Shown here: one piece after another, positions 1 to 64,000 of the stretch | How the letters are laid out: the number at the start of each line of letters is the position of its first letter | Numbering within the stretch: the stretch's first letter is position 1 | NCBI GenBank assembly: GCA_905178155.1 | Contig: CAJINV010000015.1 | Span: 1,878,571 to 1,942,570 of the forward strand | Reading direction: 5' to 3' | DNA length: 64,000 nt | Source of the DNA: Amoebophrya sp. A120 | Taxonomy: Eukaryota > Protista > Dinoflagellata | The notes under the pieces: generated by a model | Told to the model about the DNA's origin: nothing | The model's input: only the letters and a program-made list of their open reading frames with translations | Databases searched by the model: none | Made by a program: the position numbers and the translations under genes

Positions 1-34
1 GAAGATCTTGACGAACAAGAACACGCAAGCCACG

Positions 35-1249
35 ATGAAAGGTGGGAGTAAAAAGTCTCCGTCTTCCCGCCCATCGCTCGATATCATGAATCTCGTTGTT
101 CAGACAGAAGCGAACAAGAAGAAAGCGTCATCTTCCCAGTCAAAAGGTGCAGCTTCTGCTGCAGCTGTTGCCGGTTCTTCGTCTCTCTCCTCGACGACCG
201 GCGGTCCGTCGAGCGGTAGTTCCTCTAGTTCTTCCTCTTCCTCCTCTTCCAAACGCAGGGGCCATGGAGTTGTATCGTCCACTGCGGGAGCGGCCCCCGC
301 TGGAAATAAGCCCAGATCCATCTCGATTTCCTCCACCTCCAGCAGCGCCAGCATCTTCGCGAACCAGATGCCGGCGAAGATGAAAGTGCAACCACAACAA
401 CAGCAGCCGATGAAGCGCGTGATGCCGCACCGAAACTGCAAGGTGGATTACAGTGACGCTATGCCACATGCAGCGAAGGCGTATGAACGGATGCGGGAGA
501 AACTTGCGGCGCGGGGGGAAAAGCTACCGGCACTGAAGATGAACAAGATGAAAGCGAAGAACAGCAGTAGATCTTCGCGGTCAGGCTCCATTTCATCTTC
601 GAGCTCATCTGCGGCATCGATGTCCTCCTCGTCGAAGAAGATGAAACAGGTCATCAAGCCTTCCGGCTCTGCGAAGGGCGGTAAAAACGCGATGAAAAAA
701 GCAACTTCGACTCCTTCCAAATCTTCGTCCTCATCATCCCGGCGGAGCAAGAAAAGCGACGACAAGGTCGACGAGGTGCTCCACATGACTCTGGAAGTGG
801 GGCCGTTCGAGGTCATGGTCACGGGGGAGAAAAAAATCGAATACAGGGAGTACAAGGACCGGATGCATTCGCTCTTCGTGAGCAAGGAGAACCGCGCCGC
901 TGGTGATTTCAACACCTTCCGGAAATACAAAGTAGTCCGGTTCAAAAACGGCTACCAGTCCAACGCGGCGGTCATGGAGGTCGAGTTTAAGGGGATCCGG
1001 AAGAGCAAGGAGGCGGTGGATCAGCAGTTTTCGAATGGCTTACATGTGAAGTTGAAGAAAGGGGTGACCCACTACGAGATCGACCTCGGGAAGGTGCTGA
1101 AGGTGGAGAATTACGACAAGGAAAAAGCCCGGGCTATGACGCAGAAGAAGTATTTCGGCGTGCCGCTGCCACTGAAGTACAGAACTAGCAGCGCCATGAA
1201 GAAAGCTGCAATGAAGAAAGTGCAGCCGGGGAAGACGCAAAAGAAGTGA
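35..1249 (+). CDS. ASCH-domain protein with long Ser/Lys/Met-rich N-terminal tail (may start upstream of window)
   Basis: Intron-less ORF. C-terminal VLHMTLEVGPFEVMVTGEKKIEYRE...VRFKNGY...MEVEFKGI...YEIDLGKVL fits the ASCH GxKxxExR signature. Confidence 0.8.
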   Translation: MKGGSKKSPSSRPSLDIMNLVVQTEANKKKASSSQSKGAASAAAVAGSSSLSSTTGGPSSGSSSSSSSSSSSKRRGHGVVSSTAGAAPAGNKPRSISISSTSSSASIFANQMPAKMKVQPQQQQPMKRVMPHRNCKVDYSDAMPHAAKAYERMREKLAARGEKLPALKMNKMKAKNSSRSSRSGSISSSSSSAASMSSSSKKMKQVIKPSGSAKGGKNAMKKATSTPSKSSSSSSRRSKKSDDKVDEVLHMTLEVGPFEVMVTGEKKIEYREYKDRMHSLFVSKENRAAGDFNTFRKYKVVRFKNGYQSNAAVMEVEFKGIRKSKEAVDQQFSNGLHVKLKKGVTHYEIDLGKVLKVENYDKEKARAMTQKKYFGVPLPLKYRTSSAMKKAAMKKVQPGKTQKK

Positions 1250-2213
1250 CGACGAAGCTGATTCGCCTATCTCCTGCGTTATAAGTATGTGCTCACAGTC
1301 ACCCCTCAGCCCTTTGCCCTTTGCCCTTCCGCATGTAACTCGATAAAGTCCTGCAGCTCATAAGTTCTAGAAATCTTTTACATCACCCTTCCGGTTTTGA
1401 TGAATCTACACGCATTGTTGTGCTTCTTCTACTGCGCCTTGGTTGAACTACGAGTAAAAAGATGCTTCGCAACCGCTCATCTCATTTCAACAAGCAAGTA
1501 CTAAAATATGCACACACAAATCCAAATGCGCGTCGAAATGTACGATAAATTGCAAACGTCGCTGCAGCTGGAGCTGTTAGCGCGATACCCTTTGATGTCT
1601 TCTATAAAAGTCTCATCGGTTTTGTACCGTTCTTTCTTTAGTCGATGAGCAGACTGTCATGTGGTGTCAAGATGTTTGTGCAGGGATATCGACCTTATTT
1701 GTACACCAAGTATGCGTTGCTGTTGCGAATGTTGATCATTTCACTTTCGTGGAAGCAGAAAAGTAATCAACGAGCAAGGGGACGCTCAGTGCAAGTGCTG
1801 CTTGACGCAGCTTTGGCTTTTGATTGCCTATACTAGCCTCCACGTTCTTGTTTTGATGTCGCATTCGCCCCGTCCTTTCGTTTTGATGATTCGTTGCCAG
1901 CATGGAAAACTGAGCGAATGCGAAGGAATGACGAGTATGAGAGTGAGAGGGAAGATCAAAGACCGGCTGTAGCGGTTGTTCTGGTGAGTGCTTTGTATCG
2001 AGGAGCAGAGTGCTATACAATGAATGGGCTTCCTCGTGTGCTTCTATCTCGCTCGTGCCCATTTCGGTGCGCCGCGTTGAAAAGCAAAAATTGAAGCTGA
2101 ACACTCTTCGCAGGCAGCTGCTGCTTTACTTAGCTTCAGCTTTTTTAGCTTCTCCACGTGTACAATTTATCATCCTGCTGAGCAGCGAAAACTCCTACGA
2201 ACTTACCACGAGA

Positions 2214-5200
2214 ATGGCCGACCTCCCGCTCCGCATCGGCTATTCGCAGCCGCGAAACTTCGCGCAATGCCAGCCGGTGTTACCGAGCAACGACCCAAGC
2301 GCCAGTTTGTACGAGCAGTCGGTGGAGAATTTGGACGACTTCTATCCAGGAAAAAACACCCATCCCCATCCACTTTTTGCATGACAAATAGTGGATTTTA
2401 TGCATGTTTTGCATGACAAATTGGATGGGGGTGGGTGTTTTTTCCGGGATAACTTCCGCACCGGTTTAGGCTCCATGATGTTCGCGTCGACGACGATGAC
2501 GAAGTCGAATTTTCTATCAAAAGAAAAAAGTTCGTCACGATCACTCATGGGCATTTTTGCAATACAAAATTGTCTGTCATGCGTAAAAATGCATCACAGA
2601 CACAGCCACACTTCATAAGGGATTTCCCTAGTGTTTCTGCAATACAAGCAGAAGTTGTGATGCTAAAAAAATTTGTAATGCAAAGCCTGCAACTTAGTGA
2701 CTGTGACAAACTTTATTTTTCTCTCCATATTTTCTCGGCGCCGGTGCTGCTGGGAATAAAAAGTCGAACTACAAATCTTCCGGAGGAGGTGGACACAGCA
2801 CCTCATCCAGCACTACAGCGTCGAAATCTTTACTGCAGCGACCAGCGACAGTAGACCACCAGGTGACAAGTGCCAGCGCAGCAAACAATAAAATCGACCT
2901 GGAGAGCGAGATCTATTCGCAACTTTTCGCGGAAACCGCAAGTGCATTTAACTCATCAAGGTCGAATAAAATGAGCAACAAGACTCGAGGAGGCGCAACA
3001 AGTAGTGTGAGGACCGCGTCAGAAACAGCTGCGACTAAGCGACCATCCACTTCTGCCGCCGACGGGGCAACGGAAACCACAAAAGGGAAGAAAAAGGCCA
3101 CCATCAACGCCCCACTACCGGAGTCAACATCGTCCTTGACAAAGGATTTGAGTCCGAGTTTCAAAAACACCGAGCCGTTTCGCTGCGACGCGAGGATCAC
3201 CTCGAGATCTACCTTCGACGAGTACTATCCTGTGCAAAAGTATCGCGCTCGTAGTAAAATTGCAGTCCTGCATTACAAATTCTTTTCGTAAGGTAAATCT
3301 GCACGACAGATTTCACTTCTCATGCTGTCTGAGGAAATTTGTAATGCATTTATACGAATGCGATACTTTTGCAATGCATAAGTACATCAAACAATCCAAC
3401 GAGGCGAAAAGACTCGGGATCTCCCGGAAGGAGGTCGAAATCGAGCAGAAACTGCGGAAGAAACTGACTTACATCCAGAAACAGCAACGGTTTGATTCCT
3501 TAGTCAAGTCCGACGGGACCTTCAAAAGACAAGTTTGGGCGTCCATGATCAAGGAGGGGTTGATCGGGTACAATAAGACGAGTAAAAAGGCGCAGGCGGA
3601 AATGGGGGCCAGAGACGCTCTATGCATTGCAAAAGTATCGCACTCGTATGAATTGCAACTATGCATGACAAACTAGTATGTTAATACTTGAATCAGCATT
3701 ACAAATTCCAACTTGAACTTTCTTCTTGAGAAAATTTATCATGCAATTTAATCGTAGTGCGATACTTTTGCCATGCATACGCGCAGTCTTTCCTCCAATT
3801 ACTCGTCCGGCGATTCGGCACCATCATGCGTGCGTGGCGGAACGGGTTAGATTTGGACGGGAACGGGAGGATTAGTTACTACGAGTTCTGCAAAGCGGCG
3901 AGGGCGATCGGGTACGAGTCGAGTTTGCGGCAGCTGTGGAATGATTTGAATGACAACGATGATAAAGCGTTCATCACGCTAGACGAGCTAGACGTGGACA
4001 CCTTCAACCGCATCAACTACTTCAACGACATTCTGACGAGGAACTTCAGTTCTTTGAAAGAGGCCTGGCTCTTCTTCGACATTGACAAGCAGAACCAAAT
4101 TTACGAGAAACAGTTCCGAATTGCGCTGGTATCCACAGTATAATTCCCGTACACGTACAAGTGCTGTCTCTCTCTCTGCATGGCAAAACTCGGCGTCGAT
4201 CGTAGTTTAGCATGACAAGTCTCGTCGCACTCCCGATTGGGGAAATTTGTCATGCGTCTTGTACATCAGGTGCGGGAAATTTGTATTGCATAGCTGGTGG
4301 ACAAGTTGAATTTCGACACGGCGAAGTACGTATCAAATGCAAAAATGTCTGGGTCTGGCAGAATGCAGATTTTTGTCATGCTGTTTTTGCATGACACAAA
4401 ATGTCTGTCATGGAAGCCCTAGCATCACAGATTTCGAGAAGCCTCCGCGTTGCTTAATCCGCATGACAAACGTCGCCCCATTTCGGTGACAGGAAATGGG
4501 CGGCTTTTGCTGTCTATGCATGAGAGATTTGTCTGTGTTGTGTTATTCGCATCACAAGTTCGCACCCTTCCAGACCCAGACATATTTGCAATGCATAGTA
4601 CGATTTGAAGAAACTGTATGAAGATCTGGACTACGACGGCAACGGGTTTTTGACCTTGGATGATTGGCTGTTCCTGAAGAAATGGGTGACCAGCAACGAC
4701 TGCAAAATGCTGGAGGAGTTCAGGAAGGTATAGATTCTTGTGTGTTTTGCGCATAGCAAACCGCCTTTTCCATGCACGGTTTTGCATGACAAATTCAAAA
4801 AATCACACAACCCCAGGTCCTCCGCTCGAAATATTTCAAGCCGACCGACGCGTTCTACAAAGTTTTCGATGTCAACAGGAACGGCTCCATCGACCCATTG
4901 GAGTTCGTTGAGGGGTGCAATAAGTTGAAACTGGAGAAACACATCACCGAGATTGCCATCAATCCAAGACGCCTCTTCGAACTCCTAGACGCCGACGAGT
5001 CGGGGGAGATTTCCGTTTCGGAGTTTATCAAACTTTTCACGGCTACCGAATCCTCGGAGAACAAAGTAACCGCGGTGGACGAGCACAACCCTCTGCCCGC
5101 GATCCAGAAGGAGATCCAGTCGAAATTCGGGTGTATTGTGGATTTGGAGGAACTGCAACAACCATTGAAAAAATCCTACCAGTTGTACGACGCGGTATTC

Positions 5201-7567
5201 CGCCGGTTGGAGGAAACGGAAAGAACAGATTTGCACGAGCTCATCAACTACCAGTGGACGGGGCCGGACGAGAGTTTGATGAGCAGAAAATCGAGGTCGA
5301 ATAATTTGTTCGCAGCTGACGGAACAAATAAGCCGACAGGAGAAAACAAAGAGCATGTCAGGAAGATCTACTCGGCTGACTCGATCCAAGACATCGCGGA
5401 TTTGGATTTGTTACTGCAACAGGCGGAGCTGGCGCAGGCGTTTTTGAAACGGGCTTTGTTGAAGGAAGAAGTGCTGAAAGAGAATGGGATAATGACAACA
5501 GTTAGTACAACGAGTGGAGCTGCAAGTAGAAGCAGCACTAAAACCTCCTCCAGTCCGGCCGACGACCCGTCAAAAAATTTCGACGCGCAGGAGTTCAAGA
5601 AGAAAATCGACCAGATTTGGCCGTCAAAGACGACAACGAAGTCTTCTTCTCTGCTCAAGTATGCACTGCAAAAGTATCGTAAAAGGTACAAATACATATA
5701 CAAATTTCCTCAGCATGGGAGCTGCATTTTGTCATGCTGTTTTACCATAAAAACAAGAGTTGTCATGCATAGTTGCAATTAGTACGAGTGTGATACTTGT
5801 TTTGCAATGCATATCAAGCACCCTTTTCAAGAAGCGTTTGATCCGGCGATAAAGTCGAAGAAGCGGTGCATCGAGAAAGCGAATTACAAATACGAAGCGA
5901 CGTTATCCACAGTAAATTTCCCGTACTCGTACAAGTGTGGTTTCTGCATGACAAAACTTGCGTGGCTACCGTTTTAAGGTTTAGAGAACGACAGGGACGC
6001 CCAGCCCTTAGCTTCCCAACATGACAAAACTTGCACTCAATCCTAGTCCAGCATGACAAGTTGGGCTCTGCAAGGTAGCGAAATTTGTCATGCATTTTGC
6101 ACATGTACAGGAAATTTACATTGCATAGACGTATGGGAAAGCGAATAAGTTCAGGCGGATTCGGGACGTCGCGAGGATTTCCCTGCACTTCAACAAATGT
6201 AGGGAATTGTTGTCCGCGTTGAAGTATGAATTGCAAAAGTATCGTACTATTATAAATTGCATTACAAATCTCCTCAGCGTGAGAAATAAAATTTGTAATG
6301 CGGTTTTAGCTAAGGAAGGCGATTTGTCATGCATGTCTGCAATTAGAACGAGTGCGATGCTTTTGCAGTGCATATGAAGCAATTAGACGAGTTCTACAAC
6401 GTGATCTCCATCGACAACCGGATGAAGTATCCGACGGCGCTGGGGTGGAGAGACTTCGCCGCGTTAGTGATGATTGAATTGCCGAGTGAAAACCAGAAGA
6501 GCCCCGAGATGAAGAAACACGTCTGCGAGATACAGTACAACTAAAGGGATGTGTTGATGTTTGCTGATGTCGAACGCTTTTTGTGATGCAACTTTTTGAG
6601 AAGAAAATAAAAATCTTGCCGTATGTTCTTCAACTGGCTGCGCCAGAACCTGTGATGCAAAAAATCTTATGATCCAAAGAAACCGACTTATCAGGCTCCA
6701 ACTGACTCCCTTTAACGTCGCGCGGAAGCAGGCCCACCAATACTACCGCACTTTGCGCGAGAAAATCCCGTCATTAGTCCAGTCGAAACAGGCCGACGCT
6801 TTGCAGGAGGCGATTCTCGACAGTCTGCAAGCCGTGCGGAAATCGGAATTCTGTTCCCACGTGACCGTTATGAATTGCAAGAGCATCGTACTAGTAGTAA
6901 TTGCATTACAAATTACCTCAGCATGACAAATGGAATTTGTCACGCTGTTTTACCTTGGGATGTAGATTTGTAATGCACAATTGCAATTACTACGAGTACG
7001 ATACTTTTGCACTGGATGACCGTCGGCGTCGATATGGACCGTTCGAAAGTGTGGACCCAGCCCTGGTACCAAAACCCACTGGTGTTGGAGGGCAGGGTCG
7101 GATCACGACGGGAAAAGATGAAGAACCAGAAAGCGCTGCAAGACCCGGAAAAAAGCGCGAATAACTCTCCGTTACTCAAAAACCAGTTCCCGAAGAGCAG
7201 ACCGGAACTCCCGATCGTTTCCATGCGGACCGATTGGATGCGGGGAAACATGCACGGATCCTTTCCGCCGCCGGTACCAGATCTACGGGATAACCGGCCG
7301 TGGCTCCCGGCGGGCGGGTTGTTGAACGGGTTGTTTACCAATTTGACCGCAAATCACGAGATGGAGGACTATGTCACGGAGGGGGAACGGAACAAAATGG
7401 TGGAGAAATTGGGAAATTCACCGCCGGGGAATAAACTGTCTGGGGGGAAGAAGGGCGGAAATGAAGTCCCCGTTGGCGAGGCGAATTTTGATGAAAGGGT
7501 GAAAATGTTGGAAAAATCTCGGAAGAATCACGAGAAGAGAAAGCGGGAGTACTTGCAGAGTCGGTGA
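2214..7567 (+). CDS. Multi-exon protein: several EF-hands followed by RelA/SpoT-like nucleotidyltransferase domain
   Basis: Continuous frame after removing 9 TIR introners, 2 GT-AG introns (4728-4816, 6535-6694) and one non-canonical intron (~2547-2736). EF loops DLDGNGRISYYE, DYDGNGFLTLDD, DVNRNGSIDPLE, DADESGEISVSE. Synthetase-like motifs IKSKKRCIEK, RDVARISL, GWRD, HVCEIQL, HQYY. Confidence 0.85.
2343..2451. mobile_element. Introner family A
   Basis: 30-bp TIR TATCCAGGAAAAAACACCC…; DR ACTTC/ACTTC. Confidence 0.95.
3226..3380. mobile_element. Introner family B
   Basis: TAT-N5-GCAAAAGTATCG…CGATACTTTTGC-N5-ATA; DR AGTAC/AGTAC. Confidence 0.95.
3621..3779. mobile_element. Introner family B
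   Basis: Family B TIR; DR CGCTC/CGCGC. Confidence 0.9.
4130..4292. mobile_element. Introner family C
   Basis: TATCCACAGTA…GGGAAATTTGTATTGCATA; DR GCTGG/GCTGG. Confidence 0.95.
4331..4597. mobile_element. Introner family D
   Basis: TIR containing TGTCTGGGTCTGG…CCAGACCCAGACA; DR GTACG/GTACG. Confidence 0.95.
5660..5813. mobile_element. Introner family B
   Basis: Family B TIR; DR TCAAG/TCAAG. Confidence 0.95.
5904..6127. mobile_element. Introner family C (long variant)
   Basis: Family C ends; DR GACGT/GACGT. Confidence 0.95.
6225..6374. mobile_element. Introner family B
   Basis: Family B TIR; DR TGAAG/TGAAG. Confidence 0.95.
6869..7018. mobile_element. Introner family B
   Basis: Family B TIR (right end ATG instead of ATA); DR ACCGT/ACCGT. 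Confidence 0.9.
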
Positions 7568-8572
7568 AGATGGGGGTAAGAACATTGAGGAGGGGGATGG
7601 CGCCTATCATCTGGTGCTGTGGTGGAAGCACGTACTTCCTCTAACAGTATCCTCTCGGTCTCGTGCTACTTCTATCAAGAATCACTTCCCAGCAGCAGAA
7701 TGGCTGTAGACTTTCATGTACCTGCAGCTTGCTAAAAGACTTCCTTATTTTGATCTAGTACAGTACAACTTAGAGCGAAAGCGAATTGAAGTCATTGCCC
7801 GTGCTTAATATATCAAGATGTATGATGTTAATCAGTTTCAAGACGAAGACAGAAAACAAGATGTGGTCACGCTAGGACTCGTCAGGAAGAGCAGGAACAA
7901 ATTGGTTGGATTGCACTTGCTAATGTACTGCATTGCTTGTATAGAAGCTAGCGCCCGTATCAACAATTAAACACGAGCTATAATTCGGCAGGACAAGAGA
8001 CAGGATCAGATGGAGCGTTGGTCGTGGATGAAAGATGCTTTTGTAATGTCGTGTGATGGTCGTGCCCCCCGTGTAGCAACTACCTAGGTGAGGATGTGCG
8101 CGCTCAAGTTCAGGAAGATTCTTACGCGAGCAGCTGTCTTCTTCATCTTCAAAGATGAAAGCTACAAGTTCATCACATGGATCTGGATCATTTCCTCCGC
8201 GTTTTTGAAGCCCTTCATGTCGTTTGATGACCGCAGGAGTACTAAGAGTAGAGAGGCAGAGTATTAGACAGAGACCACACACAGTGTAGCTGATTCTGAT
8301 CTTCTGGTTCGACCCAGCCCACCACAGATCTGTGGCGAGGATCATTGTGACTTTAGATCATAGTCTTTTCAATTCTTTGGTCGTCTATCATTTTCCACTA
8401 GTATTGGTGTTTTCATCTTTTTGCTGGTCGGAGAAGGTAAAAGTAAATGTTGTTTGGTCGTGGATGAGGAGATTATGATTCAGTTTGTGTGGATGATGAT
8501 GTTAACCTACTACTTTTTCGTTTATCCCATTTCAACGCTCTGCATTAGCTGATGAAAACGAGAAGTTGATCG

Positions 8573-11500
8573 ATGGCGGGCAAAAAGTCCAGACACTCCT
8601 ACTCGGACTCCTCCGCGGGGGAATCGCGCAGGAGGACCGAACGCCGGCGAAAGCAGCATAACGCAATGCCTAAGCAACATGGGACAACGAGAAGTGACAA
8701 GGTCAAAGGCGAGCCTTCTGCTGGCGAAGATGTCCCCCGCCGCGAGAATAGTGCTCGTCCGTACAACGATGGCCTTAAACCGAGGCGGGAGCGAGATCTC
8801 GGCAATGACGATGGCGTGACGAAGGGGACGAGCTCGCCACGTGAGAAAAAGGAACAAAAGAAAAAAAAGTATAGTAAGTACCATAAAAGATTTTGATGTT
8901 GAGTTTTGCTCTCATCGGTGATGCGTGATGGTGATGGTGTGTGGTGAGTTGAATCAAATTTCTTAAAACTGAAAAACTACACACAGGAAAAATCGCCGCC
9001 ACAGTGGTCCAGATCAATCGCCCTCTTCGTCTCGCGCTTCAAGCTCGGCGCAAAAAAACGTCACTCGCTCGGAGCGCAGAACAAAGGAGAAAAAAGAAGA
9101 TGAGTTTGAGCGAAACTACAAGGTTCGACGTGGTGAGAGGAAGGGGCAATCGCAGGCTCCAACGCCGCGCACAAACCGGAAAAAAACTCCCCATCACAAG
9201 AGTGCCAACATCTCTGGTTCCGATGCTGCACTCGGAGATCGTGACAGGAGCCGGGGAATCGTACAACCAACTTCGGGATCTTCCTCTGCGGAATCGTACA
9301 ACCGTGTGGGCAAGAACACGGCTTTCATCCCGGATGGGTCTACTAGGGAGAAGGGGAAAAAGAACCACGTCTGGAAATTGACGCCAGAGGAACTGGAAAT
9401 ACAGCGGCAGGCCTTTGCAAAGCGGCCCGATCGCATGGTTGTTCCGCATTTGGCTGGTGCTGCTGCTGCTGCTGCTCCAAGAGCCCGCTGCTCATCTCAA
9501 TCGTCAAAGAAAGTGGAGCCACCAGATGTAGCTCCCGCAGCGGAGGAGGACGCAACTGCATCTCCGGGTGGAGCACCCACGGGCAGTCGCAGCACGAAAG
9601 ATGTAGACCCCGGAGGGAAAACTAAAAAGGAACGGAAGAAGGATGAAAAAAAGTCGAGAAGGCAAAAAGAAGAGCGGGTAGCTGGATCAAGCTCTAGGTC
9701 TAGGAGCCCCCGCGGCAGTCGAAACGGGTCCAATCCTCGACGTAACGCGAAACTTAAAGTTCCGAGCATAGCCTCCCGCAAAAGTCAAGCTGCTGACGCG
9801 ACTGGGCAAGAAGAACGTGACGACAGAGCAGCTAGTACTATGCGCCGAAGATCTCCTACTACAAATCGGCCTGCTGACAAGAAGAACGCTCCTGGAGTAG
9901 ATCCTGAGACCACTTTTGCTGGCGGCTTTCTTGGCAAATACGGTGAGGTGATTGGTTGCAGCTCCCTGACTACATCGTCGAGCGAAGAGGACGAACGTCG
10001 CAGGCGTGAAAAACGGCGGCGTGGCGAAGAACATGTTGACAAAGACGCCAAATTGGCAGGTTATCGCGAGCGCGATCACGAGATGAAATCCGGCTTTTCG
10101 AGAGAATCACGGCAAAGGCGATGTGATCGTTCTAGCACGGACGACGAGGTAATAAATGCAAGTACTCAATTGGTAGCAAGTCTTCGATGCAGTGAGGAGG
10201 AGCTGCTCGTTCCTTTCATCAGGCTATGGCTCGTATTAACTACGTATTGACCTTTGCATTTTCTAAATCGATTATTTTGCTTTTTATCCCTCTCTGGTGT
10301 GTCTTTGCTTCAGCAGTTCATCTTCGTGCTGACTTTTTATTGTCTTCAAATCTACACACAGTCACTCACCGTCAAGGATGAACTCCTCGTGGAACCTGCT
10401 GGTGCAAATGATCCTGCGCAAGAAAGCGCCGGCGTGGAGCAGCGAAACATTGCCGATACGCTTCAGAAGACCGCTACCGATCGTTCCAACGATGGAGGTC
10501 CGGTAGAAGACGGAAAATCCCAGTCAAAACTTGGTGGACCTCCGGGTGCCGTCGTGGCATCGTCTTCTACTGCACACCTCGAGCAGGAGACAAACCAGCT
10601 GGCAGAATCAGGAGATGAACAAGACGAGGCCGCAGATGAACCAGTCCGGCTCACCCTACCGGACAACGTTGCTAGCCAGCACGCCTGGTCTTTGGAAACT
10701 ACGAAAAATGCCCACTCGTTCCTGTTGCAAAACGAGGAGTGGCCAGACTTCCTGGAAAAACTCCACAGCGTGTCGTTCCCCCCAGTAGCTGCTACTCCGA
10801 CGACTGTTCAAGATCCGCACGAAAAAACACTGCTCGTTACCGACGATGCAGCCGAACAGGAACACGAGGATGAAGACGCTTCAAGGTCCTCGTCCGATAG
10901 TGCGTCGGTACTGTATCTGGCTCTGGCCCTCCAGAAACTTGCGGGACGGCTGGAGGCAGGCGTAGGCGTGACGCAATCTTCTTCGAAAAAGACCGGTCGC
11001 CGCTCTACCCCGGCACCCTCCAAGTTCATTCCGTTTCAACTGCGATCCATCATCACAGAAGCTGTGAAAAGACACGTTGTGCACCGTACCCCAATAGCGG
11101 TCGTTTCTCTCGCGGGAGAGGAATCAATATGCACTGCAAAAGTATCGTACTCGTAGTAATTGCCGGATGCATGACAAATCTCCTATCTTAGGTGAATCAG
11201 CATTGCAAGTTCTATTTTTCTTCTTGGAGAAATTTGTCATGCAATTCCCACTAGTTGTACGATACTTTTTCTTTTGCAATGCATAGTCCACAACTGAACC
11301 ACCGCTGACAACCTGGACAACCTGGAAAAAGCCGACTTTCTGCGAGTCGGTTCTACGACAGTGCACAACTCCCGCCCCTCCCCCTCATTTGTCATGCAAA
11401 ATACCGAGTCCACATCTTGCCTTGAAGGATTCGGCGCATGACAAGTTTTGGACGCCCAAACAGGACTACATTCCAGGTGCGGATTCATTGTCATGCAAAA

Positions 11501-14500
11501 GCTACACTTGTGGCATTGCTTCTGTTGCTGCTCATGCTATATAAATGAGGGGGAGGGCAAGTTGTGCACTCTCATAGATTCGTTCGGTGCTACACAAACA
11601 GCAGAAATTTATCGTTGAGCAGGAAAGCGAAACGTTTGGAAAGGAGCAGCACGCCCTGCTCGGCTGCGCCCACCACTGCAGCGAATCCGAATTGCAATTC
11701 TTTGCAGACGATTTGCCCGGGTTTGTGGTCTTCGTACTGACGTTGGCGAAAGTGGTCGAGGTGGAGCGGGTTTTGCTGCAGTTACGAAGGGAGGAAAGGG
11801 AGCTACTGGAGGAAGAGGAAGATGAATACGAGGAAGATCATGATCCGGAGATGGACGCTGCCAGCGGCCTTTTGGAAATCGCCGAGAAGGTGAGGAAAAA
11901 AATCCGCAGTGACAATTGGAAAAAGGGGCTGAAGACAAAACTGCTGGAGCGTCTGGAAACGATCTCGGCGAAAGATCTTTTGGTCGTTGGTGGAGGTTCA
12001 TCATCGTCGGCGTCAGTCAGCAAGAGATGCAATATCACTGTCAACTTATCGAAAAGCCCCTACATGTTGATCTTTCTCTCTCGTCTCGTCAAATCCACCC
12101 AGGGCTGCAACGTCGATCTGTTCGGTATGGCGTTCTCAAACGTTACATTCTCAGCTGTTACATGATCTGTCATGCAAGAACAGCAATAGTGAAAGAGGCA
12201 AGATTGCAGCTTTCGCATTACAGACTTTCCACAGATTATCATGCTGCTTAGCCCTTCGAAAATTTGTCACGCTAAGCACCTTGATCAAGTGGAGGCTGAT
12301 GGCAATCTTGCATGACAAATCCGTGTAACAGTTGAGAATGTAACAGTTGAGAGCGCCATACTCGGTTTGTTTTCAGAAATCGACCGGATTTGTGGAGAGA
12401 AACTCGATAAGGAATCCGACCGGGACATGGCAGAGTACGAACATGGAAAGGACCTGCAAATCCTCCTGGCTGTTTTGGCGGAGAAAAAAGCGGAGGCGGA
12501 GCGGAAGAAGCAGGAAGATGAGCTTCTTCGGTCTCTCCGGTCTGACGTGCAGCAGGCTGTGCAGCAAGCCGTCGCAGTGGATGGTCCGCGAAATAAACTT
12601 AAACTACACAGTCGCACTATGGATGAACGGGAAACGGGCGCGAGTGTTGTCGTGATCGGTGGCCGCGACCTGGCCATGGATGACAACTTCGGGGGACTGG
12701 GGGTGCGAGACAATCAAAGAAATTGCGCAACGCCACACAGCCACATGATGAACAATGACAGCCCCTATAGTTGTGCAGGTGTTCAAGATCATATGGTGTC
12801 TGGAAACTACGCTCGTCGCGCGGGTGCGCAAGTCCAGCTGGGAGACCAAAGCTTCGTCGTATTTTCGCCTCGCCCAACGTCTTCGCGAGACGTTTCCGTC
12901 GGGTCTACTTCGCGCCGCGATAGCCACCGAAACAAGCACATTGGCGCGAGGAGAGAGATTTTTGGCGGGCAGGAGGAAAGTGCAGGGCCAGATGATCTCC
13001 CTTCTAGTTCTAAGCATAACCTCCGGGTGGAACAGCAGCTACAGCTACTATCCCCGACAGCATCCGACTCCGACAGCAGTTTTTTACCGGTGTCGAAGGA
13101 GAAGGGGCGTTTAGGACGAGACAGAAAGACGGCACAACTCCGAGGACACGACTATCCACAGTAAATTTCCCGTACACGTACAAATGCAGTCTCTGCATGA
13201 CATAACTCGCCTTCAATCCTAGTCCAGCATGACAAGTTGGACTCTGCAAGGTAGCGAAATTTGTCATGCATTTTGTGCGTGTACAGGAAATTTACATTGC
13301 ATAACGACAATAACAATTCTTCTGGGCGAAGGTTACGCCAACATCGCGCAGAGCTGTACTCCAATCCCAGCGACGCTTGCTCGGACGGGGATGGTGGAGG
13401 TTTTTTCAACGACGCAAGTAGTCTTGACGAGGAGAAAGATCGTTCGCGTTCCCGAGATAACAGGATAAGAGCCGGACAAGTCAACAATAAAGGGTCGCTT
13501 TCTGGCACGAGGCGGAGAAGCGCAAGCTCGTTAGATGGTCGGAGCTCTTCGTCCTGCGAGGACCACGACAACAGACCAGCTTCGCCAGAGAGTAAATCTC
13601 GCGGAGTTTTTAGGTTTCTGCATCAGCACCTGCTCGACGAAATAAAAGACGAACAGAAAAAGAGAAGCTGTAGAAACAACAAGAAACGGACCAACGGCGC
13701 GGCTGCGGACGAGCAGGATGTGGATGCCAATTTAGCGCCGAAAAATAGAGATACACCTCTTCCGAGCACGCCTCCTAAGGACAAGAGTACTGCTCAACAA
13801 GATGAAGAGCAGCCAAGTACATCATCGCGATCGCCGGATATTAATCACGACAAAGCAGATGTCGTGTCTAGCTCGCCCAATAATTTGCAGAAGGTTCTTG
13901 ATCGGGCCCTTCTTTCGGCATCATCTCGTCTGGACGAGAGACGCGACGACGAGCAGCCCATCTCGGAGTCGGAGCTGAGGTTTGAAAATAAAAAGTCCAA
14001 GAAAAAAGAGGGTGAACAGTCGGTAGATCATACTCGGCACGAGGACACTGAGCGACGTATAATCCCCGCAGTGGACTACAAAAACCGAGTGGCGGGGTCG
14101 TGTGGAGACGTGTCAGAAGACAAAGAAGGCCAGAGCCAGAGCGGGTCCCGTAATATCGTGCATGCAGCTCTAGATAAGGATGACGCGGCTCGCATCACGG
14201 CAACAACTGCAGTTCCGTCACCGACACTGGACGAAAATAAGTTCCACGAGGCAGCGGACGATTTTATTTCAGCGAATGGGAATGCACTTCCACATGCGGC
14301 CTCCTGTGCTCGGCAGACCGAATATCAAGTCTCTGCAGAAGCACAAGGCGACGATGCGAAATCTTCGAATGGTGCATCGCCCCAAACTGCAAGAAGGGAG
14401 TGTAGCCGACCCGAGTCTCCTTTCGTGTGTAGTAAAACTCGTCGAAAAAAAGGAATTCCTTTTTGCCGATCGCCGCCCGGGCTGGGAAGTAGTAGTGCAC

Positions 14501-16467
14501 AAGACGAGACGCTGCGATCGCTCGAGGTCAAGGAGGAGGATTGTCGTGAAGATGTGCGTGACACGCTCGTAAGTGTGACTGCCTCGTCTACCGATCGAAG
14601 AAAAACATCACATCATCGACGAGAAGTTGCACAACCTTCAATGTCGGACGGTGCGAGTAGAAGTAGTTCTACTTCATCTTCCTCTTCTTCTCCCCGGCGG
14701 CCGAAAGGAGATCAAGACGCGGTTGCAGGTGAGTCACCTATTACAACTTCGAGGTCGTCAACATCGTCACCCATTGTACCGGTGCGCCGATCTTCTTCTT
14801 CAGGCATAATTCGCGCTAAGACTACTGAAGCCAGAAAAAAGATCCGAAAGACAGAGAAAAAGCCAGCAGCCTCTTCCCCCGGCTCCCTCAGCAGTGAACA
14901 GCCATCCCTGCGGTACCGTGGCCCCTCTGCGCTAGTGTCGCGTCGCGGTCCGCATGCTCGTCCTTCTTGGCGCCCAGGTTCCACTCCGCCTGACATTAGA
15001 GTAGAACGGCGCAGACGGCTGTTGGCGGACGCGCAGGCTGTGCTTGACACGACTCCGCCCTCGGATCCGCGCCACGAAGCGTCGCTAATCGTGACTACGG
15101 AAAAATCTTCAGAAGAGTCGAGCGGGACGACGAGCAGGAGCTCTACATCTACTACTTCTTTTTCCAGCGATGAGGATAACCATGAGCAGGCCGCTAGAAG
15201 GCGGAGCAAAAGTCGTGGCGCAGACCATGACGCAGCTTCTACATCATCTTCTAGCACGACCAGCAGCAGCGGCTCGCGCGGTTGCTCGGTTGTAAGAAGC
15301 ACGAGCAAGATTGCAAAGAAGCCGTCTGCCACGTCACGACGTGACCAACAACCACATCACGATGTTGTGCAAGAACGCCGAGGAGGACCAAGAAACGACT
15401 TCAACAACCACAGAAATCTTCAAGAAGCGTCATTGTCTGCTGGTGGTGCTGTCGCTGCCAACAGTTCCGCGGCGGGGGCCGCGGAGATGGGCTTGAGAAA
15501 TTTCGAGGACCGCTTCGATCGCGGCACTAGGCATGACGTCGGCAGGTGCCAACCCATTCAGGTTCAGCCTGAGGTGTGGCGGACGCGGGACCGGCTGAAG
15601 ATGCGAACGGGCCAACCCGAGCAGCACCGGGGCCAGCAGCAACTACCCGCGCCAGCAGAGGAAGGCATCTACGGGAGCATCGGCAATCGCGAGCGCCCAG
15701 TGTATTGGGATCCCTACAGACCAGGGGGGACGCAAGAAACAGCAGAGCAGAACGACAGACAGCTTCGGAAATTTTTAGACAAGAAAGGCCGACAGAGAGC
15801 AAATTGTCCCCGTCCTACGATTCAGCCGGTGCCCGTTCGGGTCATGTCGGGTCTCGGGGTTCAGCAGGCGTATGATTATTTCCGTGGGAGCCGCATGGAC
15901 ATGCCGGCAGCGAGGATAGCAACGAAGTACGTCGCGCCCTCGGGGCCTCGCGCTGTTGCTCGATCTCGCCCAGCTGCGCCAGATGTCAGAGCGGGCGGCC
16001 CTTCCCCTACCAGCAGGAGAGGCGTTCGCGTTGGACCCCCATCCAGGATGAAGAGTAAGCAAGGGAAGACGCGCACTTTTTCGCCGGGGCGCAACCGGAA
16101 CCACGCAACTGCGGACGAGCAACGCAACGGGAGCCGAAAGCAGGACCGTCACACTCAGCGGGTCGCCGCGCAGAGGAACCACGCGGCTGTCGCACGCCGG
16201 CAGGACGGAAGGAGTAGCACAAATCAGAGAAATTATGCGAGGCACAGCCCATCTCGTTCACCTCCGTTAGAGGTGGCCCATCAGCAGCACCGGAGCCAGG
16301 ACCCGCGAGAGCAGCGTATTCTACACACCATCACGCCGCGACCGGGCCGACCCGGTAGGCTTAATTTCGAGAAGGCTATGACACTGCCAACAATGTCAAA
16401 AGCCTGCATTGTTCTCAGTTTTTTTTTCCGGGCTCGCTGCAGCTTTTGCTATAGTTTTAGAATTTGA
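8573..16467 (+). CDS. Very large, mostly low-complexity Ser/Arg-rich hypothetical protein (3' end uncertain)
   Basis: ORFs 8573, 9306, 10254, 11587, 12367 and 13261 join in frame via GT-AG introns (~8869-8986, 10149-10361) and four introners (11128, 11354, 12126, 13153). Confidence 0.65.
11128..11285. mobile_element. Introner family B
   Basis: Family B TIR; degenerate DR ATCAA/GTCCA; frame restored. Confidence 0.85.
11354..11576. mobile_element. Introner family E
   Basis: TIR with GTGCACAACT…CCCCTCATTT; DR GGTTC/GATTC. Confidence 0.9.
12126..12360. mobile_element. Introner family F
   Basis: TATGGCGTTCTCA…TGAGAGCGCCATA; DR TTCGG/CTCGG. Confidence 0.9.
13153..13303. mobile_element. Introner family C
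   Basis: Family C ends; DR ACGAC/ACGAC. Confidence 0.95.
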
Positions 16468-16932
16468 TCAAAGCAGCTTCTGCTATGTCAGCTTTTGATG
16501 CTATATTTTTTTGAGAGTCTTTGCTTTGACATTGTTGGCAGCGCCATTATACCGACCGCGATGCAGCAGGTTTGGCTGATATCCATGGAAAATAAGAATC
16601 TAAACTGCGCTATCGTGCACGAATCAGACTCTGATGATATGATGAACTATGATTCGTCTTCGCTTGTTCTCACGCAAGATGTAGATGCTATGCGCCACTA
16701 TTCTCATGGCAACCACATTCTTGATGGCACTCGTACCATTATATGATCCGTTTTTACACAATTTCCGATTCATCCGTGCGGAATTTCTATGAAATTGGCA
16801 GGAGCAGGTGCAGCCAGGAATGAGTAAACAAATTTGCCACGGTATTGCTCATTACTTCAGTGCAGTTTTGTTCCAGGATAGCTTGCCTCCCAGCCGAAGA
16901 GCCCTGGGATACCGAGCCAGATTTGCGACCAC

Positions 16933-18164
16933 TTGCACTGTTTTCAAGCGGACTCCAGGGGCAGGCACCATCGCATTCCCTATTACGAACCCATAGTAGA
17001 CACTGGAAGCGGCGCCGGGATGTTCTGCATGTTGTGCGACAAGATTGCCGATAGTGCTCACTGCCAGTCGGAGGCGCACCTGAAAAAAGCCGAAGTATTC
17101 GAGATGATGCACGAAGCCGACCGGGCAAAGCGATCGAAGTTGCTGCTCCCCTACCCGGAGGCGCCGTGGGTGATGTACAAGGTTCACCGCAACGGGTATT
17201 GCTTTCTGAAAGACGAAGCGGACTGGTGGCCTTATTGTTTGTTGTGCGCTGGTATCCTGTGCAAACAAGCATCGCACTCGGGTACGTGGGCTGCTACCTT
17301 GCATATGCATGACAGATTGCCGCATGACAAGCGCAAGCTATTTGTTGCTTAGTACTTCTTTGCTGGGATGAATTCAAACTGGGTTGTAATGCGTTCTATA
17401 CTAGTGCGATACTTGTTTTGCGAAACTTCATACGGGAGAACGGGGGGCACGATATCACGCGGAACTATGAATGCCGCTGGTCCTTTCCGCTCGACAAGGA
17501 CACCCCGCACATCTGCGGCCCGGTCGGGGCTGGAAAAAACAACAAGTCGCAGGGCCGCTGGCATGCGGAGTTTGTCCGTGAGTATTGGGCCAAGCCGGCA
17601 AAGCGGCGGGAGGTGGAGAGCCAGCGGAAAAGGATCTACGAAGCGGACAAGGAGTATTACAACTACCGCTGCTGGGAGGCAGGCAGCACGCGGGGCGCGA
17701 TTGTGCGGCGGGCGGGGCACAAGTTGATGGATTGCGGAAAGGACGAAGATGAGGACTGGTTGTCGGGGGAGGAGGAAGATCCGAGGAAGGAGGTTTTCAG
17801 ACAGAAAGAAAAGGAGCGAGAAATAGAATACGTGGAGCAGGACAGCAGCCCCCTCAGCAGCGCGCCGGCAGATCACGCGCATAGCTACAGGGGCGGACGA
17901 GGAGACGCAAGGCGGGGCAGAAACTTCTATCACCGACGAGCGGGCAGGCGAGCGGACGAGGCTACGTCTTGGCGGAACTACGTGGCCAGCCGTCGAGGCA
18001 GTCATGTCGAGAGCATTACGTCATCGGCTGCGCAAGTAGATTTCTCCTCGTTTATCAGAAGTGCAACTGATGTGACAACTGACTCCGCGTCCGCCATCAG
18101 GTTTTTTTTTTTGTTTTGTGAAAAAGTAAAAGAAAAACGCATGCACAGCATGAATATAAATTAG
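16933..18164 (+). CDS. Zinc-finger-containing hypothetical protein (boundaries uncertain; may continue the upstream gene)
   Basis: CMLCDKIADSAHCQSEAH and YCLLC motifs. ORFs 16933 and 17418 join in frame on removing 185 nt (degenerate introner 17253-17432 plus 5 nt). Confidence 0.55.
17253..17432. mobile_element. Introner family B, degenerate
   Basis: TATCCTGTGCAAACAAGCATCG…CGATACTTGTTTTGC…TTCATA; DR eroded (GCTGG/CGGGA) but element+5 restores frame. Confidence 0.7.
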
Positions 18165-19719
18165 TTTTCAGTGCGTCGCCCCCGTCGCGTAGACTGTATA
18201 GCTTTTTTCGACGGGCTGACGCGAGTCTTGCTGCTTTGAAAACTCAAGCACATTCTTCGCATGCACACACTTCAAAGCGATTTTTGTTTTTGTACACGAG
18301 GTCCTCGCTGCTTTGCATGACAAAATGGGAGCGAGGGGTCACTTGTTGCACTTTGTGTAGTTGCATACCTCCCGACCCGACAACCTCCGACTCGGAAGAG
18401 AGCGACCAAGATCCACGCGCACCATGGAGGCAAGGCGGTAGATGGTATCCGCTGGAAATTTGCTGCACAGGATGCTGACGCACAAATTAGAACCGCCTTG
18501 CATGACACAACCAGCGATCTAGGTGTAGTGGGCCTACTTACGAAGTTCTTGCAGCATAGCCATGTGCTTTTTCTGTGCGTCCTCGTGTCGTGGGGTGCTA
18601 CACTTTTCCAACTGCATAGAGGGGGGAAAGCAGGCCGTGGTGGAGTCACACCAGGAGAAGCGGGAACTACAGGCACTACTAGCCTGCCCGCCCCGGCGAA
18701 GGGCAAGGGTAAGGGAGAAGAGCTGGCTGCTGCCATGCGGGCGGAAGTAGTAACTACTGGGAATTCCAAGCAGTAAGTAGTGGAAAAAGCCATCCTGCTA
18801 CGACGGGACGGCCGAGGACTTACGGCTGACGTGCTAATATTCTTCCGGAAGGTTGCAGCGAAATCAAAATGGAATTTGAGGAGCAAGAGTCACAATTAGT
18901 ATCGTAAATAGTATCTTCAGTTGCATGCACTTCTACTACTTCTATCGCGCAATCGCAATGTCACAGTACTCGTCGCAAAATACGTCCACTCGCAATTTTG
19001 GTTGAATCCCATTCGCTTTTTTGAAGAAAACAATCCGCTTCCGGCACGAAAAAGGAACAAACGCTTGAGCAAGAAGATGACTGGGTATCATGAGCACGAT
19101 CGCCTTGGTGTTGATCATGATCTTCTGACTCAGTAGATTTTCTACTTGGATGAAACAGCTCCAGCTTCACAAACGGCATGGATTCTCGCCTCGCCTTCGG
19201 TAACTGAGCATGCGTTCTTTCTGTCGGTTTCCTTCACTAGGAACAAATACAAAGGTGAAGACCGTTTTTCCCCACTACATCAGCTTCTGCATCTCCATCT
19301 CCCGTTATTGCTTCGTGCATGAGCGATGACGCAGATTGTACTTCGCAACAGCTGTGAAGAGTGCATCATGGAAACACAAACTAAGTACTTACACAGCGGA
19401 CAATTAGGAGAGAGCGCTGTCTGACGAAGACGAGTTGTGAAGTTCTAACTTTTCTTCGTAGAGCTCCAGCATCGTCGATTGTCTGGTTTCGTGCTAGTAC
19501 TCGCAGGGCAGTGATAATGAATCAGTGCCCGTACCAGGCTCAGACCCTACATGATGTTACGCAAGCCGTATTTTACAGTTATCAGAATCAGTATGAAGAC
19601 GCTCGAAACAGTTTCTGCTGGATTGACTCCTACTTATTTATCATGAAACACTACCAGTAGAAGTCCCGCCTGCACATCCTAGAATTCACGAGCTGTTCCG
19701 AAAAAGAACAAAAAGCAAG

Positions 19720-20109
19720 ATGGCGGTAGAGGATGTTTCAGCCCAGCCGAGCCATTTGGAGCATGGCGAAAGGGCGGGCCAGCCAGGTCAGCCTACCAGG
19801 AGAAGTTCGGGTCGCAGTCATGATCATGGTTCAGCTGCGTTAGGAGCAGTGCTAGCAAAGCAGGATCACCACGCATCAACGACCCCAGTCGGTGGAACTA
19901 CAGGTGGCGAGCCGACGCAGCTTCAAGAAGAGATTGCAGCCGCAGGAGGAGCGAGCAGTGACCAGCTTCTAGATGACGCAAGTACAACCGCAGCAAATAA
20001 GTCGCAGGAACTTTTTTCCAGCCAGCATCAGCGGGGTGTGTACCTGATGGGCCAGCTGCTGAGCGTCGGGATCGCGCTGACGACCGGAATGGTGGTGGTT
20101 GTGGTGTAG
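19720..20109 (+). CDS. Small hypothetical protein with hydrophobic C-terminus
   Basis: ATG-initiated 129-aa ORF on the block strand ending LLSVGIALTTGMVVVVV. Confidence 0.4.
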   Translation: MAVEDVSAQPSHLEHGERAGQPGQPTRRSSGRSHDHGSAALGAVLAKQDHHASTTPVGGTTGGEPTQLQEEIAAAGGASSDQLLDDASTTAANKSQELFSSQHQRGVYLMGQLLSVGIALTTGMVVVVV

Positions 20110-20842
20110 TAGAGCTGCGAAGGTTGATGAATCCGCCTGTGGTGCCATCGTGTAACAAAACCAAGAAGAGAGTCTCCTCGCTGCAGCTTTCACAACTCCT
20201 CGTTCCTCGTACCGGCACCGAACTAGTATGAAGTAACACGTAAATCGAGAAGGGTCAAGAATCTTTATTCTTTCAGCAGGCCAATGAAGCGCTGACGCTG
20301 AGACAGACGTACGAATAGATAAAGAAGAACTCAGGTCATTTCACTGTAGAACATTCCTTGCTCAGTTTCACCATCGCTGATAACAAACAACTTTTGACAG
20401 AGTACAGTAGGACAGAACTGTTGATATACGCAAATTGCTTTGCATTCACAGAGAAACTTATCACGTGTGTTGACTCGTTCGTTCCGTTCGCTTTGTTTCG
20501 AAATTTCATCGCAGCCTGCAGAGCTTGTCTTGTGCTTCTGACCTTGTAGCAGCCGGTGGCTCGAGGAAAAATGCGACATAAAGATGTTCAACAATTTCTG
20601 TGTCGCTCCGCAAAAACGAAGTGGTGCTTTCAGCCAAGTTTTGAAGTTGAAGGCAAGCAGGATCAACCCTTCGGAGGGAGTCGAGGGCAGCCTGGCTGCT
20701 CAATAATAGAATTCTTTGTAGTTCTTAACAACGGGAACGGAATCAATTTGAAAACGACTGCGTAAAAAGACTGTAAAGAGAGGTAGCCACAGTGACAGTT
20801 CGAGGTGGACCGCCAGTTTTTTTTTTCACGCGGCAGGTCGAA

Positions 20843-23800
20843 ATGAAGATCATGAAGATGCTGTCAGACGTCCATCGGTTGTGCTTGCTGGTCTTTACGA
20901 CCTCTACACTGTTTACCCCTAAAATCTTTCCATCGCTGCTCCTACCTTGTTCCGCGCACAAGCTCACCACGAAGAAAGCAGTCGCCGCGTCCCACTATGG
21001 CACCAGCATCGCTCGATCACGCTCTATTTCAGGCGGTTCATCCCCCGGGTCGTCGATTCAATTGCCACGTGCAGCGGTGACACCGAGTCTGAGCAAATCC
21101 GCTGTGATCTCACCGTCAGCGCCAACTGCTCCATCTCCGTGCCAATTACTCGCGAAATCCTGTCAGAAATGTGTGATGAAGAAGTGCACAGACAACGCGG
21201 CGTGCTGCATCGGCTCTCTCACCACCATGATTGCGAAGACGGCGGGGCTGAAGGCTTTGGATCTGTACACCTACGATGGGGGCAGGGGAGAGTTTTATAG
21301 CAGTGCCGGAGCCACCTCTACTGCTTCCGGGCTTTTCGGTGGTGGAGGATCCTCTTCTACGCCCTTTCTCGTCACTCAACGGAAGCAAACGGTTCTGCAA
21401 ACCATCGAGGAGAAATCCCGTTTGCTTGAGACGGAGCTGTGTCGGTACGAAAACGCGTTTCGCAATCTGTTCAATTCGAAGAAGGTTTATGGGCAGTTTG
21501 CCGGACAGAAAGCGGATATGGTGGCGAAGTTATTTGGCTTTGAAGAGGTGAACTACTCTGCTGTGAAATGGCCGATAGAGAAGAAAACAACTACTTCTGA
21601 CGCAAGGACCACAGCGAGCATGGAAAATAATCCGAATCACAATCCGTTTCTGAAATTCATCCCAGACTGGTCATATCCTCTCGAAGAAGAATCCCGCGGG
21701 GTTTTCATCGCCCTCCTCCGTGCAATGAGCACCAATAATTACATCATGGAAGACGTGCTGCCTTCGGAAACTGTGTGGCAGGAACGAGCAATGATAGACG
21801 AGGAGGAAGCTGTTTCCTCGCCGAGGGTGAGCCAAGAGGTGTTGGACAACAAGGTCAAGGATGCGAGAGCAGAGCAGGAGTTCCTCCGTGGGCAGCGGCT
21901 CCAGACGGATCTGGAAGAGATTTTTGCAGATACGAATTTCGTGCCGCTGTCGAAACGCCGGAGTGCAAGCACGCCGACTTTTGCTCCTACAGCGACGAAC
22001 AACTCAAATGGTGGGGGTAGTTCTGCAGGAGCTAATGCGTTGTCCGCGCCAAAAACGACTACAACTGGAGAAATTTCTGACGCAGCAGTACTAGCTGGCG
22101 CTGCACCACCGCGCCAACCGTCTCTGCGGAAAAGCACCAGCAGAGTGGCGATGACCAAATTGCGAGATTTGGATTTGCAAGTGGACGACGGGACGAAGCT
22201 GCACCTCTCTTCAACAATTACAAACCAGGAAAACGCAGCCGATGTCTTCCTCCAACACAAGAAAATCAGCATCGCGCCACTTCCCCTCCCCTCCTCCCCG
22301 AGGCCAAGCGAATACGCGGGAGACGAGCCGTTGTTATTTCATATCCAGGAAAAAACACCCATCCCCATCCAATTTGTCATGCAAAACATGCATAAAATCC
22401 AATATTTGTCATGCCAAAAATGGATGGGGATGGGTGTTTTTTCCTGGATATTTCAGTTCCACTTGCCAGCGGCTTTACCGCAGATTCTGTTCGGCTTTGA
22501 AGAGGCGGCTTTAGGGATTGTGAAGAGGAGAAGGAAGTACAACAGCAGCGAGCGAGATAGTACAACATATCAAGCAAAAAAGTGTTAACGTTAACGGTTT
22601 TCACAGATGGCAGTTATGCATTACAAATTTTGCCTTCCATGCATGCTACGCAACACAAATCTGGCCAACTTTTCTGTTGCGTTACTGCATCACAAATTCC
22701 GTTCACGTTAACACTTTTTGTTGTGATACAACAAGCAGTGCTGACACAAACTGTCGCGAAGAAGTAGACGATGCATCAACCACTGGCTGCACCCCGTACG
22801 CGTGTTCTCCCCACTACGATTTCGAACGCGAAGGGTCTAACGCATTACCTGTGCAGCCACGCGGCATCGTAAATTCAGGTATGGTATATCATACACGAGA
22901 AAACACAGTTTTGCGACTACCCTCCACCACCGCGCAACTACAACACCAACCACCGGAAATCGTGAAACGCCCCAGAAGAAGTTTCTGGTCCAGGTGTTGT
23001 GGGAAACGAGGCCTTACTAAGAACGCAGGAGGGGCCAGGATGATGGCACCGTACCAGCAAGATCATTACGACGGGGGCCTATCGGATATTGAGAGCGGTT
23101 TGCTCGAAAAAGAAAAAGAAGAAGACAAAGTTCTTGATAACGAGTATGCAGCAGCCAGCATGCAGAACTGCGACACCATGAGCACGGTGAGCACCAGGAC
23201 TCCTTCCAGTAGCGCCGACAGCAGTTACAACTGTGGCCAATCAGCTGCTCGCTCCATGGCCATGCCTGCGAATCAGGAGGTGTATGATCAGGCGAAGATG
23301 TTGACTTCAGCTTCACAGTACAACGCAGGCAGAGGACGAACGCGCACAGCAAAACCTGCCTCCTCGTCTTCTCGCCTCGCAGCCCTTTCAAAATCCACCG
23401 AGTGCTGGCGTAAGCTGTTTTTCCTGAACCAGTGCGCCGGGCGAGGCTCATCAGGTAGTTCCAAAAAGAGGAGAAACAATCAACAGCCGCTTGGGAACTT
23501 TCTCCCATCTTCCGACCGAGGGCAGCCCATGTACCCTAGAGGGCACCAAACTTCCTGCTCGTCCCCAGATGAGGACGATTTTGATTTCGCGTGCTACGAG
23601 GACCAGTACTACTGCAACAATTTTTCTTCGGAGGATGATGAAGATCATAGCGATCATTGTTCCAACGAGGATGGAACAGATACCGAAGGGGGCTGCTCCT
23701 ACAATCAGATTTCGGAAGAAAACCTGATCGCCTACCGCACGACCCAGGAGCTCCTCCTCATTTCCCTGCTACAAGCGTTAAAGCCGCTGACGAAACGGTT

Positions 23801-24308
23801 TGGGTTTATGCTGCGTGCGGTGGAGATATGAGAGTGCATAACCCCCGCTCCCCCTCATTTCCATCTGTATGGCATGAACAGCAACAAAAACACCGCCACA
23901 CGTGGAGCCTGTGCATGACAAATTTATGTGCCTGACGTAGTACTGTTTAGACTTCCGGAATTTGTCATGCAAGCAGTGCCACAGGACAGCAACTGGATTT
24001 GGGGTTTTGCATGACAAATGAGGGGGAGTGGGAGTTGTGCACTGTGATAGGAGAAATGGGTAGAGTTTGAGGACACGGAGATTTTTGACGAAAAGCAGCT
24101 CCACTACGAGCGCATTTTCCACCAGTCAGACGCGATCCGGATGCTGCTACAGGAAATCGTCGGGGGGGAGAAGATTCCGAAAAAACCCTTTTCGTCGACC
24201 TACGGGCCGGGCGGGGGAGGAGTGATGTTTACGGCTGACGAGCTACGGGGTGAGAAGAGTAAAACGCCGGTCGGGGGAGGGAGTCTGCGCAAGGCGGTGG
24301 CGCTTTGA
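20843..24308 (+). CDS. Hypothetical protein with possible N-terminal signal sequence
   Basis: ORFs 20792 and 22677 and final exon (…RAVEKWVEFEDTEIF…RKAVAL*) join in frame after removing introners 22342, 22568 and 23827. Confidence 0.7.
22342..22450. mobile_element. Introner family A (opposite orientation to 2343 copy)
   Basis: Perfect 30-bp TIR; DR TTTCA/TTTCA. Confidence 0.95.
22568..22728. mobile_element. Introner family G
   Basis: TATCAAGCAAAAAAGTGTTAACG…CGTTAACACTTTTTGTTGTGATA; DR CAACA/CAACA. Confidence 0.95.
23827..24049. mobile_element. Introner family E
   Basis: TATGAGAGTGCA…TGCACTGTGATA; DR GGAGA/GGAGA. Confidence 0.95.
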
Positions 24309-26315
24309 ATGGAAGATACTAGTAGTCAGGAGGGGAGCTGCTCAAGGTCAGAGCGATGTGGGTAGAAATGGCTCCTGGAGTAGATGCCGATCATGATGAC
24401 CAGCTGCTCCTACAACTTCTTTGCGTTTATGTATTTTTGGAATTTAGATCATGAAGAAATAGACCTCATGAAAGTTTTCAGTCGTCACTTCTAGCCTTCA
24501 GCAATTTGTTGATACCTCTTCACTCCTAGCGTGATGCTGGATTCGCAACAACGGGTTTTACGAGCCAAGAACTCTGTATGATCTAGTACACATTTATTCT
24601 ATTGAAGCTTCAACTTGGGTTATACAAGAATACAGTCGCAGTTGGATGTTTTAGGATAACGCTTCCCGTCACGCCGATTGAGATTGTGAAGAGGAGTGCC
24701 ATCGAAGTAGGTTGAGGCATGTTGATCTGTGCCGTATTTTTCATTTTCAGTTTTAATTTCTAGAAGTACAAATCTCTTTCCTGCCAAACTCACAAGCAAC
24801 CACGACAAGAATGATGCTTCTTTCAGCAGATAGAGGAGCTTCACAAACAAACGAAAGATCTTCCGTGGTCCTATTCTACGCGTCTGCCTGAAACACCAAG
24901 ATAACTTTTGCCAGGAACAATATTTTTGTCCGTATAAACTGCAAATGCCAGCAAGGAGGTGGTCGTTATGGTTTTATAAGCGATATCAAGAGCCCTTCGA
25001 AGAGTAGGACGCCTCATGAGGAGAAGTGGCGCCGGGTTCTTCTGCACAAGCGAATAAAACGGCACGAGCGCCGGAGAAGTATTGATTTGAAGCTATCAAT
25101 TGGATCGCGTAGCGAAGAAAGAGAAACACGAAAAAGGAGTGAATCTGAGAGAAGCCTGCTGCGCTCTGTTGGCAGCGCGTTTCGAGTAGGAGTGCCGAGC
25201 GCGTCCGTCATGGATGCTCCACGTTGTGGGCCCGTGCGTCTTTCACGACCCCAGCACGAAAAGCGGCCCAATTGTAGACTGAGAGCGCACTTTGCACTTT
25301 GTTCCCGTGCCTGCTGCGCGGGCCCCCGCTCTGGCCTGGCGCGCTATCTTGCGTCCAAGTTCGCGCGCACGGCGTTCAAGAGGCTGAAAAGCGCCGCGAG
25401 TGAGGAGGACGCAGGGTTGTTCGGCAGAGGTATGGCTCTCCAGTTTCCGAACAAGTTCGACGGCCCTTGCTCGACCGAGCTGGATGATTTGGATTTCTGT
25501 GCCGAGATGGCTCCGCTCAATCATCCTCGAAGACGGCGGCGGCTCCGCTCATACTCGAAGACAGCGAGCGGCCCGGCCCCCCCCGGCCGGCCTAGCTGGG
25601 CCCCCCCCGGGCCTGCGTTCGTTGCGCCTCGTGCTTCGTATCCCCCGCCGTGACGCCCGTCTTTCCCCCTGTGCAGCAACCCGGCCCAGTTGGCAGGGAA
25701 GCACTTAAACTTATCGGGAAAGCCCGAGCACGCCGCGGCAGCCGGGGGCGGCGCCGGTTGCTTGGGCTACTGTCTGGCTAAGCCGCCGGGCCCGGGGCTC
25801 GTCTGCTGCTGGATATTCCTGGCGCGCCCCATAATGCGTTGGGGGAATTCGGTGCCAGTGCATGTGCCGCCACTGTGGGACCGCGCGTCGCACGGGTGGC
25901 CGGCGCCGTCCGCAGTGAGGAGGGCGGGCTGTCAATGCATTATATATGATTAAGTATTCAAGCGCGTGCACCGTTGCCCTCGTCCTCAGTCAGAGCTAGA
26001 TTGGTGCTTTGCACGAGCTGCCCCACGGACGAACGTTGGCACGCCCGGCCTGATGTGTTGTGTCTGCCTGTGTATTTGAGTGGATAAGGCGCAGAGTGGA
26101 GAGAGGGGGCGGGGCGCGATAGCATTTTAGTTCGAGGAGAAAACGGAGGCGCTACTAAGCATGTTGTGTATAGTGGTCCTATACTTTTGCTAGATTGTAT
26201 CTTCAACTTCACTCATTTCCATTTGCTGTAAGCCTTTGTCTCCAAGGACCGCCGCACAGTATCCTTTTCTCTTTACTTAAATAATACATTTTCCACCCGG
26301 AAGGGACGTTGAACC

Positions 26316-29300
26316 ATGTCGCGCCGCCTGAAAATTGAAAACGCGATCAAAGGCCTGATCGCCGACAAAGAGGCCGCGCTGCTCAAAGCCGAGGAAGAGT
26401 TTCAAAAGGAACGGGAGCTGCGGAGCCAGGAGAAGCGGAATGTGAAGAGACTCGCCGCTTCGGCACATTTAGGAGCGCGGGATGGCGAGACGGAGAAAAC
26501 GCCGAGGCGTGTGGTGACGGGAGGACTAGATTTCGGGTATAGCTAGTTTTTCATGCAAAATGAAGAGCATGTGCATTGCATGTCTGGATTTTCTGTTACG
26601 GCATTAGCTGTACGAAATACAGCGCACGAATAATCTTTACATTTACGAATGATCCTGTACTCCATCATCAAACTCTACTCAAATAAGAGACCTTCGGCCA
26701 CCCTGACGGCCCCAGTTCCGTACGCCTGCGCAGTCTGTTTCGCGACAACGTCGGGAGGGGGCAGTGGTAGTGCCAGCAGTAGCTTCTCGTCCTCGTCCAC
26801 CGCGAACTACACAAATTTTGCGGCGCATCAACATGGTGGAGTTGGAAATGAAACCCGCATCTCAAATTCAGCTGGAAGTAGTTCAACTCTCACGACAACT
26901 ACCACACCCTCTCGGCCGCTTCGCGTCTGTCCCGCGCGGCTGCACCGCTACTGCGACAAACACTGGAAGACGTCAAGATGCGACTGTGAGCCCAGCAGTG
27001 GGAATTCGAATTGTAGTGCTAGTACTACGGCGGAGACAACTATCGACAAGCAATTCTGTCGCGAAATCCCACCCGCGACGGTCACGGATACGGAAAAGCT
27101 GCACTTGAAACTGAAACGACCCCACGACTCAGTGACGACCACAAACTCCTTCCCCTATTGCGCGGTGTGTTGCAAAGCACCGGTAGCAGCGGGGAACTTC
27201 TTCTGCCAGAACTGCTTCACCGTCGGGTACTGTTCGGAGGGGCACATGAGACAGCACGTTAACCACTTGCACGTGTTCGGGCTGGAATGTTTGGAGGAAC
27301 AGTTTGGCAGGTTCGAGGAGCTTGTCGGGGACAGTTCCGATCATATGAACAGTAGCGGAAACTACAGCACGAACATCAACACAAAAGGAAACATGTTCAA
27401 GAGATTCCCGATGCTGAGGTTTCCGACCTGTGAGGAACTGCAGGGAACGTTTGCGGCGAAGAAGATGTACTATGAGTTGAGCCGGGACGATCGAGCTAGT
27501 CGAGGAAGAAGAACTACAAGGGCGGCAGCAACGGCGGAGGGCCAAGACGCCGATGGCAACCACGGTGGAACCAAAAACCCCGGTCAACTTCTGTGGGAAG
27601 CCCTGCTGCACCGGGTGAAAATCGAAGCGGAGGCAGCGGTAGAGCAGGATGATGAAGGGGCGGACGCTGGTCGTGCGCCGGGTCTAGCGGCGCACCACGA
27701 GGAACGAGATCCTGTTCCACATGATCAAGAAAAAAAAGGCGCTGACCACGGCGCTGCAGTGGGAGCTGGCAATAAGAAGAGATTAACCAAAACCCACAGC
27801 CGTATGGACGAGGAAAAAGAAAACCAGCTCGCCATCCTTCACTCCGGCCCTGGCCGCAGTAGGAAACGGAAGAAAAAGCGACAGAGGACAATCCTGGACG
27901 AATTGCCGAGGTTTGAAATTCCGAAGACAACACTCACGTCAGGACATCTACTTCCAGTACACGACAGTAGCGCTTCTACGAAGACGCTTCGTCAACAGCA
28001 AACTTCTGAAGAAAAGCAACTCTCCTCTTCCACCTCCTGGACCACGTTTCTCCTGAACTATCAAACAAAAAACTGTTAACGGTAACGGCTTTCCTGGATT
28101 GCGGATATGCATGACAAATTTGCCTAGCATGCATGCTATGCATGACAGATCTGGGCACGTTTTGCGATGCGTTACTGCATTACAAATTCCGTATATTATA
28201 CGGAATTTGTAATGCGATAACGTTATACTATAACGTTATAACTTTTTCCTGTGATATGAACACCGGCTGGATCACGCTCGGGCTGAGGAAGGGCGAGTGG
28301 GGAACTCTGATGCACGCTTTGTCCGAGGTGTTTCTCTTTCTGCAGTTGCGGGAGGTGTTGTTTGATAGGGGGTCGGGGTCCTCCTCCAAGCGGAGCAGAA
28401 ATAAACTACCTGGTGGAATAAATAGTGCGAATCCAGCAGCAGAAGACTCAGACAGCGAATTTGATTACGACGAGGCCATGCTGTCGGAAAGGCAAGTGTT
28501 TGTTGAAGAAGATGAACGCTTTTCTCCTGAAAGTAAAGGCGGAGCGACGCAGACGAGTAGAAGAGGTGGCACGACCACAGCGCAAGAAGGTAAGGCAAGC
28601 ATCAGCAAAAGCAAAGCGGCAATTATACAGCCTCGACGCCAAGAGCGAGACACTCCCGAACCCGTTGTCGTGAAGAAGTCTCAAGTCGAAGTCACCGACG
28701 GAAAAACACTGAAGGACTTGCTGGACAAGGCCAACAAAATTCCGACGACCGACGGTTTCTTCGCCGAGAAGAAGAAACCAATCGGGTTGCTGTCGTTTGT
28801 TGGTGATAAAGCGAACGCCGGCAGCACTGCCGGTCGTTTTGACGATGATGTCGGGCCCTCCTCAACATTGTCATCTGTTCTTGCAGAGAACAATGCCAGC
28901 CCCGCCGGAGAACTACAAGCCGACGTCTCACCATCGTCCCGGGTCAAAGACACGTTTGAAATTCTGGACGCCTACCCAGTTGCTCCGGGTCCAACCGCAT
29001 TAGCCCCGGGCGCGGCGAACGGAAATTATAAGCCGACATTACCGCCGCCAACTCCCTTCAACGTCGTCTTTCTCCACGCAGAGTTGGAAAACACCGACAT
29101 GCTGCAGTTTTTGCGCGAAAAATGGACCTTGTTTCTGTCGATGCTGTGCTTCGGAAACGATGGCGATAGCGAAGATGCTGCAGGATCTACTTCGCATGTT
29201 GGAAAAAATCTGAAGCTCGAGCTTACCTTCTATGGCGTTCTCACCTGTTACATTCTCAACTGTTGCACGGATTTCCCATGCAAAACTGCCATCAGCCTCC

Positions 29301-30798
29301 ACTTGATCAAGGTGCTTAGCATGACAAATTTTCGAAGGGCTAAGCAGCATGACAATCTGTGGCAAATCTGTGATGCGAAAGCTGCAATATTGCCACTTTT
29401 ACTGTTGCTGTTCTTGCATTACAAATCCATGTAACAGTTGAGAATGTAACGTTTGAGAACGCCATACCTTCTGCGTCCCGGAAAACCTCCACTTCGATTG
29501 CAGCTCGGAAATGTTTTCGAAGGACAGCCTGCAGATTTACCGGGGGAGTACGACCATAGCAGCTAGCACAGGTAAACAAGCAGAGGCACCAGACGATCTT
29601 CATGCTCCAGCACCACTTGCAAATGAAGATGTGCGCGACGTCGTGCAGGGATTGATCGTGAATCAGCAGGCATTGGCGCAGCAGCAGCTTCAACCACCGA
29701 TCACACCGGCGCAACTACAGGAAGTAGAGGACCAAAAAATACTTTTACCGGAAACCGCTCGCGACCCTGGACCGGGAACGTTGTTGGAAGAGAAAATCAC
29801 TCATGCTCTTCCGCACCACTGCACCTCCTCCCTTCGCTATCGGCTCTTTCCGCAAACAGTGAAGTTTGAACACGAGTTTTTCAACTCCCGGACGGATTTG
29901 TTCGTCTTCGTCGGCGGGGGGTTTTTCCAGCACAAAGACCAAATGGCCAACGTTGATAATGTTAATGCCTCTTCAACAGCCGCACCAGCATCTTCGGATG
30001 GTGCAACCACGACAGCAGGAGGAGGAGAAGCCACGGGAGGACGCACAAATAATGCAAGAGAAGTAGACCACGGACTAGTACAACCACAACCACAAGATAC
30101 AACTACAGACGACCCCTTACTCGAACTGGATCTTCGCCACTTTTTCGATACCGTTTTGAGAAAATCCTCGAAGAAGCGGAAAAAATCCGACCAGCAACAG
30201 TTCGTGAATTCTTGGAAGAAGTTCGGAATCACATCGAAGCCCGGGACCAAATTGCTCCTCGTGAACCGAAAGAGGAAGCTGGTGGAGAGAAATTTGGAGT
30301 TCTGCTTGAAAACATTGAACCGAGAACGAGACCAGTTATTAGATGACGATGAGGTTTTCGCGACTGCACCGTGGGCGAAGCAGGAAGGTGATACGCTGTT
30401 AGGCAACGCGGGGCGGAAAAAAACCGCTTGGGAAATTTTGCTGCCGGTAACGGAAAATGCTGGTTTTGCGAGTCCCTTGTATTATGAGAGTGCACGACAA
30501 TTCCCCCTCCCCCTCATTTGTATGGCATGAACAGCAACACAAGCAGCAGTAGAAAAGGGGCGTTTGCATGACAAATCTGCATGCGACTTGTAGTACTATT
30601 TGAGGTTCCGAAATTTGTCATGCTGACAGTGCTTACGAGCAAAGGGGGCGGGAGTTTGGTATTTTGCATTACAAACGAGGGGGAGGGGGAGTTGTGCAGT
30701 CTCATATGTACCTGCATGCGGACTACGAGCGCGAATGGAGGTGGTTTGCTGTGTTGGTGAGAGGGAAGGAGAAGAGAAACTACAACTACAGATCATGA
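26316..30798 (+). CDS. MYND zinc-finger protein with MSS51/ZMYND15-like C-terminal region
   Basis: CAVC-x10-CQNC-x5-YCSEGHMRQH-x3-H MYND pattern. GT-AG intron 26537-26689 plus introners 28059, 29231, 30483 give one frame ending …RNYNYRS*. MSS51-like call is from motif resemblance (FLHAELE, LELTF, DLFVF, GFASP). Confidence 0.75.
28059..28256. mobile_element. Introner family G
   Basis: Similar to 22568 element; DR TGAAC/TGAAC. Confidence 0.9.
29231..29466. mobile_element. Introner family F (opposite orientation to 12126 copy)
   Basis: Family F TIR; DR CCTTC/CCTTC. Confidence 0.95.
30483..30706. mobile_element. Introner family E
   Basis: Family E TIR; DR TGTAT/TGTAC. Confidence 0.9.
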
Positions 30799-31691
30799 AA
30801 TAAGCGTAGTCACACTTACAACTGGAGGAAGAGCTTCACGGTAGATCAATCGTGGCAGGAGTGCAAGCTGCACTGCTGCCAGTAGCGCTACGTAAAAATG
30901 CACTTCGATGCCAACTACGGCGACGAGAGGCCTCCTGCTCGCGTTCCCGTCCTCGAAGTTCAAATTCCAACCAGAAGATCAGTTCTTGACATCAATCTAG
31001 GGTCCCCGGAGGGAAGATCTTCCGTGGTCTATGTAGTTGAGTTCCTTTTTTTGCATTTGCATTCCATTTCCGGAGCGAAGGAGGGAACAAGATCCATCGA
31101 TCCACCCAAAACCAAAAGATCCATTAAGACCCTTTCATCTTCATTTGCTCCACTCAAAACAAGACAAATATTGAAAGATCACCCGTAATCTTCTTGGTCA
31201 TCGTGATAATGCCCGGATCAAGGTCAAGTGAGTGGTCATGATGACATGAAATCCACTAAGTACTTTCTTCGGATCGATTGAAATGAAGCTGCGCAGTAGA
31301 GTTCGACAGCTGTCGCGCAGGAGCTTCTCCAGATCCACCATTTGTTTGAAGCGTTTTTTCAAGATAATCGCTGAGGCCATCTCAACCTCTCCAGCTCGAC
31401 AGGCGACGTTGTCACGCGCGAAAACAAAACAATTTGTAAGTGTAAGATTGATTAGATGTACTAGAACTACAATAAAGTTTTCGTTTTGCAATTTGTACTA
31501 TTTTTTAAATGAAAACGAATAGGAGGTTTAGAAATCGTTCCATATTTACGCAATGCCTGCCATGCGCACCATGTCCTAGTAACATCGTTATAAGCACCAG
31601 ATAATTCCCCCGATAGCAAGGAAGACAGGCGCAGTCCTGGTGCAGCGAAAGCAATAGTAATAAATAAGCTGGTGGATCTGTTTTTTGAAAA

Positions 31692-34600
31692 ATGATGGCG
31701 TATCTAATCTCCAATGTGATACCGCCCACATTCAGACGGGACCCTTCTTCACAATCATCGCGAGGCTGTAGTCGGTGCAGCAGCGGCGCCATCATAATTG
31801 CCAGCGAAAATACGCCGAGCATGATGTTCATGCCCTGTGTGGTCTCGTCCTGGTGTTTAATATTCTCTGCATTCATCCTATTCCTCCCTGAGTTCCAGTC
31901 CTTTAGTACAACAAATGCGCTGGCGAAGCGAATGCCAATGCCGGGTACTACACTTCCAAAAGCTCCAGCCTCTCCTTCGCCTCCTCGAAACCGCCACTTT
32001 CAAAAACTACTCCAACTTGTCGCGCGACGGGAAAACACCTCCCAAATCATGGAGCAGTGGAGCAGCTTCGTCAAGCCCGTACCGCGCTCGCAGCCGTTGA
32101 ATGGAGAAGAGGTTTTCCAGAAACTGAAACAGCAGCTGCATAGCTTCTGCACCCAGGTCGCAGACATTCGTAGACGAAGCATGAATCCGCCCAGTCCGAG
32201 ACCTCTCCCTACTAGCCTCGAAGACGAGAAAAGTTTGTTCCTGCTCCGGCAACTCGCCTATACCCTCGCGAAACCAATCGAGGCGGCGCAGCAGACGGGC
32301 GGGGGGTCGGTGGCCGTTAAGAAGGAATTCTACCCGTATCGCTCGTTTGAGGAAGACCTGCGGGATCGGCACAATGATTTGAATCCGACTATCGGGGAAC
32401 TACCACTTTTTTCCGCTGTCTACCGTGCGCCCTTCTCCGACGGCCGGCTTGACATTTACGCGCCCAGAGTCGTGTTTCCAGTAGAACAATTCCAGCCCGC
32501 GACAAGTTTTTGGCCGGAGTTACTGGCCCAGCCGACGCATCACGCTGATTACCGACACTGGGACGTGCGTCTAGAGGGGCTCACGCTTAAGATGGCCGTC
32601 TCCCCGCAGGGATTTCGTCGCGGCCGCGTGGCCAATCACATCGTGCGCGTAAACTTTGACATAGAAGTGGAGAGGATGGCTGACGTAGTGTTCCCTTTAG
32701 CAGACCCCTATCCGCTCGTCGGTCATCCAGACACGACTGGCGTTCCAGTTTCTTCACAACAAAGGGCGCCGATGCCACAAATGCCGAGGCCGCCACAAAT
32801 GCCGAGCCCCCCGAGGCCGCCACAAATGCCGAGGCCGCCACAAATGCCGAGGATGCCACAAATGCCGACGATGCCACAAATGCCGACGATGCCACAAATG
32901 CCGACGATGCCACACATCAGCAACATGTCGGGGATGTCACACATGGATCCTGGGATGCCACAAATACCACCTTCTTCACCGTCGAAAGCGGGACCGACAA
33001 ATAGCGGGCAGGCTCCGCCCGGAGGCAAAAGCAAGCCAAATGATGTTGATCACATCAACCGTAATCTCGGGAACCTATATGTCAGAGAAGCCCAGGACCG
33101 ACTTCAACGGGCTGGCGAGGTGGAAACGGGGGTGTGGATCGTGCTGGGGGTCGGAATATGGATTGCAAAAATGTCTGGGTCTGGAAACCTGTGATGCTTG
33201 GTGGCGTATCATGAGGAAGCAACAAGTGCTGGCTCAGCATGACAAGTTTCTGAGCTTCTAGGTGTTGCCTATTTTGCATGACAGACTGCGTTTTTGCATG
33301 ACAGAAAAATGGGGCTCTTGGGTAACCAACGCGCATGACAGATTTAAGAGTCAAGCCAGACAAGCATGACAAACATGCATTCTTCCTGACCCAGACACTT
33401 TTGCAGTTGATACGGAATTTTCCTGGCGGTTGCGAACCTGGTGGTGCTGGTTGTGTTGATTTGCCGATGGAACAAAAAGGTAAGAAATCGTGCCGTCGAA
33501 GGGACTTCTCCGAGTAGTGCTGCACCAGGTAAATCTGAATCTACAACTCCTGGAGCTGTTCCTGGAAAGGAAGAAGCTCGTGATCAACTCTCTGGTGAAG
33601 CGCAGCCGGTGGTGCAGCTGGTGCACCAGCCGCTGGACGAGGATAGAGCCACTGCCGACAGTGGAGCCGCCGCGCCAGGATTTGAGGACCCTTTTGCTGC
33701 TGCTGCAATTGGCCCATCGGATGAAAACAGTCATCCCGGAAAAAATAAATTAGAAGCTGCACAAGAACCACCAGTTCTTCTGGCGCTGCAACATCAAGAA
33801 GTAGGAGCAACGCCAAAACAGCCGGCCTCGTCCCGCGCTGGGCTGTTTAAGGAACACGTGCTCACTATGGAAGATCCTGCGCCGTTTAACAACCAACATC
33901 GGAATGGAATTCGACACGCAGCTGGTGTGCCAGGAGCGCCGCCACTTCTATTCTTTGACCAGCACCAGCACGCCGTCGCAGCACAGCAGCAACAGGCAGT
34001 AGCAGTACCGCCGCCTGGAGCACCTCCACAAGCGGCGTTTCCAGGAGCGGTTGGGGCAGCACCTGCCATAGAAGAAGGACAACGAGGAGCTCAAGCCGCG
34101 CCACAAGAAGTTCTTACCGCGAACGACCCCCACGCTCTGACGCGGTTTGAGAAGTACCAGCTGAAGATGCAGCAAATGCAGCAATATCAGAATTTGCAGC
34201 GGTTCGGGGGGAGGCAAAACTTTCGAAATTTGCAGGTAAACGAGAACAAGGGTGGCGACAGTGCTGGGAGTGAGCAAGTAGAGCAGGTTGGCGTGCAAAA
34301 CTTCGACCGAGAAGTCGTTGCTGAAACTAAAGCAGCTCCTCCCATCGCCGTGCGAGAAATAGGTGCTCGTCGAGCTACGACGACCGGAGCTGGTCCTGCT
34401 GGCGCGCAAGGTTGTGCAACTGGCAGCTCATCTGCAGCAGCAGCAACAAATGAGCCTGCTGTGCCTGGTTTTCTGAAAGATACACAAGTTGTAATCAGTG
34501 TCGGTGTTGGGCCAGGAGGATCTCCTCCACACGGAAAGCGTCCTGACGACGAGATTGTGCAGGGAGGAAGTTTCAGCACTACGGCTGAGATGACACCATC

Positions 34601-34832
34601 AGCAGAAAACGTTCGACCGTCGGCTCCCGTCTTGGAACGAACTGTGCTGCCCGCTGGAGGTCTTGACTGTGGTTATGCCAGCGCGCACCAAACAGCGACA
34701 GTATTACACAACGGCGGTATGATTGGGAGCTCCTGCCCATCAAGAACTACCGGCGATAGCTCTTTCATCCCTCCCGAAACCCCCTCGGGTTGGGAAAGGG
34801 TGCAAGCTTTACAGGGGTATTCCTTCGATTGA
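31692..34832 (+). CDS. Type I membrane/surface protein with signal peptide, Pro-Gln-Met repeat and one TM helix (true start may be a later Met near 31820)
   Basis: Hydrophobic N-terminal stretch. Removing introner 33157-33412 plus DR rebuilds TM helix WIVLGVGIFLAVANLVVLVVLICRWNKK. Confidence 0.75.
32772..32915 (+). repeat. Coding 18-bp tandem repeat (PQMPxx)
   Basis: Repeated CCACAAATGCCGA(G/C)G(C/A) units. Confidence 0.9.
33157..33412. mobile_element. Introner family D
   Basis: Family D TIR; DR CGGAA/CGGAA. Confidence 0.95.
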
Positions 34833-37313
34833 AAAGTTGTCTACGTATTTCAGCGAGTTTTTTTGTGCGTCGCGCTATGCAGGAGCTCAGATACTAGCAC
34901 AACGCCAATACTTACGGATATTACAGTGTAATACTCGTTCAATTCTATCCAGTTCATATTTTCATATTTTCTAGCCATGATCAAGTTTTGCTGCGAAGAC
35001 CCAGTTGTGTGCTTCTGTATGGGATGTCTTTATTCCCTTGCTTTGCTACTCTCCCTTTTTTTTTTTCGCTTTCAGTATTGCACCTCTGTCAACAAATTTG
35101 AAGTCACAAGTGCGAGCTACCTTCTTTTTTCAAAACATCATTGTTTCGGCTCATTGTCATGGTTTCGTTTCGAATTGCAGCTGACGCTGAGTTGTACCTT
35201 CTAAGTGCTTTTGATCCAACGACAGAGACAGACAGCCTTAGAAAAACCTAAAGAACCTCTAGAAAAATAAATTAGTAAGTATCCCGAAATCATTTTTTTT
35301 GCGACTAAAGAACTAACAGTACAAAAATAGAAATCGCATGCTCTGTTCAAGCTCATCTGGCGCTAGAAGCATCTGTTTCTGTTTGACGACTACACGTGAT
35401 AACACTAACATCACAAGTCTGGTGAATTGTATGATTGAAGACTTCAAGTTAGTACACATCAAGCAACGATCACGAACAAGCCGGACGCCGTTGATTGTTT
35501 CGCCTCCAAAACTTTTTCGCATGTCGCGCGAAGAAATTGTTCCAGAAGGTCCAGTACTAGGTGGAGTTGCAGTGCGATCGCGATGAATCTGCAGGATCGT
35601 TTCGCGATCGCGAAAAAACAAAATGTTGATCACAGCTGTCTCTGCAGGATCGTTTCTTTGGTAATGTTTGTTCAACTTGGTGCGCTTTGGCGACGTCTGT
35701 TTTGCACTTCATCTTCGGGAAGACTATATCCGTATCGACGTAGAGCGTGAGTCTACTTGAATGCACATAGAGTTAGACTTGGGCCAAGTCTAAGTCTTAG
35801 ACTTGGACAGCAACGATGCCCAACATCGTGGTCCATTGATCGCGTCTTGATTCGTTCCCTCTTCTAGAACTACTCACAGTCTTGGATTCTCGATTGCCCG
35901 CCTCGTTATGGGTGTCGTCTGCAATGAGAAACTTTGGTCGCATCTGAAGGGGAGCGATGTTGATGCCTATCCTGCCAGAGGAAACTGCGGCAAAAGAGCG
36001 AGAGGCGAGAGTGAAGGTGCTGTTTCACTACACCAGCATCGCCACCTGCAGCGCAGAATTCTGTATTGGTCGAGATTGAGTTCATCGGGGTAGTACAAGT
36101 AAGAAGTACTACAGCTCCATGGTGCATACTTAATTACTGCACGCTGTGTATCTTTTGTTCGACCAGATTTGCTTCTCTTAGTAAAATTAAAATTTTATTT
36201 TCTACTTGTTTTGGTTGACCTCCCTATATCCGAGTGAGAAGCTGCGCCCACCATCACGCCTGCACCCCTGCAAAAATAAATGGCTCGTCTATCTTGCTAG
36301 AGCGCCTCCAGCTTGATGTTCCTCCAAGTTCCAGAACGATAACCAGAACGAAATAACTCCGAACCCGTGCGCGACCGGTAGAAATAGCACCGCTGTAAAG
36401 CTGAAACCTCCTCGAGTGAGAACTACCCTAATAAAGATTAAAGCACTACCCCGCTAGGCGGCACCATCTGCATCCTCCTGTCGTCCGCGGAGGTGGAGGA
36501 CATCGAGATTGTCACAAATTTTTGCCGGACTACTACTACAGACCACCAGGTGCTGGATGTTGACGACGTGGTCCTGACAACGAACTGACACACAGCGCAA
36601 ATTCCCGGTCCTTGTTCGCCGCAAACGAAGCGCCTCCTAAATCTTCACCAGGGAGCACAAAAATTAATTGCGGACCACTTCACCGCCTCCATTAGAATTA
36701 CGTCAGCAGTTGGTTCCAGGCCTGTACAGTACCTACAACCGCCTTTACTTTGAACTGAGAGGACGTCGCACAGCGATCATCGGCCCGCTTCGTCCTGTGT
36801 CGTAGTCGTCCCCAATACCAATAGTATTTGTGGGAAAATATATTTATCGCCGCCGGCGACCTACATCGACGAAAGTACTGCGTCCACTGCTACCAGCAAT
36901 ACCACGTGGTCGGAGACGAGACGACCGGTGGCGCAGATCAAGTAAAAGTTCGAGTTGTAGTACCTGCTGCAACCTCTACAGCCGATCCTTCGTTCAGCAA
37001 GTAGGGTTGTACTAATCGTCCTCCAGCCCCATTTTGTTCATCCTGCTGAGCTCCGCATTGCATCACGACTCCGGCCAGCGCCAGGGTCGTCGACTACATC
37101 AATCTTCCTCTCTTCCTGAGAATACAAGCAACCAAAAAGTGCGCAGAAACTTACCCTCGGCACAAGAACAACAACTGGAACAACTTCGACCTTCTTCCGG
37201 CGCTTCCTCAGTCACTGTGGTCACTCACACTGCTGGCCTGACGCTGGTGTGACTCAATTCGAATTCTAGAAATATCTATTCCCTCAACCACAACCACTTA
37301 TCAAGAATCGAAG

Positions 37314-39561
37314 ATGGCGAATCTGACCGGTGTGGTGCAATATCGAATGCAAATATGTATGGGTCTGGAAGATTCCGAGATTTGTCATGCTGGTCCGGCA
37401 TGACCCTTAACTCTGTACTGCGTTGCCACAAACAGGCTCTTCTGCATGTCATGCAAAAACGCAGTTTCTCATGCGGAATACGCAGCACAGAAGCACGAAA
37501 GAACTTGTCATGCTTGGCGACGCATTACAGTGCATTCGTTATTGACTGACTTGCATTACAAGTTTATTCCAGACCCAGACATTTTTGCATTTGATATGCA
37601 AACGCAAACCCAGCCGGAGCTGCCGCAAACGGCGACCCGGCCCATGGGGACCCGAAGGCATCTATCCTGAGTAAAAACGTCCCGACTCCATACGTCAAGT
37701 TGGGAACTCCGCAACACAATTCCAAAGACTTTAGGAGTCACGCATTACAAACTGAAACTTGTTATTGTTTTCTCTGTTTTGTAATGCGGGTTTGGGTTAG
37801 CAAGGACAAGGAGAAGGACAGCCGCATCACAAATCCATCTTGGCATCCTGTTTGCAGCATCACAAATTCCAGATGAACACAGCGGCTCAAAATGAAAATG
37901 CCTCTCACTCGTCATCATGATGCGGATGCGCATTACAAGTCTTCCTGTGATTGCAAATCTGCATGACAGCTTTCGGGTAGGGACGTTTTTACGCAGGATA
38001 GCACCCCCAAAACGGACGGACGGTGGTGCAGTACAAGGGGGACATGCTCCCCATGAACTACGCACTGCCCGAAACGGTGTTCAGATCGGGTCTCTTTGAC
38101 TTGAAGAAAGAAGTTATCGCAAGAAAAAACTGTTTCACTGTGAACTTGTGATGCAGAAAAAGCATCACGGAAGTGTTTGTCTTGCTACACATGCAAGACA
38201 GTGGACTTTTAGCTGCGTTTTCCCTTAGGAATCTCGCATGGCAAATTGTCTCTGTCATGCGGAGCAAACTTGATGTGATGCAAAAGTTGCAAAATCCTTT
38301 ACAGTGAAACACTTTTTTCCTGTGATAGAAGTCCGCTCGGTAAAGCGAGGGATCGACAGGAGACACGGGAAAAATTTAGACCAGGCAAAAGATTACGCAA
38401 GCAGGAAACGGTATTTTTTTTGAATTTTGTTGAATAATGATGTGGGTGATGGTCGATGATGCTGGTGATGACTGAAGATTTTCGTCGTGCCACATCGGGA
38501 TATTGTGCAAGCGTGCAGTGTGGCGCAACATCACATCATCTTGTTGCTCGCATAGATTTACTTGAGAACATGATCAGGACGATCAGCTTTACTAAAATAC
38601 CACAGCGTGACCCGGTCACTCGCAGACCCGGTCACTCCAGATAATGTGGTTGATGATGGTCTGTGATGCTGGTTATGATTGAAGATTTTCATCGTGCCAC
38701 AGCGAGATATTTTTGTGCAAGTATGCACCAGTGTGGCGCAACATCACATCTTGTTGCTCGCATAAAAAATTTGCATGAACATCAGGAGCTGCTTTACTAG
38801 CTTTACAAAAAATTAAATCCTACAGCGTGACCCGGTCACTCGCAGACCCGGAGTGCTACGACCCGCAGCCAACGGCAGAATATCCTGTGCAAAAGTATCG
38901 CACTCGTATTGCAATCATGCATTACAAATCTTTTTCTTGGGGCAAATCCGCATTACAAATTTCTTCTCTCATGCTGAGGAAATTCATTCATACGAGTACG
39001 ATACTTTTGCAGTTCATACAGAATCGGTGGCAGCAATCGAGTCAAGGCTAGATGAGCTGAAGCGCACAAGCGGCGACGCGCTGAATCAGAAGGGTTCATA
39101 TGCAATACAAATTTCCCGTACATGTTGTACAAGATGCATCACAAATTTCACAACTTGGGAGCGTAACACTTGTCATGCTAAACTAGGATCGAAGCCAAGC
39201 CTTGTCATGCAGAGACCGCATTTCCATTTGTCCGTGTACGCGAAATTTACTGTGGATAGTTCACGGGTCAAGATCATGAATTTACCGGATGACGTCGTGA
39301 ACGTACAGACTGATGTGATTTTTTCTTACGTCGAAAAACTACGACAAACTACAACTAGTAAAAAGTAGAGTTTGTGATGCAAAGTTTCCGATGAAAGACG
39401 GAGTTTGTAGTCGTGCAATGCCAGCACTAGCACTAGCACTACAATGCAAATACGTCAAAACAACACAGCGTGGCGCGGGTGCGAATGACTTTCGGTTGGA
39501 TGTGATACAGAAGGACATTGACCACAAAGAGGAATACTTGCGATCGGGCAGTATGTTTTAA
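37314..39561 (+). CDS. Small hypothetical protein split into 8 short exons
   Basis: MANLTGVVQ|TQTQPELP…RH|PQNGRTVVQYKGDMLP…KEV|RSVKRG…RKR|VTRSLADPE…AE|SVAAIES…GS|RVKIMN…SYV|KTTQRG…GSMF*. Five introners, one GT-AG intron (38411-38825), and one inferred TACGTC-bounded intron (39333-39456). Confidence 0.7.
37341..37596. mobile_element. Introner family D
   Basis: Family D TIR; DR TGCAA/TGCAA. Confidence 0.95.
37663..38000. mobile_element. Introner family H
   Basis: TATCCTGAGTAAAAACGTCCC…GGGACGTTTTTACGCAGGATA; DR GCATC/GCACC. Confidence 0.9.
38115..38327. mobile_element. Introner family I
   Basis: TATCGCAAGAAAAAACTGTTTCACTGT…ACAGTGAAACACTTTTTTCCTGTGATA; DR GAAGT/GAAGT. Confidence 0.9.
38881..39018. 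mobile_element. Introner family B
   Basis: Family B TIR; DR CAGAA/CAGAA. Confidence 0.95.
39099..39258. mobile_element. Introner family C (reverse orientation)
   Basis: TATGCAATACAAATTTCCC…AAATTTACTGTGGATA; DR GTTCA/GTTCA. Confidence 0.95.
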
Positions 39562-39880
39562 AGATAGTGATGCTCCTGGTGTTTGAATTTATCATGTACT
39601 TACACCAGAGCTTCCTGCTTTTTGGAGACAACTTCACTATGCATATTCGACGGCCTCCGGCTCCTGGTCAAGTTATTTCAAAGCTGCAAACAAGTCAACC
39701 GAATAAAATTAAAAACATAAACCACGAACGTCTCTACAGGATACAAAACCCGGCACCTGACGAAAAAGCAAAGTGATATGCTGGAGGATCAGTTGTTTCT
39801 ACTAGCGAGAAGTCAAGTATTCTGAAAAGCAAAAAAACAAGAAGCAACTACGTCGCATGCTGCAGCGATTATGACGCACC

Positions 39881-41005
39881 ATGATGCCCAACACATACAC
39901 AGAGATGGAAAAGAACATCATGATAACCTTGCTACGCGCAGCTGCAACCAGCATGCAAGGCCGTGCGCTCCTGCTCCGAATGGTGCTTGCTTTTATTTAC
40001 CATGGTCTTTTCCTGCGCTTGCTTCTTGCTTCTGAACGGGCACGTCATGAGTTTCATTTACTTGGATCAAGATCGCTTTTCAAGAGACTGAGCTCGAAAG
40101 TAGATTCATGATCTTCCCTGTCGATACTTTTCCCGATCGGCATCACCATCGACGAGAACCAGAACGACATATGCACTGCAAAAGTATCATACTCGTCTAA
40201 ATGCATTACAAATTTTCTCAGCATGAGAAAGAAAATTTGTGATGCGGATTTACCTTGAGAAAAAGGTTTGTAATGCATGATTGCAATTACCACGGGACGA
40301 GTACGATACTTTTGCACTGGATACGACAAGATTCTGTACGACGAATATCCACAGTGGTACCGCATGAGCGACTACGCATTGTAAATAATAGAATGTCTGG
40401 GTCTGGAAAACTGGAACTTGTATTATGCCTGTCTTGCGTTCCTCAAAATCAAAAATCTGCTTTGTGTGATTTCGCATGGCACAGGGAGCTGCTCCACCCT
40501 CTGTATGTGAGATAAAGATAAACGCAATCAAAAATGCCTTGCCTCCATGCAGTTTGGCTTTGATCATGACGCAGCATCACAGGTTTCCAGATGTCGGCCA
40601 GAGCATACTATTTGCAATGCATAGCGAGTACGGGGAGAACTTTTTCGCCCGCGGAGTGAAAACCACAAGGGAGATGGGGATGGGAAAACAACCCTACGCC
40701 ATACACGAGAAGGTGGTATGAGAGGAGAAATGGACGAGGTTGTATCTGTGTTGCATGAATGCCAAAAGTTTTCTACTTTTGACCAACAAGCTGAGAGGAA
40801 GTTTCTCATGCTCTCAGTTTAGGCAACATGATAGGGATCTCACAGAATCTGTCATGCTAGGCCCTGCATTCCAGACGACATGGAAATGAATCATGGACTG
40901 TAAATTTGACTTCCTCTCGTCTCTCTCCTCGCATAGCAACCTGACTACGATTTTCGGATGTCGATGATCAAGCATCAAATCGCGATGGGAGAGCGGAAGG
41001 GGTGA
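39881..41005 (+). CDS. Small hypothetical protein (first exon tentative)
   Basis: ILFPIGITIDENQND|KILYDEYPQWYRMS|EYGENFFARG…HEKV|QPDYDFRM…RKG* after removing elements at 40170, 40373, 40717. Confidence 0.55.
40170..40323. mobile_element. Introner family B
   Basis: Family B TIR; DR CGACA/CGACA. Confidence 0.95.
40373..40623. mobile_element. Introner family D, degenerate
   Basis: TACGCATTG…TGTCTGGGTCTGG…TGCAATGCATA; DR GCGAC/GCGAG. Confidence 0.8.
40717..40935. mobile_element. Introner family L (family D core, different TIR)
   Basis: TATGAGAGGAGA…TCTCCTCGCATA; DR eroded; flanking G on both sides gives GT…AG. Confidence 0.75.
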
Positions 41006-41439
41006 GAAAATAAAGGAGTCGACACAAGGAAAAAAGTCGAAGACGAAGAGGAGGTGGTTTGTTTCATCTTCATCTATCAGATTCAGTGCCACAAAATAAA
41101 AATGCATCCACAACGTACTTACTTTACTTCTACCTGGAGCTCCTGCTGCTCCTGTTGCGCTAGCTACTTTGTTTTACAGAAAATTACTTTACAGCTCGCA
41201 GTTGTCAACTACTACGCAACACCTTTACCTATCATCAAATAATGCCTCTGGTTCAGGGGAATAAAGCCGAATGTAATGCAGCAGCTGCCGCTGTAGTTTC
41301 CACGTTGTACAAAACGGGCGGCATAGCAAGTTTGTATGAAAATGGTTGACCAACAACATTCCCCGATACCAATCAAAGTCTGAAAACAATTGGAATCATT
41401 GCCACGCCCACGGCCTCAACAAATACCGAAAGAAAGAAC

Positions 41440-42673
41440 GAATTTGAATTTATATGAAATACTTTGATTGGACATCCTCATTATCCATCGTGTTATTATC
41501 AATCCTCTGGATTTCAGATTTCAAAATCAATACCAATTGAAGATTCTTCCACATTATTCTCATTTATCGATCTGGATGGATTCTGTGTCAATACATCTGA
41601 ATTAGAAAATTCTGTTGATGTGAAAATTCCGAATATCATAAAAGAAATATCCAGAATCTCATCATGAAAAATGATGTTTGTTGAATTGTTTATGTTAATA
41701 TGTCGAATTCGTGTAACTAAAGATTTTTCCTTCTTCCATGTGGTTGTATGGCTTTTCGAAAAATTCGAGGAAATCTGACAGAGGTAATATTCTCGATATA
41801 TTCTCGAGAAAAAATGAAAAATATGAAGAAAAAAAAAATGAAGATCGAATCATTAAAAGATTTTCCGAGAATCGAAAGAGATGAGAGATCAATCAATTTA
41901 TCAATCCAATGGATATCGAATATGAATATCAAAGGATGAATTTTCTTCGAATATATCGATCGGATGAATCTGATTTCAAATATATTATCATCATTCTTAT
42001 TTATTTCCATGCATGATTTTAATGATCGAGGTCCAAAAATATTTCTTTTTTTTTAATTTTTCAAGAGCCTAAAAATTCCGTTGGAAAGAATCACCATCCT
42101 TATTTTTCCTGAAATATCCATCAATCTTTTTACTTGAAAAAAACATCCATCAATTGACTCCATATCATAGATCTTTTTTCTGAATTCCATCATCTATTGG
42201 AATTCAGGATTGAGAATTCGAATATTTTTTGGGATATCGATATTTCGAAAAAACCTAAAATAAAAAATAATTTTTCAAAAATTCTTCATAAATTTTCATA
42301 GAAATAGATTCCGATTAGGAGTCGAAATTATTTTTTGGGAATTTTTAGAAAATTATTGTAGGTTGACTCTCAAAGAATTTTCGAACATCATATGTAATGA
42401 CATGTTTCGGAACTCCAACATCCATGAAAGAAATATTTATGAGATGATATCAATCCAGATTCTATTCTGCACGATTTGATTCTATCTCCTAACATCGACA
42501 ATTGATGGGGATACATTTGAAAACTTGAATGGAAATCATTTTCCAACTGAATTCGAAATCCTTCTGATCGATGTATTTTGGTTGAGTAGTCAATTGTCAT
42601 CGGAAAGAATTAGAATGGAATTCGTCGATGATGGAAATGAGGTCGGAATCGAAAATTTTTCCATCATCGTCCC
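41440..42673. other. AT-rich non-coding island at the convergent strand switch
   Basis: Two hand-counted 60-nt lines give 30% and 13% GC, far below the flanks; no credible ORF. Confidence 0.8.
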
Positions 42674-43352
42674 TTTTACTCTCATTTCACTCGCTAAAAG
42701 TCGCAATCGCTTATGGTGACCCTTGTCCGTGCGGGGAACTCTCGAAATGCGAGAGCCGGGTGAAAATATTGCCGTCGTGGGAAAAAATGTGAAAGTGTGA
42801 GAAAATGCTCACCCGTCAACAACGTCTGTGCCCTTTTAAGCTAGCTCCTACGCTCGTTTCACTCGAGTAAAATTGCATTTGCGGGCTCTTCATTTGGTAT
42901 TTTACTCTCATTTCACTCGCTAAAAGTCGCAATCGCTTATGGTGACCCTTGTCCGTGCGGGGAACTCTCGAAATGCGAGAGCCGGGTGAAAATATTGCCG
43001 TCGCTCTCGCAACAACACTTCCGGGCCCGAACACGTTGTCAATCAAATGTGATTGACCTGGTGGTGAACTCAGTCCAACCGGTCGCTGACGGCCTCGATA
43101 AAGAGCGACTGAGCTCCGAGGAAGAATACGCCAACAGGTCATAGACCGGAAGAAAGTCTAAATGAAATGTGACAAATCGTCTATGCTCAGAGGGAGGTGG
43201 CGCTACTCACCTTCATTGGAAAATAGACGGAAAAAAATGTGAAAGCGTGAGAAAATGCTCACCCGTCAACAACGTCTGTGCCCTTTTAAGCTAGCTCCTA
43301 CGCTCGTTTCACTCGAGTAAAATTGCATTTACGGGTTCTTCATTTGGTATTT
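42674..43352. repeat. Split direct repeat A-B-A-C-B
   Basis: A (104 bp) at 42674-42777 and 42900-43003; B (~120 bp) at 42782-42902 and 43232-43352; near-identical copies. Confidence 0.9.
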
Positions 43353-43809
43353 AGGTGCATCTTTCTGTGTCACATTGCCTTTTCTTCTCTGATCTAAATT
43401 TCTTTGTCGAAACCGAGTCCCGTTTCAGATCCATGTCCATCGCATGAAATAGTTAGTCTTTGCCCAATTAGGGAAAAGTTGTTTTACGTTAAAGGCAAAA
43501 AATCAGCGACGACACGAGTGCGACTTCTAGGTCTAAGGACGAGAGACGAACTCGAATCATAAAAAAAAAATTGTACTGTATTATCACCTAGAGACGAAGT
43601 GGTGGTTTAGATATTCTATCACAAGCGCAGCGGAATCATGAGGAACGGAAAGCAAAACTGTGATTGTCGGCCTGAATATGGATTCCGGGTTGGAAGGTAA
43701 AAGATGAAGTAGATTTTTCAATATCGAAGCGTGGCGCTGCGCTATACTTCCTTTAGTTTGTGTCCTGTTGTTCGTCTCACCACAATAAAAGAAATTCTTT
43801 CATCAGAAA

Positions 43810-46800
43810 TCAAAAAAAATAGTCATCGTATTCCGGTGGCTCATAGTCGTAGCCTCCTCCGAACCCTCCAAAGCCTCCTCCTCCGCCGTAATAATTGTAA
43901 AAGTTCTTCTTCGCCGCCTTTGCTTTCGGTTGCGGTGGGCCCGCGAGCGCATTATCCCACGGCGTCAGCGTCAAGTCCGTCCATTGTTGTTTCACCTTCA
44001 TCCCCTCCGGCCCCTCGCAGTGCCGCCACCCCGTCATGCCGACCTTGAAGCCGCGGCAGGTCAGTTTTCCGGCTCTCCAGTCCAAATCTACCTGTTCGGT
44101 TCTTCGGCATTTCGGGCAGCTTTTGAACGTTCCGCCGAGGGTTTTGTACATCGCGAGCGATTCGACGAGCAGCTCTTTTTTCACGTTGGAAAGCCCCTTG
44201 ACGTTGTTCTGGCGCACCATCTGGCTCAACTCCGAGATTTTTTTCTTCTTTAAATCCAGTTGGTGTTGCTGGAAAGTTTTGTATTGGGCGGAGGTGAAGA
44301 TGCCGCGATCTTCGGCGGTGAGGGTGCTGTGATGTTCATATGTGGATGTGATCTTGATGATCAATAACAATAACTGTATCGCGTTCTTCATTCAATTTGA
44401 TTTTTGTGTATTGCGCTGCATGAGCACGCGATCCTGCTCGTCTGAAAAATCCAAACTACCGAGACGAGCAGGGCAGTACACAGCCAACAATAAAATTTTC
44501 ACGAAACTGATTTAAGCCTAAAATACCTCCCCGCGGCGGCGCTCCCTGATGAAGAAGGCCCAGCTGCTCCACCAGAGGTCGTCGAGTTGTTGTTTTTCGC
44601 ACTTCCTATCCGTATTTCTGGGTTCAAAATCTCTCCCCACGCCTTCTTGAATTCCCCTGCGAGTGCCGTGTCGAGCCTATTCGGGTCCGCGAAAACGTGT
44701 TCTTTTTTCGCCTCATATTCCGCGATGAGTTTTTCCGCAGTCGGAAGGAATTTCCGCTTATCCTCCCACCAGTTCGCTTTGCGGAAATTCGCGAGGCACC
44801 GGGCGCATCCTGTGCAAAAGCATCGCACTCGTAGTAATCGCAATCATGCATTACAAGTCTTTTTCTTAAGGTAAATCCGCATTACAGATTCCATTTCTAA
44901 TGCTGAGCGAATTTGTATTGCAGTTACTACTAGTACTAGTACGATACTTTTGCAGTTCATAGGGCGTGGAGATGGATGCTGGATCGGAACTTGGCTTGCA
45001 ACAGCGTCTTGTGAATTGCAAAAGTGTAGTCTGGGTCTGGAAGATTGCAACTTGTCATGGTAAATCTGAAGCATGCAAAAATCTGTGTTGCATGAGTGCC
45101 AGAAGCTGCCCACTTTTGACCAAATTGGAGCAGAGTTTCTCATGCAGAATAGGCATGGCAGAGGCAGACGCAGAGACCTCGCAGAGTCTGTCATGCTAAG
45201 TCCCGCATTCCAGACCTCATGGGTCATGGAAACTCTGCATCATGACAAGTCTACACTCTTCCAGACCCAGACATTTTTGCACTTGATACGTCTTGTCGCG
45301 GCCGGCGTCGACGTAGTAGTAGTCATCGGCATCGAAAGCGCCGTAGAGGTCGAGCTCTTTTTCTTCACGGTCAAGGCCTATCGTGAAGAAACATTCCCCC
45401 TCGTCCCCATGTTGAAAGTGTATCCATATCCTTCTGGAGGTGGCCACAGAGCGCGTCTGTCTTGCAAGAAGGCAAAGCCAGAGAACCCGGCGTCGCATTA
45501 TATATACGTGCGATTTGTAAAAACGCTGCAAGGCCTACAGGGCAGCACCAGTCGCCTGCCCTGCTACGTGCCTACACGACCAAAAGACCCCTGCGGCGCC
45601 TATCCAGGCTTATGCTTATCTACCTGCAGTTCTACTTCCCTACTGCATCATCTTCAACTACGCAGATCCGATTTATTGTGCACGCAAATCTCGCATCACA
45701 GATTTCCAATTTATTTTGCATATGGGGAGGGGGAATTTTCAAACTCATATGGCTGTCCGTTTCTTCTTCGGACGCATCGTCTATCCTGAGGAAAAACGTC
45801 CCCACACCAGAGCCAAGATGGAGAATCTGCTAGACAAATCGGCCAGCTTTGGCTGTTTCGCATGACAAGTTTGTCCTCGTAGTGTGATCCTGAGTAGCTA
45901 GCTCAGCAGCATCACAGATCTAGCATATCATGCTATTTCTACCATCACAAATCCCAAAACACGACTAGAAAAAGCTTCTCATGGGGCTTTGCATGAGAAA
46001 CTTTTTTGGCATGCAAATTTGCATGACAACTCTGGGGTGGGGACGTTTTTACTCAGGATATCATCACACATGTAATTATCCTCGCCATGATACCCGTAAT
46101 AGTCGTCATTTGGTTCCTATGAGGTGCAAAAGCATCGTACTAGTATAAACCAGCCATGCTCCGGCTACCGCCGGAGCGCAAGGCTGTTTGGCCGGGTTTG
46201 AACTGCTTGCGGACCGGACCACAGCGACATACATACTCATGCCCCCACAGCACCGTCTGCGCGCTTCTCGCGCCTAAGGGCGCTCTGCGCAGGGAGGAGC
46301 TACCGCGAGCACTGGGGCAGAACAGGACGCACCTAGGTGCCACACCAATCCGGTACGCATGCCTTTCGTTAATCAAGACGAACCACGAACCCCGCCCCAT
46401 TCCCCGGCTTCACTTTTTCAATGGCTTCAGTGTGGGAGGGCGGCGCGAGAGGGTAGCGCGAGAGGGTGGCGCGAGAGGGTGCGCGAGAGGGTAGCGCGAG
46501 AGGGTGGCGCGAGAGGGTGGCGCGAGAGGGTGACGCGAGAGGGTGGCGCGAGAGGGTGGCGCGAGAGGGTGCGCGAGAGGGTGGCGGGGACAAACGCCGT
46601 CCGCGAAGAGCCTGCAATGCTAAATATGAGCACTACCATGCGGATTCGCGCCTGCCACTTTGTGTTTTTACCCTCTCGCAGACCTCTCGCAGACCCTCTT
46701 TTTTACCTCTTTTGGGGGTCCCCGCTAATAGTCCGGCTATACTCGCGGGTAGAGGTCGACAGAGGTGGCCCAGAGGTGGCCGAGAGGGTGCGCGAGAGGT

Positions 46801-48361
46801 TGGCCCTTATTCGCGCCACCTCTCTCGACCTCTGTCGACCTCTCGCGCCCCCTCTTTTTGACCTCTCTGAACCCTCTGAGGCACTTAGGCGCCGCCTTAA
46901 GGTGGGGCCTTCAGCGGGCTATACTCGCGCACCCTCTCGCCGACCCTCTCGAAAGGGGTCCCGCGCCACCTCTCCACCTCCGTCGACCTCTTTTTTACCT
47001 CTTTTGACCTCTTTTTGACCTCTCGGCCACCTCTTGTTTACCCTCTGTCTACCTCTTTTTTCGCATGAATATAATATATAAGTAATCGCAATACAAATTT
47101 CCTCAGCATGAGAAATAAAATTTGTAATGCAGATTTGCCTTAAGACAAAGATTTGTAATGCAAGACTTGCATTCATACGAATACGATACTTTTGCACAGG
47201 ATAGTTCTGGAATACCCAGAGCCTCGCAGCACGGGCAGCCTTGGTAGTGGAAATCGCGCTTGTACCTGTTGTGTTGTAGTGCGAGTTCTGCAATACAAAT
47301 TTCATACCGTCCACATACAGAATGCAGCTGAAATTCTACCAAGAACATTGTCATGCAGAAGCCGCATCTACTTCGAAATTGTAATTGACAACAGTCTACC
47401 CCTACCGTCGTTCATATTCCGCGGGATTGTTCTGCTTCAGCTCTTTTTTCTTCGCCAATCTCTCAAGCGCTTCTTTTCGATTTTTTTCGATTTTTCCCTG
47501 CTTCTTCGCTTCGTCGATTTGTTTTGCCTCGAAGTATATCAAATGCAAAAGTGTCTGGGTCTGCAAGGATGCAAGGCGTGTCATTCACATTTTGCATCAT
47601 GACTCCTGAAGTCTGTAGAAACGCATGCTCTAGCATCACAGACTTTGCGAGGGCTTCCTGATGTCTAGACCGCATGAGAAACGCCCTCTCGCCGTGGCAA
47701 AAACTGGCCCTCTTATTTTGCTGCTCGTGCAATGCAGATTTTAGAAGTATGCAACTGCGGCATCAAAAGTTGCATCCTTCCACCAGACCCAGACATATTT
47801 GCAATACATAAAGTAGCTTCGTTCGTCAAAATAGATGAGGCAAACGGTTTTCTCCCCGAGCTTCGTGCAACAAGTCGCGCATTTCTGGTTTTTCCATTTC
47901 GGAACGGAGAGCTCCAGGGAAAATCGCTCGTTCTTCGTTGGATTGGTGTTCACGATTTTGGGGCGGGGCAATGCTGCCGGTGCGGCTCCTGCAACAGAAA
48001 AATTTCCAGCTAGGTTATTTTTGTTGTTGGAAGTAGAGGAAGATGAAGACGAGCTACTAGACGAGGCTGATGCAGCAGGACCACCACCTCCTTCTGCGCC
48101 GGCAGCTGATTTGCTCGTCTGCTTACCGCGGCCTCGTTGCTGCGCCATTTCTATTTTCCCGGAAGATGAGCTACAAGATGGAGCGACTTTCGAATTTTTG
48201 GCGGCCTTCTGCGATTTCGCTTTCGCGGCCGGCTTGCTGGGTTTCTTCTTGCCATCGTCAGCAGACTTCTTGGTAGGTAGTTTCTTCATCGCAGCTGGCT
48301 TGTTGCTTGTTGCAGTGCTGCTCCTGGCACCAGCCGTGGCTGCTGCTTTCATTTTAGGCAT
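43810..48361 (-). CDS. PARP1-like DNA-binding protein: zf-PARP-type finger plus PADR1 (Zn3)-like domain, no catalytic domain
   Basis: Nine exons join in frame (6 introners; GT-AG introns 44327-44526 and 47266-47405). FSLELS…KCATC…HLHARC finger; C-terminal LLVESLAMYKTLGGTFKSCPKC…LTCRG…GWRHC resembles PADR1. Confidence 0.75.
44806..44961. mobile_element. Introner family B
   Basis: Family B TIR (left end CAT); DR GGGCG/GGGCG. Confidence 0.9.
45010..45288. mobile_element. Introner family D
   Basis: Family D TIR (left end TGT); DR CGTCT/CGTCT. Confidence 0.9.
45379..45749. mobile_element. Introner, family E-like, degenerate
   Basis: TAT…ATTCCCCCTC / GAGGGGGAAT…CATA; DR AGGCC/TGGCT; frame restored. 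Confidence 0.7.
45782..46060. mobile_element. Introner family H
   Basis: Family H TIR; DR TCGTC/TCATC. Confidence 0.9.
46118..47203. mobile_element. Introner family B carrying a nested ~935-bp insertion
   Basis: Family B left TIR at 46118, body resumes ~47081, right TIR ends 47203; DR GTTCC/GTTCT. Confidence 0.85.
46146..47080. mobile_element. GC-rich repetitive insertion nested in an introner
   Basis: Flanked by AGTA; ~10 tandem GCGCGAGAGGGT(G) units at ~46443-46583 followed by inverted CCCTCTCGC copies. Confidence 0.7.
47537..47810. mobile_element. Introner family D
   Basis: Family D TIR; DR AAGTA/AAGTA. Confidence 0.95.
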
Positions 48362-49478
48362 GGTGAAGATACGGTGTCTGGGCCGTGACGCCAACGCTGA
48401 ATTTTCTATGCGAGGATCTGAAGAAGAGATGAGGGGCGGGGAGACAAGCTAGCACTACTTATTAAGTAGTGCCCGCCAGTTAATAGAGGCTGAGCGAGGC
48501 CAACAATCACCAGGAGTTATTTTGCTTTTGGTACCGTCGTGTTACAGTAAAAAAATGCTCAACAGTCTTGGTATTCTGTTCTAGTTCTACAGGTCGCTAG
48601 TATAATCGATCTAAATAAATTTACTCATCTCTCCAGCGGCGTTTATTGGTCGCCACACTAACACTTTCTGTAAACAAGAAAAGGATAAGGATGAAGAGAG
48701 AGTTTCAATGAAAAAAGCACGGAGCTCTTTTGGCTCAAGAGAAAAGTTCAAAATTATGTAAGATGTTGAGCGGCGATCTTGCAGCGCCTGGAAATGATGA
48801 CCGCACTCTTGTTTCGTCGCGATCTCTGTCTCTCGGGAAATTTAAGATCTCAATTTCTGGTCATCTTCCTGCAATAAGGAGCCTTCGTCCCAACTCGATA
48901 TCGCTCCAAAAAAAAACCTTGTGGCTCGCTCACGCTCAAAGGTAAGAAGAACACCTAGCAGGCCTTCATGGAGATCTCAATGCTAGCTGCTAGGAATCAG
49001 CCCTGCCAGATGAAGATTTAATTGCTACCTGTCATCGTGTTCTTAAAAGAGTCAGCAAGTGGTCTGCAAAAATAGTGATTTTTTTTGCACAAAATGCACG
49101 GAGCTCTCCGAGCATCACAGCTCCGACAACAGGCGTGTTGTATCTTTTAACGATAAATACACCTCATCCTCAACTTCTAACACTACCAGAAAAACTAAAT
49201 CATACAATAACACGGACGAGATACTTACATCGTAATACAAAAACTGCTCCTGCTCTTGTTCCGAAACGAAACGAAGGCAGAAAGGCCTAGATCTATACTG
49301 TATTTCTATTTCTCCTTGGTTCTCACTCTCAGTCTTCACCATTTTTAAAACATTACTCAACACTTCGGAAAAATGTAACTTTGTGTGTTAGTGTTAGAAC
49401 ATTGCACAGCCCGTAGCTGGTGTCCTCTCAAAATCTTATCCCTGCTCAAATGTGTGACAAGTGACAGGATTCCAATGT

Positions 49479-52400
49479 CTACGGTGGAGAAGTGATGATG
49501 CGATCGTACAGCTCTCTGGCCAAAGCCTCACTTCCGCGCCAATTCGGATGCAAATTGTCGCGCTGGTTATACAACTCGGGCGTCTCGTCTCCGCGGAGCA
49601 CGTCATTGGTACTCAATGCCGTGATGTTATGCTTTGCAAAAGTATCGCGCTAGTGGTAATAAATTGCACTGTTGCCAAACTTCAATTTTCACTAGTTAAA
49701 GGGCTGAATTTGTAATGCTGAATTACCGAAAAAGGAGTAGAGTTGTGACGCGAGCTTGCAATTACCAATTAGTACGAGCGCGATACAAACTTTTGCAGAG
49801 GATAGATGCGAATCCCTTGCAGCTGGGGGCTTCCGTTTTTAATTTCTTCTAGTGTATCCCTCAACACCGGAAAGCTTGCTTGGAGCAAGCTGCCGTAGAA
49901 GATATTCACGATCGCAGTCGTCCCACTCGAGGCCAGAAACGAGTTCCCGTATCAAATAGAAAAGTGCCCCCACCACAGAATGTGGACGTGTTCGTGTTCT
50001 GTTTGCATGGCAAAAATGAATAACTCTCAACGGAAACATCATCTCCCACATCATCATTTCCATTACACGGACCAGCATGACAAATTTGCAAGCCAGAGTA
50101 GCCAAAGTCTGTGGAGGTTCACAGCGCCACAGCATCAACGATGTCTGTCATGTTGAATCTGCACAATAATGGCGTAGATACTGCTACCAAATGCGTCGCA
50201 TTCAGCACTTTATGCAAAAATACAGAAGGTTTTATATTTGATGTTCCGTGTGCTGGCAAGTTTGCAACACAAGCTGTTTCTGTTTGGTCTACTCATACTC
50301 TCTCGTGGTCATGGTGGAGGTCGTGGGTGCCCTTTTCACTGTAATATCCCAAGAACCGCGTTGATGCCGATGTGGTTTCTAAAGTAGCCGGGGCGCGTCC
50401 TCGGGAGGCCAAGGAGGATGATTTCCTTCGGTTTTTTCCTCTCGGTCAAAAACTTCAAATATCTCGGAAAATTTTCCCGCCACAGAGTCCTGAGTGCGTC
50501 GATGACCTCTCGCTCTAAAGATCCATTCCAAAGTCCTTGGATGATCGCTTGGCGACTTTTCCCATAGAGAACTTGCGGCAAGATACAACTTTGGTGCAAG
50601 TCATTGCCCGAGACGTGCACCACGATGCGGTCGTGCTCCGTCACGGTGTCCCGAATCGCGATGTCGTTTGCGGGGTTGTTTGGACCGCCGGGGACGGAGC
50701 GGTTTCGTAGCATAGAGCCCGCTTGCGCAGCCATCACGCATTGGGTGGAGTTCCACGGGTTAAGAATATCGTCTGCAGTGCTGTCGTGGAAGAATTTCGG
50801 CAGATAATACATGATGTCCGGCTTGAGGTAGGCCATAAACTTGTCGTAAGTATTCGGCAGATCGTGCTTCCTCTCGTCGGTTTCCAAAAAACGCGAGCCA
50901 TCCATCCAAGAGTCGCCGGACATGGTCCGAATCACGCACCTAGAAATCACGCACCTACGCCAGGAAAGCAGTGGCGACCGCTTGCTGCATCTACGAAAAG
51001 CGACTCCCGGTCGGCGCTCCACCACCTACAAAAAAACACCTATGATCACGAAACAGCGCCCCAAAAAGCAGATATCAACATACAGAACTGCGGGCCGCCC
51101 GAACCAACGACGACGACCTAAGGCGGAAAACGAAACGCCATGCAAATCAAATCCATCTCCATGCCAAGTCTGTGTCTCTCACCTTGTTTTATCTGCCGCA
51201 CGCAGCAGATGCTAAAAGTGCAGCAGTTTGCATTGCGTTTGCATTTTGTCAGAGCGAATTCTGACACGAGCGAATTCTGACACTAGATCGCTCGAACTAA
51301 GAAAGAGAAAAAGGGAAGAAACCAACGACCCGATGTATCCACAGGTAAAAATCTAGGAGCACAACCAAAGATAGCACTGCCAGTCAGCCAGATAGTATTT
51401 TGTAGCAAGCGTTAGCTACTTTCGCGTTCTTTTTTTGATAGCTAGAAAACAAAAAATCTCCTACCAAGGCATAGTGGATAGTTTATTCCTTCTTTTCCAA
51501 ATTCGTTCGGATGCCACTTTGCGTTCTTTGAGAAGCAAAAGTTTAGATGTCATCTTGCTTGCATGATTTGAAAACCGAAAAACACAACTTGCGTCTATGA
51601 ATGCGCAGGAGGCCGTTTGTGTACAGATATAAATATGAATCTACGTCGCACGTACTTCCAGAAGTTTTTCCTCGTAAGCATCGCTCTTATGCGTGCCTGG
51701 CTATGTGTCTTCGCCTTTCCTTTCATTCTGAGCATCGACATGAATTCCGACGATGCTTCATTCATTCATAACTTATCTTTTTTACGGATGTTGTAGATAG
51801 AGATACTCACTCACTCACTGATGTGTATCCGGGAGAATGAAGCGTGACCCTTATAAATATATTGCGAAATGCGACCCCTCGTTGGTGTGTGTGCACTTCC
51901 TTCACCTTCGTGTTCGTTGGTGCGGCGAGCAGGAACCTGTTGTAAGTTCAGTAGTTAAGAGTAGTTATAATTTGCAATAGTGTCCCTCGGAAGATCTACG
52001 ACTTGAAAAAGTGCACTGCTGTGACTGCTTGGAATTGCGACTGCTCTACGGCGTCGGCAGCCGCGGCGAGTGTGTCAGTCAGCGCGATTTACTCCTGCAA
52101 GTGTGCCAAGCTCCTCTAGCATGCCCAGGACATCCCTGAAGTGCTCGGAACAAGAACAATCAGTCCGCGCATCACTCGATTTTGAAACTCTCACACACCA
52201 ACATGACGCGCATGCATTAAATCTACACATCTCACACACCAACAGCATGCATCTCACACACCAACATGACGAATCATTTTCTAAAAAAAACGCGAGCCAT
52301 CCATCCATCCAAGAGTCCATCCATCCAAACAGCGCGAGCCATCCAGTCCAATCCTTCCCCGTTTTTTGGAAACAAGCCCAACCATCCATCCATCCAGTCC

Positions 52401-53196
52401 CCGTTTTTTGGAAACAAGCCCAACCAACCATCCATCTGTCTGGATGGATGGACTTGGTCCCCGTTTTTTGGAAGCGCGAGCCATCCGCGTTTTTTGGAAA
52501 GAGTCCATCCAAACAGCGTTGTTTGGACATCCATCCTCGCGTTTCCAAAAAACGCGAGCCATCCACCCAAGAGTCGCCCGCAAGGTACACAACGCTAGCC
52601 GGCCGCGGGTTGCTTTGACTTTGATGGCCTGCTGCAGTCGTGTTTGCACTCAAAATGCCGCGGAGGTTCGCGACTATCTGCCTGACAGTTTGCCCATTCG
52701 TGCGCTCCCGGTACCCGTAATACCTGGTAGCGTTGATCTGTGTCAGGGTGGTTGCGGAGGCTCTTTCAGTGAAAGCGCCTCCGCCGCTGGTGCCAACGCT
52801 GCTGCCTCCCACCCCGTCGTTGCCTCCTCCGGCAGTTGGAGGCGGAGTGGGGGCCACGTTGTTCCCCTCTGTACCACTGGAAGTAGACCGCGCGTGGTTT
52901 TTATTAACCGCGACAATGAAGACTCCGGCCGTCGTAAGAAACGCGATGAGAACTATGGCCCAGAGTGGGAGACAGGGAGAACTGCGAGGAGACGGGTTCA
53001 AATGTTCGGATTGTTGCAGGAGGGTGTCATCAACTTCAGATCCTCCTGCATGACAAGATTTGGAATTCTTCGAGCCATCGCGGTTCTTCGAGCCATCGTG
53101 GTTTTGATGCTTTTGCTTTTCTCCACCCCGCCCCAACAAGAAAGGATCTTCGTCTGCATAGTACCGATGCTCTGCTAGAATCGTTGTTTGGGTCAT
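49479..53196 (-). CDS. SGNH/GDSL-type hydrolase, type II membrane-anchored, paralog 1 (1.6-kb insertion at the GDS motif; possibly a pseudogene)
   Basis: N-terminal TM, VYLAGDSW, VSGND, DNLHP; homologous to the two following copies. Confidence 0.7.
49628..49804. mobile_element. Introner family B (shared by the three SGNH paralogs)
   Basis: DR GATGT/GATGC; same site as 54795 and 59462. Confidence 0.85.
49950..50346. mobile_element. Introner family K (shared by the three SGNH paralogs)
   Basis: TAT-N6-GAAAAG…CTTTTCA-N5-ATA; DR TCCCG/TCCCA. Confidence 0.85.
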
Positions 53197-54645
53197 GATC
53201 GTGTTTTTGATTTTTTCTTCACTACCTCTGGGAAAAACCCAACAACATTCTAAATGCCTCGGAAAAGTTAAAGTTGAAGCTCTTGCTCTAGCTTCCCGCT
53301 TCTGAAATAAATGCACTGCCGGCGAGGTTTCCCAGTATGCTGCATTGATGTTGATCGTGAGCGCCATAAATTAATTAGCGAGTCAAAGAAATAGACGTCC
53401 TCCTGTGCCTTTCTTGGTATCTCTCAGCATTTTTTTTGCCATCCTCTCAGCATCTATATCCGACCATTGGTTTGCGTTTGAGTACTCATCATCTTCGTCA
53501 CCGAATGTCTACTGGATCAATCTCTAGAACAGATCTAGGCACTTCAGATTTGGGTCGCGACACTCTGACCGAATACTTCTAGAGCGGTTTTTATTTTCCG
53601 ATCCAAACTGGCCAAGCTCAACGCCTGGACGAGACCGTAGCCAGGTCGTGGTCGCTCCTACTACTGATCATCTTCCAGCAATAAGGAGCCTTCGCCCCAA
53701 CTCGATATCGCTCCAATAAAAACGACCTCGTGGCTCGTTCACGCTCAAAGGTAAGAACACATAGCAGGCCTTTATGAAGATGCTTTGTATCTTCACTTCA
53801 ATCATGAAGAGGAGGAGGAGGAGGACACCTCTATAGTCAGCTTCTAACTACTAAGCTACTCTCTTTTTTAAGCTAACCATAGGACATGTTTCTGAGGACG
53901 ACTAGCCGAGCTGGGGATAGGTTTTTATGGGTATGGGGTATGGGTATCTTTAAGAAATAGTCTTTTTTTATCATCCGCGCAGATGAATACTTACGCAACA
54001 AACCAAAACTTCTTTTCAGCGTGTCACATTTCCCGGTGATGTGGGGAAATCTCCAAAATGGACACGCATCATTTTTCTTGCGTTGTCAAAACAATCAAAC
54101 TGAATCTGAATACTAGCTGCTAGGAATCAACAGCTCACCTGCCAGAAGATTCAATTTGCTCACGTCTCCAAAAATAGTGATCTTTTTTGCACAAGATGCG
54201 CGAAGCTCTCTGAGCAGCAGAGCGAGAGCCCCGACAACCGGCGCGCTGTATCTTTTACCGATACTTACGTAAATAAACCGTAATTATACACGATTAGAAA
54301 AATAACCTAAATCATACAATTTAGAAAGCTCTACAAGTACTCCATACACGGGGACGGGTAAGTTGTGGAAGATCATTATACAAGAATTGCTCCTCCCCTT
54401 GTTCAGTCGAACCAAGACGAACGCAGAAAACCTAGCTCCATAATCAAAACATTTCTTCTTGTTTATCAGTCTTCACCTTTGCCTTTCTTGAAACATCACT
54501 CAATGAATACAATACCTAGGAAAAATCCAACTTTGTGTGTTAGTGTTAGTGTTAGAACATGTACATGGCACAGCCCGTAGCTGTCCGCTCAAATAAATCT
54601 TATCCCTGCTCAAATGTAGTTTAACAAATGACAAGATTTCAATGT

Positions 54646-57170
54646 CTACGGTGGAGAAGTGGTGATGTGATCGTACAGCTTTCTGGCCAAAACCTCACTC
54701 CCGCGCGAATTCGGATGCAAATTGTCGTGCTGGTTGTACAGGTCGGGCGTCTCGTCTCCGCGCAGCACGTCATTGGTAGTCAGTGTCGTGACGCTATGCA
54801 TTGCAAAAGTATCGCTATCGTGCTAGCAGTCGTGGCTGTTGCATAATTTTCGCCAAATTTATTTCTCCAGTTCCTGAAGGGCTACCAGTTTGTACGTGCG
54901 GAAGTACTTACCGATGAAAAAGGACAAGGAGTAGGGCTGTCATGCAACGTTGATGCAATAATTAGTACGAGCCCGATAGAATTACTTTTACTTTTGCAGA
55001 GGATAGATGCGGATCCCTTGCAATTCGGGGTTTCCATTCTGAATTTCGTTCAGTGTATCGGTCAACACCGGAAAACCTTCGCGGAGCAAGCTGAGATAGA
55101 ATTGGTTTACAATGTAGGTCCCGGTCGAGGCCAGAAACGTGCTCCCGTATAAAGTTGAAAAGTGCTCCCACCACAGAGTGTGGAAGTGTTATTCTTGTTT
55201 GCTCCGCAAATTATGCAAACATAACTGCCAAAGCCAACACAAACATCTCCCACATTCTTGCACGCACCAGAGAGTGCGGACCAATTTGCAAGCCGAAGTA
55301 GCGCTGAAAGTCTGTGATCTGTGCTGCATAGCGCCACAGCGTCAACGATGTCTGTCATGTTGAAGTTGAGTCTGCATAAATGGCTTAGATAGTGATAAGT
55401 ACTTACCAATAAATGCGTCGCATTCATCACTTTACGGAATACAGAAAGAAGTTTCCGTGTCAAAAAATTGCAACGCGAGCTACTGCTATTTGGTCTTCTC
55501 GTGGTCGTGGTGGGGGGGCACTTTTCATTCTAATATCCCGACCGCGTTGGCGATGTGGCCTCGAAAGTAGCCTGCGCGCGTCCTAGGAAGCGAGAGGACG
55601 ATGATGTCCTTCGGTTTTTTCTTCTCGGTCAAAAACTTCAGATACCTCGGAAAATTTTCCCGCCACAGAGTCCGGTATGCGTCGATGAATTCTCGCTTTA
55701 AAGATCCACCCAAAAGTCCGCTGATGATCGCTTGCCGGCTTTTCCCCAGGAGAACTTGCTGCAAGATACTTTGGTGTAAGTCATTGCCCGAGACGTGCAC
55801 CACAATGCGGTCGTGCTCCGTCACGGTGTCCCGAATCGCGACGTCGTTTGCGGGGTTGTTTGGACCGCCTGGGACGGAGCGGTCTCTCAGCGTAGAGCCC
55901 GCTTGCGCAGCCATCACGCATTGGGTGGAGCTGGAGTCTCCAGCCGTGCTGTCGTGGAACAGTTTCGACAGGTAATACATGATGTCCGGCTTCAGGTACG
56001 GCATAAACTTGTCGTATGTATTCGGTAGCTTGTTCTGCATTTTGTCGTTTGCAGTATCCACAAACGGCGAGACATCCATCCAAGAGTCGCCCGCAAGGTA
56101 CACGATGCGAGCCGTATTTGATGGCGCGTTTGCATTCAATATACCGCGGAGGTTCGCGACGATCTGCCTTATCAAGTGCAAAAGTGTCTGGGTCTGGAAG
56201 ATTCTGAGACTTGTCATGCAAGTTTTGCATGGCCGTCCATGATGTCGGTCGTGATTTTTGCCCTAGCATCAGAGATTTTTGGAGGGCTTCTGGATCATGC
56301 CTATTCCGCGCGACAAATGCCCTCTACTTCCCGTAGCAAAAATTGCATTCCCTTTGCTGCTCATGCAATACAGATTTTCATTTTTTTGAAAACCAAATGC
56401 AGCTGCAGCATCACAAGTTGCATTCTTCCAGAGGACCCAGACACTTTTACATTTGATATGCCTTACGGTTTGCCCATTCGTGCGCTCGTGCGCGTAGTAC
56501 TGGGCGGCGTCGATATGTGTGGGGGTGAAAGCGCCATTGCCCCCGCCGTTGCCTTTGCCATTAGATATGGATGTGTCAGAGTTGAAATCGACAAAGTTGA
56601 AATAACTTGTAATGCATAAGATGGATACCAGTTGGAGGCCCAACTTCGAAGCGGCGCACGACAAATTTCAGTAGAGCCGAAATCCAGTTTGTAATACTGT
56701 TCCGGTAAGCGTAAGGAAGACGCCTCTTGTCATGCTACTTTAGCAGCTCTATTTCTAACTACCCCGAAACAGGCTTACAGTCTGGTCCTTTTGCCTACTC
56801 TGCAAGACAGGCACTTTCTGCGTTGTATTTTATGCATGATATCATCAAACTATAATTTCAACTTTGACGATTTCAATCCTGACAGTTCCATAGTAGACCG
56901 CGCATGATTAACCGCGACAATGACTCCCGCCGTCGCACCCGCCACAGCGCCGAGGGACAGAAACGCGATGAGCACAATGGCCCAGATCGGGAGACAGGGG
57001 GAACTGCGACCAGAGGATTCGTTAAATTGTTCGGATTGTGGCACGCGGGTGTCATCAACTTCAGCTCCTCCTGCATGGTAAGTTTTCGACTTTTCTTCAT
57101 CCCGTCCCAGTAAGAGAGGATCTTCCTCTGCATACGACCGAGGCACTGCTGGAATTGTGTTTCCGGTCAT
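54646..57170 (-). CDS. SGNH/GDSL-type hydrolase, type II membrane-anchored, paralog 2
   Basis: Intact frame after removing 4 introners; blocks GDS, AGST, SGND, DNLHP. Confidence 0.85.
54795..55005. mobile_element. Introner family B (shared)
   Basis: DR GACGC/GATGC. Confidence 0.85.
55148..55535. mobile_element. Introner family K (shared)
   Basis: DR TCCCG/TCCCG. Confidence 0.9.
56170..56458. mobile_element. Introner family D, paralog-2 specific
   Basis: DR TGCCT/TGCCT; single TGCCT at empty sites ~52679 and ~60988. Confidence 0.95.
56566..56892. mobile_element. Introner family J, paralog-2 specific
   Basis: ~38-bp TIR TATGGA…GTTGAAATCGACAAAGTTGAAAT; DR TTAGA/GTAGA. Confidence 0.9.
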
Positions 57171-59312
57171 CGTGTTTTTGTTTTTGATTTTGATTTTGTC
57201 TTCACTTCCTCGCCGGGTCAAAAGTGAATAGCGTGTGCGCTCCTTCAGGTGAACGGGAAAAATGATAAGAGAAATACAATATATAATAAGCCTAGAGAAG
57301 TAAACTATAACCTAGGCACTTAGCTGAACGAGTACAATTCTTCTTTTGAAGTTTTTGCTTCGGGAAAGCAGGAGTTGGAGTTCTAGCTTCGTTCCTGCTA
57401 GTATAAAAATGCACGCAAGATGAAGTGGTCAAAACTATAAATAGAGGCTCTTTGCTATTCTACGATACTAGCTGCTGCTGTACAAGAAACTACTACTTAG
57501 GCTGATGTTCTACCGTGGTCAAAAGAGGCGGACGCGGACTGTGCCACTGCTATTCACATTTTTCTTGTACACGATCAAATGTCCTCCGGCTCGCTTTTGG
57601 GCAAGCATACACTTCTACATTGGGTTCTTTCAACGTTTTGATGCGACTTCTTCGTAATGAAAAATTCTCGAAAGAAATGATCTTGCTCAGAAACAGAGCT
57701 GATGTGCGCTCCTTCTAACTTTGTTGCAAGGTGAACTAGAGCGCACCAATGATCCAGTGAACTTCTACGTCAAGCCTTTCAAGATCATGAAGAACGTTTG
57801 CAGATGAGCTTCGTCTTGGTTCTTTATTTGGATCTGCGAGACAGAGCGATGATGAAGCGGATCTGTTCTGGATCTTCACAGGCGAGTATGACTGCCGTCA
57901 GTTCTGTTTTTGACAGATTTGAATACAGGGACAGCCACAGTCGTAGTGTGATGAGTTGTAGTTGATCTTCCTTCAGTAGTTCATGTGATCATGCCAAGGA
58001 CAGCACGCGGAATGGAAGAGCGCGTCTGTCCTCGCTGTTTCTGAAAACAAATACCACGCCGTCCTCCACACAGCCGCAGGGCACAGGACAATGTCAGACA
58101 GAGGGTCCTCGTCAACCATTTTTTGTCTTTTTCATGCGTTTCCCCTCCTCTTAGTATCTAACTATATCTTCCGGCCATTGGTTTGAGTAATATTCATCAC
58201 CGAATGTCTACTGGATCAATCTCTAGAGCAGATCTAGGCACTTCAGATTTGGGTCGCGACACTCTGGCCGAATACTTCCAGAGCGGTTCTTTTTTCCCGA
58301 TCCAAAATGGGCGAGCTCGACGCCTGGAGACCGTAGCCAGGTCGTGGTCGCTGCTACTACTGGTCATCTTCCTGCAATAAGGAGCCTTCGTATCGCTCCA
58401 AAAAAAACAATCTCGCGGCTCGCTCACGCTCAAAAGTATAGAACACATAACAGGCCTTTATGAAGATGCTTTCTATCATCTAAAGAAATAGCTCTTTTCT
58501 TCACCCGCGCAAATGAATACGCAACAAACCAAAACTTCTTTTTAGCGTGTCACATTTCCCGGTGATGTGGGGAAATCTCCAAAATGGACACGCATCATGT
58601 TTCTTGCGCTGTCAAAACAGTCAAACTGAATCTGAACCCTAAGTAGCTGCTAGGAATCAACAGCCCTGCCAGAAGATTCAATTTGCTCAAGTCTCCAAAA
58701 ATAGTGATCTTTTTTGCACAAGATGCGCGAAGCTCTCCGAGGACCAGAGCGAGAGCCCCGACAACCGGCGCGTTGTATCTTTTACCGATACTTACGTAAA
58801 TAAACCGTAATGATACACGATTAGAAAAACCTAAATCATACAATTATAACCGCTCTACAATTATACACGGGAGGTAAGTAGAAGATCATCATACAATAAT
58901 TGCTCCTCTTCGCCATCGGTTTCCTCGCCCGCCAGCGGCGTAAGTAAATTTTTAAGCTCGTCCTTCAGCGCCGCGCTTATCGCGTTGTCCTCCGAATCGG
59001 GTCGGCGGTTTTGCGTGTACCGCTCGACCTTCTTCCGCCACTTTCTCCCGTCCTGGGTGGTGTAGAGCGTGGCGTCGGTCGCATCTTCCGACCGAAACAA
59101 GACGAAAGCAGAAGACCTAGCTCCATACAACATTTCTTCTTGTTTATCCGTCTTCACCTTTCTTGAAACATCACTCAATACCTCGGAAAAATCCAACTTT
59201 GTGTTTTAGTGTTAGTGCTGTTAGTGTTAGAACATGGCACAGCCCGTAGCTGTTCTCTCAAAATCTTTATTCCTCCTCAAATGTAGTGTAACAAATGATA
59301 AGATTTCAATTT

Positions 59313-61862
59313 CTACGGTGTAGAAGTGATTATGTGATCGTACAGCTTTCTGGCCAAAACCTCACTCCCGCGCCAATTCGGATGCAAATTGTCGTGCTGG
59401 TTATAGAGGTCGGGCGTCTCGTCTCCGCGGAGCACGTCATTGGTAGTCAATGTCGTGACGTTATGCATTTTTGCAAAAGTATCGCTATCGTGCTCGAAGT
59501 CGTGGTAATTGCATACATAATTTTCGCCAAATTTATTTCTCCAGTTCTTGAAGGGCTGAATTTGTACGTGCGGAACTACCGATGAAAAAGAACAAGGAGT
59601 AGAGTTGTCATGCAAGGTTGATGCAACAATGAGTACGAGCCCGATAATGCAACTTTTGCAGAGGATAGATGCGGATCCCTTGCAACTCGGGGTTTCCATT
59701 CTGAATTTCGCGCAGTGTATCCCTCATCACCGGAAAACCTTCGCGGAGCAAGCTGAGATAGAAAGCGTTCACACGCGACGTCCCGAACGTGGTCAGACGC
59801 CCGTTCCCGCCGTATCAAATTGAAAAGTGCTCCCACCACAGAGTGTGAAAGTGTTATTCTTGTTTGCTCCGCAAATCCAAATTATGCAACAATAACTGCA
59901 TCAAAACAAACATCTCCCACATTCTTGCACGCACAAGAGAGTGCGGAGCAATTTGAAATCTGAAGTAGCGATGAAAGTCTGTCTGTGCTGGACAGCGCCA
60001 CAGGCACACCATAAACGCTGTCGGTCATGTTGAGTCAGCATAAATGGCCTAGATAGAAGTGATACTTACCAATAAATGCGTCGCATTCACTTTACGGAAT
60101 ACGGAAAGAAGTTTCCGTGTCAAAAAATAGCAACGCAAGGGCAAGCTGTTTGGTCGTCTCGTGGTCGTTACGGGAGGGTGCGCTTTTCATTCTCATATCC
60201 CGACCAGGTTGGCGACGTGGCCTCGAAAGTAGCCTGCGCGCGTCCTAGGAAGGGACAGGACGATGATCTCCCGCGGTTTTTTCCTCTCGGTCAAAAATAT
60301 GCATTGCAAAAGTATCGTACTAGTATAAATCGCAATACAAATTGCCTCAGCATTAGAAATGGAATTTGTGATGCTGTTTTACATTAGGAAGAAGATTTGT
60401 CATGCATATTTGCAATTACTACGAGTTCGAGTGCGATACTTTTGCACAGGATAAAAAACTTCAGATACCTCGGGAAATTTTCCCGCCACAGAGTCCGGTA
60501 TGCATTGATGATTTGTCGCTTCAAAGATCCACTGCCCCATTCTCCGGCGATCTGCGACCAACTTTTACCCTGGAGAACTTGCTGCAAGATACTTTGGTGT
60601 AAGTCATTGCCCGAGACATGCACCACGATGCGGTCGTGCTCCGTCAGGGTGTCCCGTATCGCGACGTCGTTTGCGGGGTTGTTTGGACCGCCTGGGACGG
60701 AGCGGTCTCTCAGCGTTGAGCCCGCTTGCGCGGCCATGACACATTGGGTGGAGCTGGCATCTCCAGCCGTGCTGTCGTGGAAGAGTTTCGACAGGTAATA
60801 CATGATGTCCGGCTTCAGGTACGGCATAAACTTGTCGTACGTATTCGGGAGCTTGTTCTGCATTTTGTCGTTTGCAGTATCCACAAATGGCGAGACATCC
60901 ATCCAAGAGTCGCCCGCAAGGTACACGATGCGAGCCGTATTTGATGGCGCGTTTGCATTCAAAATACCGCGAAGGTTTGCGACGATCTGCCTTACGGTTT
61001 GCCCATTCGTGCGCTCGGGCTCGTAGTACCGGTCGGCGTTGATCTGTGTGGGGGTGAAAGCGCCATCGCCCCCGTTGCCTCCATTGTTGTCTCCGCTGGT
61101 GCCTCCGCCATTGCCTCCGCCATTGCCTCCGCCATTGCCTCCGCCATTGCCTCCGCCATTGCCTCCGCCATTGCCTCCGCCATTGCCTCCGCCGGTGCCT
61201 CCGCCGGTGCCTCCGCCATTGCCTCCGCCGGTGCCTCCGCCATTGCCTCCACCATTGCCTCCGCCACTACCTCCGCCGGTGCCTCCACCATTGCCTCCGC
61301 CGGTGCCTCCGCCATTGCCTCCGCCGGTGCCTCCACCATTGCCTCCGCCGGTGCCTCCGCCGGTGCCTCCGCCGGTGCCTCCGCCGGTGCCTCCGCCGGT
61401 GCCTCCGCCGGTGCCTCCGCCGGTGCCTCCGCCGGTGCCTCCGCCGGTGCCTCCGCCGGTGCCTCCGCCGGTGCCTCCGCCGGTGCCTCCGCCGGTGCCT
61501 CCGCCGGTGCCAACGCCGGTGCCAACGCCGGTGCCTCCCCCCCCGTCATTGCCTCCTCCGGCAGATGGAGGCGGAGCGGGGACGTTGTTCCCTTCTGTAC
61601 CACTCCGCGCGTGGTTAACCGCGACAATCACTCCCGCCGTCGTACCCGCCACAGCGCCGAGGGAGAGAAACGCGATCAGCAGTATGGCCCAGAGTGGGAG
61701 ACAGGGGGAACTGCGAGCGGAGGGGTTCAGTTGTTCGGTCTCAGCAGCTTCACCAGGTCCTCCTGCATGGTAAGTTTTCGACTTTTCTTCATCCCGTCCC
61801 CGTAAGAGAGGATCTTCCTCTGCATACGACCGAGGCACTGCTGGAAGTGTTTTTCCGGTCAT
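59313..61862 (-). CDS. SGNH/GDSL-type hydrolase, type II membrane-anchored, paralog 3 with long Gly-rich stalk
   Basis: Intact frame after removing 3 introners; blocks GDS, AGST, SGND, DNLHP; ends …HIITSTP*. Confidence 0.85.
59462..59667. mobile_element. Introner family B (shared)
   Basis: DR GACGT/GATGC. Confidence 0.85.
59813..60197. mobile_element. Introner family K (shared)
   Basis: DR CGCCG/TCCCG. Confidence 0.85.
60298..60453. mobile_element. Introner family B, paralog-3 specific
   Basis: DR AAAAA/AAAAA; single AAAAA at empty sites ~50448 and ~55631. Confidence 0.95.
61098..61540 (-). repeat. Coding 12-bp tandem repeat (GGGT/GGGN)
   Basis: More than 30 units of GCCTCCGCC(GGT/ATT) on +. 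Confidence 0.95.
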
Positions 61863-63269
61863 CGTGTTTTTGGTTTTGTCTTCACTTCCTCGGAGAGTAA
61901 AAAGTGAATTGCGCCGTGTGTTCTTCTTAAGGTGAGCGGGAAGAATGATCTTTAGCGGAACGAGTACAATTCTTCTTTTGAAGTTTTTGCTTCGGGAAAG
62001 TAAAAGTTGGAGTTCTAGCTTCGTTCCTGCTAGTATAATGCACACAAGTAGTTGTGGGCAAAAATATAAATAATGCTAGAGGTTCTTTGCTATTCTACGA
62101 TACTAGCTGTTGCTGTACAAGAAAGTACTACTTAGCTTGCTTTTCTACCGCGGTCAAAAGAGGCGGACGCGGACTGTGTCCCTGATATTCACATTTTTTT
62201 TGTAGAAAGTCAAATGTCCCCCGGCTCGGCTCCGGCTCGCTTTTGCGCAAGCATAATCTTCTTGGTCGTTGGGCTCTTGCGACGTTTTGATGTGGCTTCA
62301 TCTTCCCATGAAAAATTCTCGATAAAGATGATCCCGCTCAGAAACAGAGATCCTATGCGGTTTATTTTACAACTTCGTTGCAAGAACGAACTAGAGCGCA
62401 ATGATCCAGTGAACTAGATCAAGAAGAACCTTTTCAGAAACTCGTCTTGGCTCTTTTGGATCAAGATTTACCTGCGAGACTGAGTGATAAAACGGATCTG
62501 TTCTGGAACTTCACAGGCGAGTATGACTGCTGTCAGTTTTGTCTTGATGGATTTGAATACAGGCACAGCCACAGTCACCGTCTGATGAGTTGATCTTTCA
62601 GTAGTTCATGTGTTGCAGATGCCAAGGATGCGCGGAACGAATGTAAGAGCGCGTCTGTCGTTGAGCCGTGGCTATTTTTACGACAACAATTACTACAGCC
62701 TGAGATCATCACTCTCGATCTTTCAGCTGCTCATGTGACGCTGATAACGTCGCGCGGACGGCAAGAGCGTGTTTGTCGTTGTTTCTGAAAACAAATACCA
62801 CGTGGCCCCCCACGCATCACGAGCCTTCGCAGCAGGAGAACACTTTCAACAGACAGAAGGTCGCCAAGGGTAGTTTCTCGGTCTTTCTCTTATTTCTTTT
62901 GATGTCCATGAAAGAATTTTTCGAGCATGCTGTAGATGTTGTCCATTTCGGTAAGAATAAGTAGACGTACTTAATATTATTTAAGTAAATGCGGAAAATA
63001 AGATTCGCGATCGCGTGCGTGAATGAAGTTTCAAAAAAAAAGTACAAATACTGAATTCTTGTTGACCTCCAAAAGCGTCGTGCTCATGTCTTTTATTCCC
63101 TTCGTTCAGCATAGTGCTGTCTTTTGGTTAAGAAGTTGCACCCCTTTAGAAGTACCCAAGTGTTGGTCTCTTTCCATATATGAAACAAAAAAGTAAAAAC
63201 CAATATCAAAAGTAGATATTGCATCTTCATCATGATGCCCGCCCTGTGGGACGACTTTTAATCCTCCCG

Positions 63270-63551
63270 CTACTCCTCGTCGTAATTTTCAAAATAATGC
63301 AGAAGGAAACCCACTATCGTGTCGCGCGTATCCTTTGCCACCTCCTCACATTGTGTGTTCGACAGTCTATTAGTTTCATCCGCTTTCTGTGCGTGAGGCC
63401 AGTGCCCCCCATTCGGCACGAGGTAGTGCATGACGGTTTCGAATTTCTTGTGCGTGTACAGCTTTCCTTTTCCCTTGTACATGGTCTCCTTTTTCAGGGT
63501 TTCCACATCCCGGTGTTCCATGACGCGTGCGTAAGCGTTAAACCATCGAGG
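63270..63551 (-). CDS. Last exon of a hypothetical gene continuing beyond the window
   Basis: Open frame PRWFNAYARVMEH…HYFENYDEE* abutting an introner end at 63552. Confidence 0.55.
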   Translation of the reverse strand, partial: PRWFNAYARVMEHRDVETLKKETMYKGKGKLYTHKKFETVMHYLVPNGGHWPHAQKADETNRLSNTQCEEVAKDTRDTIVGFLLHYFENYDEE

Positions 63552-64000
63552 TATGCATTGCAAATATGTCTGGGTCTGGAAACTTGTGATGCACGTTAGT
63601 CATATAGCAAATGCACAGCACTGTAATGCGCGGCCAAGCATGACAACGTTTTTTTGTGCTTCTGTGCTACGTATTCCGCATGAGAAACTGCGTTTTTGCA
63701 TGACAGGGAAGAGGAGCGCTTCGCGGCCACGCAATACAGAGCCAGGAGTCATGGTGCCAGAACAGCATGTATCCTGTGCAAAAGTATCGCACTCGTATTG
63801 CAATCGTCGTTCGTTCGTTGTGGATCGGCTCTGCCGACCGGGTAACCCAACGCCTTACATATAAATGACCGACTTAGGCGAACCCCGTTGCGGGCATACA
63901 AATTGGCCGTACGGAAGGGCCCTAAGCGCTACATACATAGTTCACCCTAAGCGCCTACCACTTCGGTCTGGGACCTCGTCTACCTGATCCTGGGGGTCCA
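63552..64000. mobile_element. Family D introner with nested family B introner (63770) and a third insertion (~63807), truncated by window end
   Basis: 63552-63769 is a reverse-complement relative of 37341-37596; family B TIR starts 63770 and breaks into CGTTCGTTCGTT plus unrelated sequence. Confidence 0.85.

Follow-up and report, generated by a model that had tools for sequence, protein, structure and literature searches.

The window, a stretch of 64,000 nucleotides from the genome of Amoebophrya sp. A120 that was analyzed as a whole, contains 44 complete inverted-repeat elements of the TAT…ATA type, located in exons. This count, obtained from an independent catalogue, matches that of the first-pass annotation. 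A fixed detector recovers 45 pairs of terminal inverted repeats (TIRs) in the window, 22 of which carry a perfect direct repeat, whereas 30 dinucleotide shuffles yield a mean of 1.9 pairs and none with a repeat. The complete elements are 109 to 397 nt long, apart from a single 1,086-nt case with a nested insert, and together sum to 10.4 kb. At least five further elements, beginning at 16377, 16580, 18053, 40717, and 45601, are decayed and retain little of the duplication, and two more are cut off near 63552 and 63770.

A 5-bp direct repeat had been proposed to flank the elements, and this is borne out: the repeat is perfect for 27 of the 44, and its mean identity reaches 0.90 at 5 bp versus 0.22–0.34 at 2–4 and 6–8 bp. 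Among 323 pairs examined for duplication length, 217 are perfect at 5 bp, one at 4 bp, and none at 6 bp. An adenosine is found at TIR bases 11–13 in 35–40 of the 44 elements at each end. BLAST clustering at 30% mutual cover gives 15 clusters (nine multi-member and six singletons), close to the dozen families claimed earlier, and stricter cover gives 18–20. The fourth base of the proposed TAT(C/G) start is variable, since the family represented at 49950 (family I) starts with TATT or TATA. Matches extending over 70% of an element’s own length are present in related loci for 34 of the 44, and an Rfam search returned no matches. Three viral-contig and two metagenome matches (L015 and L032) were left out of the analysis as single chance matches.

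The short length, the TIRs, and a target duplication with corresponding empty sites are the features of MITEs, or non-autonomous TIR DNA transposons. Empty sites bearing a single copy of the repeat occur in paralogues, two for the element at 56170 and two for that at 60298. These are short inverted-repeat transposons (introners) whose insertion into exons duplicated 5 bp of the target. The exons of two proteins that NCBI assigns to Amoebophrya sp. A120 can be followed one after another in the window (at 14641–18773 and across the elements at 11128 and 11354), so that the elements can be equated with those that Farhat et al. 2021 described as introner elements. As the first-pass annotation had acknowledged, the phenomenon is therefore already published. 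In that study, 29,850 introns were repeated and formed 1,954 families (PMC7789003).

Genes interrupted by the elements

The first host gene (2234..7567, plus strand) encodes an EF-hand protein. Removal of ten elements, each with 5 additional nucleotides, and of two GT-AG introns gives a 1,102-aa frame, while the unspliced sequence meets a stop at codon 56. The elements belong to family E (2343..2451), family A (3226..3380, 3621..3779, 5660..5813, 6225..6374, and 6869..7018), family B (4130..4292 and 5904..6127), and family C (4331..4597), with one singleton (2515..2729). The repeat is perfect for those at 2343, 2515, and 3226 and differs at base 4 for that at 3621; the element at 6869 has the 3′ end ATG. 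One GT-AG intron (4728..4816) carries an internal motif that is shared with the elements, and the other (6535..6694) carries it on the antisense strand.

Further along the plus strand are elements at 11128..11285 (family A, repeat differing at bases 1 and 4), 11354..11576 (family D, 5′ end TAC), 12126..12360 (family F), and 13153..13303 (family B). These are followed by a cluster that includes decayed elements at 16377..16548 (3′ end ATT, repeat matching at two of five bases), 16580..16880, and 18053..18367 (one of five), together with complete elements at 17253..17432 (one of five) and 18446..18618 (repeat differing at base 3). The element at 22342..22450 belongs to family E and lies in the orientation opposite to that at 2343. 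It is followed by members of family G (22568..22728 and 28059..28256), family D (23827..24049 and 30483..30706, the latter with a repeat differing at base 5), family F (29231..29466), family C (33157..33412 and 37341..37596), and family H (37663..38000), and by a singleton (38115..38327). Two insertions, at 38881..39018 (family A) and 39099..39258 (family B), are common to a related locus, L103, where the downstream repeat of the second has changed at base 3. Likewise, the insertions at 40170..40323 (family A) and 40373..40623 (5′ end TAC) are common to a related locus, L104, where the first also has the 5′ end TAC. A decayed element at 40717..40935, whose repeat matches at one of five bases, leaves the frame intact after removal of the element plus 5 nt.

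On the minus strand are elements at 44806..44961 (family A, 3′ end ATG), 45010..45288 (family C, 3′ end ACA), 45782..46060 (family H), 46118..47203 (family A, with the nested insert of ~0.9 kb), and 47537..47810 (family C), as well as a candidate decayed element at 45601..45749. Three paralogues then share one old element of family A (49628..49804, 54795..55005, and 59462..59667) and one of family I (49950..50346, 55148..55535, and 59813..60197). The second paralogue also carries a family C element (56170..56458) and a singleton whose repeat differs at base 5 (56566..56892), and the third carries a family A element (60298..60453). The sites of the insertions at 56170 and 60298 are empty in both other paralogues. 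Two nested element ends lie at 63552..64000, with their partners outside the window.

Restoration of sensible protein upon removal had been claimed for EF-hands, a transmembrane helix, and SGNH blocks. The long frames support this, as do the EF-hands, which are recognized by Pfam, and a hydrophobic helix, judged by eye, into which the element at 33157 is inserted. For the SGNH blocks there is no Pfam match, and GDSL-like Atlas clusters at 0.87–0.88 provide a lead only. Searches with the exons at 55537 and 11584 gave no match among longer proteins. If retained, 42 of the 44 elements would shift the frame or close all three frames with stops. The exons surrounding shared insertions are conserved among the paralogues and at L103 and L104.

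Removal from transcripts and the cut register

A transcript-like contig (X6 contig 11) lacks seven elements of the first host gene plus 5 nt each. This is one contig from one run, which is only guessed to be RNA, and a single junction, joining 3619 to 3784 across the element at 3621, is displayed directly. The contig also has two hidden gaps, of 161 and 504 nt, whose lengths are those of the exons that remain once six more elements plus 5 nt (those at 4130, 4331, 5660, 5904, 6225, and 6869) and the two GT-AG introns are subtracted. Among raw RNA runs, X10 contributed no reads and X9 contributed 76, all on one TIR. In contrast, contigs from a DNA run (X1) span whole elements, among them that at 4130, at a depth of 39–43 versus 42–47 in the flanks and with no other letters. 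The element plus 5 nt is thus lost in the transcript-like contig and retained in DNA at single-copy depth, in agreement with the earlier proposal that these elements act as introns. Among the 15 X1 joints listed (672 further joints exist), none is an element-plus-5 skip, and four of the insertions are also present in a related assembly (L103 and L104). Within this one DNA run, the elements do not show the absence from expressed DNA that characterizes ciliate-type internal eliminated sequences.

Where the 5-bp duplication has decayed, the register of the cut, defined as the number of nucleotides removed after ATA, becomes readable. The contig junction allows registers 4–5. Six of seven junctions in the annotated proteins, an annotation built from transcript alignments, allow registers −1 to 5, 2–5, 4–7 (16377), 2–4 (17253), 4 only (18053, with ends TT-TC), and 3–5 (18446). 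Because 4 is the only value common to all of these, the cuts likely fall 1 nt before TAT and 4 nt after ATA. This assignment is well supported, but by few junctions, all of them in plus-strand genes and none beyond 19.5 kb. The element at 11128 is skipped in the annotation as element plus 5 nt, and for that at 11354 the available slide to GT-AG is not used in the annotated protein. The seventh junction, at 16580, is an exception in which element plus 2 nt is skipped (AT-AG possible). Also, at the element at 56566, the empty site in a paralogue has the Thr expected from register 5 and not the Asn expected from register 4, although within a variable linker. In the three paralogues and at L103, the upstream copy of the repeat is kept while the downstream copy drifts.

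Published data offer a further comparison. Table S4 of the A120 study lists nine predominant non-canonical end pairs, all nine with T as the second base, and four of these (GT-AC, GT-AA, AT-AC, and GT-CG) are among the eight commonest pairs predicted by register 4 (PMC7789003). The same study describes TAT inverted repeats followed by seven looser bases and then AAA, in repeated families, as in our nine multi-copy clusters. Its direct repeats are given as 3–5 nt, and Fig. S19 shows one of 5 bp, in line with the 5-nt repeats of the window. Its removal events are supported by RNA-seq (PMC7789003), and removal with non-GT-AG ends is seen here in one contig and in a transcript-based annotation. 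Gozashti et al. 2025 list 58 A120 introner families (Dataset S2), and in the rows compared here (parts 15–16 of the table) most are classified as “TIR DNA, superfamily unknown,” of about 100–400 nt, and with mixed splice ends, which resembles the window (PMC12130899). Their automated duplication lengths range from 2 to 6 with variable splice-site models, whereas here the length is 5 throughout.

In the available portions of its text and supplement, the A120 study leaves the border position undetermined and reports neither a splicing signature nor a fixed register, polarized bases, or an internal motif (PMC7789003). Our literature search found no cut register or branch site reported for Amoebophrya introns. 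To the published elements, the present analysis adds a probable fixed cut register, three constrained bases, and the internal motif. The removal of two thirds of A120 introns despite their lack of GT-AG has been a puzzle since 2021, and a fixed register with three constrained bases makes exact predictions that are testable on existing RNA reads. With the register rule, gene finders could also assign exact borders to tens of thousands of A120 introns.

Bases kept at the element ends

The first-pass annotation held that no sliding of the junction yields GT-AG, GC-AG, or AT-AC. This is correct for 36 of the 44 elements, for which GA-AG is excluded as well, but the other eight can slide, including the element at 22568 with its CAACA repeat, which gives AT-AC. 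Introners of Micromonas and Aureococcus are likewise non-autonomous TIR elements that use the duplication to restore the exon, but they bring or co-opt canonical splice sites (PMC11282704), which these 36 elements cannot form.

Terminal dinucleotides are not under selection. At register 4, G occupies intron position +1 in 73 of 256 elements, AG is terminal in 24 versus 26.5 expected, and 60 different end pairs occur. Only 8 of 256 have GT-AG ends, so the GT/GC-AG pattern of U2-type introns is absent.

Other positions near the ends are constrained. In 257 oriented elements from the window and the related assembly, the 5′ triplet has changed at TIR bases 1, 2, and 3 in 0, 0, and 5 cases, and the 3′ triplet in 9, 4, and 1 cases. 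The lone 3′ change at TIR base 3 is a 71-nt mis-pairing. The remaining 18 end variants are spread over 12 TIR labels, and their asymmetry with respect to transcription direction is significant (Fisher p 0.0005). Intron positions +2 U, +3 A, and −7 A are thus maintained, with no constraint on +1 or on the final two bases. When elements of unsure orientation are excluded, those that remain share with U2-type introns the constraint on +2 U and an adenosine close to the 3′ end. There are 52 such elements, eight of which carry variants. If these are oriented by the majority at their locus, five of the eight contradict the pattern and the worst-case p, calculated by hand, is about 0.01; one of the five, at L104, is mis-oriented according to orthology. 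The orientation method is correct for 27 of 29 window elements.

The machinery was previously suggested to read a fixed geometry, namely a TIR stem plus an offset. The fixed offset and the indifference to terminal dinucleotides agree with our data, but the reading of a stem alone is not supported, since the end variants are polarized. At the inner pair of the triplet this polarity is opposite to that predicted from pairing alone, and the elements at 17253 and 18446, for which no terminal pairing is predicted, keep the register. The machinery thus appears to recognize individual bases, namely +2 U, +3 A, and −7 A.

Candidate machineries for removal and mobilization

On balance, we favor the view that these 5-bp-duplicating introners, lost as element plus 5 nt and likely cut 1 nt before TAT and 4 nt after ATA, are removed by a relaxed form of the major spliceosome. 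The 18 end variants are the sequence observations that suggest this step. The 5′ end N|UAU(C/G) would be recognized in the manner of GUAUGU, any first base being accepted and +2 U and +3 A being kept, and the first A of the terminal AUA, at −7, would be the candidate branch adenosine. A U-run at −15 to −18 may serve as the pyrimidine tract, distance rather than an AG would position the 3′ cut, 6 nt past the −7 A, and the hairpin may bring the two ends together in place of U1. Since both TIR ends carry both signals, insertion in either orientation and at any target would give a clean intron. In the predicted lariat, the base preceding TAT would be linked to the terminal ATA at its first A.

Free first and last bases are unusual for spliceosomal chemistry, and the context of the −7 A is unlike the branch consensus that pairs with U2. 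At the exceptional junction of 16580, moreover, the candidate A would lie a mere 4 nt before the cut. The A120 spliceosome retains 83 of 89 proteins and has U2, U4, U5, and U6, whereas U1 snRNA was not detected (PMC7789003). A U at +4 is favored by an unmethylated U6 box (PMC13326754). In Fritillaria borealis, odd-ended introns derived from MITEs are removed by the U2 spliceosome, but there U1 is kept and AG-AC and AG-AT are preferred (PMC11282704), in contrast to the lack of a preferred pair here. Some of the elements, although only a part, have NTATCC starts that we take to resemble a U12 donor. A U12-type reading is not favored, as minor snRNAs are reported to be absent (PMC7789003).

A non-spliceosomal route deserves weight but seems rather unlikely. 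As proposed for euglenid introns, a nuclease could recognize the hairpin and cut at a fixed offset, with a ligase joining the exons and circles or linear RNA being released. The free end dinucleotides and the folding of 37 of 43 elements better than shuffles (z below −2) fit this proposal, as does the failure to detect U1 snRNA in A120 (PMC7789003). Euglenid nonconventional introns also have ends joined by a TIR hairpin, duplication-like repeats, non-canonical borders, and a MITE-like origin, but they differ in end motif, follow a purine/pyrimidine border rule, and are released as full-length circles (PMC11282704). However, pairing predicts that an A-to-G wobble at −7 is tolerated and that U-to-C/G/A at +4 is not, and the opposite is found (0 versus 5). 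Predicted terminal pairing is about 0 at 17253 and 18446, yet the register is kept, and of the 44 elements only 19 show pairing at TIR base 4 and 18 at TIR base 7. A protein could also read bases asymmetrically; even so, we prefer the relaxed spliceosome with a candidate branch at −7 A to a pure stem cutter, by a judgment only somewhat better than even. It is less probable still that a spliceosome recognizes the 5′ end in the proposed way while its branch site lies further upstream, with −7 A kept for another function such as protein positioning of the 3′ end. This would entail the same 5′ polarity and would suit both a −7 context that is no textbook branch site and the exception at 16580, which ends ATA-G. 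Against it, no other strand-biased motif was found in the elements, and the internal motif has no sense-strand copy in 57 of 256 of them, while its distance to the cut ranges from 30 to 200 nt.

Two further explanations would dispense with RNA removal. Excision from DNA in some life stage, like that of ciliate internal eliminated sequences, would suit the transposon anatomy and the single repeat copy left after removal. It is nevertheless very improbable given the flank-like depth of the X1 contigs, the listed joints without element-plus-5 skips, the persistence of four insertions in the related assembly, the polarization of the signals by transcription direction, and the keeping of the register where the repeat is lost. 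Hairpins with direct repeats are a recognized setting for template switching by reverse transcriptase, so that the junctions might be artefacts and the genes dead or the elements retained. Indeed, an annotated 54-nt skip at 15175–15231, with a 7-nt repeat and an open frame, may be such an artefact. For the elements, this account is scarcely credible: the poorly matching repeats at the junctions of 17253, 18053, and 16377, the disruption of frame predicted upon retention, and the conserved exons around shared insertions all speak against it.

Should the relaxed spliceosome be correct, it would show the extent to which the core chemistry can be relaxed and a mutual fit between a transposon and its host’s splicing machine. 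A bolder version, which we advance tentatively as quite possible, is that the A120 spliceosome, needing neither U1 nor a +1 G nor a 3′ AG, reads N|UA, uses as its branch the A located 7 nt before the intron end, and finds the acceptor by counting, and that a transposon lineage has symmetric ends carrying these signals and a duplication whose length matches the 1+4 offset. If so, insertion into any exon in either orientation would leave the protein unmarked.

The elements share an internal motif, GCAT(G/T/C)ACA, spaced at 31–33 bp, which occurs 257 times on the sense and 286 times on the antisense strand of 215 elements and decays in old copies. We considered the motif as a branch point and rejected this on the grounds of its decay, its lack of strand bias or of a fixed distance to the 3′ cut, and its frequent absence from the sense strand. 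It is likely a DNA-binding site for the mobilizing enzyme rather than a splice signal. None of 85 long frames in flanking loci matches a transposase family, and a perfect repeat accompanies a single one (504 nt) of the listed long pairings between TIRs. A lead to the enzyme is offered by family 38 of Gozashti et al., which combines TIRs with LTR-integrase-like frames (PMC12130899).

Elements of the window and their removal

Scanning simply for TAT…ATA ends that bear inverted and direct repeats already reveals the elements; profile and gapped searches then extended the catalogue. As the first-pass annotation had counted, there are 44 complete elements, which occupy 10.4 kb of the 64 kb and form 15 clusters (at 30% cover). 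Perfect 5-bp direct repeats flank 27 of the 44, no direct-repeat signal being found at the other lengths tested (2 to 8 bp), and a fixed detector recovered 22 terminal inverted repeat (TIR) pairs with perfect repeats in the window versus none in 30 shuffles. Because empty sites with one copy of the repeat exist among three tandem paralogues (two elements, two sites each), the repeat represents a target-site duplication. All 44 elements lie inside gene spans totalling 42.6 kb, a partly circular count given that these spans were drawn in part from restored frames. Were they retained, 42 of the 44 would shift the reading frame or introduce stops in all three frames.

Two NCBI proteins of Amoebophrya sp. 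A120 (P0001 and P0002) align exon by exon with the window, and the repeat anatomy agrees with the A120 introners of Farhat et al. 2021, whose inverted repeats begin with TAT, followed by seven looser bases and AAA, and whose direct repeats span 3–5 nt, with one 5-bp example (PMC7789003). Thus, the window elements are those described by Farhat et al., as had been proposed. Earlier publications, PMC11453091 among them, already describe the elements together with their repeats and removal; Gozashti et al. 2025 list 58 A120 families, mostly TIR elements of unassigned superfamily in the rows examined (PMC12130899). Farhat et al. report that they saw no splicing signature and leave the border position undetermined (PMC7789003). 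The cut register, polarised bases and phased motif described below are absent from the published text covered, and figures and other A120 rows may bear on novelty. We therefore regard the system as known, and the splicing rule as new and directly testable.

Contigs were mapped to positions 1-19500, and all RNA junctions come from this 19.5 kb. Contig 11 of run X6, whose RNA status is assumed, aligns piecewise without mismatch and joins 3619 to 3784 within the EF-hand host gene (2234..7567, plus strand). Gaps between its listed pieces measure 161 and 504 letters, precisely the values obtained by subtracting six further elements, each with 5 nt, and two GT-AG introns. This arithmetic and the junction bear out, for these seven elements, the claim that an element is removed together with one repeat length. 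X6 behaves as spliced RNA, because GT-AG introns are lost and depth is zero in 7 of 30 bins. DNA contigs of run X1 span whole elements at flank-like depth (39–43), with no element+5 skip among the 15 joints listed (672 further joints and 20,288 pieces lie outside the listing). Three of the elements missing from X6 have G after ATA and lose 5 nt all the same, and therefore a ready-made TAG is unused there.

Position of the cut

We define register i as the number of upstream repeat bases kept. A perfect repeat lets the cut slide over six positions, so the register is readable where the repeat has decayed. The A120 annotation derives from transcript alignments, and for each annotated junction we enumerated all cuts that reproduce the annotated residues. 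The X6 junction allows registers 4-5. The annotated junctions, named by element start, allow -1..5 (11128), 2-5 (11354, where an available GT-AG slide is not taken), 4-7 (16377, repeat 2/5), 2-4 (17253, repeat 1/5), 4 alone (18053, repeat 1/5) and 3-5 (18446). The sole register common to the contig and these six junctions is 4; that is, the intron likely begins one base 5′ of TAT and finishes four bases 3′ of ATA. Because the repeats of 17253, 18053 and 16377 match at only 1, 1 and 2 of 5 positions, microhomology does not set the cut. At 16580 the annotated skip is element+2; its 5′ cut fits register 4, and AT-AG is possible.

In the paralogues the upstream repeat copy is kept while the downstream copy drifts at bases 1 and 3, and in related locus L103 the downstream copy has drifted at base 3. 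Against register 4, the empty site of 56566 fits register 5, within a variable linker. In Table S4 of Farhat et al., the second base is T in 9/9 predominant A120 pairs, agreeing with register 4, and 9/9 A25 pairs begin TT (PMC7789003).

Polarised ends and the removal machinery

A scan with the commonest TIR returned at least 162 stretches, nearly all matches listed coming from one assembly series; the window has orthologues in two of these loci (~85% column identity, four shared insertions). Of 323 short TIR pairs found by a repeat-blind detector, 217 have perfect repeats at 5 bp, 1 at 4 and 0 at 6. For polarity we took 309 elements with unconstrained end triplets and oriented 257 (29 window elements by known strand, 228 locus elements by a codon model), dropping 52. 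Changes at TIR bases 1, 2 and 3 number 0, 0 and 5 in the 5′ triplet versus 9, 4 and 1 in the 3′ triplet (p 0.0005), and a looser detector that includes some false pairs gives the same polarity. With one 71-nt mis-pairing removed, T at +2 and A at both +3 and -7 (counted from the cuts) are invariant in 256 elements, whereas position +1 and the four final bases vary freely, giving 60 distinct end pairs. Eight of the dropped elements have variants, five contrary to the pattern under a weak majority orientation. Among the contrary variants, orthology shows L104 to be mis-oriented, both L001 variants would agree were their near-tied orientation reversed, and L073 is near-tied; L010:3401 may be a true exception.

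The first-pass annotation held that a fixed geometry of TIR stem plus offset is read, rather than dinucleotides, and that for several listed repeats no slide reaches a recognised splice pair. The fixed offset stands, as does independence from GT-AG at 11354, and no slide to a recognised pair exists for 36 of 44 elements. Eight can slide, including the one with repeat CAACA, wrongly listed as non-sliding, which reaches AT-AC. The stem alone appears insufficient given the polarised end bases. Fold z is below -2 in 37 of 43 elements, yet TIR bases 4 and 7 are paired in fewer than half, predicted terminal pairing is absent at two annotated junctions, and pairing predicts that A-to-G at -7 is better tolerated than U-to-C at +4, the opposite of what is observed. 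A transposase, for its part, requires symmetric ends.

The constrained bases (+2 U, +3 A, usually +4 U, a run of U spanning -15 to -18, and a single adenosine) agree with reading by the spliceosome. The -7 adenosine would serve as the branch, and the acceptor would be chosen by its distance from it; short, fixed spacing between branch and acceptor occurs in some protists. An unmethylated U6 box favours +4 U (PMC13326754), and A120 has nearly all spliceosomal proteins plus U2, U4, U5 and U6, with U1 snRNA undetected (PMC7789003). The main rival is cleavage by a protein nuclease with asymmetric base recognition, a mechanism that may also apply to euglenid introns (PMC11282704).

Internal motif and other features

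The window holds 125 copies of GCAT(G/T/C)ACA, of which 108 lie within 43 catalogued elements; in the whole sample the motif is present in 248 of 256 elements, and A occupies its middle position in 7 of 642 copies. For 18 of 45 gaps, versus 1.8 expected, the distance between successive copies is 31–33 bp (same-family copies being non-independent), a spacing seen in at least six families. The motif lacks strand bias and decays in old element copies. Because the spacing equals three helical turns, it suggests a DNA-binding protein common to all families, and from these sequence patterns the putative protein is likely the mobilising enzyme. A 5-bp duplication is compatible with an integrase-like enzyme. 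No such enzyme was found among long TIR pairings or long frames in flanking loci; a lead from the literature is A120 family 38 (PMC12130899).

GT-AG introns 4728-4816 and 6535-6694 and candidate 47275-47400 also contain the motif, which suggests a decayed-introner origin for some canonical introns. Two candidate GT-AG introns finish in a shared 10-base motif (8976-8986 and 10351-10361) whose A, eight bases before the end, may form part of a fused branch-acceptor signal. At 15175-15231, P0001 omits 54 nt of open frame that is bounded on each side by a 7-nt direct repeat and lacks TAT…ATA ends; this may be a template-switching artefact counted among the published non-canonical introns. Public annotation makes several models (14641-18773 and 10440-11670) of an apparent single gene (~8.6-18.8 kb).

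Past its EF-hands, the C-terminus of the host gene at 2234..7567 (5900-6900) carries blocks that by eye we take to resemble RelA/SpoT-like nucleotidyltransferases; a Pfam scan of one small exon gave no match there. An intergenic GC-rich stretch with poly-C/G tracts (repeat scan) lies at 25140-26140. Plus-strand genes give way to minus-strand genes at 41200-42700, a 32% GC stretch without a long frame; duplicated blocks 104 and 124 nt long (42674-43352) come after it. Nested within element 46118 is an insert of 62% GC (46150-47070) that contains 13-bp tandem repeats, and a similar-looking nested start lies beyond the element end at 63770. The three tandem paralogues (49480-61870) encode a membrane helix and a GDSL/SGNH-like domain, their closest Atlas clusters being hypothetical proteins from bacteria (0.90-0.91). 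A long Gly/Thr/Asn repeat is present in the third paralogue, and the first is disrupted by a 1.66-kb insertion (50880-52578) with a flanking 38-nt direct duplication and without TAT…ATA ends.

What the first reader, a model, noticed from the sequence alone, without database searches (positions are those of the whole stretch)
2379..63710. One internal motif, GCAT(G/T/C)ACAAA(T), is shared by all introner families and by some ordinary introns
Seen: GCATGACAAA, GCATTACAAAT, GCATCACAAAT and their reverse complements occur several times, in both orientations, inside elements whose TIRs are unrelated, and are rare in exons. They also occur in TIR-less introns (2547-2736, GT-AG introns 4728-4816, 6535-6694, 47266-47405). 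Inference: a common binding site for the transposase or for a splicing factor/guide RNA, and a marker that those plain introns are decayed introners.
Basis: partly seen in the sequence, partly recalled or inferred. Interest (0 to 1): 0.8.

Follow-up and report, generated by a model that had tools for sequence, protein, structure and literature searches.

The report
Shared helix-phased binding sites in introners
Nearly all of the small jumping elements that form this protist's introns carry the same 11-letter motif at DNA-helix-turn spacing, likely a docking site for one shared transposition protein rather than a splicing signal, since spliced introns can lack it.

Summary
The motif is real. 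GCAT(G/T/C)ACAAA occurs 61 times (0.6 expected), all inside introns or elements, none in the other 51 kb. The host elements have TAT…ATA ends and 5-bp target duplications, match published Amoebophrya A120 introners, and are spliced in RNA contigs.

In a second assembly, all 15 multi-copy families carry the motif, though their interiors do not align once motif and ends are masked. New here is a spacing rule: same-strand copies lie 30–32 bp apart in 14 of 15 families, and the outermost outward-facing site lies 39–41, 49–51 or 61–62 bp from the end. These are steps of one DNA helical turn.

The splicing-factor or guide-RNA reading fails. There is no strand bias and no fixed distance to the 3′ end. 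Spliced introns exist with only antisense sites or none, and 29 of 37 predicted plain introns lack it. Sites decay in paralogous copies (small sample).

Best reading: DNA sites for one shared transposition protein, like Ac/Ds1 or CACTA subterminal repeats; sites in plain introns are relics. The protein was not found, and a host factor or partial host selection is not excluded. The 'TIR-less' intron 2547–2736 is a full element (2515–2729).

The parts
2343..2451 (+). Introner, long TIR, TSD ACTTC; two sense motif sites 32 bp apart (2379, 2411)
   Evidence: removal keeps gene 2214-7567 open
2515..2729 (+).
   Evidence: RNA contig resumes at 2729
3226..7018 (+). Eight further TAT..ATA introners (3226, 3621, 4130, 4331, 5660, 5904, 6225, 6869), 2-7 internal sites each
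   Evidence: RNA contig piece lengths match their removal
4728..4816 (+). GT-AG intron with one perfect site at 4784; probable relic of the 2343-type family
   Evidence: (E 1.7e-4)
6535..6694 (+). GT-AG intron with two antisense sites and no family match
11128..13303 (+). Four introners (11128, 11354, 12126, 13153) with 3-4 internal sites each
16377..16551 (+). Element with a well-kept TIR but no site (best score 6.3); splicing not shown
17253..18618 (+). Three older elements (17253-17432, 18053-18367, 18446-18618) with 1-3 sites
22342..22450 (+). Inverted copy of the 2343 family: both sites antisense to the gene, yet spliced
   Evidence: table 8 (22334|22449 in X3, X4, X5)
22568..33412 (+). 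Introners 22568, 23827, 28059, 29231, 30483, 33157 with 3-6 sites each, and GT-AG intron 26537-26687 with one weak site
37341..40935 (+). Intron-dense gene: introners 37341, 37663, 38115, 38881, 39099, 40170, 40373, 40717; GT-AG introns 38411-38825 and 39303-39468 (one antisense site each)
   Evidence: RNA joints; sites
39551..39739 (+). Spliced GT-AG intron with no site (control)
39776..40130 (+). Spliced non-canonical intron, N+TAT..ATA+4, with no site (best score 2.3)
   Evidence: unambiguous RNA joint
44806..47810 (-). Introners 44806, 45008, 45379-45749, 45782, 46118-47203 (with nested insert), 47537, with sites
47266..47405 (-). GT-AG intron with one sense and one antisense site; needed for an open frame; no RNA laid here
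49628..60197 (-). Two old insertions shared by three paralogues (49628/54795/59462 and 49950/55148/59813); sites decayed in the second and third copies
56170..60453 (-). Young insertions 56170-56458 and 60298-60453 with empty sites in paralogues; also 56566-56892
63552..63769 (-). Truncated element with 4 internal sites, followed by the start of another element

Best explanation
The motif is likely a double-stranded-DNA binding site for one protein of the transposition machinery shared by all these introner families, and spliced introns here do not need it. Shown: the elements are 110-400 bp, end in TAT..ATA, make 5-bp target duplications, and are cut out of RNA as one base + element + four bases. 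Shown: their interiors share the motif but do not otherwise align across families, and the motif sits in either orientation with one-helical-turn phasing to its neighbours and to the element end. Inferred: a transposase or its DNA-binding partner, supplied in trans and probably integrase-like, binds pairs of sites on one face of the helix and assembles the complex that cuts the ends. Inferred: copying selects for sites and spacing while filler drifts, which produces many 'unrelated' families. Inferred: after insertion the sites decay, the ends direct splicing, and some old copies end up as GT-AG introns that keep relic sites.
For: Enrichment. No cross-family similarity at E<0.01 once motif and 25-nt ends are masked (15 majority sequences against 11 family profiles). 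Same-strand spacing of 30-32 bp in 14 of 15 families; the best of any 3-bp window in 3000 randomisations was 9. Copies not holding the search pattern peak at 31/32/33 bp (93/67/39 pairs). The modal outermost outward site lies at 39-41, 49-51 or 61-62 bp in 20 of 21 family ends; 0 of 5000 randomisations were as phased at period 10.5. A second weak contact, TGC, lies 9-11 bp upstream in 34 of 80 sites. No strand bias: 87/80, 322/358 in young elements and 18/29 in orphan sites. Spliced without sense sites or without any site. Core columns are more conserved than other interior columns in 11 of 11 families, more so on internal than terminal branches (ratio 0.33 vs 0.45, p=3e-4). Site density falls with TSD decay (rho -0.55, n=47). 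Paralogues: core 10/56 vs other 71/480 substitutions. Empty sites show DNA insertion with a 5-bp TSD. PMC12130899 reports an A120 TIR family with integrase-related ORFs; its dataset row reads 'Ginger, 5-bp TSD, TA/TA termini'.
Against: No transposase or autonomous element was found, so the binder is unidentified, and PMC7789003 reports no transposase in A120. Inward-facing first sites are not significantly phased (n=9). Period 16 also fits the pair distances and periods 9-12 fit the end offsets, so the period is only loosely fixed. The terminal-branch ratio is 0.45, not 1. The core ages more slowly (+0.047) than TIR or other conserved columns (+0.08), though like all non-core interior columns together (+0.040). 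Some TIR-less introns keep site pairs 31-32 bp apart (L073 7509/7541, L076 5446/5477; L017 and L020 were picked by the search). The paralogue test rests on three pairs from two old insertions and one near-identical pair. Families may share a distant ancestor, so they are not fully independent.
Confidence: 0.62

Rival explanations
1. A host-encoded sequence-specific DNA-binding protein binds the sites. It would act as a cofactor for several transposases, mark the element in chromatin so that it is spliced co-transcriptionally, or both. That would explain why families with different ends converge on one motif.
For: One motif across unalignable families. Orientation independence and helical phasing fit any dsDNA binder. 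There is residual constraint on terminal branches and in aged copies. Intact 31-32 bp pairs survive in some TIR-less introns. U1 snRNA was not detected in Amoebophrya (PMC7789003).
Against: The motif is almost absent from intergenic DNA and exons, so such a host factor would have no ordinary targets. Well-represented spliced introns lack it, as do 29 of 37 predicted plain introns. Paralogues lose sites at the background rate. Phasing is to the transposon end.
Confidence: 0.2
2. The motif is an RNA-level splicing signal: an extended branch point (its TnAC core resembles the yUnAy consensus, recalled) or the target of a splicing factor or guide RNA.
For: It is confined to introns. In 4728-4816 the A lies 27 nt from the 3' end. 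62 of 163 sites pair with another site in predicted folds.
Against: No strand bias in young, old or orphan sites. Distance to the 3' end is 27-227 nt. 22342-22450 is spliced with no sense site, and 39776-40130 and 39551-39739 with no site at all. 14 introns flagged as RNA-supported have no predicted site-site duplex.
Confidence: 0.06
3. The motif is a functionless leftover inherited from one ancestral element.
For: All families share TAT ends and 5-bp TSDs, so common ancestry is plausible.
Against: The motif and its spacing persist while the filler is unalignable. Core columns are conserved above background in every family tested and change least on internal branches.
Confidence: 0.04
4. The sites serve mobility through an RNA intermediate, such as packaging or reverse splicing of the excised intron.
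For: The elements are excised precisely from RNA, and no transposase was found.
Against: Elements insert in both orientations with a uniform 5-bp TSD (26 of 48 exact; 6-8 bp: 0). The intron ends (one base before TAT, four after ATA) differ from the element ends. Spacing peaks at 31-32 bp, which fits B-DNA.
Confidence: 0.04

Closest known systems
Amoebophrya sp. A120 introner elements (PMC7789003; PMC12130899)
   Same: IRs start TAT, then seven variable bases and an A-run; short direct repeats at the borders; NT-type 5' splice ends; many families of 150-350 bp. The window's assignment to this organism is inferred from these features and was not returned by a tool.
   Different: In the passages and supplement text I saw, neither paper describes a shared internal motif or spacing rule. 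PMC7789003 argues against general transposase-mediated mobilisation in A120.
Subterminal transposase-binding repeats: maize Ac/Ds1 AAACGG (PMC3260210) and CACTA TnpA sites (PMC2613891)
   Same: Short repeated sites inside the ends, shared by non-autonomous elements that have little other homology. In CACTA a separate element-encoded protein binds them.
   Different: Different superfamily (5-bp TSD, TAT..ATA). Sites are spread through the whole short element with strict one-turn phasing. The elements are routinely spliced as introns. Binding is not shown here.
IS3EU/GingerRoot integrase-like DNA transposons (PMC10045372, PMC6839031, PMC12730594)
   Same: TA..TA (TAY..RTA) termini; A120 family 38 has integrase-related ORFs, TA/TA ends and a 5-bp TSD.
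   Different: TSD is 5 bp, not 6 bp; TIRs are about 20-30 bp, not 100-150 bp; no transposase seen here; 'subterminal' has no occurrence in the GingerRoot paper.

Membership tests
Amoebophrya A120-type introner | IR starts TAT, 7 variable nt, then an A-run | tested here: met
   Family-weighted end profile: TAT about 100%, A 0.69-0.90 at positions 11-15; some families deviate
Amoebophrya A120-type introner | 3-5 nt direct repeat at the borders | tested here: met
   Exact 5-bp TSD in 26 of 48 window elements; empty sites in paralogues
Amoebophrya A120-type introner | Removed from RNA with non-canonical ends | tested here: met
   Joints in contigs of runs guessed to be RNA, one study; frames open after removal
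Subterminal transposase-binding repeat (Ac/Ds1, CACTA type) | Several copies per element, both orientations, near the ends | tested here: met
Subterminal transposase-binding repeat (Ac/Ds1, CACTA type) | Shared by non-autonomous elements with unrelated filler | tested here: met
Subterminal transposase-binding repeat (Ac/Ds1, CACTA type) | Bound by an element-encoded protein and needed for transposition | not testable with these tools
   No autonomous element found; the conservation pattern is only consistent with it
IS3EU/GingerRoot | TA..TA termini | tested here: met
IS3EU/GingerRoot | 6-bp TSD | tested here: not met
   6-bp exact TSD in 0 of 48 window elements; TSD is 5 bp
IS3EU/GingerRoot | Integrase-like DDE transposase | tested here: inconclusive
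   None in 18 window ORFs or in the long elements inspected; the genome is not held
Spliceosomal branch point | Sense strand only | tested here: not met
   87/80; 18/29 orphan sites; 7/7 in plain introns
Spliceosomal branch point | Restricted distance upstream of the 3' splice site | tested here: not met
   27-227 nt
Spliceosomal branch point | Present in essentially all introns | tested here: not met
   8 of 37 predicted plain introns; absent from two RNA-confirmed introns
Guide-RNA or snRNA target | Complementary small RNA in the species | not testable with these tools
   No Rfam hit in the window; the published snRNA alignments are figures, of which only legends were seen

The most novel reading that the evidence does not exclude
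One sequence-specific DNA-binding protein, host-encoded or domesticated from the transposon, reads these phased sites on chromatin. It both mobilises the elements and flags them for the U1-less spliceosome during transcription, so introns would be defined by a DNA code, with old introns released only as other signals take over.
Probability: 0.12. Interest if true: 0.88.

Novelty: new variant of a known kind. Interest (0 to 1): 0.56.

Why it matters
How tens of thousands of Amoebophrya introners spread is open: the genome paper found no transposase in A120 and about 1,950 apparently separate families. A single motif with strict helical phasing suggests these families are one system served by one protein. 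It supplies a bait for pull-down, a signature for finding the autonomous element, and a motif-plus-spacing marker for dating plain introns as ex-transposons. It also separates the signals for moving (internal sites) from those for splicing (ends), which bears on how transposons become introns.

Tried and rejected
Whole-genome analysis was not possible: no genome is held, and the contigs behind the fetched loci could not be searched for an integrase family.

Search for the mobiliser: Pfam on 18 window ORFs gave only EF-hands in one host gene. Of six long TAT..ATA candidates, four were inspected and were short elements with nested inserts, without long ORFs in the three translated.

Other lineages: a tandem-motif scan gave 1 viral hit and 18 metagenome loci outside the main assembly; on inspection these were tandem repeats or chance matches without convincing introner ends. 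TIR patterns gave 0 hits in viral and prokaryote contigs. Rfam gave 0 hits in the window.

The first read-laying run included a DNA-like run that swamped the joint table, so gene 2214-7567 rests on contig piece lengths. The 2026 raw-read run matched only one element end. No listed holder was on record as RNA.

The idea that every TIR holds a degenerate motif copy at +3 was rejected: it holds for two of 15 families only. A motif-motif RNA duplex requirement was rejected.

My first class for 18102-18356 (TIR-less) was wrong and was corrected; it was counted as TIR-less. The boundary used for the 45379 element was off by a few bases, so the far end of that translation is unreliable.

Two look-ups of earlier scan findings returned nothing.

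Full report
1. Observation. GCAT[GTC]ACAAA occurs 61 times in the window against 0.60 expected, maximum 3 in 100 shuffles. All 61 fall in 12.7 kb of introns and elements and none in the other 51.3 kb. The refined profile is W-GCA(T/A)(G/T/C)ACA(A/G)(A/G)T. After the correction, 46 of 50 TAT..ATA elements and 5 of 9 GT-AG introns hold the 8-mer core. Part of the window list was curated near motif clusters, which is why the motif-blind check in section 3 matters.

2. The host elements. They are mostly 110-400 bp, end in TAT..ATA, and have 5-bp target duplications: exact in 26 of 48, with no exact 6-8 bp duplication. Paralogous genes show empty sites for 56170-56458 and 60298-60453. Contigs of runs guessed to be RNA (one study) skip them. 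Joints are listed across 22-41 kb, and piece lengths match exactly for gene 2214-7567. Two unambiguous joints, 39776-40130 and 40716-40939, fix the rule: intron = one base + TAT..ATA + four bases. Applying it opens the frames of all genes tried. These features match the published Amoebophrya A120 introners (PMC7789003), so that organism is inferred, not shown.

3. A larger sample. 122 come from one assembly that carries the same families at about 67-94% identity; it may be the same strain, so it is not an independent organism. Elements called by ends and TSD alone numbered 369. Of the 261 that do not hold the search pattern, 253 have a site, and all 15 multi-copy families do. With motif and 25-nt ends masked, no family majority sequence matches another family's profile at E<0.01 (15 against 11).

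4. Same-strand sites lie 30-32 bp apart in 14 of 15 families; the best window in 3000 randomisations reached 9 (two of these families and parts of others were enriched by the search pattern). The window alone, before any search, gave 7.45 against 1.42, 0 of 2000 (spacing window chosen after inspection). Copies not holding the pattern peak at 31, 32 and 33 bp. Convergent pairs cluster at 41-42 and divergent pairs at 38-42. The outermost outward-facing site lies 39-41, 49-51 or 61-62 bp from the terminus in 20 of 21 family ends (0 of 5000 at period 10.5). Inward-facing sites (n=9) are not significantly phased, and periods of 9-12 bp all fit. A weak TGC lies 9-11 bp upstream in 34 of 80 sites. 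This geometry is what a protein binding one face of B-DNA would impose (inference).

5. Not a splicing signal. Sense/antisense counts are 87/80 in the window, and 322/358 in young elements and 18/29 in orphan sites of the loci, with 577 sites undetermined. The last sense site lies 27-227 nt from the 3' end. Element 22342-22450 has only antisense sites and is spliced; 39776-40130 and 39551-39739 have no site and are spliced. A motif-blind gene parser recovered the six RNA-supported GT-AG introns in the two window stretches tested, along with false ones outside genes. It gave 69 filtered introns in the loci. Of the 37 with no family match, no nesting and no search pattern, 8 have a site (about 3 expected; 6 vs 0.55 at a stricter score), split 7 sense and 7 antisense. 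So plain introns with the motif are a minority and look like relics. 4728-4816 weakly matches the 2343-type family (E 1.7e-4); 6535-6694 matches nothing.

6. Selection and decay. Core columns are more conserved than other interior columns in 11 of 11 families. Changes avoid the core more on internal than on terminal branches (0.33 vs 0.45, p=3e-4). Site density drops as TSDs decay (rho -0.55). In paralogues with intact frames the core changes as fast as the filler (10/56 vs 71/480; alignments). The 55148 and 59813 copies have no strong site, and each carries stops in all three frames if retained; no RNA was laid there. Against a purely neutral afterlife: the terminal ratio is not 1, aged copies lose core more slowly than TIR columns (+0.047 vs +0.08; all non-core interior +0.040), and a few TIR-less introns keep pairs 31-32 bp apart.

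7. Mechanism. Shown: insertion with a 5-bp TSD, excision from RNA by the end rule, phased orientation-free sites, and their dispensability in some spliced introns. Inferred (0.62): a shared transposase or its partner binds the sites and assembles on the ends; copying preserves sites and spacing while filler drifts; sites decay after insertion. Main rival (0.2): the binder is a host protein, possibly with a part in marking introns. The protein was not found.

8. Comparison. It works like Ac/Ds1 AAACGG repeats (PMC3260210) and CACTA TnpA sites (PMC2613891). The ends resemble IS3EU/GingerRoot (PMC10045372, PMC6839031, PMC12730594), but the 6-bp TSD test fails, so it is not filed there. An A120 TIR family with integrase-related ORFs, TA/TA ends and a 5-bp TSD is on record (PMC12130899) and is the best lead; its sequence was not seen, so whether it carries the motif is unknown.

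9. Novelty. The introners are known. I found no description of the internal motif or its spacing. Searches: (motif string plus 'introner': 0 papers); supplement text of PMC7789003 and files 1-12 of PMC12130899 (files 13-14 not searched). Figures could not be seen, and subscription papers are not covered.

What I saw of each paper. PMC7789003: abstract, passages, sections 11-12, supplement part 3 and supplement search hits. PMC12130899: passages, supplement search hits, and file 8 parts 15-16 and single rows. PMC10045372, PMC3260210, PMC12730594, PMC6839031, PMC2613891, PMC11282704: passages only. The branch-point consensus, the helical repeat of DNA and the Helitron end rules are recalled.

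10. Verdict. A real and apparently unreported cis-code in a known introner system. It is most likely a transposition signal and not a splicing one, and it makes the search for the mobilising protein directly testable. Interest 0.56; new variant of a known kind.

Noticed in passing
window 46146-47078; L011 ~780-1566; L045 ~3554-4415: A 0.8-0.9 kb GC-rich repeat, about 77% identical between copies, sits inside introners of three different families in 3 of 3 copies seen. On the minus strand the two locus copies start TC and all end CTGG with a short hairpin, like a non-autonomous Helitron (end rules recalled).
   Followed up: partly
L030 ~3822 and L015 ~6772: The same foreign sequence starts right at the 3' end of a motif copy in two loci (86% over 44 bp). 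In L015 ~1290 another insert ends in a CAT-repeat tail that runs into a motif-like site. Secondary elements may target the motif.
   Followed up: partly
window 39776-40130 and 40716-40939: Unambiguous RNA joints show splicing one base before TAT and four bases after ATA even when the TSD has diverged, so the +2 base of the intron is always T.
   Followed up: yes
window 41250-43400: AT-rich stretch with 104-124 bp direct repeats at its right end; three ORFs gave no Pfam match; possibly a decayed mobile element.
   Followed up: partly
window 49400-61800: Three tandem paralogous genes on the minus strand with shared and copy-specific introners; the third has a long Gly/Thr/Asn repeat; the ORFs tested gave no Pfam match.
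   Followed up: partly
L067 1-2962: Intron-dense conserved gene on the minus strand (looks like glutamine synthetase by eye, not tested) in which many introns, including TIR-less ones, carry motif sites.
   Followed up: no
window 4331-4362: Raw RNA reads of run X9 match only this element end and continue into a different sequence holding a reverse motif copy, so a related element is present in RNA of another sample.
   Followed up: no
window 20777-22588: Element 22342-22450 is in frame and stop-free in the gene's reading frame, yet it is spliced out.
   Followed up: yes
window 2214-7567: Twelve introns interrupt a 1102-codon gene with EF-hand domains.
   Followed up: partly

Follow-up and report, generated by a model that had tools for sequence, protein, structure and literature searches.

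A gene of Amoebophrya sp. A120, contained in a window of 64,000 nucleotides (the whole stretch of DNA that was analysed), encodes a protein in which EF-hand loops precede a predicted RelA/SpoT-type alarmone synthetase domain. The protein may be a calcium-regulated cytosolic purine-nucleotide pyrophosphotransferase acting from ATP onto a 3'-OH, most likely that of GDP/GTP to give (p)ppGpp; this reading, in which both the activity and the gating are conjectural, is favoured tentatively, at a little short of an even chance. It follows from the joining, in one gene, of EF-hand loops to a predicted synthetase fold, since such a protein would be likely to make a ppGpp-type messenger in the cytoplasm upon a calcium rise. 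The protein sequence itself was already known as an unnamed database entry.

The predicted splice (Table 1), in which the exon cut positions may slide within direct repeats, agrees letter for letter with the public Amoebophrya sp. A120 “unnamed protein product” (1102 aa, database protein P0001), and the 89 open codons upstream of position 2214 contain no Met. The initial annotation had placed the gene at 3781..6868: the gene is real, but its limits are wider, and the peptides quoted there are all present in frame once the introns are removed. Intron-free contigs with the gene in one record were found in all four RNA-like runs (X1–X4), which come from two samples of one study and whose RNA nature is a guess. 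The contigs from X1 (3908 nt) and X4 (3874 nt) each carry the EF-hand and synthetase exons together in a single record, and the two parts therefore do not lie on separate transcripts. The eight listed pieces of X1 are all placed exactly as the exon model predicts, and the four joints internal to the synthetase (skips of 159, 229, 155, and 160 nt) were seen in both further runs, X2 and X3. Another run, X5, retains the introns.

Table 1. Features of the EF-hand synthetase gene, in positions of the window
Feature	Position	Strand	Evidence or remark
Whole coding gene	2214..7567	+	13 exons, 12 introns, 1102 aa
Exons 1-7	2214-2342, 2457-2514, 2735-3225, 3386-3620, 3785-4129, 4298-4330, 4603-4727	+	
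Exons 8-13	4817-5659, 5819-5903, 6133-6224, 6380-6534, 6695-6868, 7024-7567	+	
N-terminal region, aa 1-254	2214..3469	+	Low-complexity, poorly conserved (13-37% identity, five orthologues)
Pre-EF segment, aa 255-320	3470..3831	+	KRQVW motif; conserved (40-85% identity, five orthologues)
EF-hand region, aa 321-550	3832..5050	+	Pfam EF-hand_7 E=7.5e-17; EF-hand_1 four stretches
Canonical-looking EF loops, aa 327, 440, 490, 530	3850-3885, 4629-4664, 4868-4903, 4988-5023		
Degenerate EF loops, aa 361, 403	near 3952, 4078		
Linker, aa 551-625	5051..5275	+	Linker profile; conserved, partly common to family members of other architectures
Predicted RelV/Apk1-type alarmone synthetase domain, aa 655-912	5363..6839	+	Five exons; AlphaFold, Foldseek, VIA, conservation, RelV comparison
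Low-complexity insert within synthetase domain	5462-5620	+	
Motif peptide PAIKSKKRCIEK	5843-5878	+	
Motif peptide IRDVAR	6159-6176	+	
Motif peptide IDNR	6410-6421	+	
Motif peptide GWRD	6443-6454	+	
Motif peptide CEIQ	6524-6534/6695	+	
Motif peptide AHQYY	6732-6746	+	
C-terminal segment, aa 915-1020	6846..7318	+	Conserved, Trp/Pro motifs; 32-71% identity over aa 891-1020
Introner 1	2343..2451	.	TIR 19/20, direct repeat ACTTC; contig X1 and exon model
Introner 2	2515..2729	.	TIR 11/20, direct repeat TTTTC; contig X1 and exon model
Introner 3	3226..3380	.	TIR 17/20, direct repeat AGTAC; contig X1 and exon model
Introner 4	3621..3779	.	TIR 19/20, direct repeat with 1 mismatch; contig X1 and exon model
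Introner 5	4130..4292	.	TIR 13/20, direct repeat GCTGG; contig X1 and exon model
Introner 6	4331..4597	.	TIR 16/20, direct repeat GTACG; contig X1 and exon model
GT-AG intron, canonical	4728..4816	+	89 nt; contig spacing agrees
Introner 7	5660..5813	.	Direct repeat TCAAG; joint 5654/5814 in X2, X3
Introner 8, within synthetase	5904..6127	.	Direct repeat GACGT; joint 5898/6128
Introner 9, within synthetase	6225..6374	.	Direct repeat TGAAG; joint 6219/6375
GT-AG intron, canonical	6535..6694	+	160 nt, interrupts Q864 codon; joint 6534/6695
Introner 10	6869..7018	.	Direct repeat ACCGT; right end ATG, not ATA; contig X1 and exon model

The gene is indeed broken up by introners, as first proposed: ten of its introns are elements with terminal inverted repeats (TIRs; 11–19 of 20 positions matching) and a 5-nt direct repeat (exact in nine), all missing from the RNA-like contigs, and the other two are GT-AG introns. 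A strict scan of the 64 kb for such elements found 26 (one left end being counted twice) versus 0–1 per simulated sequence (n = 10). Amoebophrya introners are described, in the available part of PMC7789003, as non-canonical introns with terminal inverted repeats and direct repeats of 3–5 nt, and by that description all ten elements are ordinary members, with no difference.

Pfam detects only EF-hands in the protein, and no secretion domain. By hydropathy, rather than by a dedicated signal-peptide predictor, there is no hydrophobic leader (the top 11-residue value near the N-terminus is 0.34). The pre-EF segment matches no known family and is also present in the EF-hand proteins P0154 and P0155, which yielded no synthetase match. 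Four canonical-looking and two degenerate loops bear out the count of at least four in the initial annotation; all lie N-terminal to the synthetase and none C-terminal. The loops at aa 327 and 530 are retained in most orthologues, and the middle ones have degenerated in P0007 and P0008, two distant orthologues. One possibility is that the synthetase is active and the EF-hands serve for docking or stability instead of as a calcium switch. This would suit the two degenerate loops out of six, the further degeneration in P0007 and P0008, and the fact that the same synthetase domain works with many other partners; it is nevertheless improbable, given that the acidic ligands of four loops are kept in all three close orthologues and that the EF region is as well conserved as the catalytic core (73–82% versus 65% identity). 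Calcium gating, the preferred reading, is suggested by the fusion, and the linker would then be a candidate relay from sensor to active site. Its profile matched 17 family proteins (E 1e-19 to 0.05), not counting the build rows and their near copies. The profile of the C-terminal segment matches 10 of the 167 proteins compared and is restricted, among them, to EF-hand orthologues.

The synthetase domain is predicted to have a RelA/SpoT (RSH)-type fold. An AlphaFold model of aa 658–912, built on a 96-row alignment, has a pLDDT of 89 and a pTM of 0.85. Foldseek placed RelP/RelQ first (E 6e-7 to 1e-5), and among the matches listed, 23 of 23 were RSH-family enzymes. With the predicted model as the query, VIA-align gave Z ≥ 8 for 10 of 48,161 chains, every one of them an RSH synthetase; RelP scored Z 13.4, with an rmsd of 4.8 over 164 residues, and Tas1 scored Z 10.6, with an rmsd of 4.5 over 157. 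A family profile run against solved structures matched Tas1 (E 1.4e-6) and RelP (E 2.7e-6), the remaining three of five matches having E ≥ 1. The two Amoebophrya domains alone matched a RelV-like Photobacterium protein (94% probability, E 1e-7, 29% identity, 109 columns), and core identity to six bacterial locus proteins is just 19–26%. In a tree of 57 rows and 128 columns, built without RelP/RelQ and long RSH rows and with 22 of its 54 inner branches weak, the RelV-like rows lie beside the family. The RelA/SpoT reading stands as regards fold and motifs but not as regards PF04607, which, with E allowed up to 10, matched neither P0001 nor P0003, whether whole or as the domain alone; a RelA/SpoT match in Pfam and NCBIfam was likewise absent for protein and domain. 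PF04607 is matched by 4 of 149 relatives, one of them above the curated cut-off, so the standard domain library overlooks nearly the whole family.

The key residues are K765 (5852), R769, K773, D793 (6165), R796, N825, W835, D837, E862 (6527), Q864, and H878. Over the 134–147 of 152 rows with a residue at the position concerned, K765 is conserved in 98%, D793 in 99%, R796 in 99%, N825 in 99%, G834 in 100%, D837 in 90%, and E862 in 98%, and these seven are invariant in all seven orthologues. K765, K773, D793, R796, E862, Q864, and H878 align in order to the Mg2+/ATP residues of RelP and Tas1 and are invariant in the same seven. Other positions have changed. The first-motif Arg that stacks on adenine (Arg78 in SaRelP) is missing; Ala763 stands here, with Gly in five and His in one of six orthologues, and RelV likewise has Gly. 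The SxH motif, to which the accessible part of PMC12226406 ascribes guanosine recognition, is not present, D837-x-A839 being found instead. The G-loop Tyr position is Trp835 (Trp 61%, Tyr 27% in the family), so the aromatic is retained. The Asn matching Apk1 N370, a listed ATP-binding residue in the portion seen of PMC12691689, and RelV N175 is replaced by Ala839 (orthologues carry Ala, Thr, or Ser here, and 25% of the family has Asn), and the RelV K160 equivalent is D824. The loss of these K160 and N175 equivalents, the lack of a Pfam match, and a conserved Trp/Pro-rich tail suggestive of a fixed binding partner might indicate that the domain binds nucleotides without any catalysis and that the EF-hand protein has a structural role, in the flagellum or cytoskeleton for instance. 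This is unlikely: both metal-binding acids and all the basic phosphate-binding residues are invariant in the seven orthologues, and residues of these types are 82–99% conserved across a family of low identity.

The domain is a member of a wide protist family of 416 clusters, in which it is joined to many kinds of sensor domain and whose named members come from a dinoflagellate, a pelagophyte, and a choanoflagellate; among 149 relatives, 9 carry NACHT-type and 4 Roc/COR modules, and WD40, LRR, and TPR fusions also occur. In six full-length proteins (32–62% identity) the EF-hand form is conserved from one end to the other, and it is thus not an Amoebophrya invention. The suggestion that the protein was independently assembled holds for an origin apart from plant CRSH, as there is no hydrolase domain, the EF-hands lie on the opposite side, and the motifs are of RelV type, but not for assembly in this lineage, since distant eukaryotes share the fusion and the domain itself recurs widely as a module in protists. 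Literature searches found no published description of such a family.

The partners found among relatives are typical of immune sensors, and the protein might be an Apk1/Tas1-like (p)ppApp synthetase, a calcium-triggered shutdown or death switch draining ATP like sensor-coupled immune effectors. Tas1 is the best solved-structure match of the family profile, and among the bacterial relatives are a DUF4157 protein (P0090) and a phage gene flanked by a portal gene and by a small gene with a (p)ppGpp hydrolase gene. In its NR and G-W-R-D motifs, however, the protein agrees with RelV, both motifs being absent from Tas1, and end-to-end conservation with slow change (65% core identity between two Amoebophrya strains) suits housekeeping signalling over an arms race, which makes the switch rather unlikely. 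A non-nucleotide acceptor, either a tRNA 3' end, as for CapRel and FaRel2, or a protein, would accord with the structural match to CapRel (Z 10.1, rmsd 3.7, 163 residues) and with the invariant family residues N825, R826, D837, and R885, which are unlike RelP/RelQ and could form another acceptor site; it is doubtful in that RelV, a GTP/GDP user, also has the N825, R826, and D837 equivalents.

Synthesis of (p)ppGpp by a calcium-regulated enzyme is the reading preferred here. In the available sections of PMC12691689, acceptors differ within the branch (adenine for Apk1 and Apk2, guanine for VpEAS, both for SaEAS), and motif swaps left Apk2 unconverted in the excerpted PMC12226406, so the acceptor cannot be read from the motifs. 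If the enzyme is active, guanine, slightly favoured, would have about an even chance, adenine or both bases a clearly smaller one, and an RNA end or other acceptor a smaller one still. D793 and E862 would hold Mg2+; K765, R769, K773, R796, Q864, and H878 would bind ATP like their RelP/Apk1 counterparts; and W835 would stand in for the base-stacking tyrosine of the G-loop. Ca2+ on the four intact loops might shift the conserved linker or the C-terminal segment away from the active site, and such gating would keep an otherwise nucleotide-draining enzyme quiet at rest. The product would act in the cytoplasm, because there is no leader peptide and the host lacks a plastid, as PMC7789003 reports in the part available and as the initial annotation had supposed.

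More broadly, and with somewhat less assurance, protists may run a cytosolic, plastid-independent alarmone system built on a RelV/Apk1-type synthetase that was acquired from bacterial toxins and turned into a plug-in output domain, with calcium, G-protein, cyclic-nucleotide, channel, and NACHT/Roc modules as the sensors ahead of it. The EF-hand gene would be the member gated by calcium and would convert Ca2+ spikes to (p)ppGpp or (p)ppApp in a parasite whose plastid has been lost. Among eukaryotes, alarmone synthesis has been documented for plastids, and such signalling has so far been demonstrated in bacteria and chloroplasts. In a parasite with no plastid, a synthetase that is conserved, spliced, and fused to a sensor provides a concrete enzyme for the question of a eukaryotic cytoplasmic (p)ppGpp/(p)ppApp second messenger. 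The EF-hand form is the most tractable family member because its presumed trigger can be supplied in vitro.

Ca2+ control of the RSH synthetase fold has a precedent in plant CRSH (PMC6881373, as far as available), a plastid enzyme of the long-RSH type whose hydrolase domain is degraded and whose EF-hands are mostly C-terminal. The same available text gives two RSH4 proteins of red-lineage algae N-terminal EF-hands. A relic of a plastid CRSH/RSH4 system, retained after plastid loss, would likewise join EF-hands to ppGpp synthesis, but it is extremely improbable: the Amoebophrya protein has RelV-type rather than long-RSH motifs and no hydrophobic leader, no hydrolase (HD) domain was matched ahead of the synthetase, where the EF-hands and a helical linker sit, and the family is present in a choanoflagellate. 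The comparison with CRSH thus holds in outline, as EF-hands and an alarmone synthetase on one chain; the better match is the bacterial RelV/Apk1/exported-synthetase branch.

RelP/SAS2 and RelQ/SAS1 (PDB 6fgk, 6ewz, 5dec) are the top structural matches (Z 12.5–13.4, rmsd 4.2–4.8, 160–164 residues). The SaRelP Mg2+ ligands Asp107/Glu174, together with Lys80, Lys88, and His190 (PMC5794853, available part), have counterparts in the Amoebophrya domain, which differs in having no Arg78, the second arginine at D+3 instead of D+5, Trp for the G-loop Tyr, and D-x-A for SxH. The likeness extends to Apk1/Tas1 (PDB 6ox6), Apk2 of MuF toxins, and SaEAS (PDB 8vx3) (profile E 1.4e-6; Z 10.6, 9.9), Apk1 D327/R330/E382 being the counterparts of D793/R796/E862. 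Tas1 has Asn370 and neither the NR nor the RD motif, and the Amoebophrya protein is without a secretion domain and a neighbouring immunity gene.

The motif set of the RelV/Apk1/exported branch is present, with the same order and spacing as in RelV/VpEAS, the signal-peptide-bearing small alarmone synthetases of Vibrionaceae that make (p)ppGpp only; PMC12691689 reports that VpEAS makes (p)ppGpp exclusively, in line with RelV, and in the part seen of its supplement the V. cholerae RelV motif set equals that of the Amoebophrya domain. The protein is unlike these enzymes in its identity of about 25%, its 1102 aa without a signal peptide, its EF-hands and conserved tail, its eukaryotic origin, its introns, and the changes Tyr171 to Trp, Lys160 to Asp, and Asn175 to Ala relative to RelV. 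In common with them, it has an N-terminal helix ending in AQ-x2-L, K-S-x2-R-x3-K without the canonical first arginine, D-x2-R, NR-hydrophobic-K-x-P, G-aromatic-RD, and E-x-Q-L.

Before splicing, the region of the window that holds the gene shows short open frames interspersed with repeats. The gene contains ten introners, which start with TAT and end with ATA (ATG in one case), which match at 11 to 19 of 20 positions in their terminal inverted repeats, and which are all flanked by 5-nt direct repeats that are exact in nine of the ten. Removal of these introners, each with one copy of the repeat, along with two GT-AG introns, leaves a 3309-nt frame; its product is identical to the database protein P0001, which has no name beyond 'unnamed protein product [Amoebophrya sp. 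A120]'. The elements match the introners published for the genus (PMC7789003) and, because these already known elements interrupt the gene, its domain is hard to see. A strict scan of the window found 26 elements (with one left end used twice), compared to zero or one in each of ten simulated sequences. Eight of these 26 TAT..ATA elements lie inside this single 5.4-kb gene (2343-6374 versus 6375-64000), where strict introner elements are locally in excess.

Features of the window and of two bacterial or phage loci
Feature	Position	Strand	Observation
Gene studied	2214-7567	+	13 exons, 1102 aa
Introner of the gene	3616-3784		the only one with unequal direct repeats, which reveal the copy surviving splicing
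Upstream open frame	2-1249	+	long Ser/Lys-rich region, then a domain
Long neighbouring open frames tested	8973-34832	+	no Pfam match at E 0.001
Long neighbouring open frames tested	43813-62075		no Pfam match at E 0.001
One of the Pfam-blank frames	13255-16467		1070 aa
L001, Photobacterium sp. DA100	1250-3082		two tandem RelV-like genes, both with leader-like N-termini
L005, Bordetella phage PHB04	1071-3336		unnamed synthetase-domain protein after the portal gene; next come a small gene and a gene for a (p)ppGpp hydrolase

The position of the border within the introner repeats is stated to be unknown in PMC7789003. At the introner with unequal repeats, contigs from X1 and X4, two RNA-like sequencing runs, retain base 3619, in the left repeat copy, and pick up again at 3784, which places the 5′ cut at the inverted repeat or one base before it, and the 3′ cut where the right repeat ends. 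Mismatched direct repeats could serve to map introner cut positions genome-wide.

The initial annotation had correctly spotted a real gene here, since the spliced frame gives P0001 and the RNA-like contigs agree. It had also placed EF-hands and synthetase in one product, and separate transcripts are not what is found: the two sets of exons are joined in a single contig both in X1 (3908 nt) and in X4 (3874 nt). The listed pieces are free of mismatches, and all eight X1 pieces lie at the predicted transcript position. All four joints within the synthetase are seen in X2 and X3. In each of four runs, 59% of the words sampled from 2100-7700 are present, which is the expectation for exons only because 3309 of these 5601 bases are coding. 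The RNA nature of X1-X4 is only a guess; they derive from two samples in a single study, and neither level nor strand can be read from contigs. Introns are retained in a further run, X5, and the 77 raw reads from X8 fall on one introner only, at 90-95% identity, and are uninformative for expression.

As regards the neighbourhood, the sole Pfam match of the upstream frame is ZFYVE21_C (E 0.005); its domain looks to us like an ASCH RNA-binding domain. The long neighbouring open frames tested, 23 in all, are without a Pfam match at E 0.001. In the first 39 kb or so, open frames are chiefly on the forward strand; beyond 43 kb, they are often on the reverse strand.

In Pfam, P0001 matches EF-hands alone. 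Direct searches of Pfam, NCBIfam and PDB sequences gave no RSH (RelA/SpoT homologue) match for the full protein or for a two-sequence alignment of the domain, and nothing relevant for the isolated domain. A profile of the domains from strains A120 and A25 had 416 matches at E <= 0.001 among 1.84 billion representatives, 122 of them at 1e-10. A 96-row profile of relatives then gave five matches: Tas1 at E 1.4e-6, RelP of B. subtilis at 2.7e-6, and three with E values of at least 1. With the 96-row alignment, AlphaFold gave a model with a pLDDT of 89; a model from two sequences (pLDDT 40) was set aside. For the predicted model, Foldseek put RelP/RelQ at the top (E 6e-7), and VIA-align gave a Z of at least 8 for 10 of 48,161 chains, each of them an RSH synthetase; the first chain outside this group has 6.2. 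On this predicted model and the profile, the assignment to the RSH synthetase superfamily is firm. Among ESM Atlas features, 27 of 30 matches were unnamed clusters and three belonged to a set of which 17% of members carry PF04607, a lead only. Word-based homologue searches reached just three, two and eight proteins; there were no relatives among 251 pattern matches from a metagenome scan, and a phage search with P0003, the A25 counterpart, gave no match.

A bacterial-type match, P0060, led to loci in Photobacterium, Vibrio, Deinococcus, Azospirillum and phages (seven plasmid and two phage records), five of which were examined. Among these loci, the best family-profile scores (E 2e-34) were those of two Photobacterium proteins with leader-like N-termini, followed (2e-22) by a phage protein whose gene has a portal gene on one side and, on the other, a small gene together with one for a (p)ppGpp hydrolase; the gene order in Bordetella phage PHB04 is that of Apk2-IapK-Aph1 loci. 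Without the rest of the family, the two Amoebophrya domains align with the Photobacterium protein at 94% probability. In RelV, K107, D129, R132 and E188 are reportedly essential. According to the supplement of PMC12691689, V. cholerae RelV carries the same motifs as the Amoebophrya domain; counted from the alignment in that paper, RelV K107, R111, K115, D129, R132 and N161 correspond to K765, R769, K773, D793, R796 and N825, and R162, Y171, D173, E188 and Q190 to R826, W835, D837, E862 and Q864. The lack of the canonical arginine and of the SxH motif does not imply a dead enzyme, since RelV is also without both. In a 152-row alignment, conservation of the polar motif residues is 82-100% (among rows with a residue there), and all of them are invariant in all seven orthologues. 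However, D824 and A839 replace RelV K160 and N175, and core identity to six bacterial proteins is 19-26%, both of which count against a RelV-type reading. Tas1 is itself described as a RelV-subfamily homologue (PMC7591505, PMC7229694); a Tas1-like, hence adenine-specific, reading was dropped because the motifs are closer to RelV. An acidic strand ahead of the NR motif is reminiscent of the EXDD/RXKD charge reversal (PMC2666561), a position that was matched by eye and given no weight. Judged by its motifs, the gene product belongs with the RelV/Apk1 branch, as a eukaryotic variant.

The full design, comprising a KRQVW segment, EF-hands, a linker, the synthetase and a Trp/Pro tail, is common to P0001, P0003, P0153, P0007, P0008 and P0010, which are 32-62% identical overall; P0005 is a partial member. 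In the three closest orthologues, identity is 73-82% in the EF region, 65% in the catalytic core and 26-37% at the N-terminus. The acidic ligands are intact in four EF loops of these three, and distant orthologues retain chiefly the first and last. Two multi-EF-hand proteins, P0154 and P0155, share the KRQVW segment and have no synthetase match; proteins of this type are a possible source of the N-terminal module.

Domain partners were scanned in 149 relatives (75 at E 0.001, 74 at 1e-5), of which 12 have EF-hands, 9 a NACHT-type domain, 5 an ion-channel domain and 4 Roc or Roc-COR, with single relatives having a G-alpha, cNMP-binding, Hsp70, ubiquitin-conjugating, Myb or TPR domain. Four of the 149 matched PF04607, and none an HD hydrolase. 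An organism was found for 4 of 30 proteins: Chrysophaeum taylorii (Roc-COR), Polykrikos kofoidii (two, EF-hand) and Didymoeca costata (G-alpha), which puts the family in alveolates, stramenopiles and choanoflagellates. In P0026, the C. taylorii protein, and in P0041, the synthetase domain lies between Roc GTPase and COR; in the partial P0037 it precedes COR, and in P0017, from the choanoflagellate D. costata, the G-alpha domain. The EF-hands may have joined the family in several independent fusions. FastTree (with 25 partial rows removed from the 152) sets the Polykrikos-type proteins apart from the Amoebophrya type, and IQ-TREE (57 chosen rows) joins them on a long branch. A single clade of both types of EF-hand protein is not rejected (p-AU 0.62); one of all 15 EF-labelled rows is rejected (p-AU 3e-5), in a set that omitted two rows nested inside it.

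Literature searches, which are weak in phrase matching, found no description of a eukaryotic RelV/Apk1-type family and none of RelA/SpoT and ppGpp in dinoflagellates. Unplaced 'divRel' synthetases in fungi, Dictyostelium and diatoms (PMC3153485) and two RSH4 proteins with N-terminal EF-hands (PMC6881373) have been reported. The Apk1 survey, as presented in PMC12691689, is confined to bacteria; the main text of PMC7229694 is without 'eukaryot', and its datasets (24,072 genomes) may list eukaryotic members.

Given the observed gene, splicing, domain order and residues, and the predicted RSH synthetase fold, the enzyme would use Mg2+ and move pyrophosphate from ATP onto a 3′-OH, as its correspondence with residues of SaRelP (PMC5794853) and Apk1 (PMC12691689) suggests. 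VpEAS and AaEAS make only (p)ppGpp, Apk1 and Apk2 make (p)ppApp, and SaEAS makes both (PMC12691689); the closest motif match may favour a guanine acceptor, only slightly. The site of action would be cytosolic because there is no leader and because plastid loss in Amoebophrya has been reported (PMC7789003). Enzymes of the RelV/Apk1 branch are fast, and toxic if unrestrained in the cytoplasm (PMC12691689); a built-in switch would therefore be expected. By analogy, Ca2+ may gate the synthetase, and CRSH, the plant Ca2+-linked RSH, is a precedent for such control with the same fold. The comparison with CRSH in the initial annotation is apt for the working in outline; however, the branch is that of RelV/Apk1, with the closest motifs in RelV, and the Amoebophrya protein is not a CRSH.

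Follow-up and report, generated by a model that had tools for sequence, protein, structure and literature searches.

The introners of a trio of related SGNH-like genes in the marine parasite Amoebophrya A120 most probably arrived as DNA transposons and are skipped in RNA-like contigs as the element plus 5 nt; two of them, 56170 and 60298, would have been gained after gene copies 2 and 3 had separated, while the corresponding gene of a related genome would have lost two older ones via cDNA. These elements were analysed in a 64,000-nt stretch of A120 DNA (the window), whose encoded proteins carry A120 names.

The three gene copies lie on the minus strand. The 3' part of copy 1 (49479–50923), which encodes the SGNH-like domain, is annotated as a gene of its own (P0003, 286 aa, starting MSGDSW), and the 5' part (52541–53196) encodes a predicted membrane anchor, a Pro/Gly linker and the start of the domain. 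Copy 2 (54646–57170) encodes 430 aa once four introners are removed and is covered by RNA-like contigs. Copy 3 (59313–61862) encodes 596 aa once three introners are removed and contains a long Gly/Thr repeat linker; its coverage by RNA-like contigs reaches 61060, the end of the stretch examined. In the published annotation, model P0002 fuses parts of copies 3 and 2 into a chimera.

All nine introners of the trio, also on the minus strand, lie where the initial annotation had put them. Two sites, S1 and S2, are occupied in each copy: S2 at 49628–49804 in copy 1 (flanking repeat 4/5; removed in the annotated protein P0003), 54795–55005 in copy 2 and 59462–59667 in copy 3 (3/5), and S1 at 49950–50346 in copy 1 (4/5), 55148–55535 in copy 2 and 59813–60197 in copy 3 (3/5). 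Three elements are private, i.e. 56170 (56170–56458; TGCCT on both sides, inverted repeat 23/25) and 56566 (56566–56892; another family, TTAGA/GTAGA, 4/5), found only in copy 2, and 60298 (60298–60453; AAAAA on both sides), found only in copy 3.

The analysis revealed that these are the published A120 TAT…ATA introners with 5-bp direct repeats. A scan of the window for TAT..ATA inverted repeats yielded 36 raw pairs, compared with none in each of five shuffles, and 29 elements were kept; one of these rows is a spurious internal pairing, and two elements that escaped the scan, 59462 and 56566, were located manually. Mean flank identity in these 29 rows was 0.91 at a length of 5 and 0.15–0.33 at lengths of 2–4 and 6–9, and 20 carry a perfect 5-mer repeat. 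Outside the trio, 21 correctly bounded elements (two of 23 rows were dropped because of mis-set ends) carry 21 different 5-mers, 17 of them perfect. Since each element has a different 5-mer, the repeat is a target-site duplication, as had been claimed from the first inspection of the sequence.

The ends conform to the A120 motif, with terminal inverted repeats of 8–20 nt that consist of TAT, about seven looser bases and three or more A (PMC7789003), as do the direct repeats across the exon/intron borders (3–5 nt in the A120 description). Element 56566 also begins with TAT and its inverted repeat is long, yet no A run follows at the expected spacing. The elements are repeated in the genome: the window contains many of their relatives, and contigs from DNA runs (at least 95% identical) pile up on the private elements, with summed depths of 1.5e4–7.7e4 in the bins containing them versus 55–274 in the S1/S2 bins. 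In all 12 elements folded, 13–24 of the initial 25 nt are predicted to pair with the opposite end (folding z −1.6 to −8.1, 30 shuffles per element). The private elements have inverted ends matching at 20–23 of 25 positions and z values of −4.6 to −8.1, with perfect repeats in 56170 and 60298, and the shared elements have 16–20 matches in 25–29 aligned columns and z values of −1.9 to −5.0. The three nearest of 15 family members compared are 81–82% identical to 60298. Some A120 introners have been ascribed to TIR transposons (PMC12130899), and PMC7789003 (section 16) reports no cognate transposase in A120. Insertion would proceed by a 5-nt staggered cut made by a transposase.

RNA-like contigs skip all seven elements of copies 2 and 3, each as the element plus 5 nt; the joints derive from four runs of one sample, as contigs whose RNA nature is presumed. 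In copy 2, S2 is skipped as 216 nt (4/4 runs), S1 as 393 nt (3/4), 56566 as 332 nt (4/4) and 56170 as 294 nt (1/4, in a copy-2-specific contig), and in copy 3, S2 is skipped as 211 nt, S1 as 390 nt and 60298 as 161 nt (4/4 runs each). No joint was seen for the two elements of copy 1, which RNA-like contigs cover thinly, and this was not counted as silence. An eighth listed joint, 56201–60392, had a depth of 4 in a single run; it was attributed to a fragment of an element at a different locus and left out of the count. Canonical GT-AG introns were considered and rejected; the trio genes contain several GTAAG motifs, without joints.

The joint of S1 in copy 3 has no slide, which fixes the cut at 59809–60198, that is, 1 nt upstream of TAT and 4 nt downstream of ATA. 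The other six joints are compatible with this register (k=4), the sole one compatible with all seven, although only this joint, through its decayed repeat, fixes it alone. A GT/GC-AG reading is impossible in any register for six of the seven junctions, and for 56170 a GC..AG reading is possible at one of 8 registers; the ends are thus not those of canonical U2-type introners and match the mostly non-canonical ends of introners removed from A120 RNA. In Table S4 of PMC7789003, all nine predominant non-canonical A120 splice pairs start N-T, as the 1/4 register predicts. Decayed target-site repeats read the splice position to the base. They suggest that the cut is measured from structure, in an organism that reportedly lacks U1 snRNA. 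We lean towards a ruler-like splicing, in which the cuts would be measured from the terminal hairpin and not read from GT/AG, 1 nt upstream and 4 nt downstream of it whatever the bases, such that 5-bp insertions would be erased in either orientation and the mRNA would regain its pre-insertion sequence; elements would then arrive singly as DNA and leave in batches via cDNA. Gain and loss rates could both be counted genome-wide with the help of a closely related genome that shares these families.

The single 5-mer initially noted at empty sites is present at five of the six in the trio. The exception is the 56566 site of copy 3, where a 9-bp deletion has removed the target 5-mer; in copy 2, the linker beyond this element is deleted, starting at its 3' splice site. 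That a single 5-mer at an empty site shows gain is not supported: splicing removes the element plus 5 nt and leaves one 5-mer, therefore a precise loss via cDNA would produce an identical site, and this argument alone does not separate gain from loss. Filled-versus-empty comparison is thus no proof of gain where splicing restores the site, since two elements seem to have been lost precisely within this very family. The copies had been described as very similar and the events as recent; alignment of copies 2 and 3 confirmed the similarity (about 91% identity of the coding sequence), whereas a dS of 0.17 (95% 0.12–0.24) is not young and bounds the age only at a level similar to that of the divergence from the related genome (dS 0.12–0.14).

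Polarisation was provided by this related genome, which contains an ortholog of copy 1 (L002) and a gene of the copy-2/3 type (L001); at about 10–12% neutral divergence, such a relative polarises single gain and loss events. None of the three private sites is filled in L002, nor in copy 1, and an element unique to L002 lies at 524–681 with a perfect GCCGA repeat. Because L002 is empty at the private sites, 56170 and 60298 are most simply explained as gains. Element 56566 was probably also gained in a single lineage, although this case is ambiguous, since the 9-bp deletion across the site in copy 3 also fits an older gain followed by imprecise loss. Sequence comparison supports the view that S1 and S2 are ancestral to the trio, as first proposed, because their divergence follows the gene tree (0.08–0.09 between copy 1 and L002, 0.10–0.12 between copies 2 and 3, and 0.14–0.27 between the groups). 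A transfer of S1/S2 between paralogs through gene conversion, later than the L001 split, was rejected, given that the elements and the exon between them follow this tree.

Since precise loss appears to occur in the family, loss from the sibling copy has to be weighed for 56170 and 60298. At least one private element may be older, having predated the separation of copies 2 and 3 and then been lost from one of them, precisely for 56170 or 60298, or by imprecise excision with the 9-bp deletion for 56566. The likely precise loss in L001, the exact coincidence of the copy-3 deletion with the target 5-mer of 56566, and the identity of an empty site with the spliced mRNA sequence fit this scenario. 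We nevertheless regard it as unlikely: two events per site are needed instead of one, the siblings retain introners 3' of the site (S1 lies about 100 bp away in copy 2), which argues against a 3'-primed cDNA tract, and the private elements look younger than S1 and S2.

In L001, S1 and S2 are precisely absent, each site retaining one 5-mer (CGGGA and GCATC), and the gene is open and intronless across 1,061 nt. Its sequence is truncated at the 5' end, within the Gly repeat, and the next gene downstream on the contig is CobW-like, carries introners and has no match in the window. The gene tree places L001 with copies 2 and 3 against copy 1/L002 (70 of 93 informative columns, bootstrap 100), with dS values of 0.14–0.17 and 0.35–0.40, respectively. 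With a distant fourth A120 paralog included (P0005, GSA120T00013164001), the clade of copy 2, copy 3 and L001 received a support of 91/94. These relationships make a double loss of S1 and S2 via cDNA likely, although the root is not settled (AU test, p 0.11), and the loss may have occurred by recombination with, or retroposition of, spliced cDNA. As expected of a retrocopy, the parental introns are precisely absent from L001; a poly(A) tract was not found where the likeness ends, about 355 nt past the stop (near L001:1416), a point marked by an 18-bp tandem repeat.

The missing poly(A) remnant would also suit removal of S1 and S2 as DNA, by two independent transposase excisions repaired via the 5-bp repeat, with no cDNA involved. 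The ends are those of DNA transposons, and indels are concentrated at element edges in copy 2, copy 3 and L002. This route seems improbable, as elements of two unrelated families, separated by 142 bp, would each have to be excised precisely, and the S2 site of L001 keeps the 5' version of the repeat (GCATC), as splicing does, although selection on the codon could mimic this.

A further reading dispenses with loss: L001 would be the earliest branch that never had S1 or S2, and all filled sites would be insertions. The AU test did not reject placing L001 outside the four copies that contain the introns (p 0.11 with P0005, 0.40 in the other test), and two columns unite L001 with P0005 alone; the case for loss in L001 therefore depends on distances that behave like a clock and on a small number of characters. 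Among the latter, eight columns and two indels unite P0005 with copy 1/L002 against copies 2, 3 and L001. The dS between L001 and copy 2 (0.138) about equals the ortholog distance between copy 1 and L002 (0.120), and gains alone would require a 2–3-fold faster rate on the copy 1/L002 stem, both at synonymous sites and within the elements. We consider this reading improbable, and losses via cDNA the better account.

The tandem assembly of alleles or chimeric paralogs, which the chimeric model P0002 and the lack of a contig spanning a whole private element among the DNA contigs listed (5,340 pieces lie beyond the list) might suggest, is most improbable, since unique DNA contigs match copy 2 (55072–55584) and copy 3 (59734–60246) with 0 differences at depths of 43 and 41 (other single-copy regions, 40–47), copy-specific RNA-like contigs bridge each element, and the copies differ at a dS of 0.17.

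The elements themselves are already described; the value of the trio is that it makes questions of gain, loss and splice borders testable. The A120 introners of Farhat et al. 2021 (PMC7789003) come from the same organism and share the TAT-N7-AAA inverted ends, 5-bp border repeats, non-canonical junctions, hairpin and many families. In that report, border positions are variable or unknown and gain and loss are inseparable between A25 and A120, whereas in the trio the cut is pinned to 1/4 nt by decayed repeats (Fig. S23 of that report may already show the same offset). Comparison with a much closer relative further polarises, within one gene family, four probable gains as well as a probable double loss. 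The introners of Micromonas, Aureococcus and Symbiodinium (PMC9860276, PMC11282704 and PMC12130899) are likewise non-autonomous DNA elements with TSDs and TIRs, for which splicing usually keeps the mRNA length and empty orthologous sites have served as evidence before. In contrast to six of the seven junctions here, they carry or co-opt GT/GC and AG. The nonconventional introns of euglenids (PMC11282704) also have non-canonical ends joined by terminal inverted repeats, TSD-like repeats and a probable MITE origin; they belong to another lineage, and their pyrimidine|purine border consensus does not fit A120 ends, which begin N-T. L001 resembles products of cDNA-mediated intron loss and dinoflagellate retrogenes in precisely lacking two adjacent introns, but differs in its missing poly(A) remnant and 5' end and in the non-canonical, introner nature of the introns lost. 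A literature survey that covered mainly the main text of open-access papers listed no account, for Amoebophrya introners, of precise loss or of gain polarised within a gene family.

The trio genes likely encode an esterase, judging from the predicted proteins. The SGNH label is supported by fold and motifs and not by a Pfam cut-off: P0003 reached 14 bits (E 0.073) against PF13472, below the gathering score of 32.9 for Lipase_GDSL/_2, and no family reached its cut-off among the SGNH-like proteins or exon pieces; weak matches to EDD and BcsF were dismissed as short. The predicted fold gave an Atlas feature score of 0.93 and TM values of 0.58–0.74 to clusters that are SGNH-named or unnamed. A PDB sequence search returned nothing below E 0.4, and a profile search (17 matches, 3 below 1e-30) returned no close orthologue from other Amoebophrya lineages; of six distant profile matches scanned, three weakly resemble GDSL. 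The motif blocks LAGDSW, VSGNDL and DNLHP (GDS, GND and DxxH) are present in all five homologues, with DKLHP replacing DNLHP in L002.

A feature that the initial annotation did not mention is a 1,661-bp block of undefined strand (50880–52540), which splits copy 1 at the GDS motif and is absent from the ortholog L002. It is bounded by a 38-bp repeat (50880–50917 and 52541–52578) and contains three more, scrambled copies of the target motif.

From the SGNH-like locus of A120, which is real and of an ordinary kind, come a splice register exact to the base, four probable introner gains and one probable double loss. Its three paralogs are arranged head to tail on the minus strand. When each element is removed together with 5 nt, copy 3 (61862-59313) is open for 596 aa and copy 2 (57170-54646) for 430 aa, and copy 1 (53196-49479) for 491 aa only if a 1,661-bp block at the GDS motif is removed too. 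The proteins comprise a membrane anchor (predicted from sequence), a Pro/Gly linker and an SGNH-like domain, which stayed below the cut-off in the Pfam search (E 0.073); GDS, GND and DxxH motifs were found, and the Atlas feature and structure matches are SGNH clusters. The dS values were 0.17 (copy 2 versus 3) and 0.33-0.37 (copies 2/3 versus 1), with dN/dS of 0.38-0.50. The copies are real, since a DNA-like run contained contigs matching only copy 2 and others matching only copy 3, at single-copy-like depth and with no differences.

When the window was compared with itself, abundant inverted-end repeats of 110-400 bp appeared. Searching it for inverted TAT..ATA pairs gave 36 raw pairs, from which 29 elements were retained (no pairs in any of five shuffles). 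Mean flank identity was 0.91 at a length of 5 versus 0.15-0.33 at other lengths, and 20 of the 29 had a perfect 5-mer repeat. The elements are members of the known A120 introner class, because their ends fit the motif given in section 11 of PMC7789003 (TAT, seven looser bases, at least three A) and the proteins encoded in this region bear A120 names. According to the available text of PMC12005148, such elements occur in only some members of the genus Amoebophrya. Two other features were seen: a 56170-family introner (63552-63805) is seemingly cut, or joined to the end of a 60298-family element, at 63770 (nested or chimeric), and the AT-rich stretch 42674-43352 contains direct repeats of 104-124 bp that are nearly identical.

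All seven elements of copies 2 and 3 were skipped as element plus 5 nt (216, 393, 294, 332, 211, 390 and 161 nt) in RNA-like contigs, i.e. contigs from four runs of one sample, presumed to be RNA. Five joints occurred in all four runs, one in three and that of 56170 in one, on a contig which also carries the copy-2-only joint of 56566. The joint of S1 in copy 3 (S1 and S2 being the introners common to the trio) allows no slide, with the 5' repeat contributing four retained bases and the 3' repeat one; the S2 joint requires at least three bases of the 5' repeat, and that of 56566 at most four. Since repeats that have drifted apart reveal the cut, a register of one base before TAT and four after ATA is the only one compatible with all seven joints; a GT/GC..AG reading is impossible at six. 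This register predicts introns beginning N-T, and each of the nine predominant non-canonical A120 pairs listed in Table S4 of PMC7789003 does begin so; the legend of Fig. S23 in that paper ('1-5 nucleotides') may refer to this offset. The ends pair in a predicted hairpin in all 12 elements folded, and the cut position would be measured from this terminal hairpin. As far as the available texts describe them, nonconventional euglenid introns work alike (PMC11282704), whereas GT/AG introners differ (PMC9860276, PMC11282704, PMC12130899).

Alignment of the trio confirmed the initial annotation in placing S1 and S2 at the same sites in all copies, 56170 and 56566 in copy 2 only, and 60298 in copy 3 only. 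The single 5-mer it described at empty sites was present at five of six; at the 56566 site of copy 3, an in-frame 9-bp deletion (~61605) covers it. The 56566 repeat matches at only four of five positions because a linker deletion in copy 2 starts at its 3' splice site (56561). Small indels gather at introner edges and target sites (56561, ~61605, 59808; L002:1167): copy 3 has a 3-bp duplication at S1 (59808), and in L002, a locus of a related genome, a 24-bp deletion (L002:1167) takes out the S1 5' repeat, yet the frame is kept under the 1/4 cut. The repeat is indeed a target-site duplication, because the 5-mer varies between sites: it differs at every one of the 21 correctly bounded elements outside the trio (17 perfect; two rows with mis-set ends excluded). 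The empty sites do not prove this, nor gain. Splicing gives a message identical to the sequence before insertion, and precise loss through cDNA would therefore leave the same single 5-mer, so that the direction of change requires a tree. According to section 16 of PMC7789003, gain and loss of A120 introners could not be distinguished, and our literature search, which covered open-access text and a few supplements, listed no polarised gain or precise loss of Amoebophrya introners.

Scanning of metagenome contigs (477 pattern matches) gave two homologous loci, L001 and L002. L002 is orthologous to copy 1 (dS 0.12), carries S1 and S2, and is empty at all three private sites. A further element (524-681), flanked by a perfect GCCGA repeat, is peculiar to L002; it belongs to the family of S2 and 60298 but lies in the opposite orientation to them, and copy 1 has no element at that site. 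L001 is of the copy-2/3 type, and its frame stays open for 1,061 nt without any intron. It lacks the private elements as well as S1 and S2, the latter two sites showing a single CGGGA and a single GCATC. A CobW-like gene 2.2 kb downstream (L001:3201-3807) contains two introners of families also found in the window; thus, the contig is genomic and the related genome shares active A120-type families.

Precise loss of both S1 and S2 from L001 is very probable. Of 93 informative columns, 70 place L001 with copies 2/3, and these are spread over the gene, including the exon between S1 and S2. With P0005 (GSA120T00013164001, a distant fourth A120 paralog) as outgroup, this clade had support of 91/94, with 8 columns for and 2 against. 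The divergence of S1 and S2 tracks the gene tree; therefore both predate the L001 split. The alternative that L001 branches outside the intron-bearing copies and lost nothing was left unrejected by the AU test (p 0.11, or 0.40 under a different model on a shorter alignment). Given a double loss, a cDNA route is the likelier one, by which S1 and S2 would have left together: these unrelated elements, 142 bp apart, are gone jointly, and at the S2 site L001 retains the repeat version that splicing retains. Counting against this route, no poly(A) remnant was seen at L001, whose 5' end is missing.

Gain of 56170 and of 60298 is highly probable and that of 56566 rather likely. Each of the first two occurs in one of five homologues, and one insertion apiece would suffice; the reading that they are older and were lost from the sibling requires an earlier gain plus removal from a copy retaining introners just 3' of the site. 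The empty state of L001 was left out of this argument, since L001 could itself derive from cDNA. The private elements look younger than S1 and S2: they have stronger hairpins and, in 56170 and 60298, perfect repeats; 60298 is 81-82% identical to family members, versus 56-70% for S2; and DNA contigs pile up far more on them (summed depth, not copy number). The gains had been called recent, which holds insofar as they follow the copy 2/3 split; the split itself is not young, with differences at 16 of 135 fourfold sites, about equal to those between the two genomes (13 of 128).

The 1,661-bp block (50880-52540), bordered by a 38-bp repeat, splits copy 1 at the catalytic GDS motif. It is absent from L002 and has 2-3x single-copy DNA depth, with variants, which points to about 2-3 repeats elsewhere; probably it was inserted in A120 and thereby divided the gene. 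Inside it, at 52290-52490, the target motif recurs in scrambled copies that resemble a template-switch scar. The published annotation has two genes here (P0001 and P0003); no joint across the block was seen in the RNA-like contigs, but cover there is thin.

The published model P0002 (CAD7968916.1, ~61090 to 55030) begins as copy 3 and switches to copy 2, a chimera that would produce a false multi-kb non-canonical intron. At ~60520-60580 and 59760-59810, copy 3 differs from copy 2/L001 at 21-22 of 60 bases, mostly changing amino acids, versus 1-5 of 60 in most other stretches; either fast local evolution or conversion by a further paralog may be responsible. A long 12-bp tandem array in copy 3 (61090-61530) codes for a Gly/Thr/Asn linker; L001 shares its end, and copy 2 has lost it by deletion. 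The 3' flank of copy 3 bears a 177-bp insert (58912-59088), absent from the four other homologues, bordered by TCTTC repeats and devoid of TAT..ATA ends, which looks like a piece of minus-strand coding sequence and is retained in RNA-like contigs (58782-59361, no gap).
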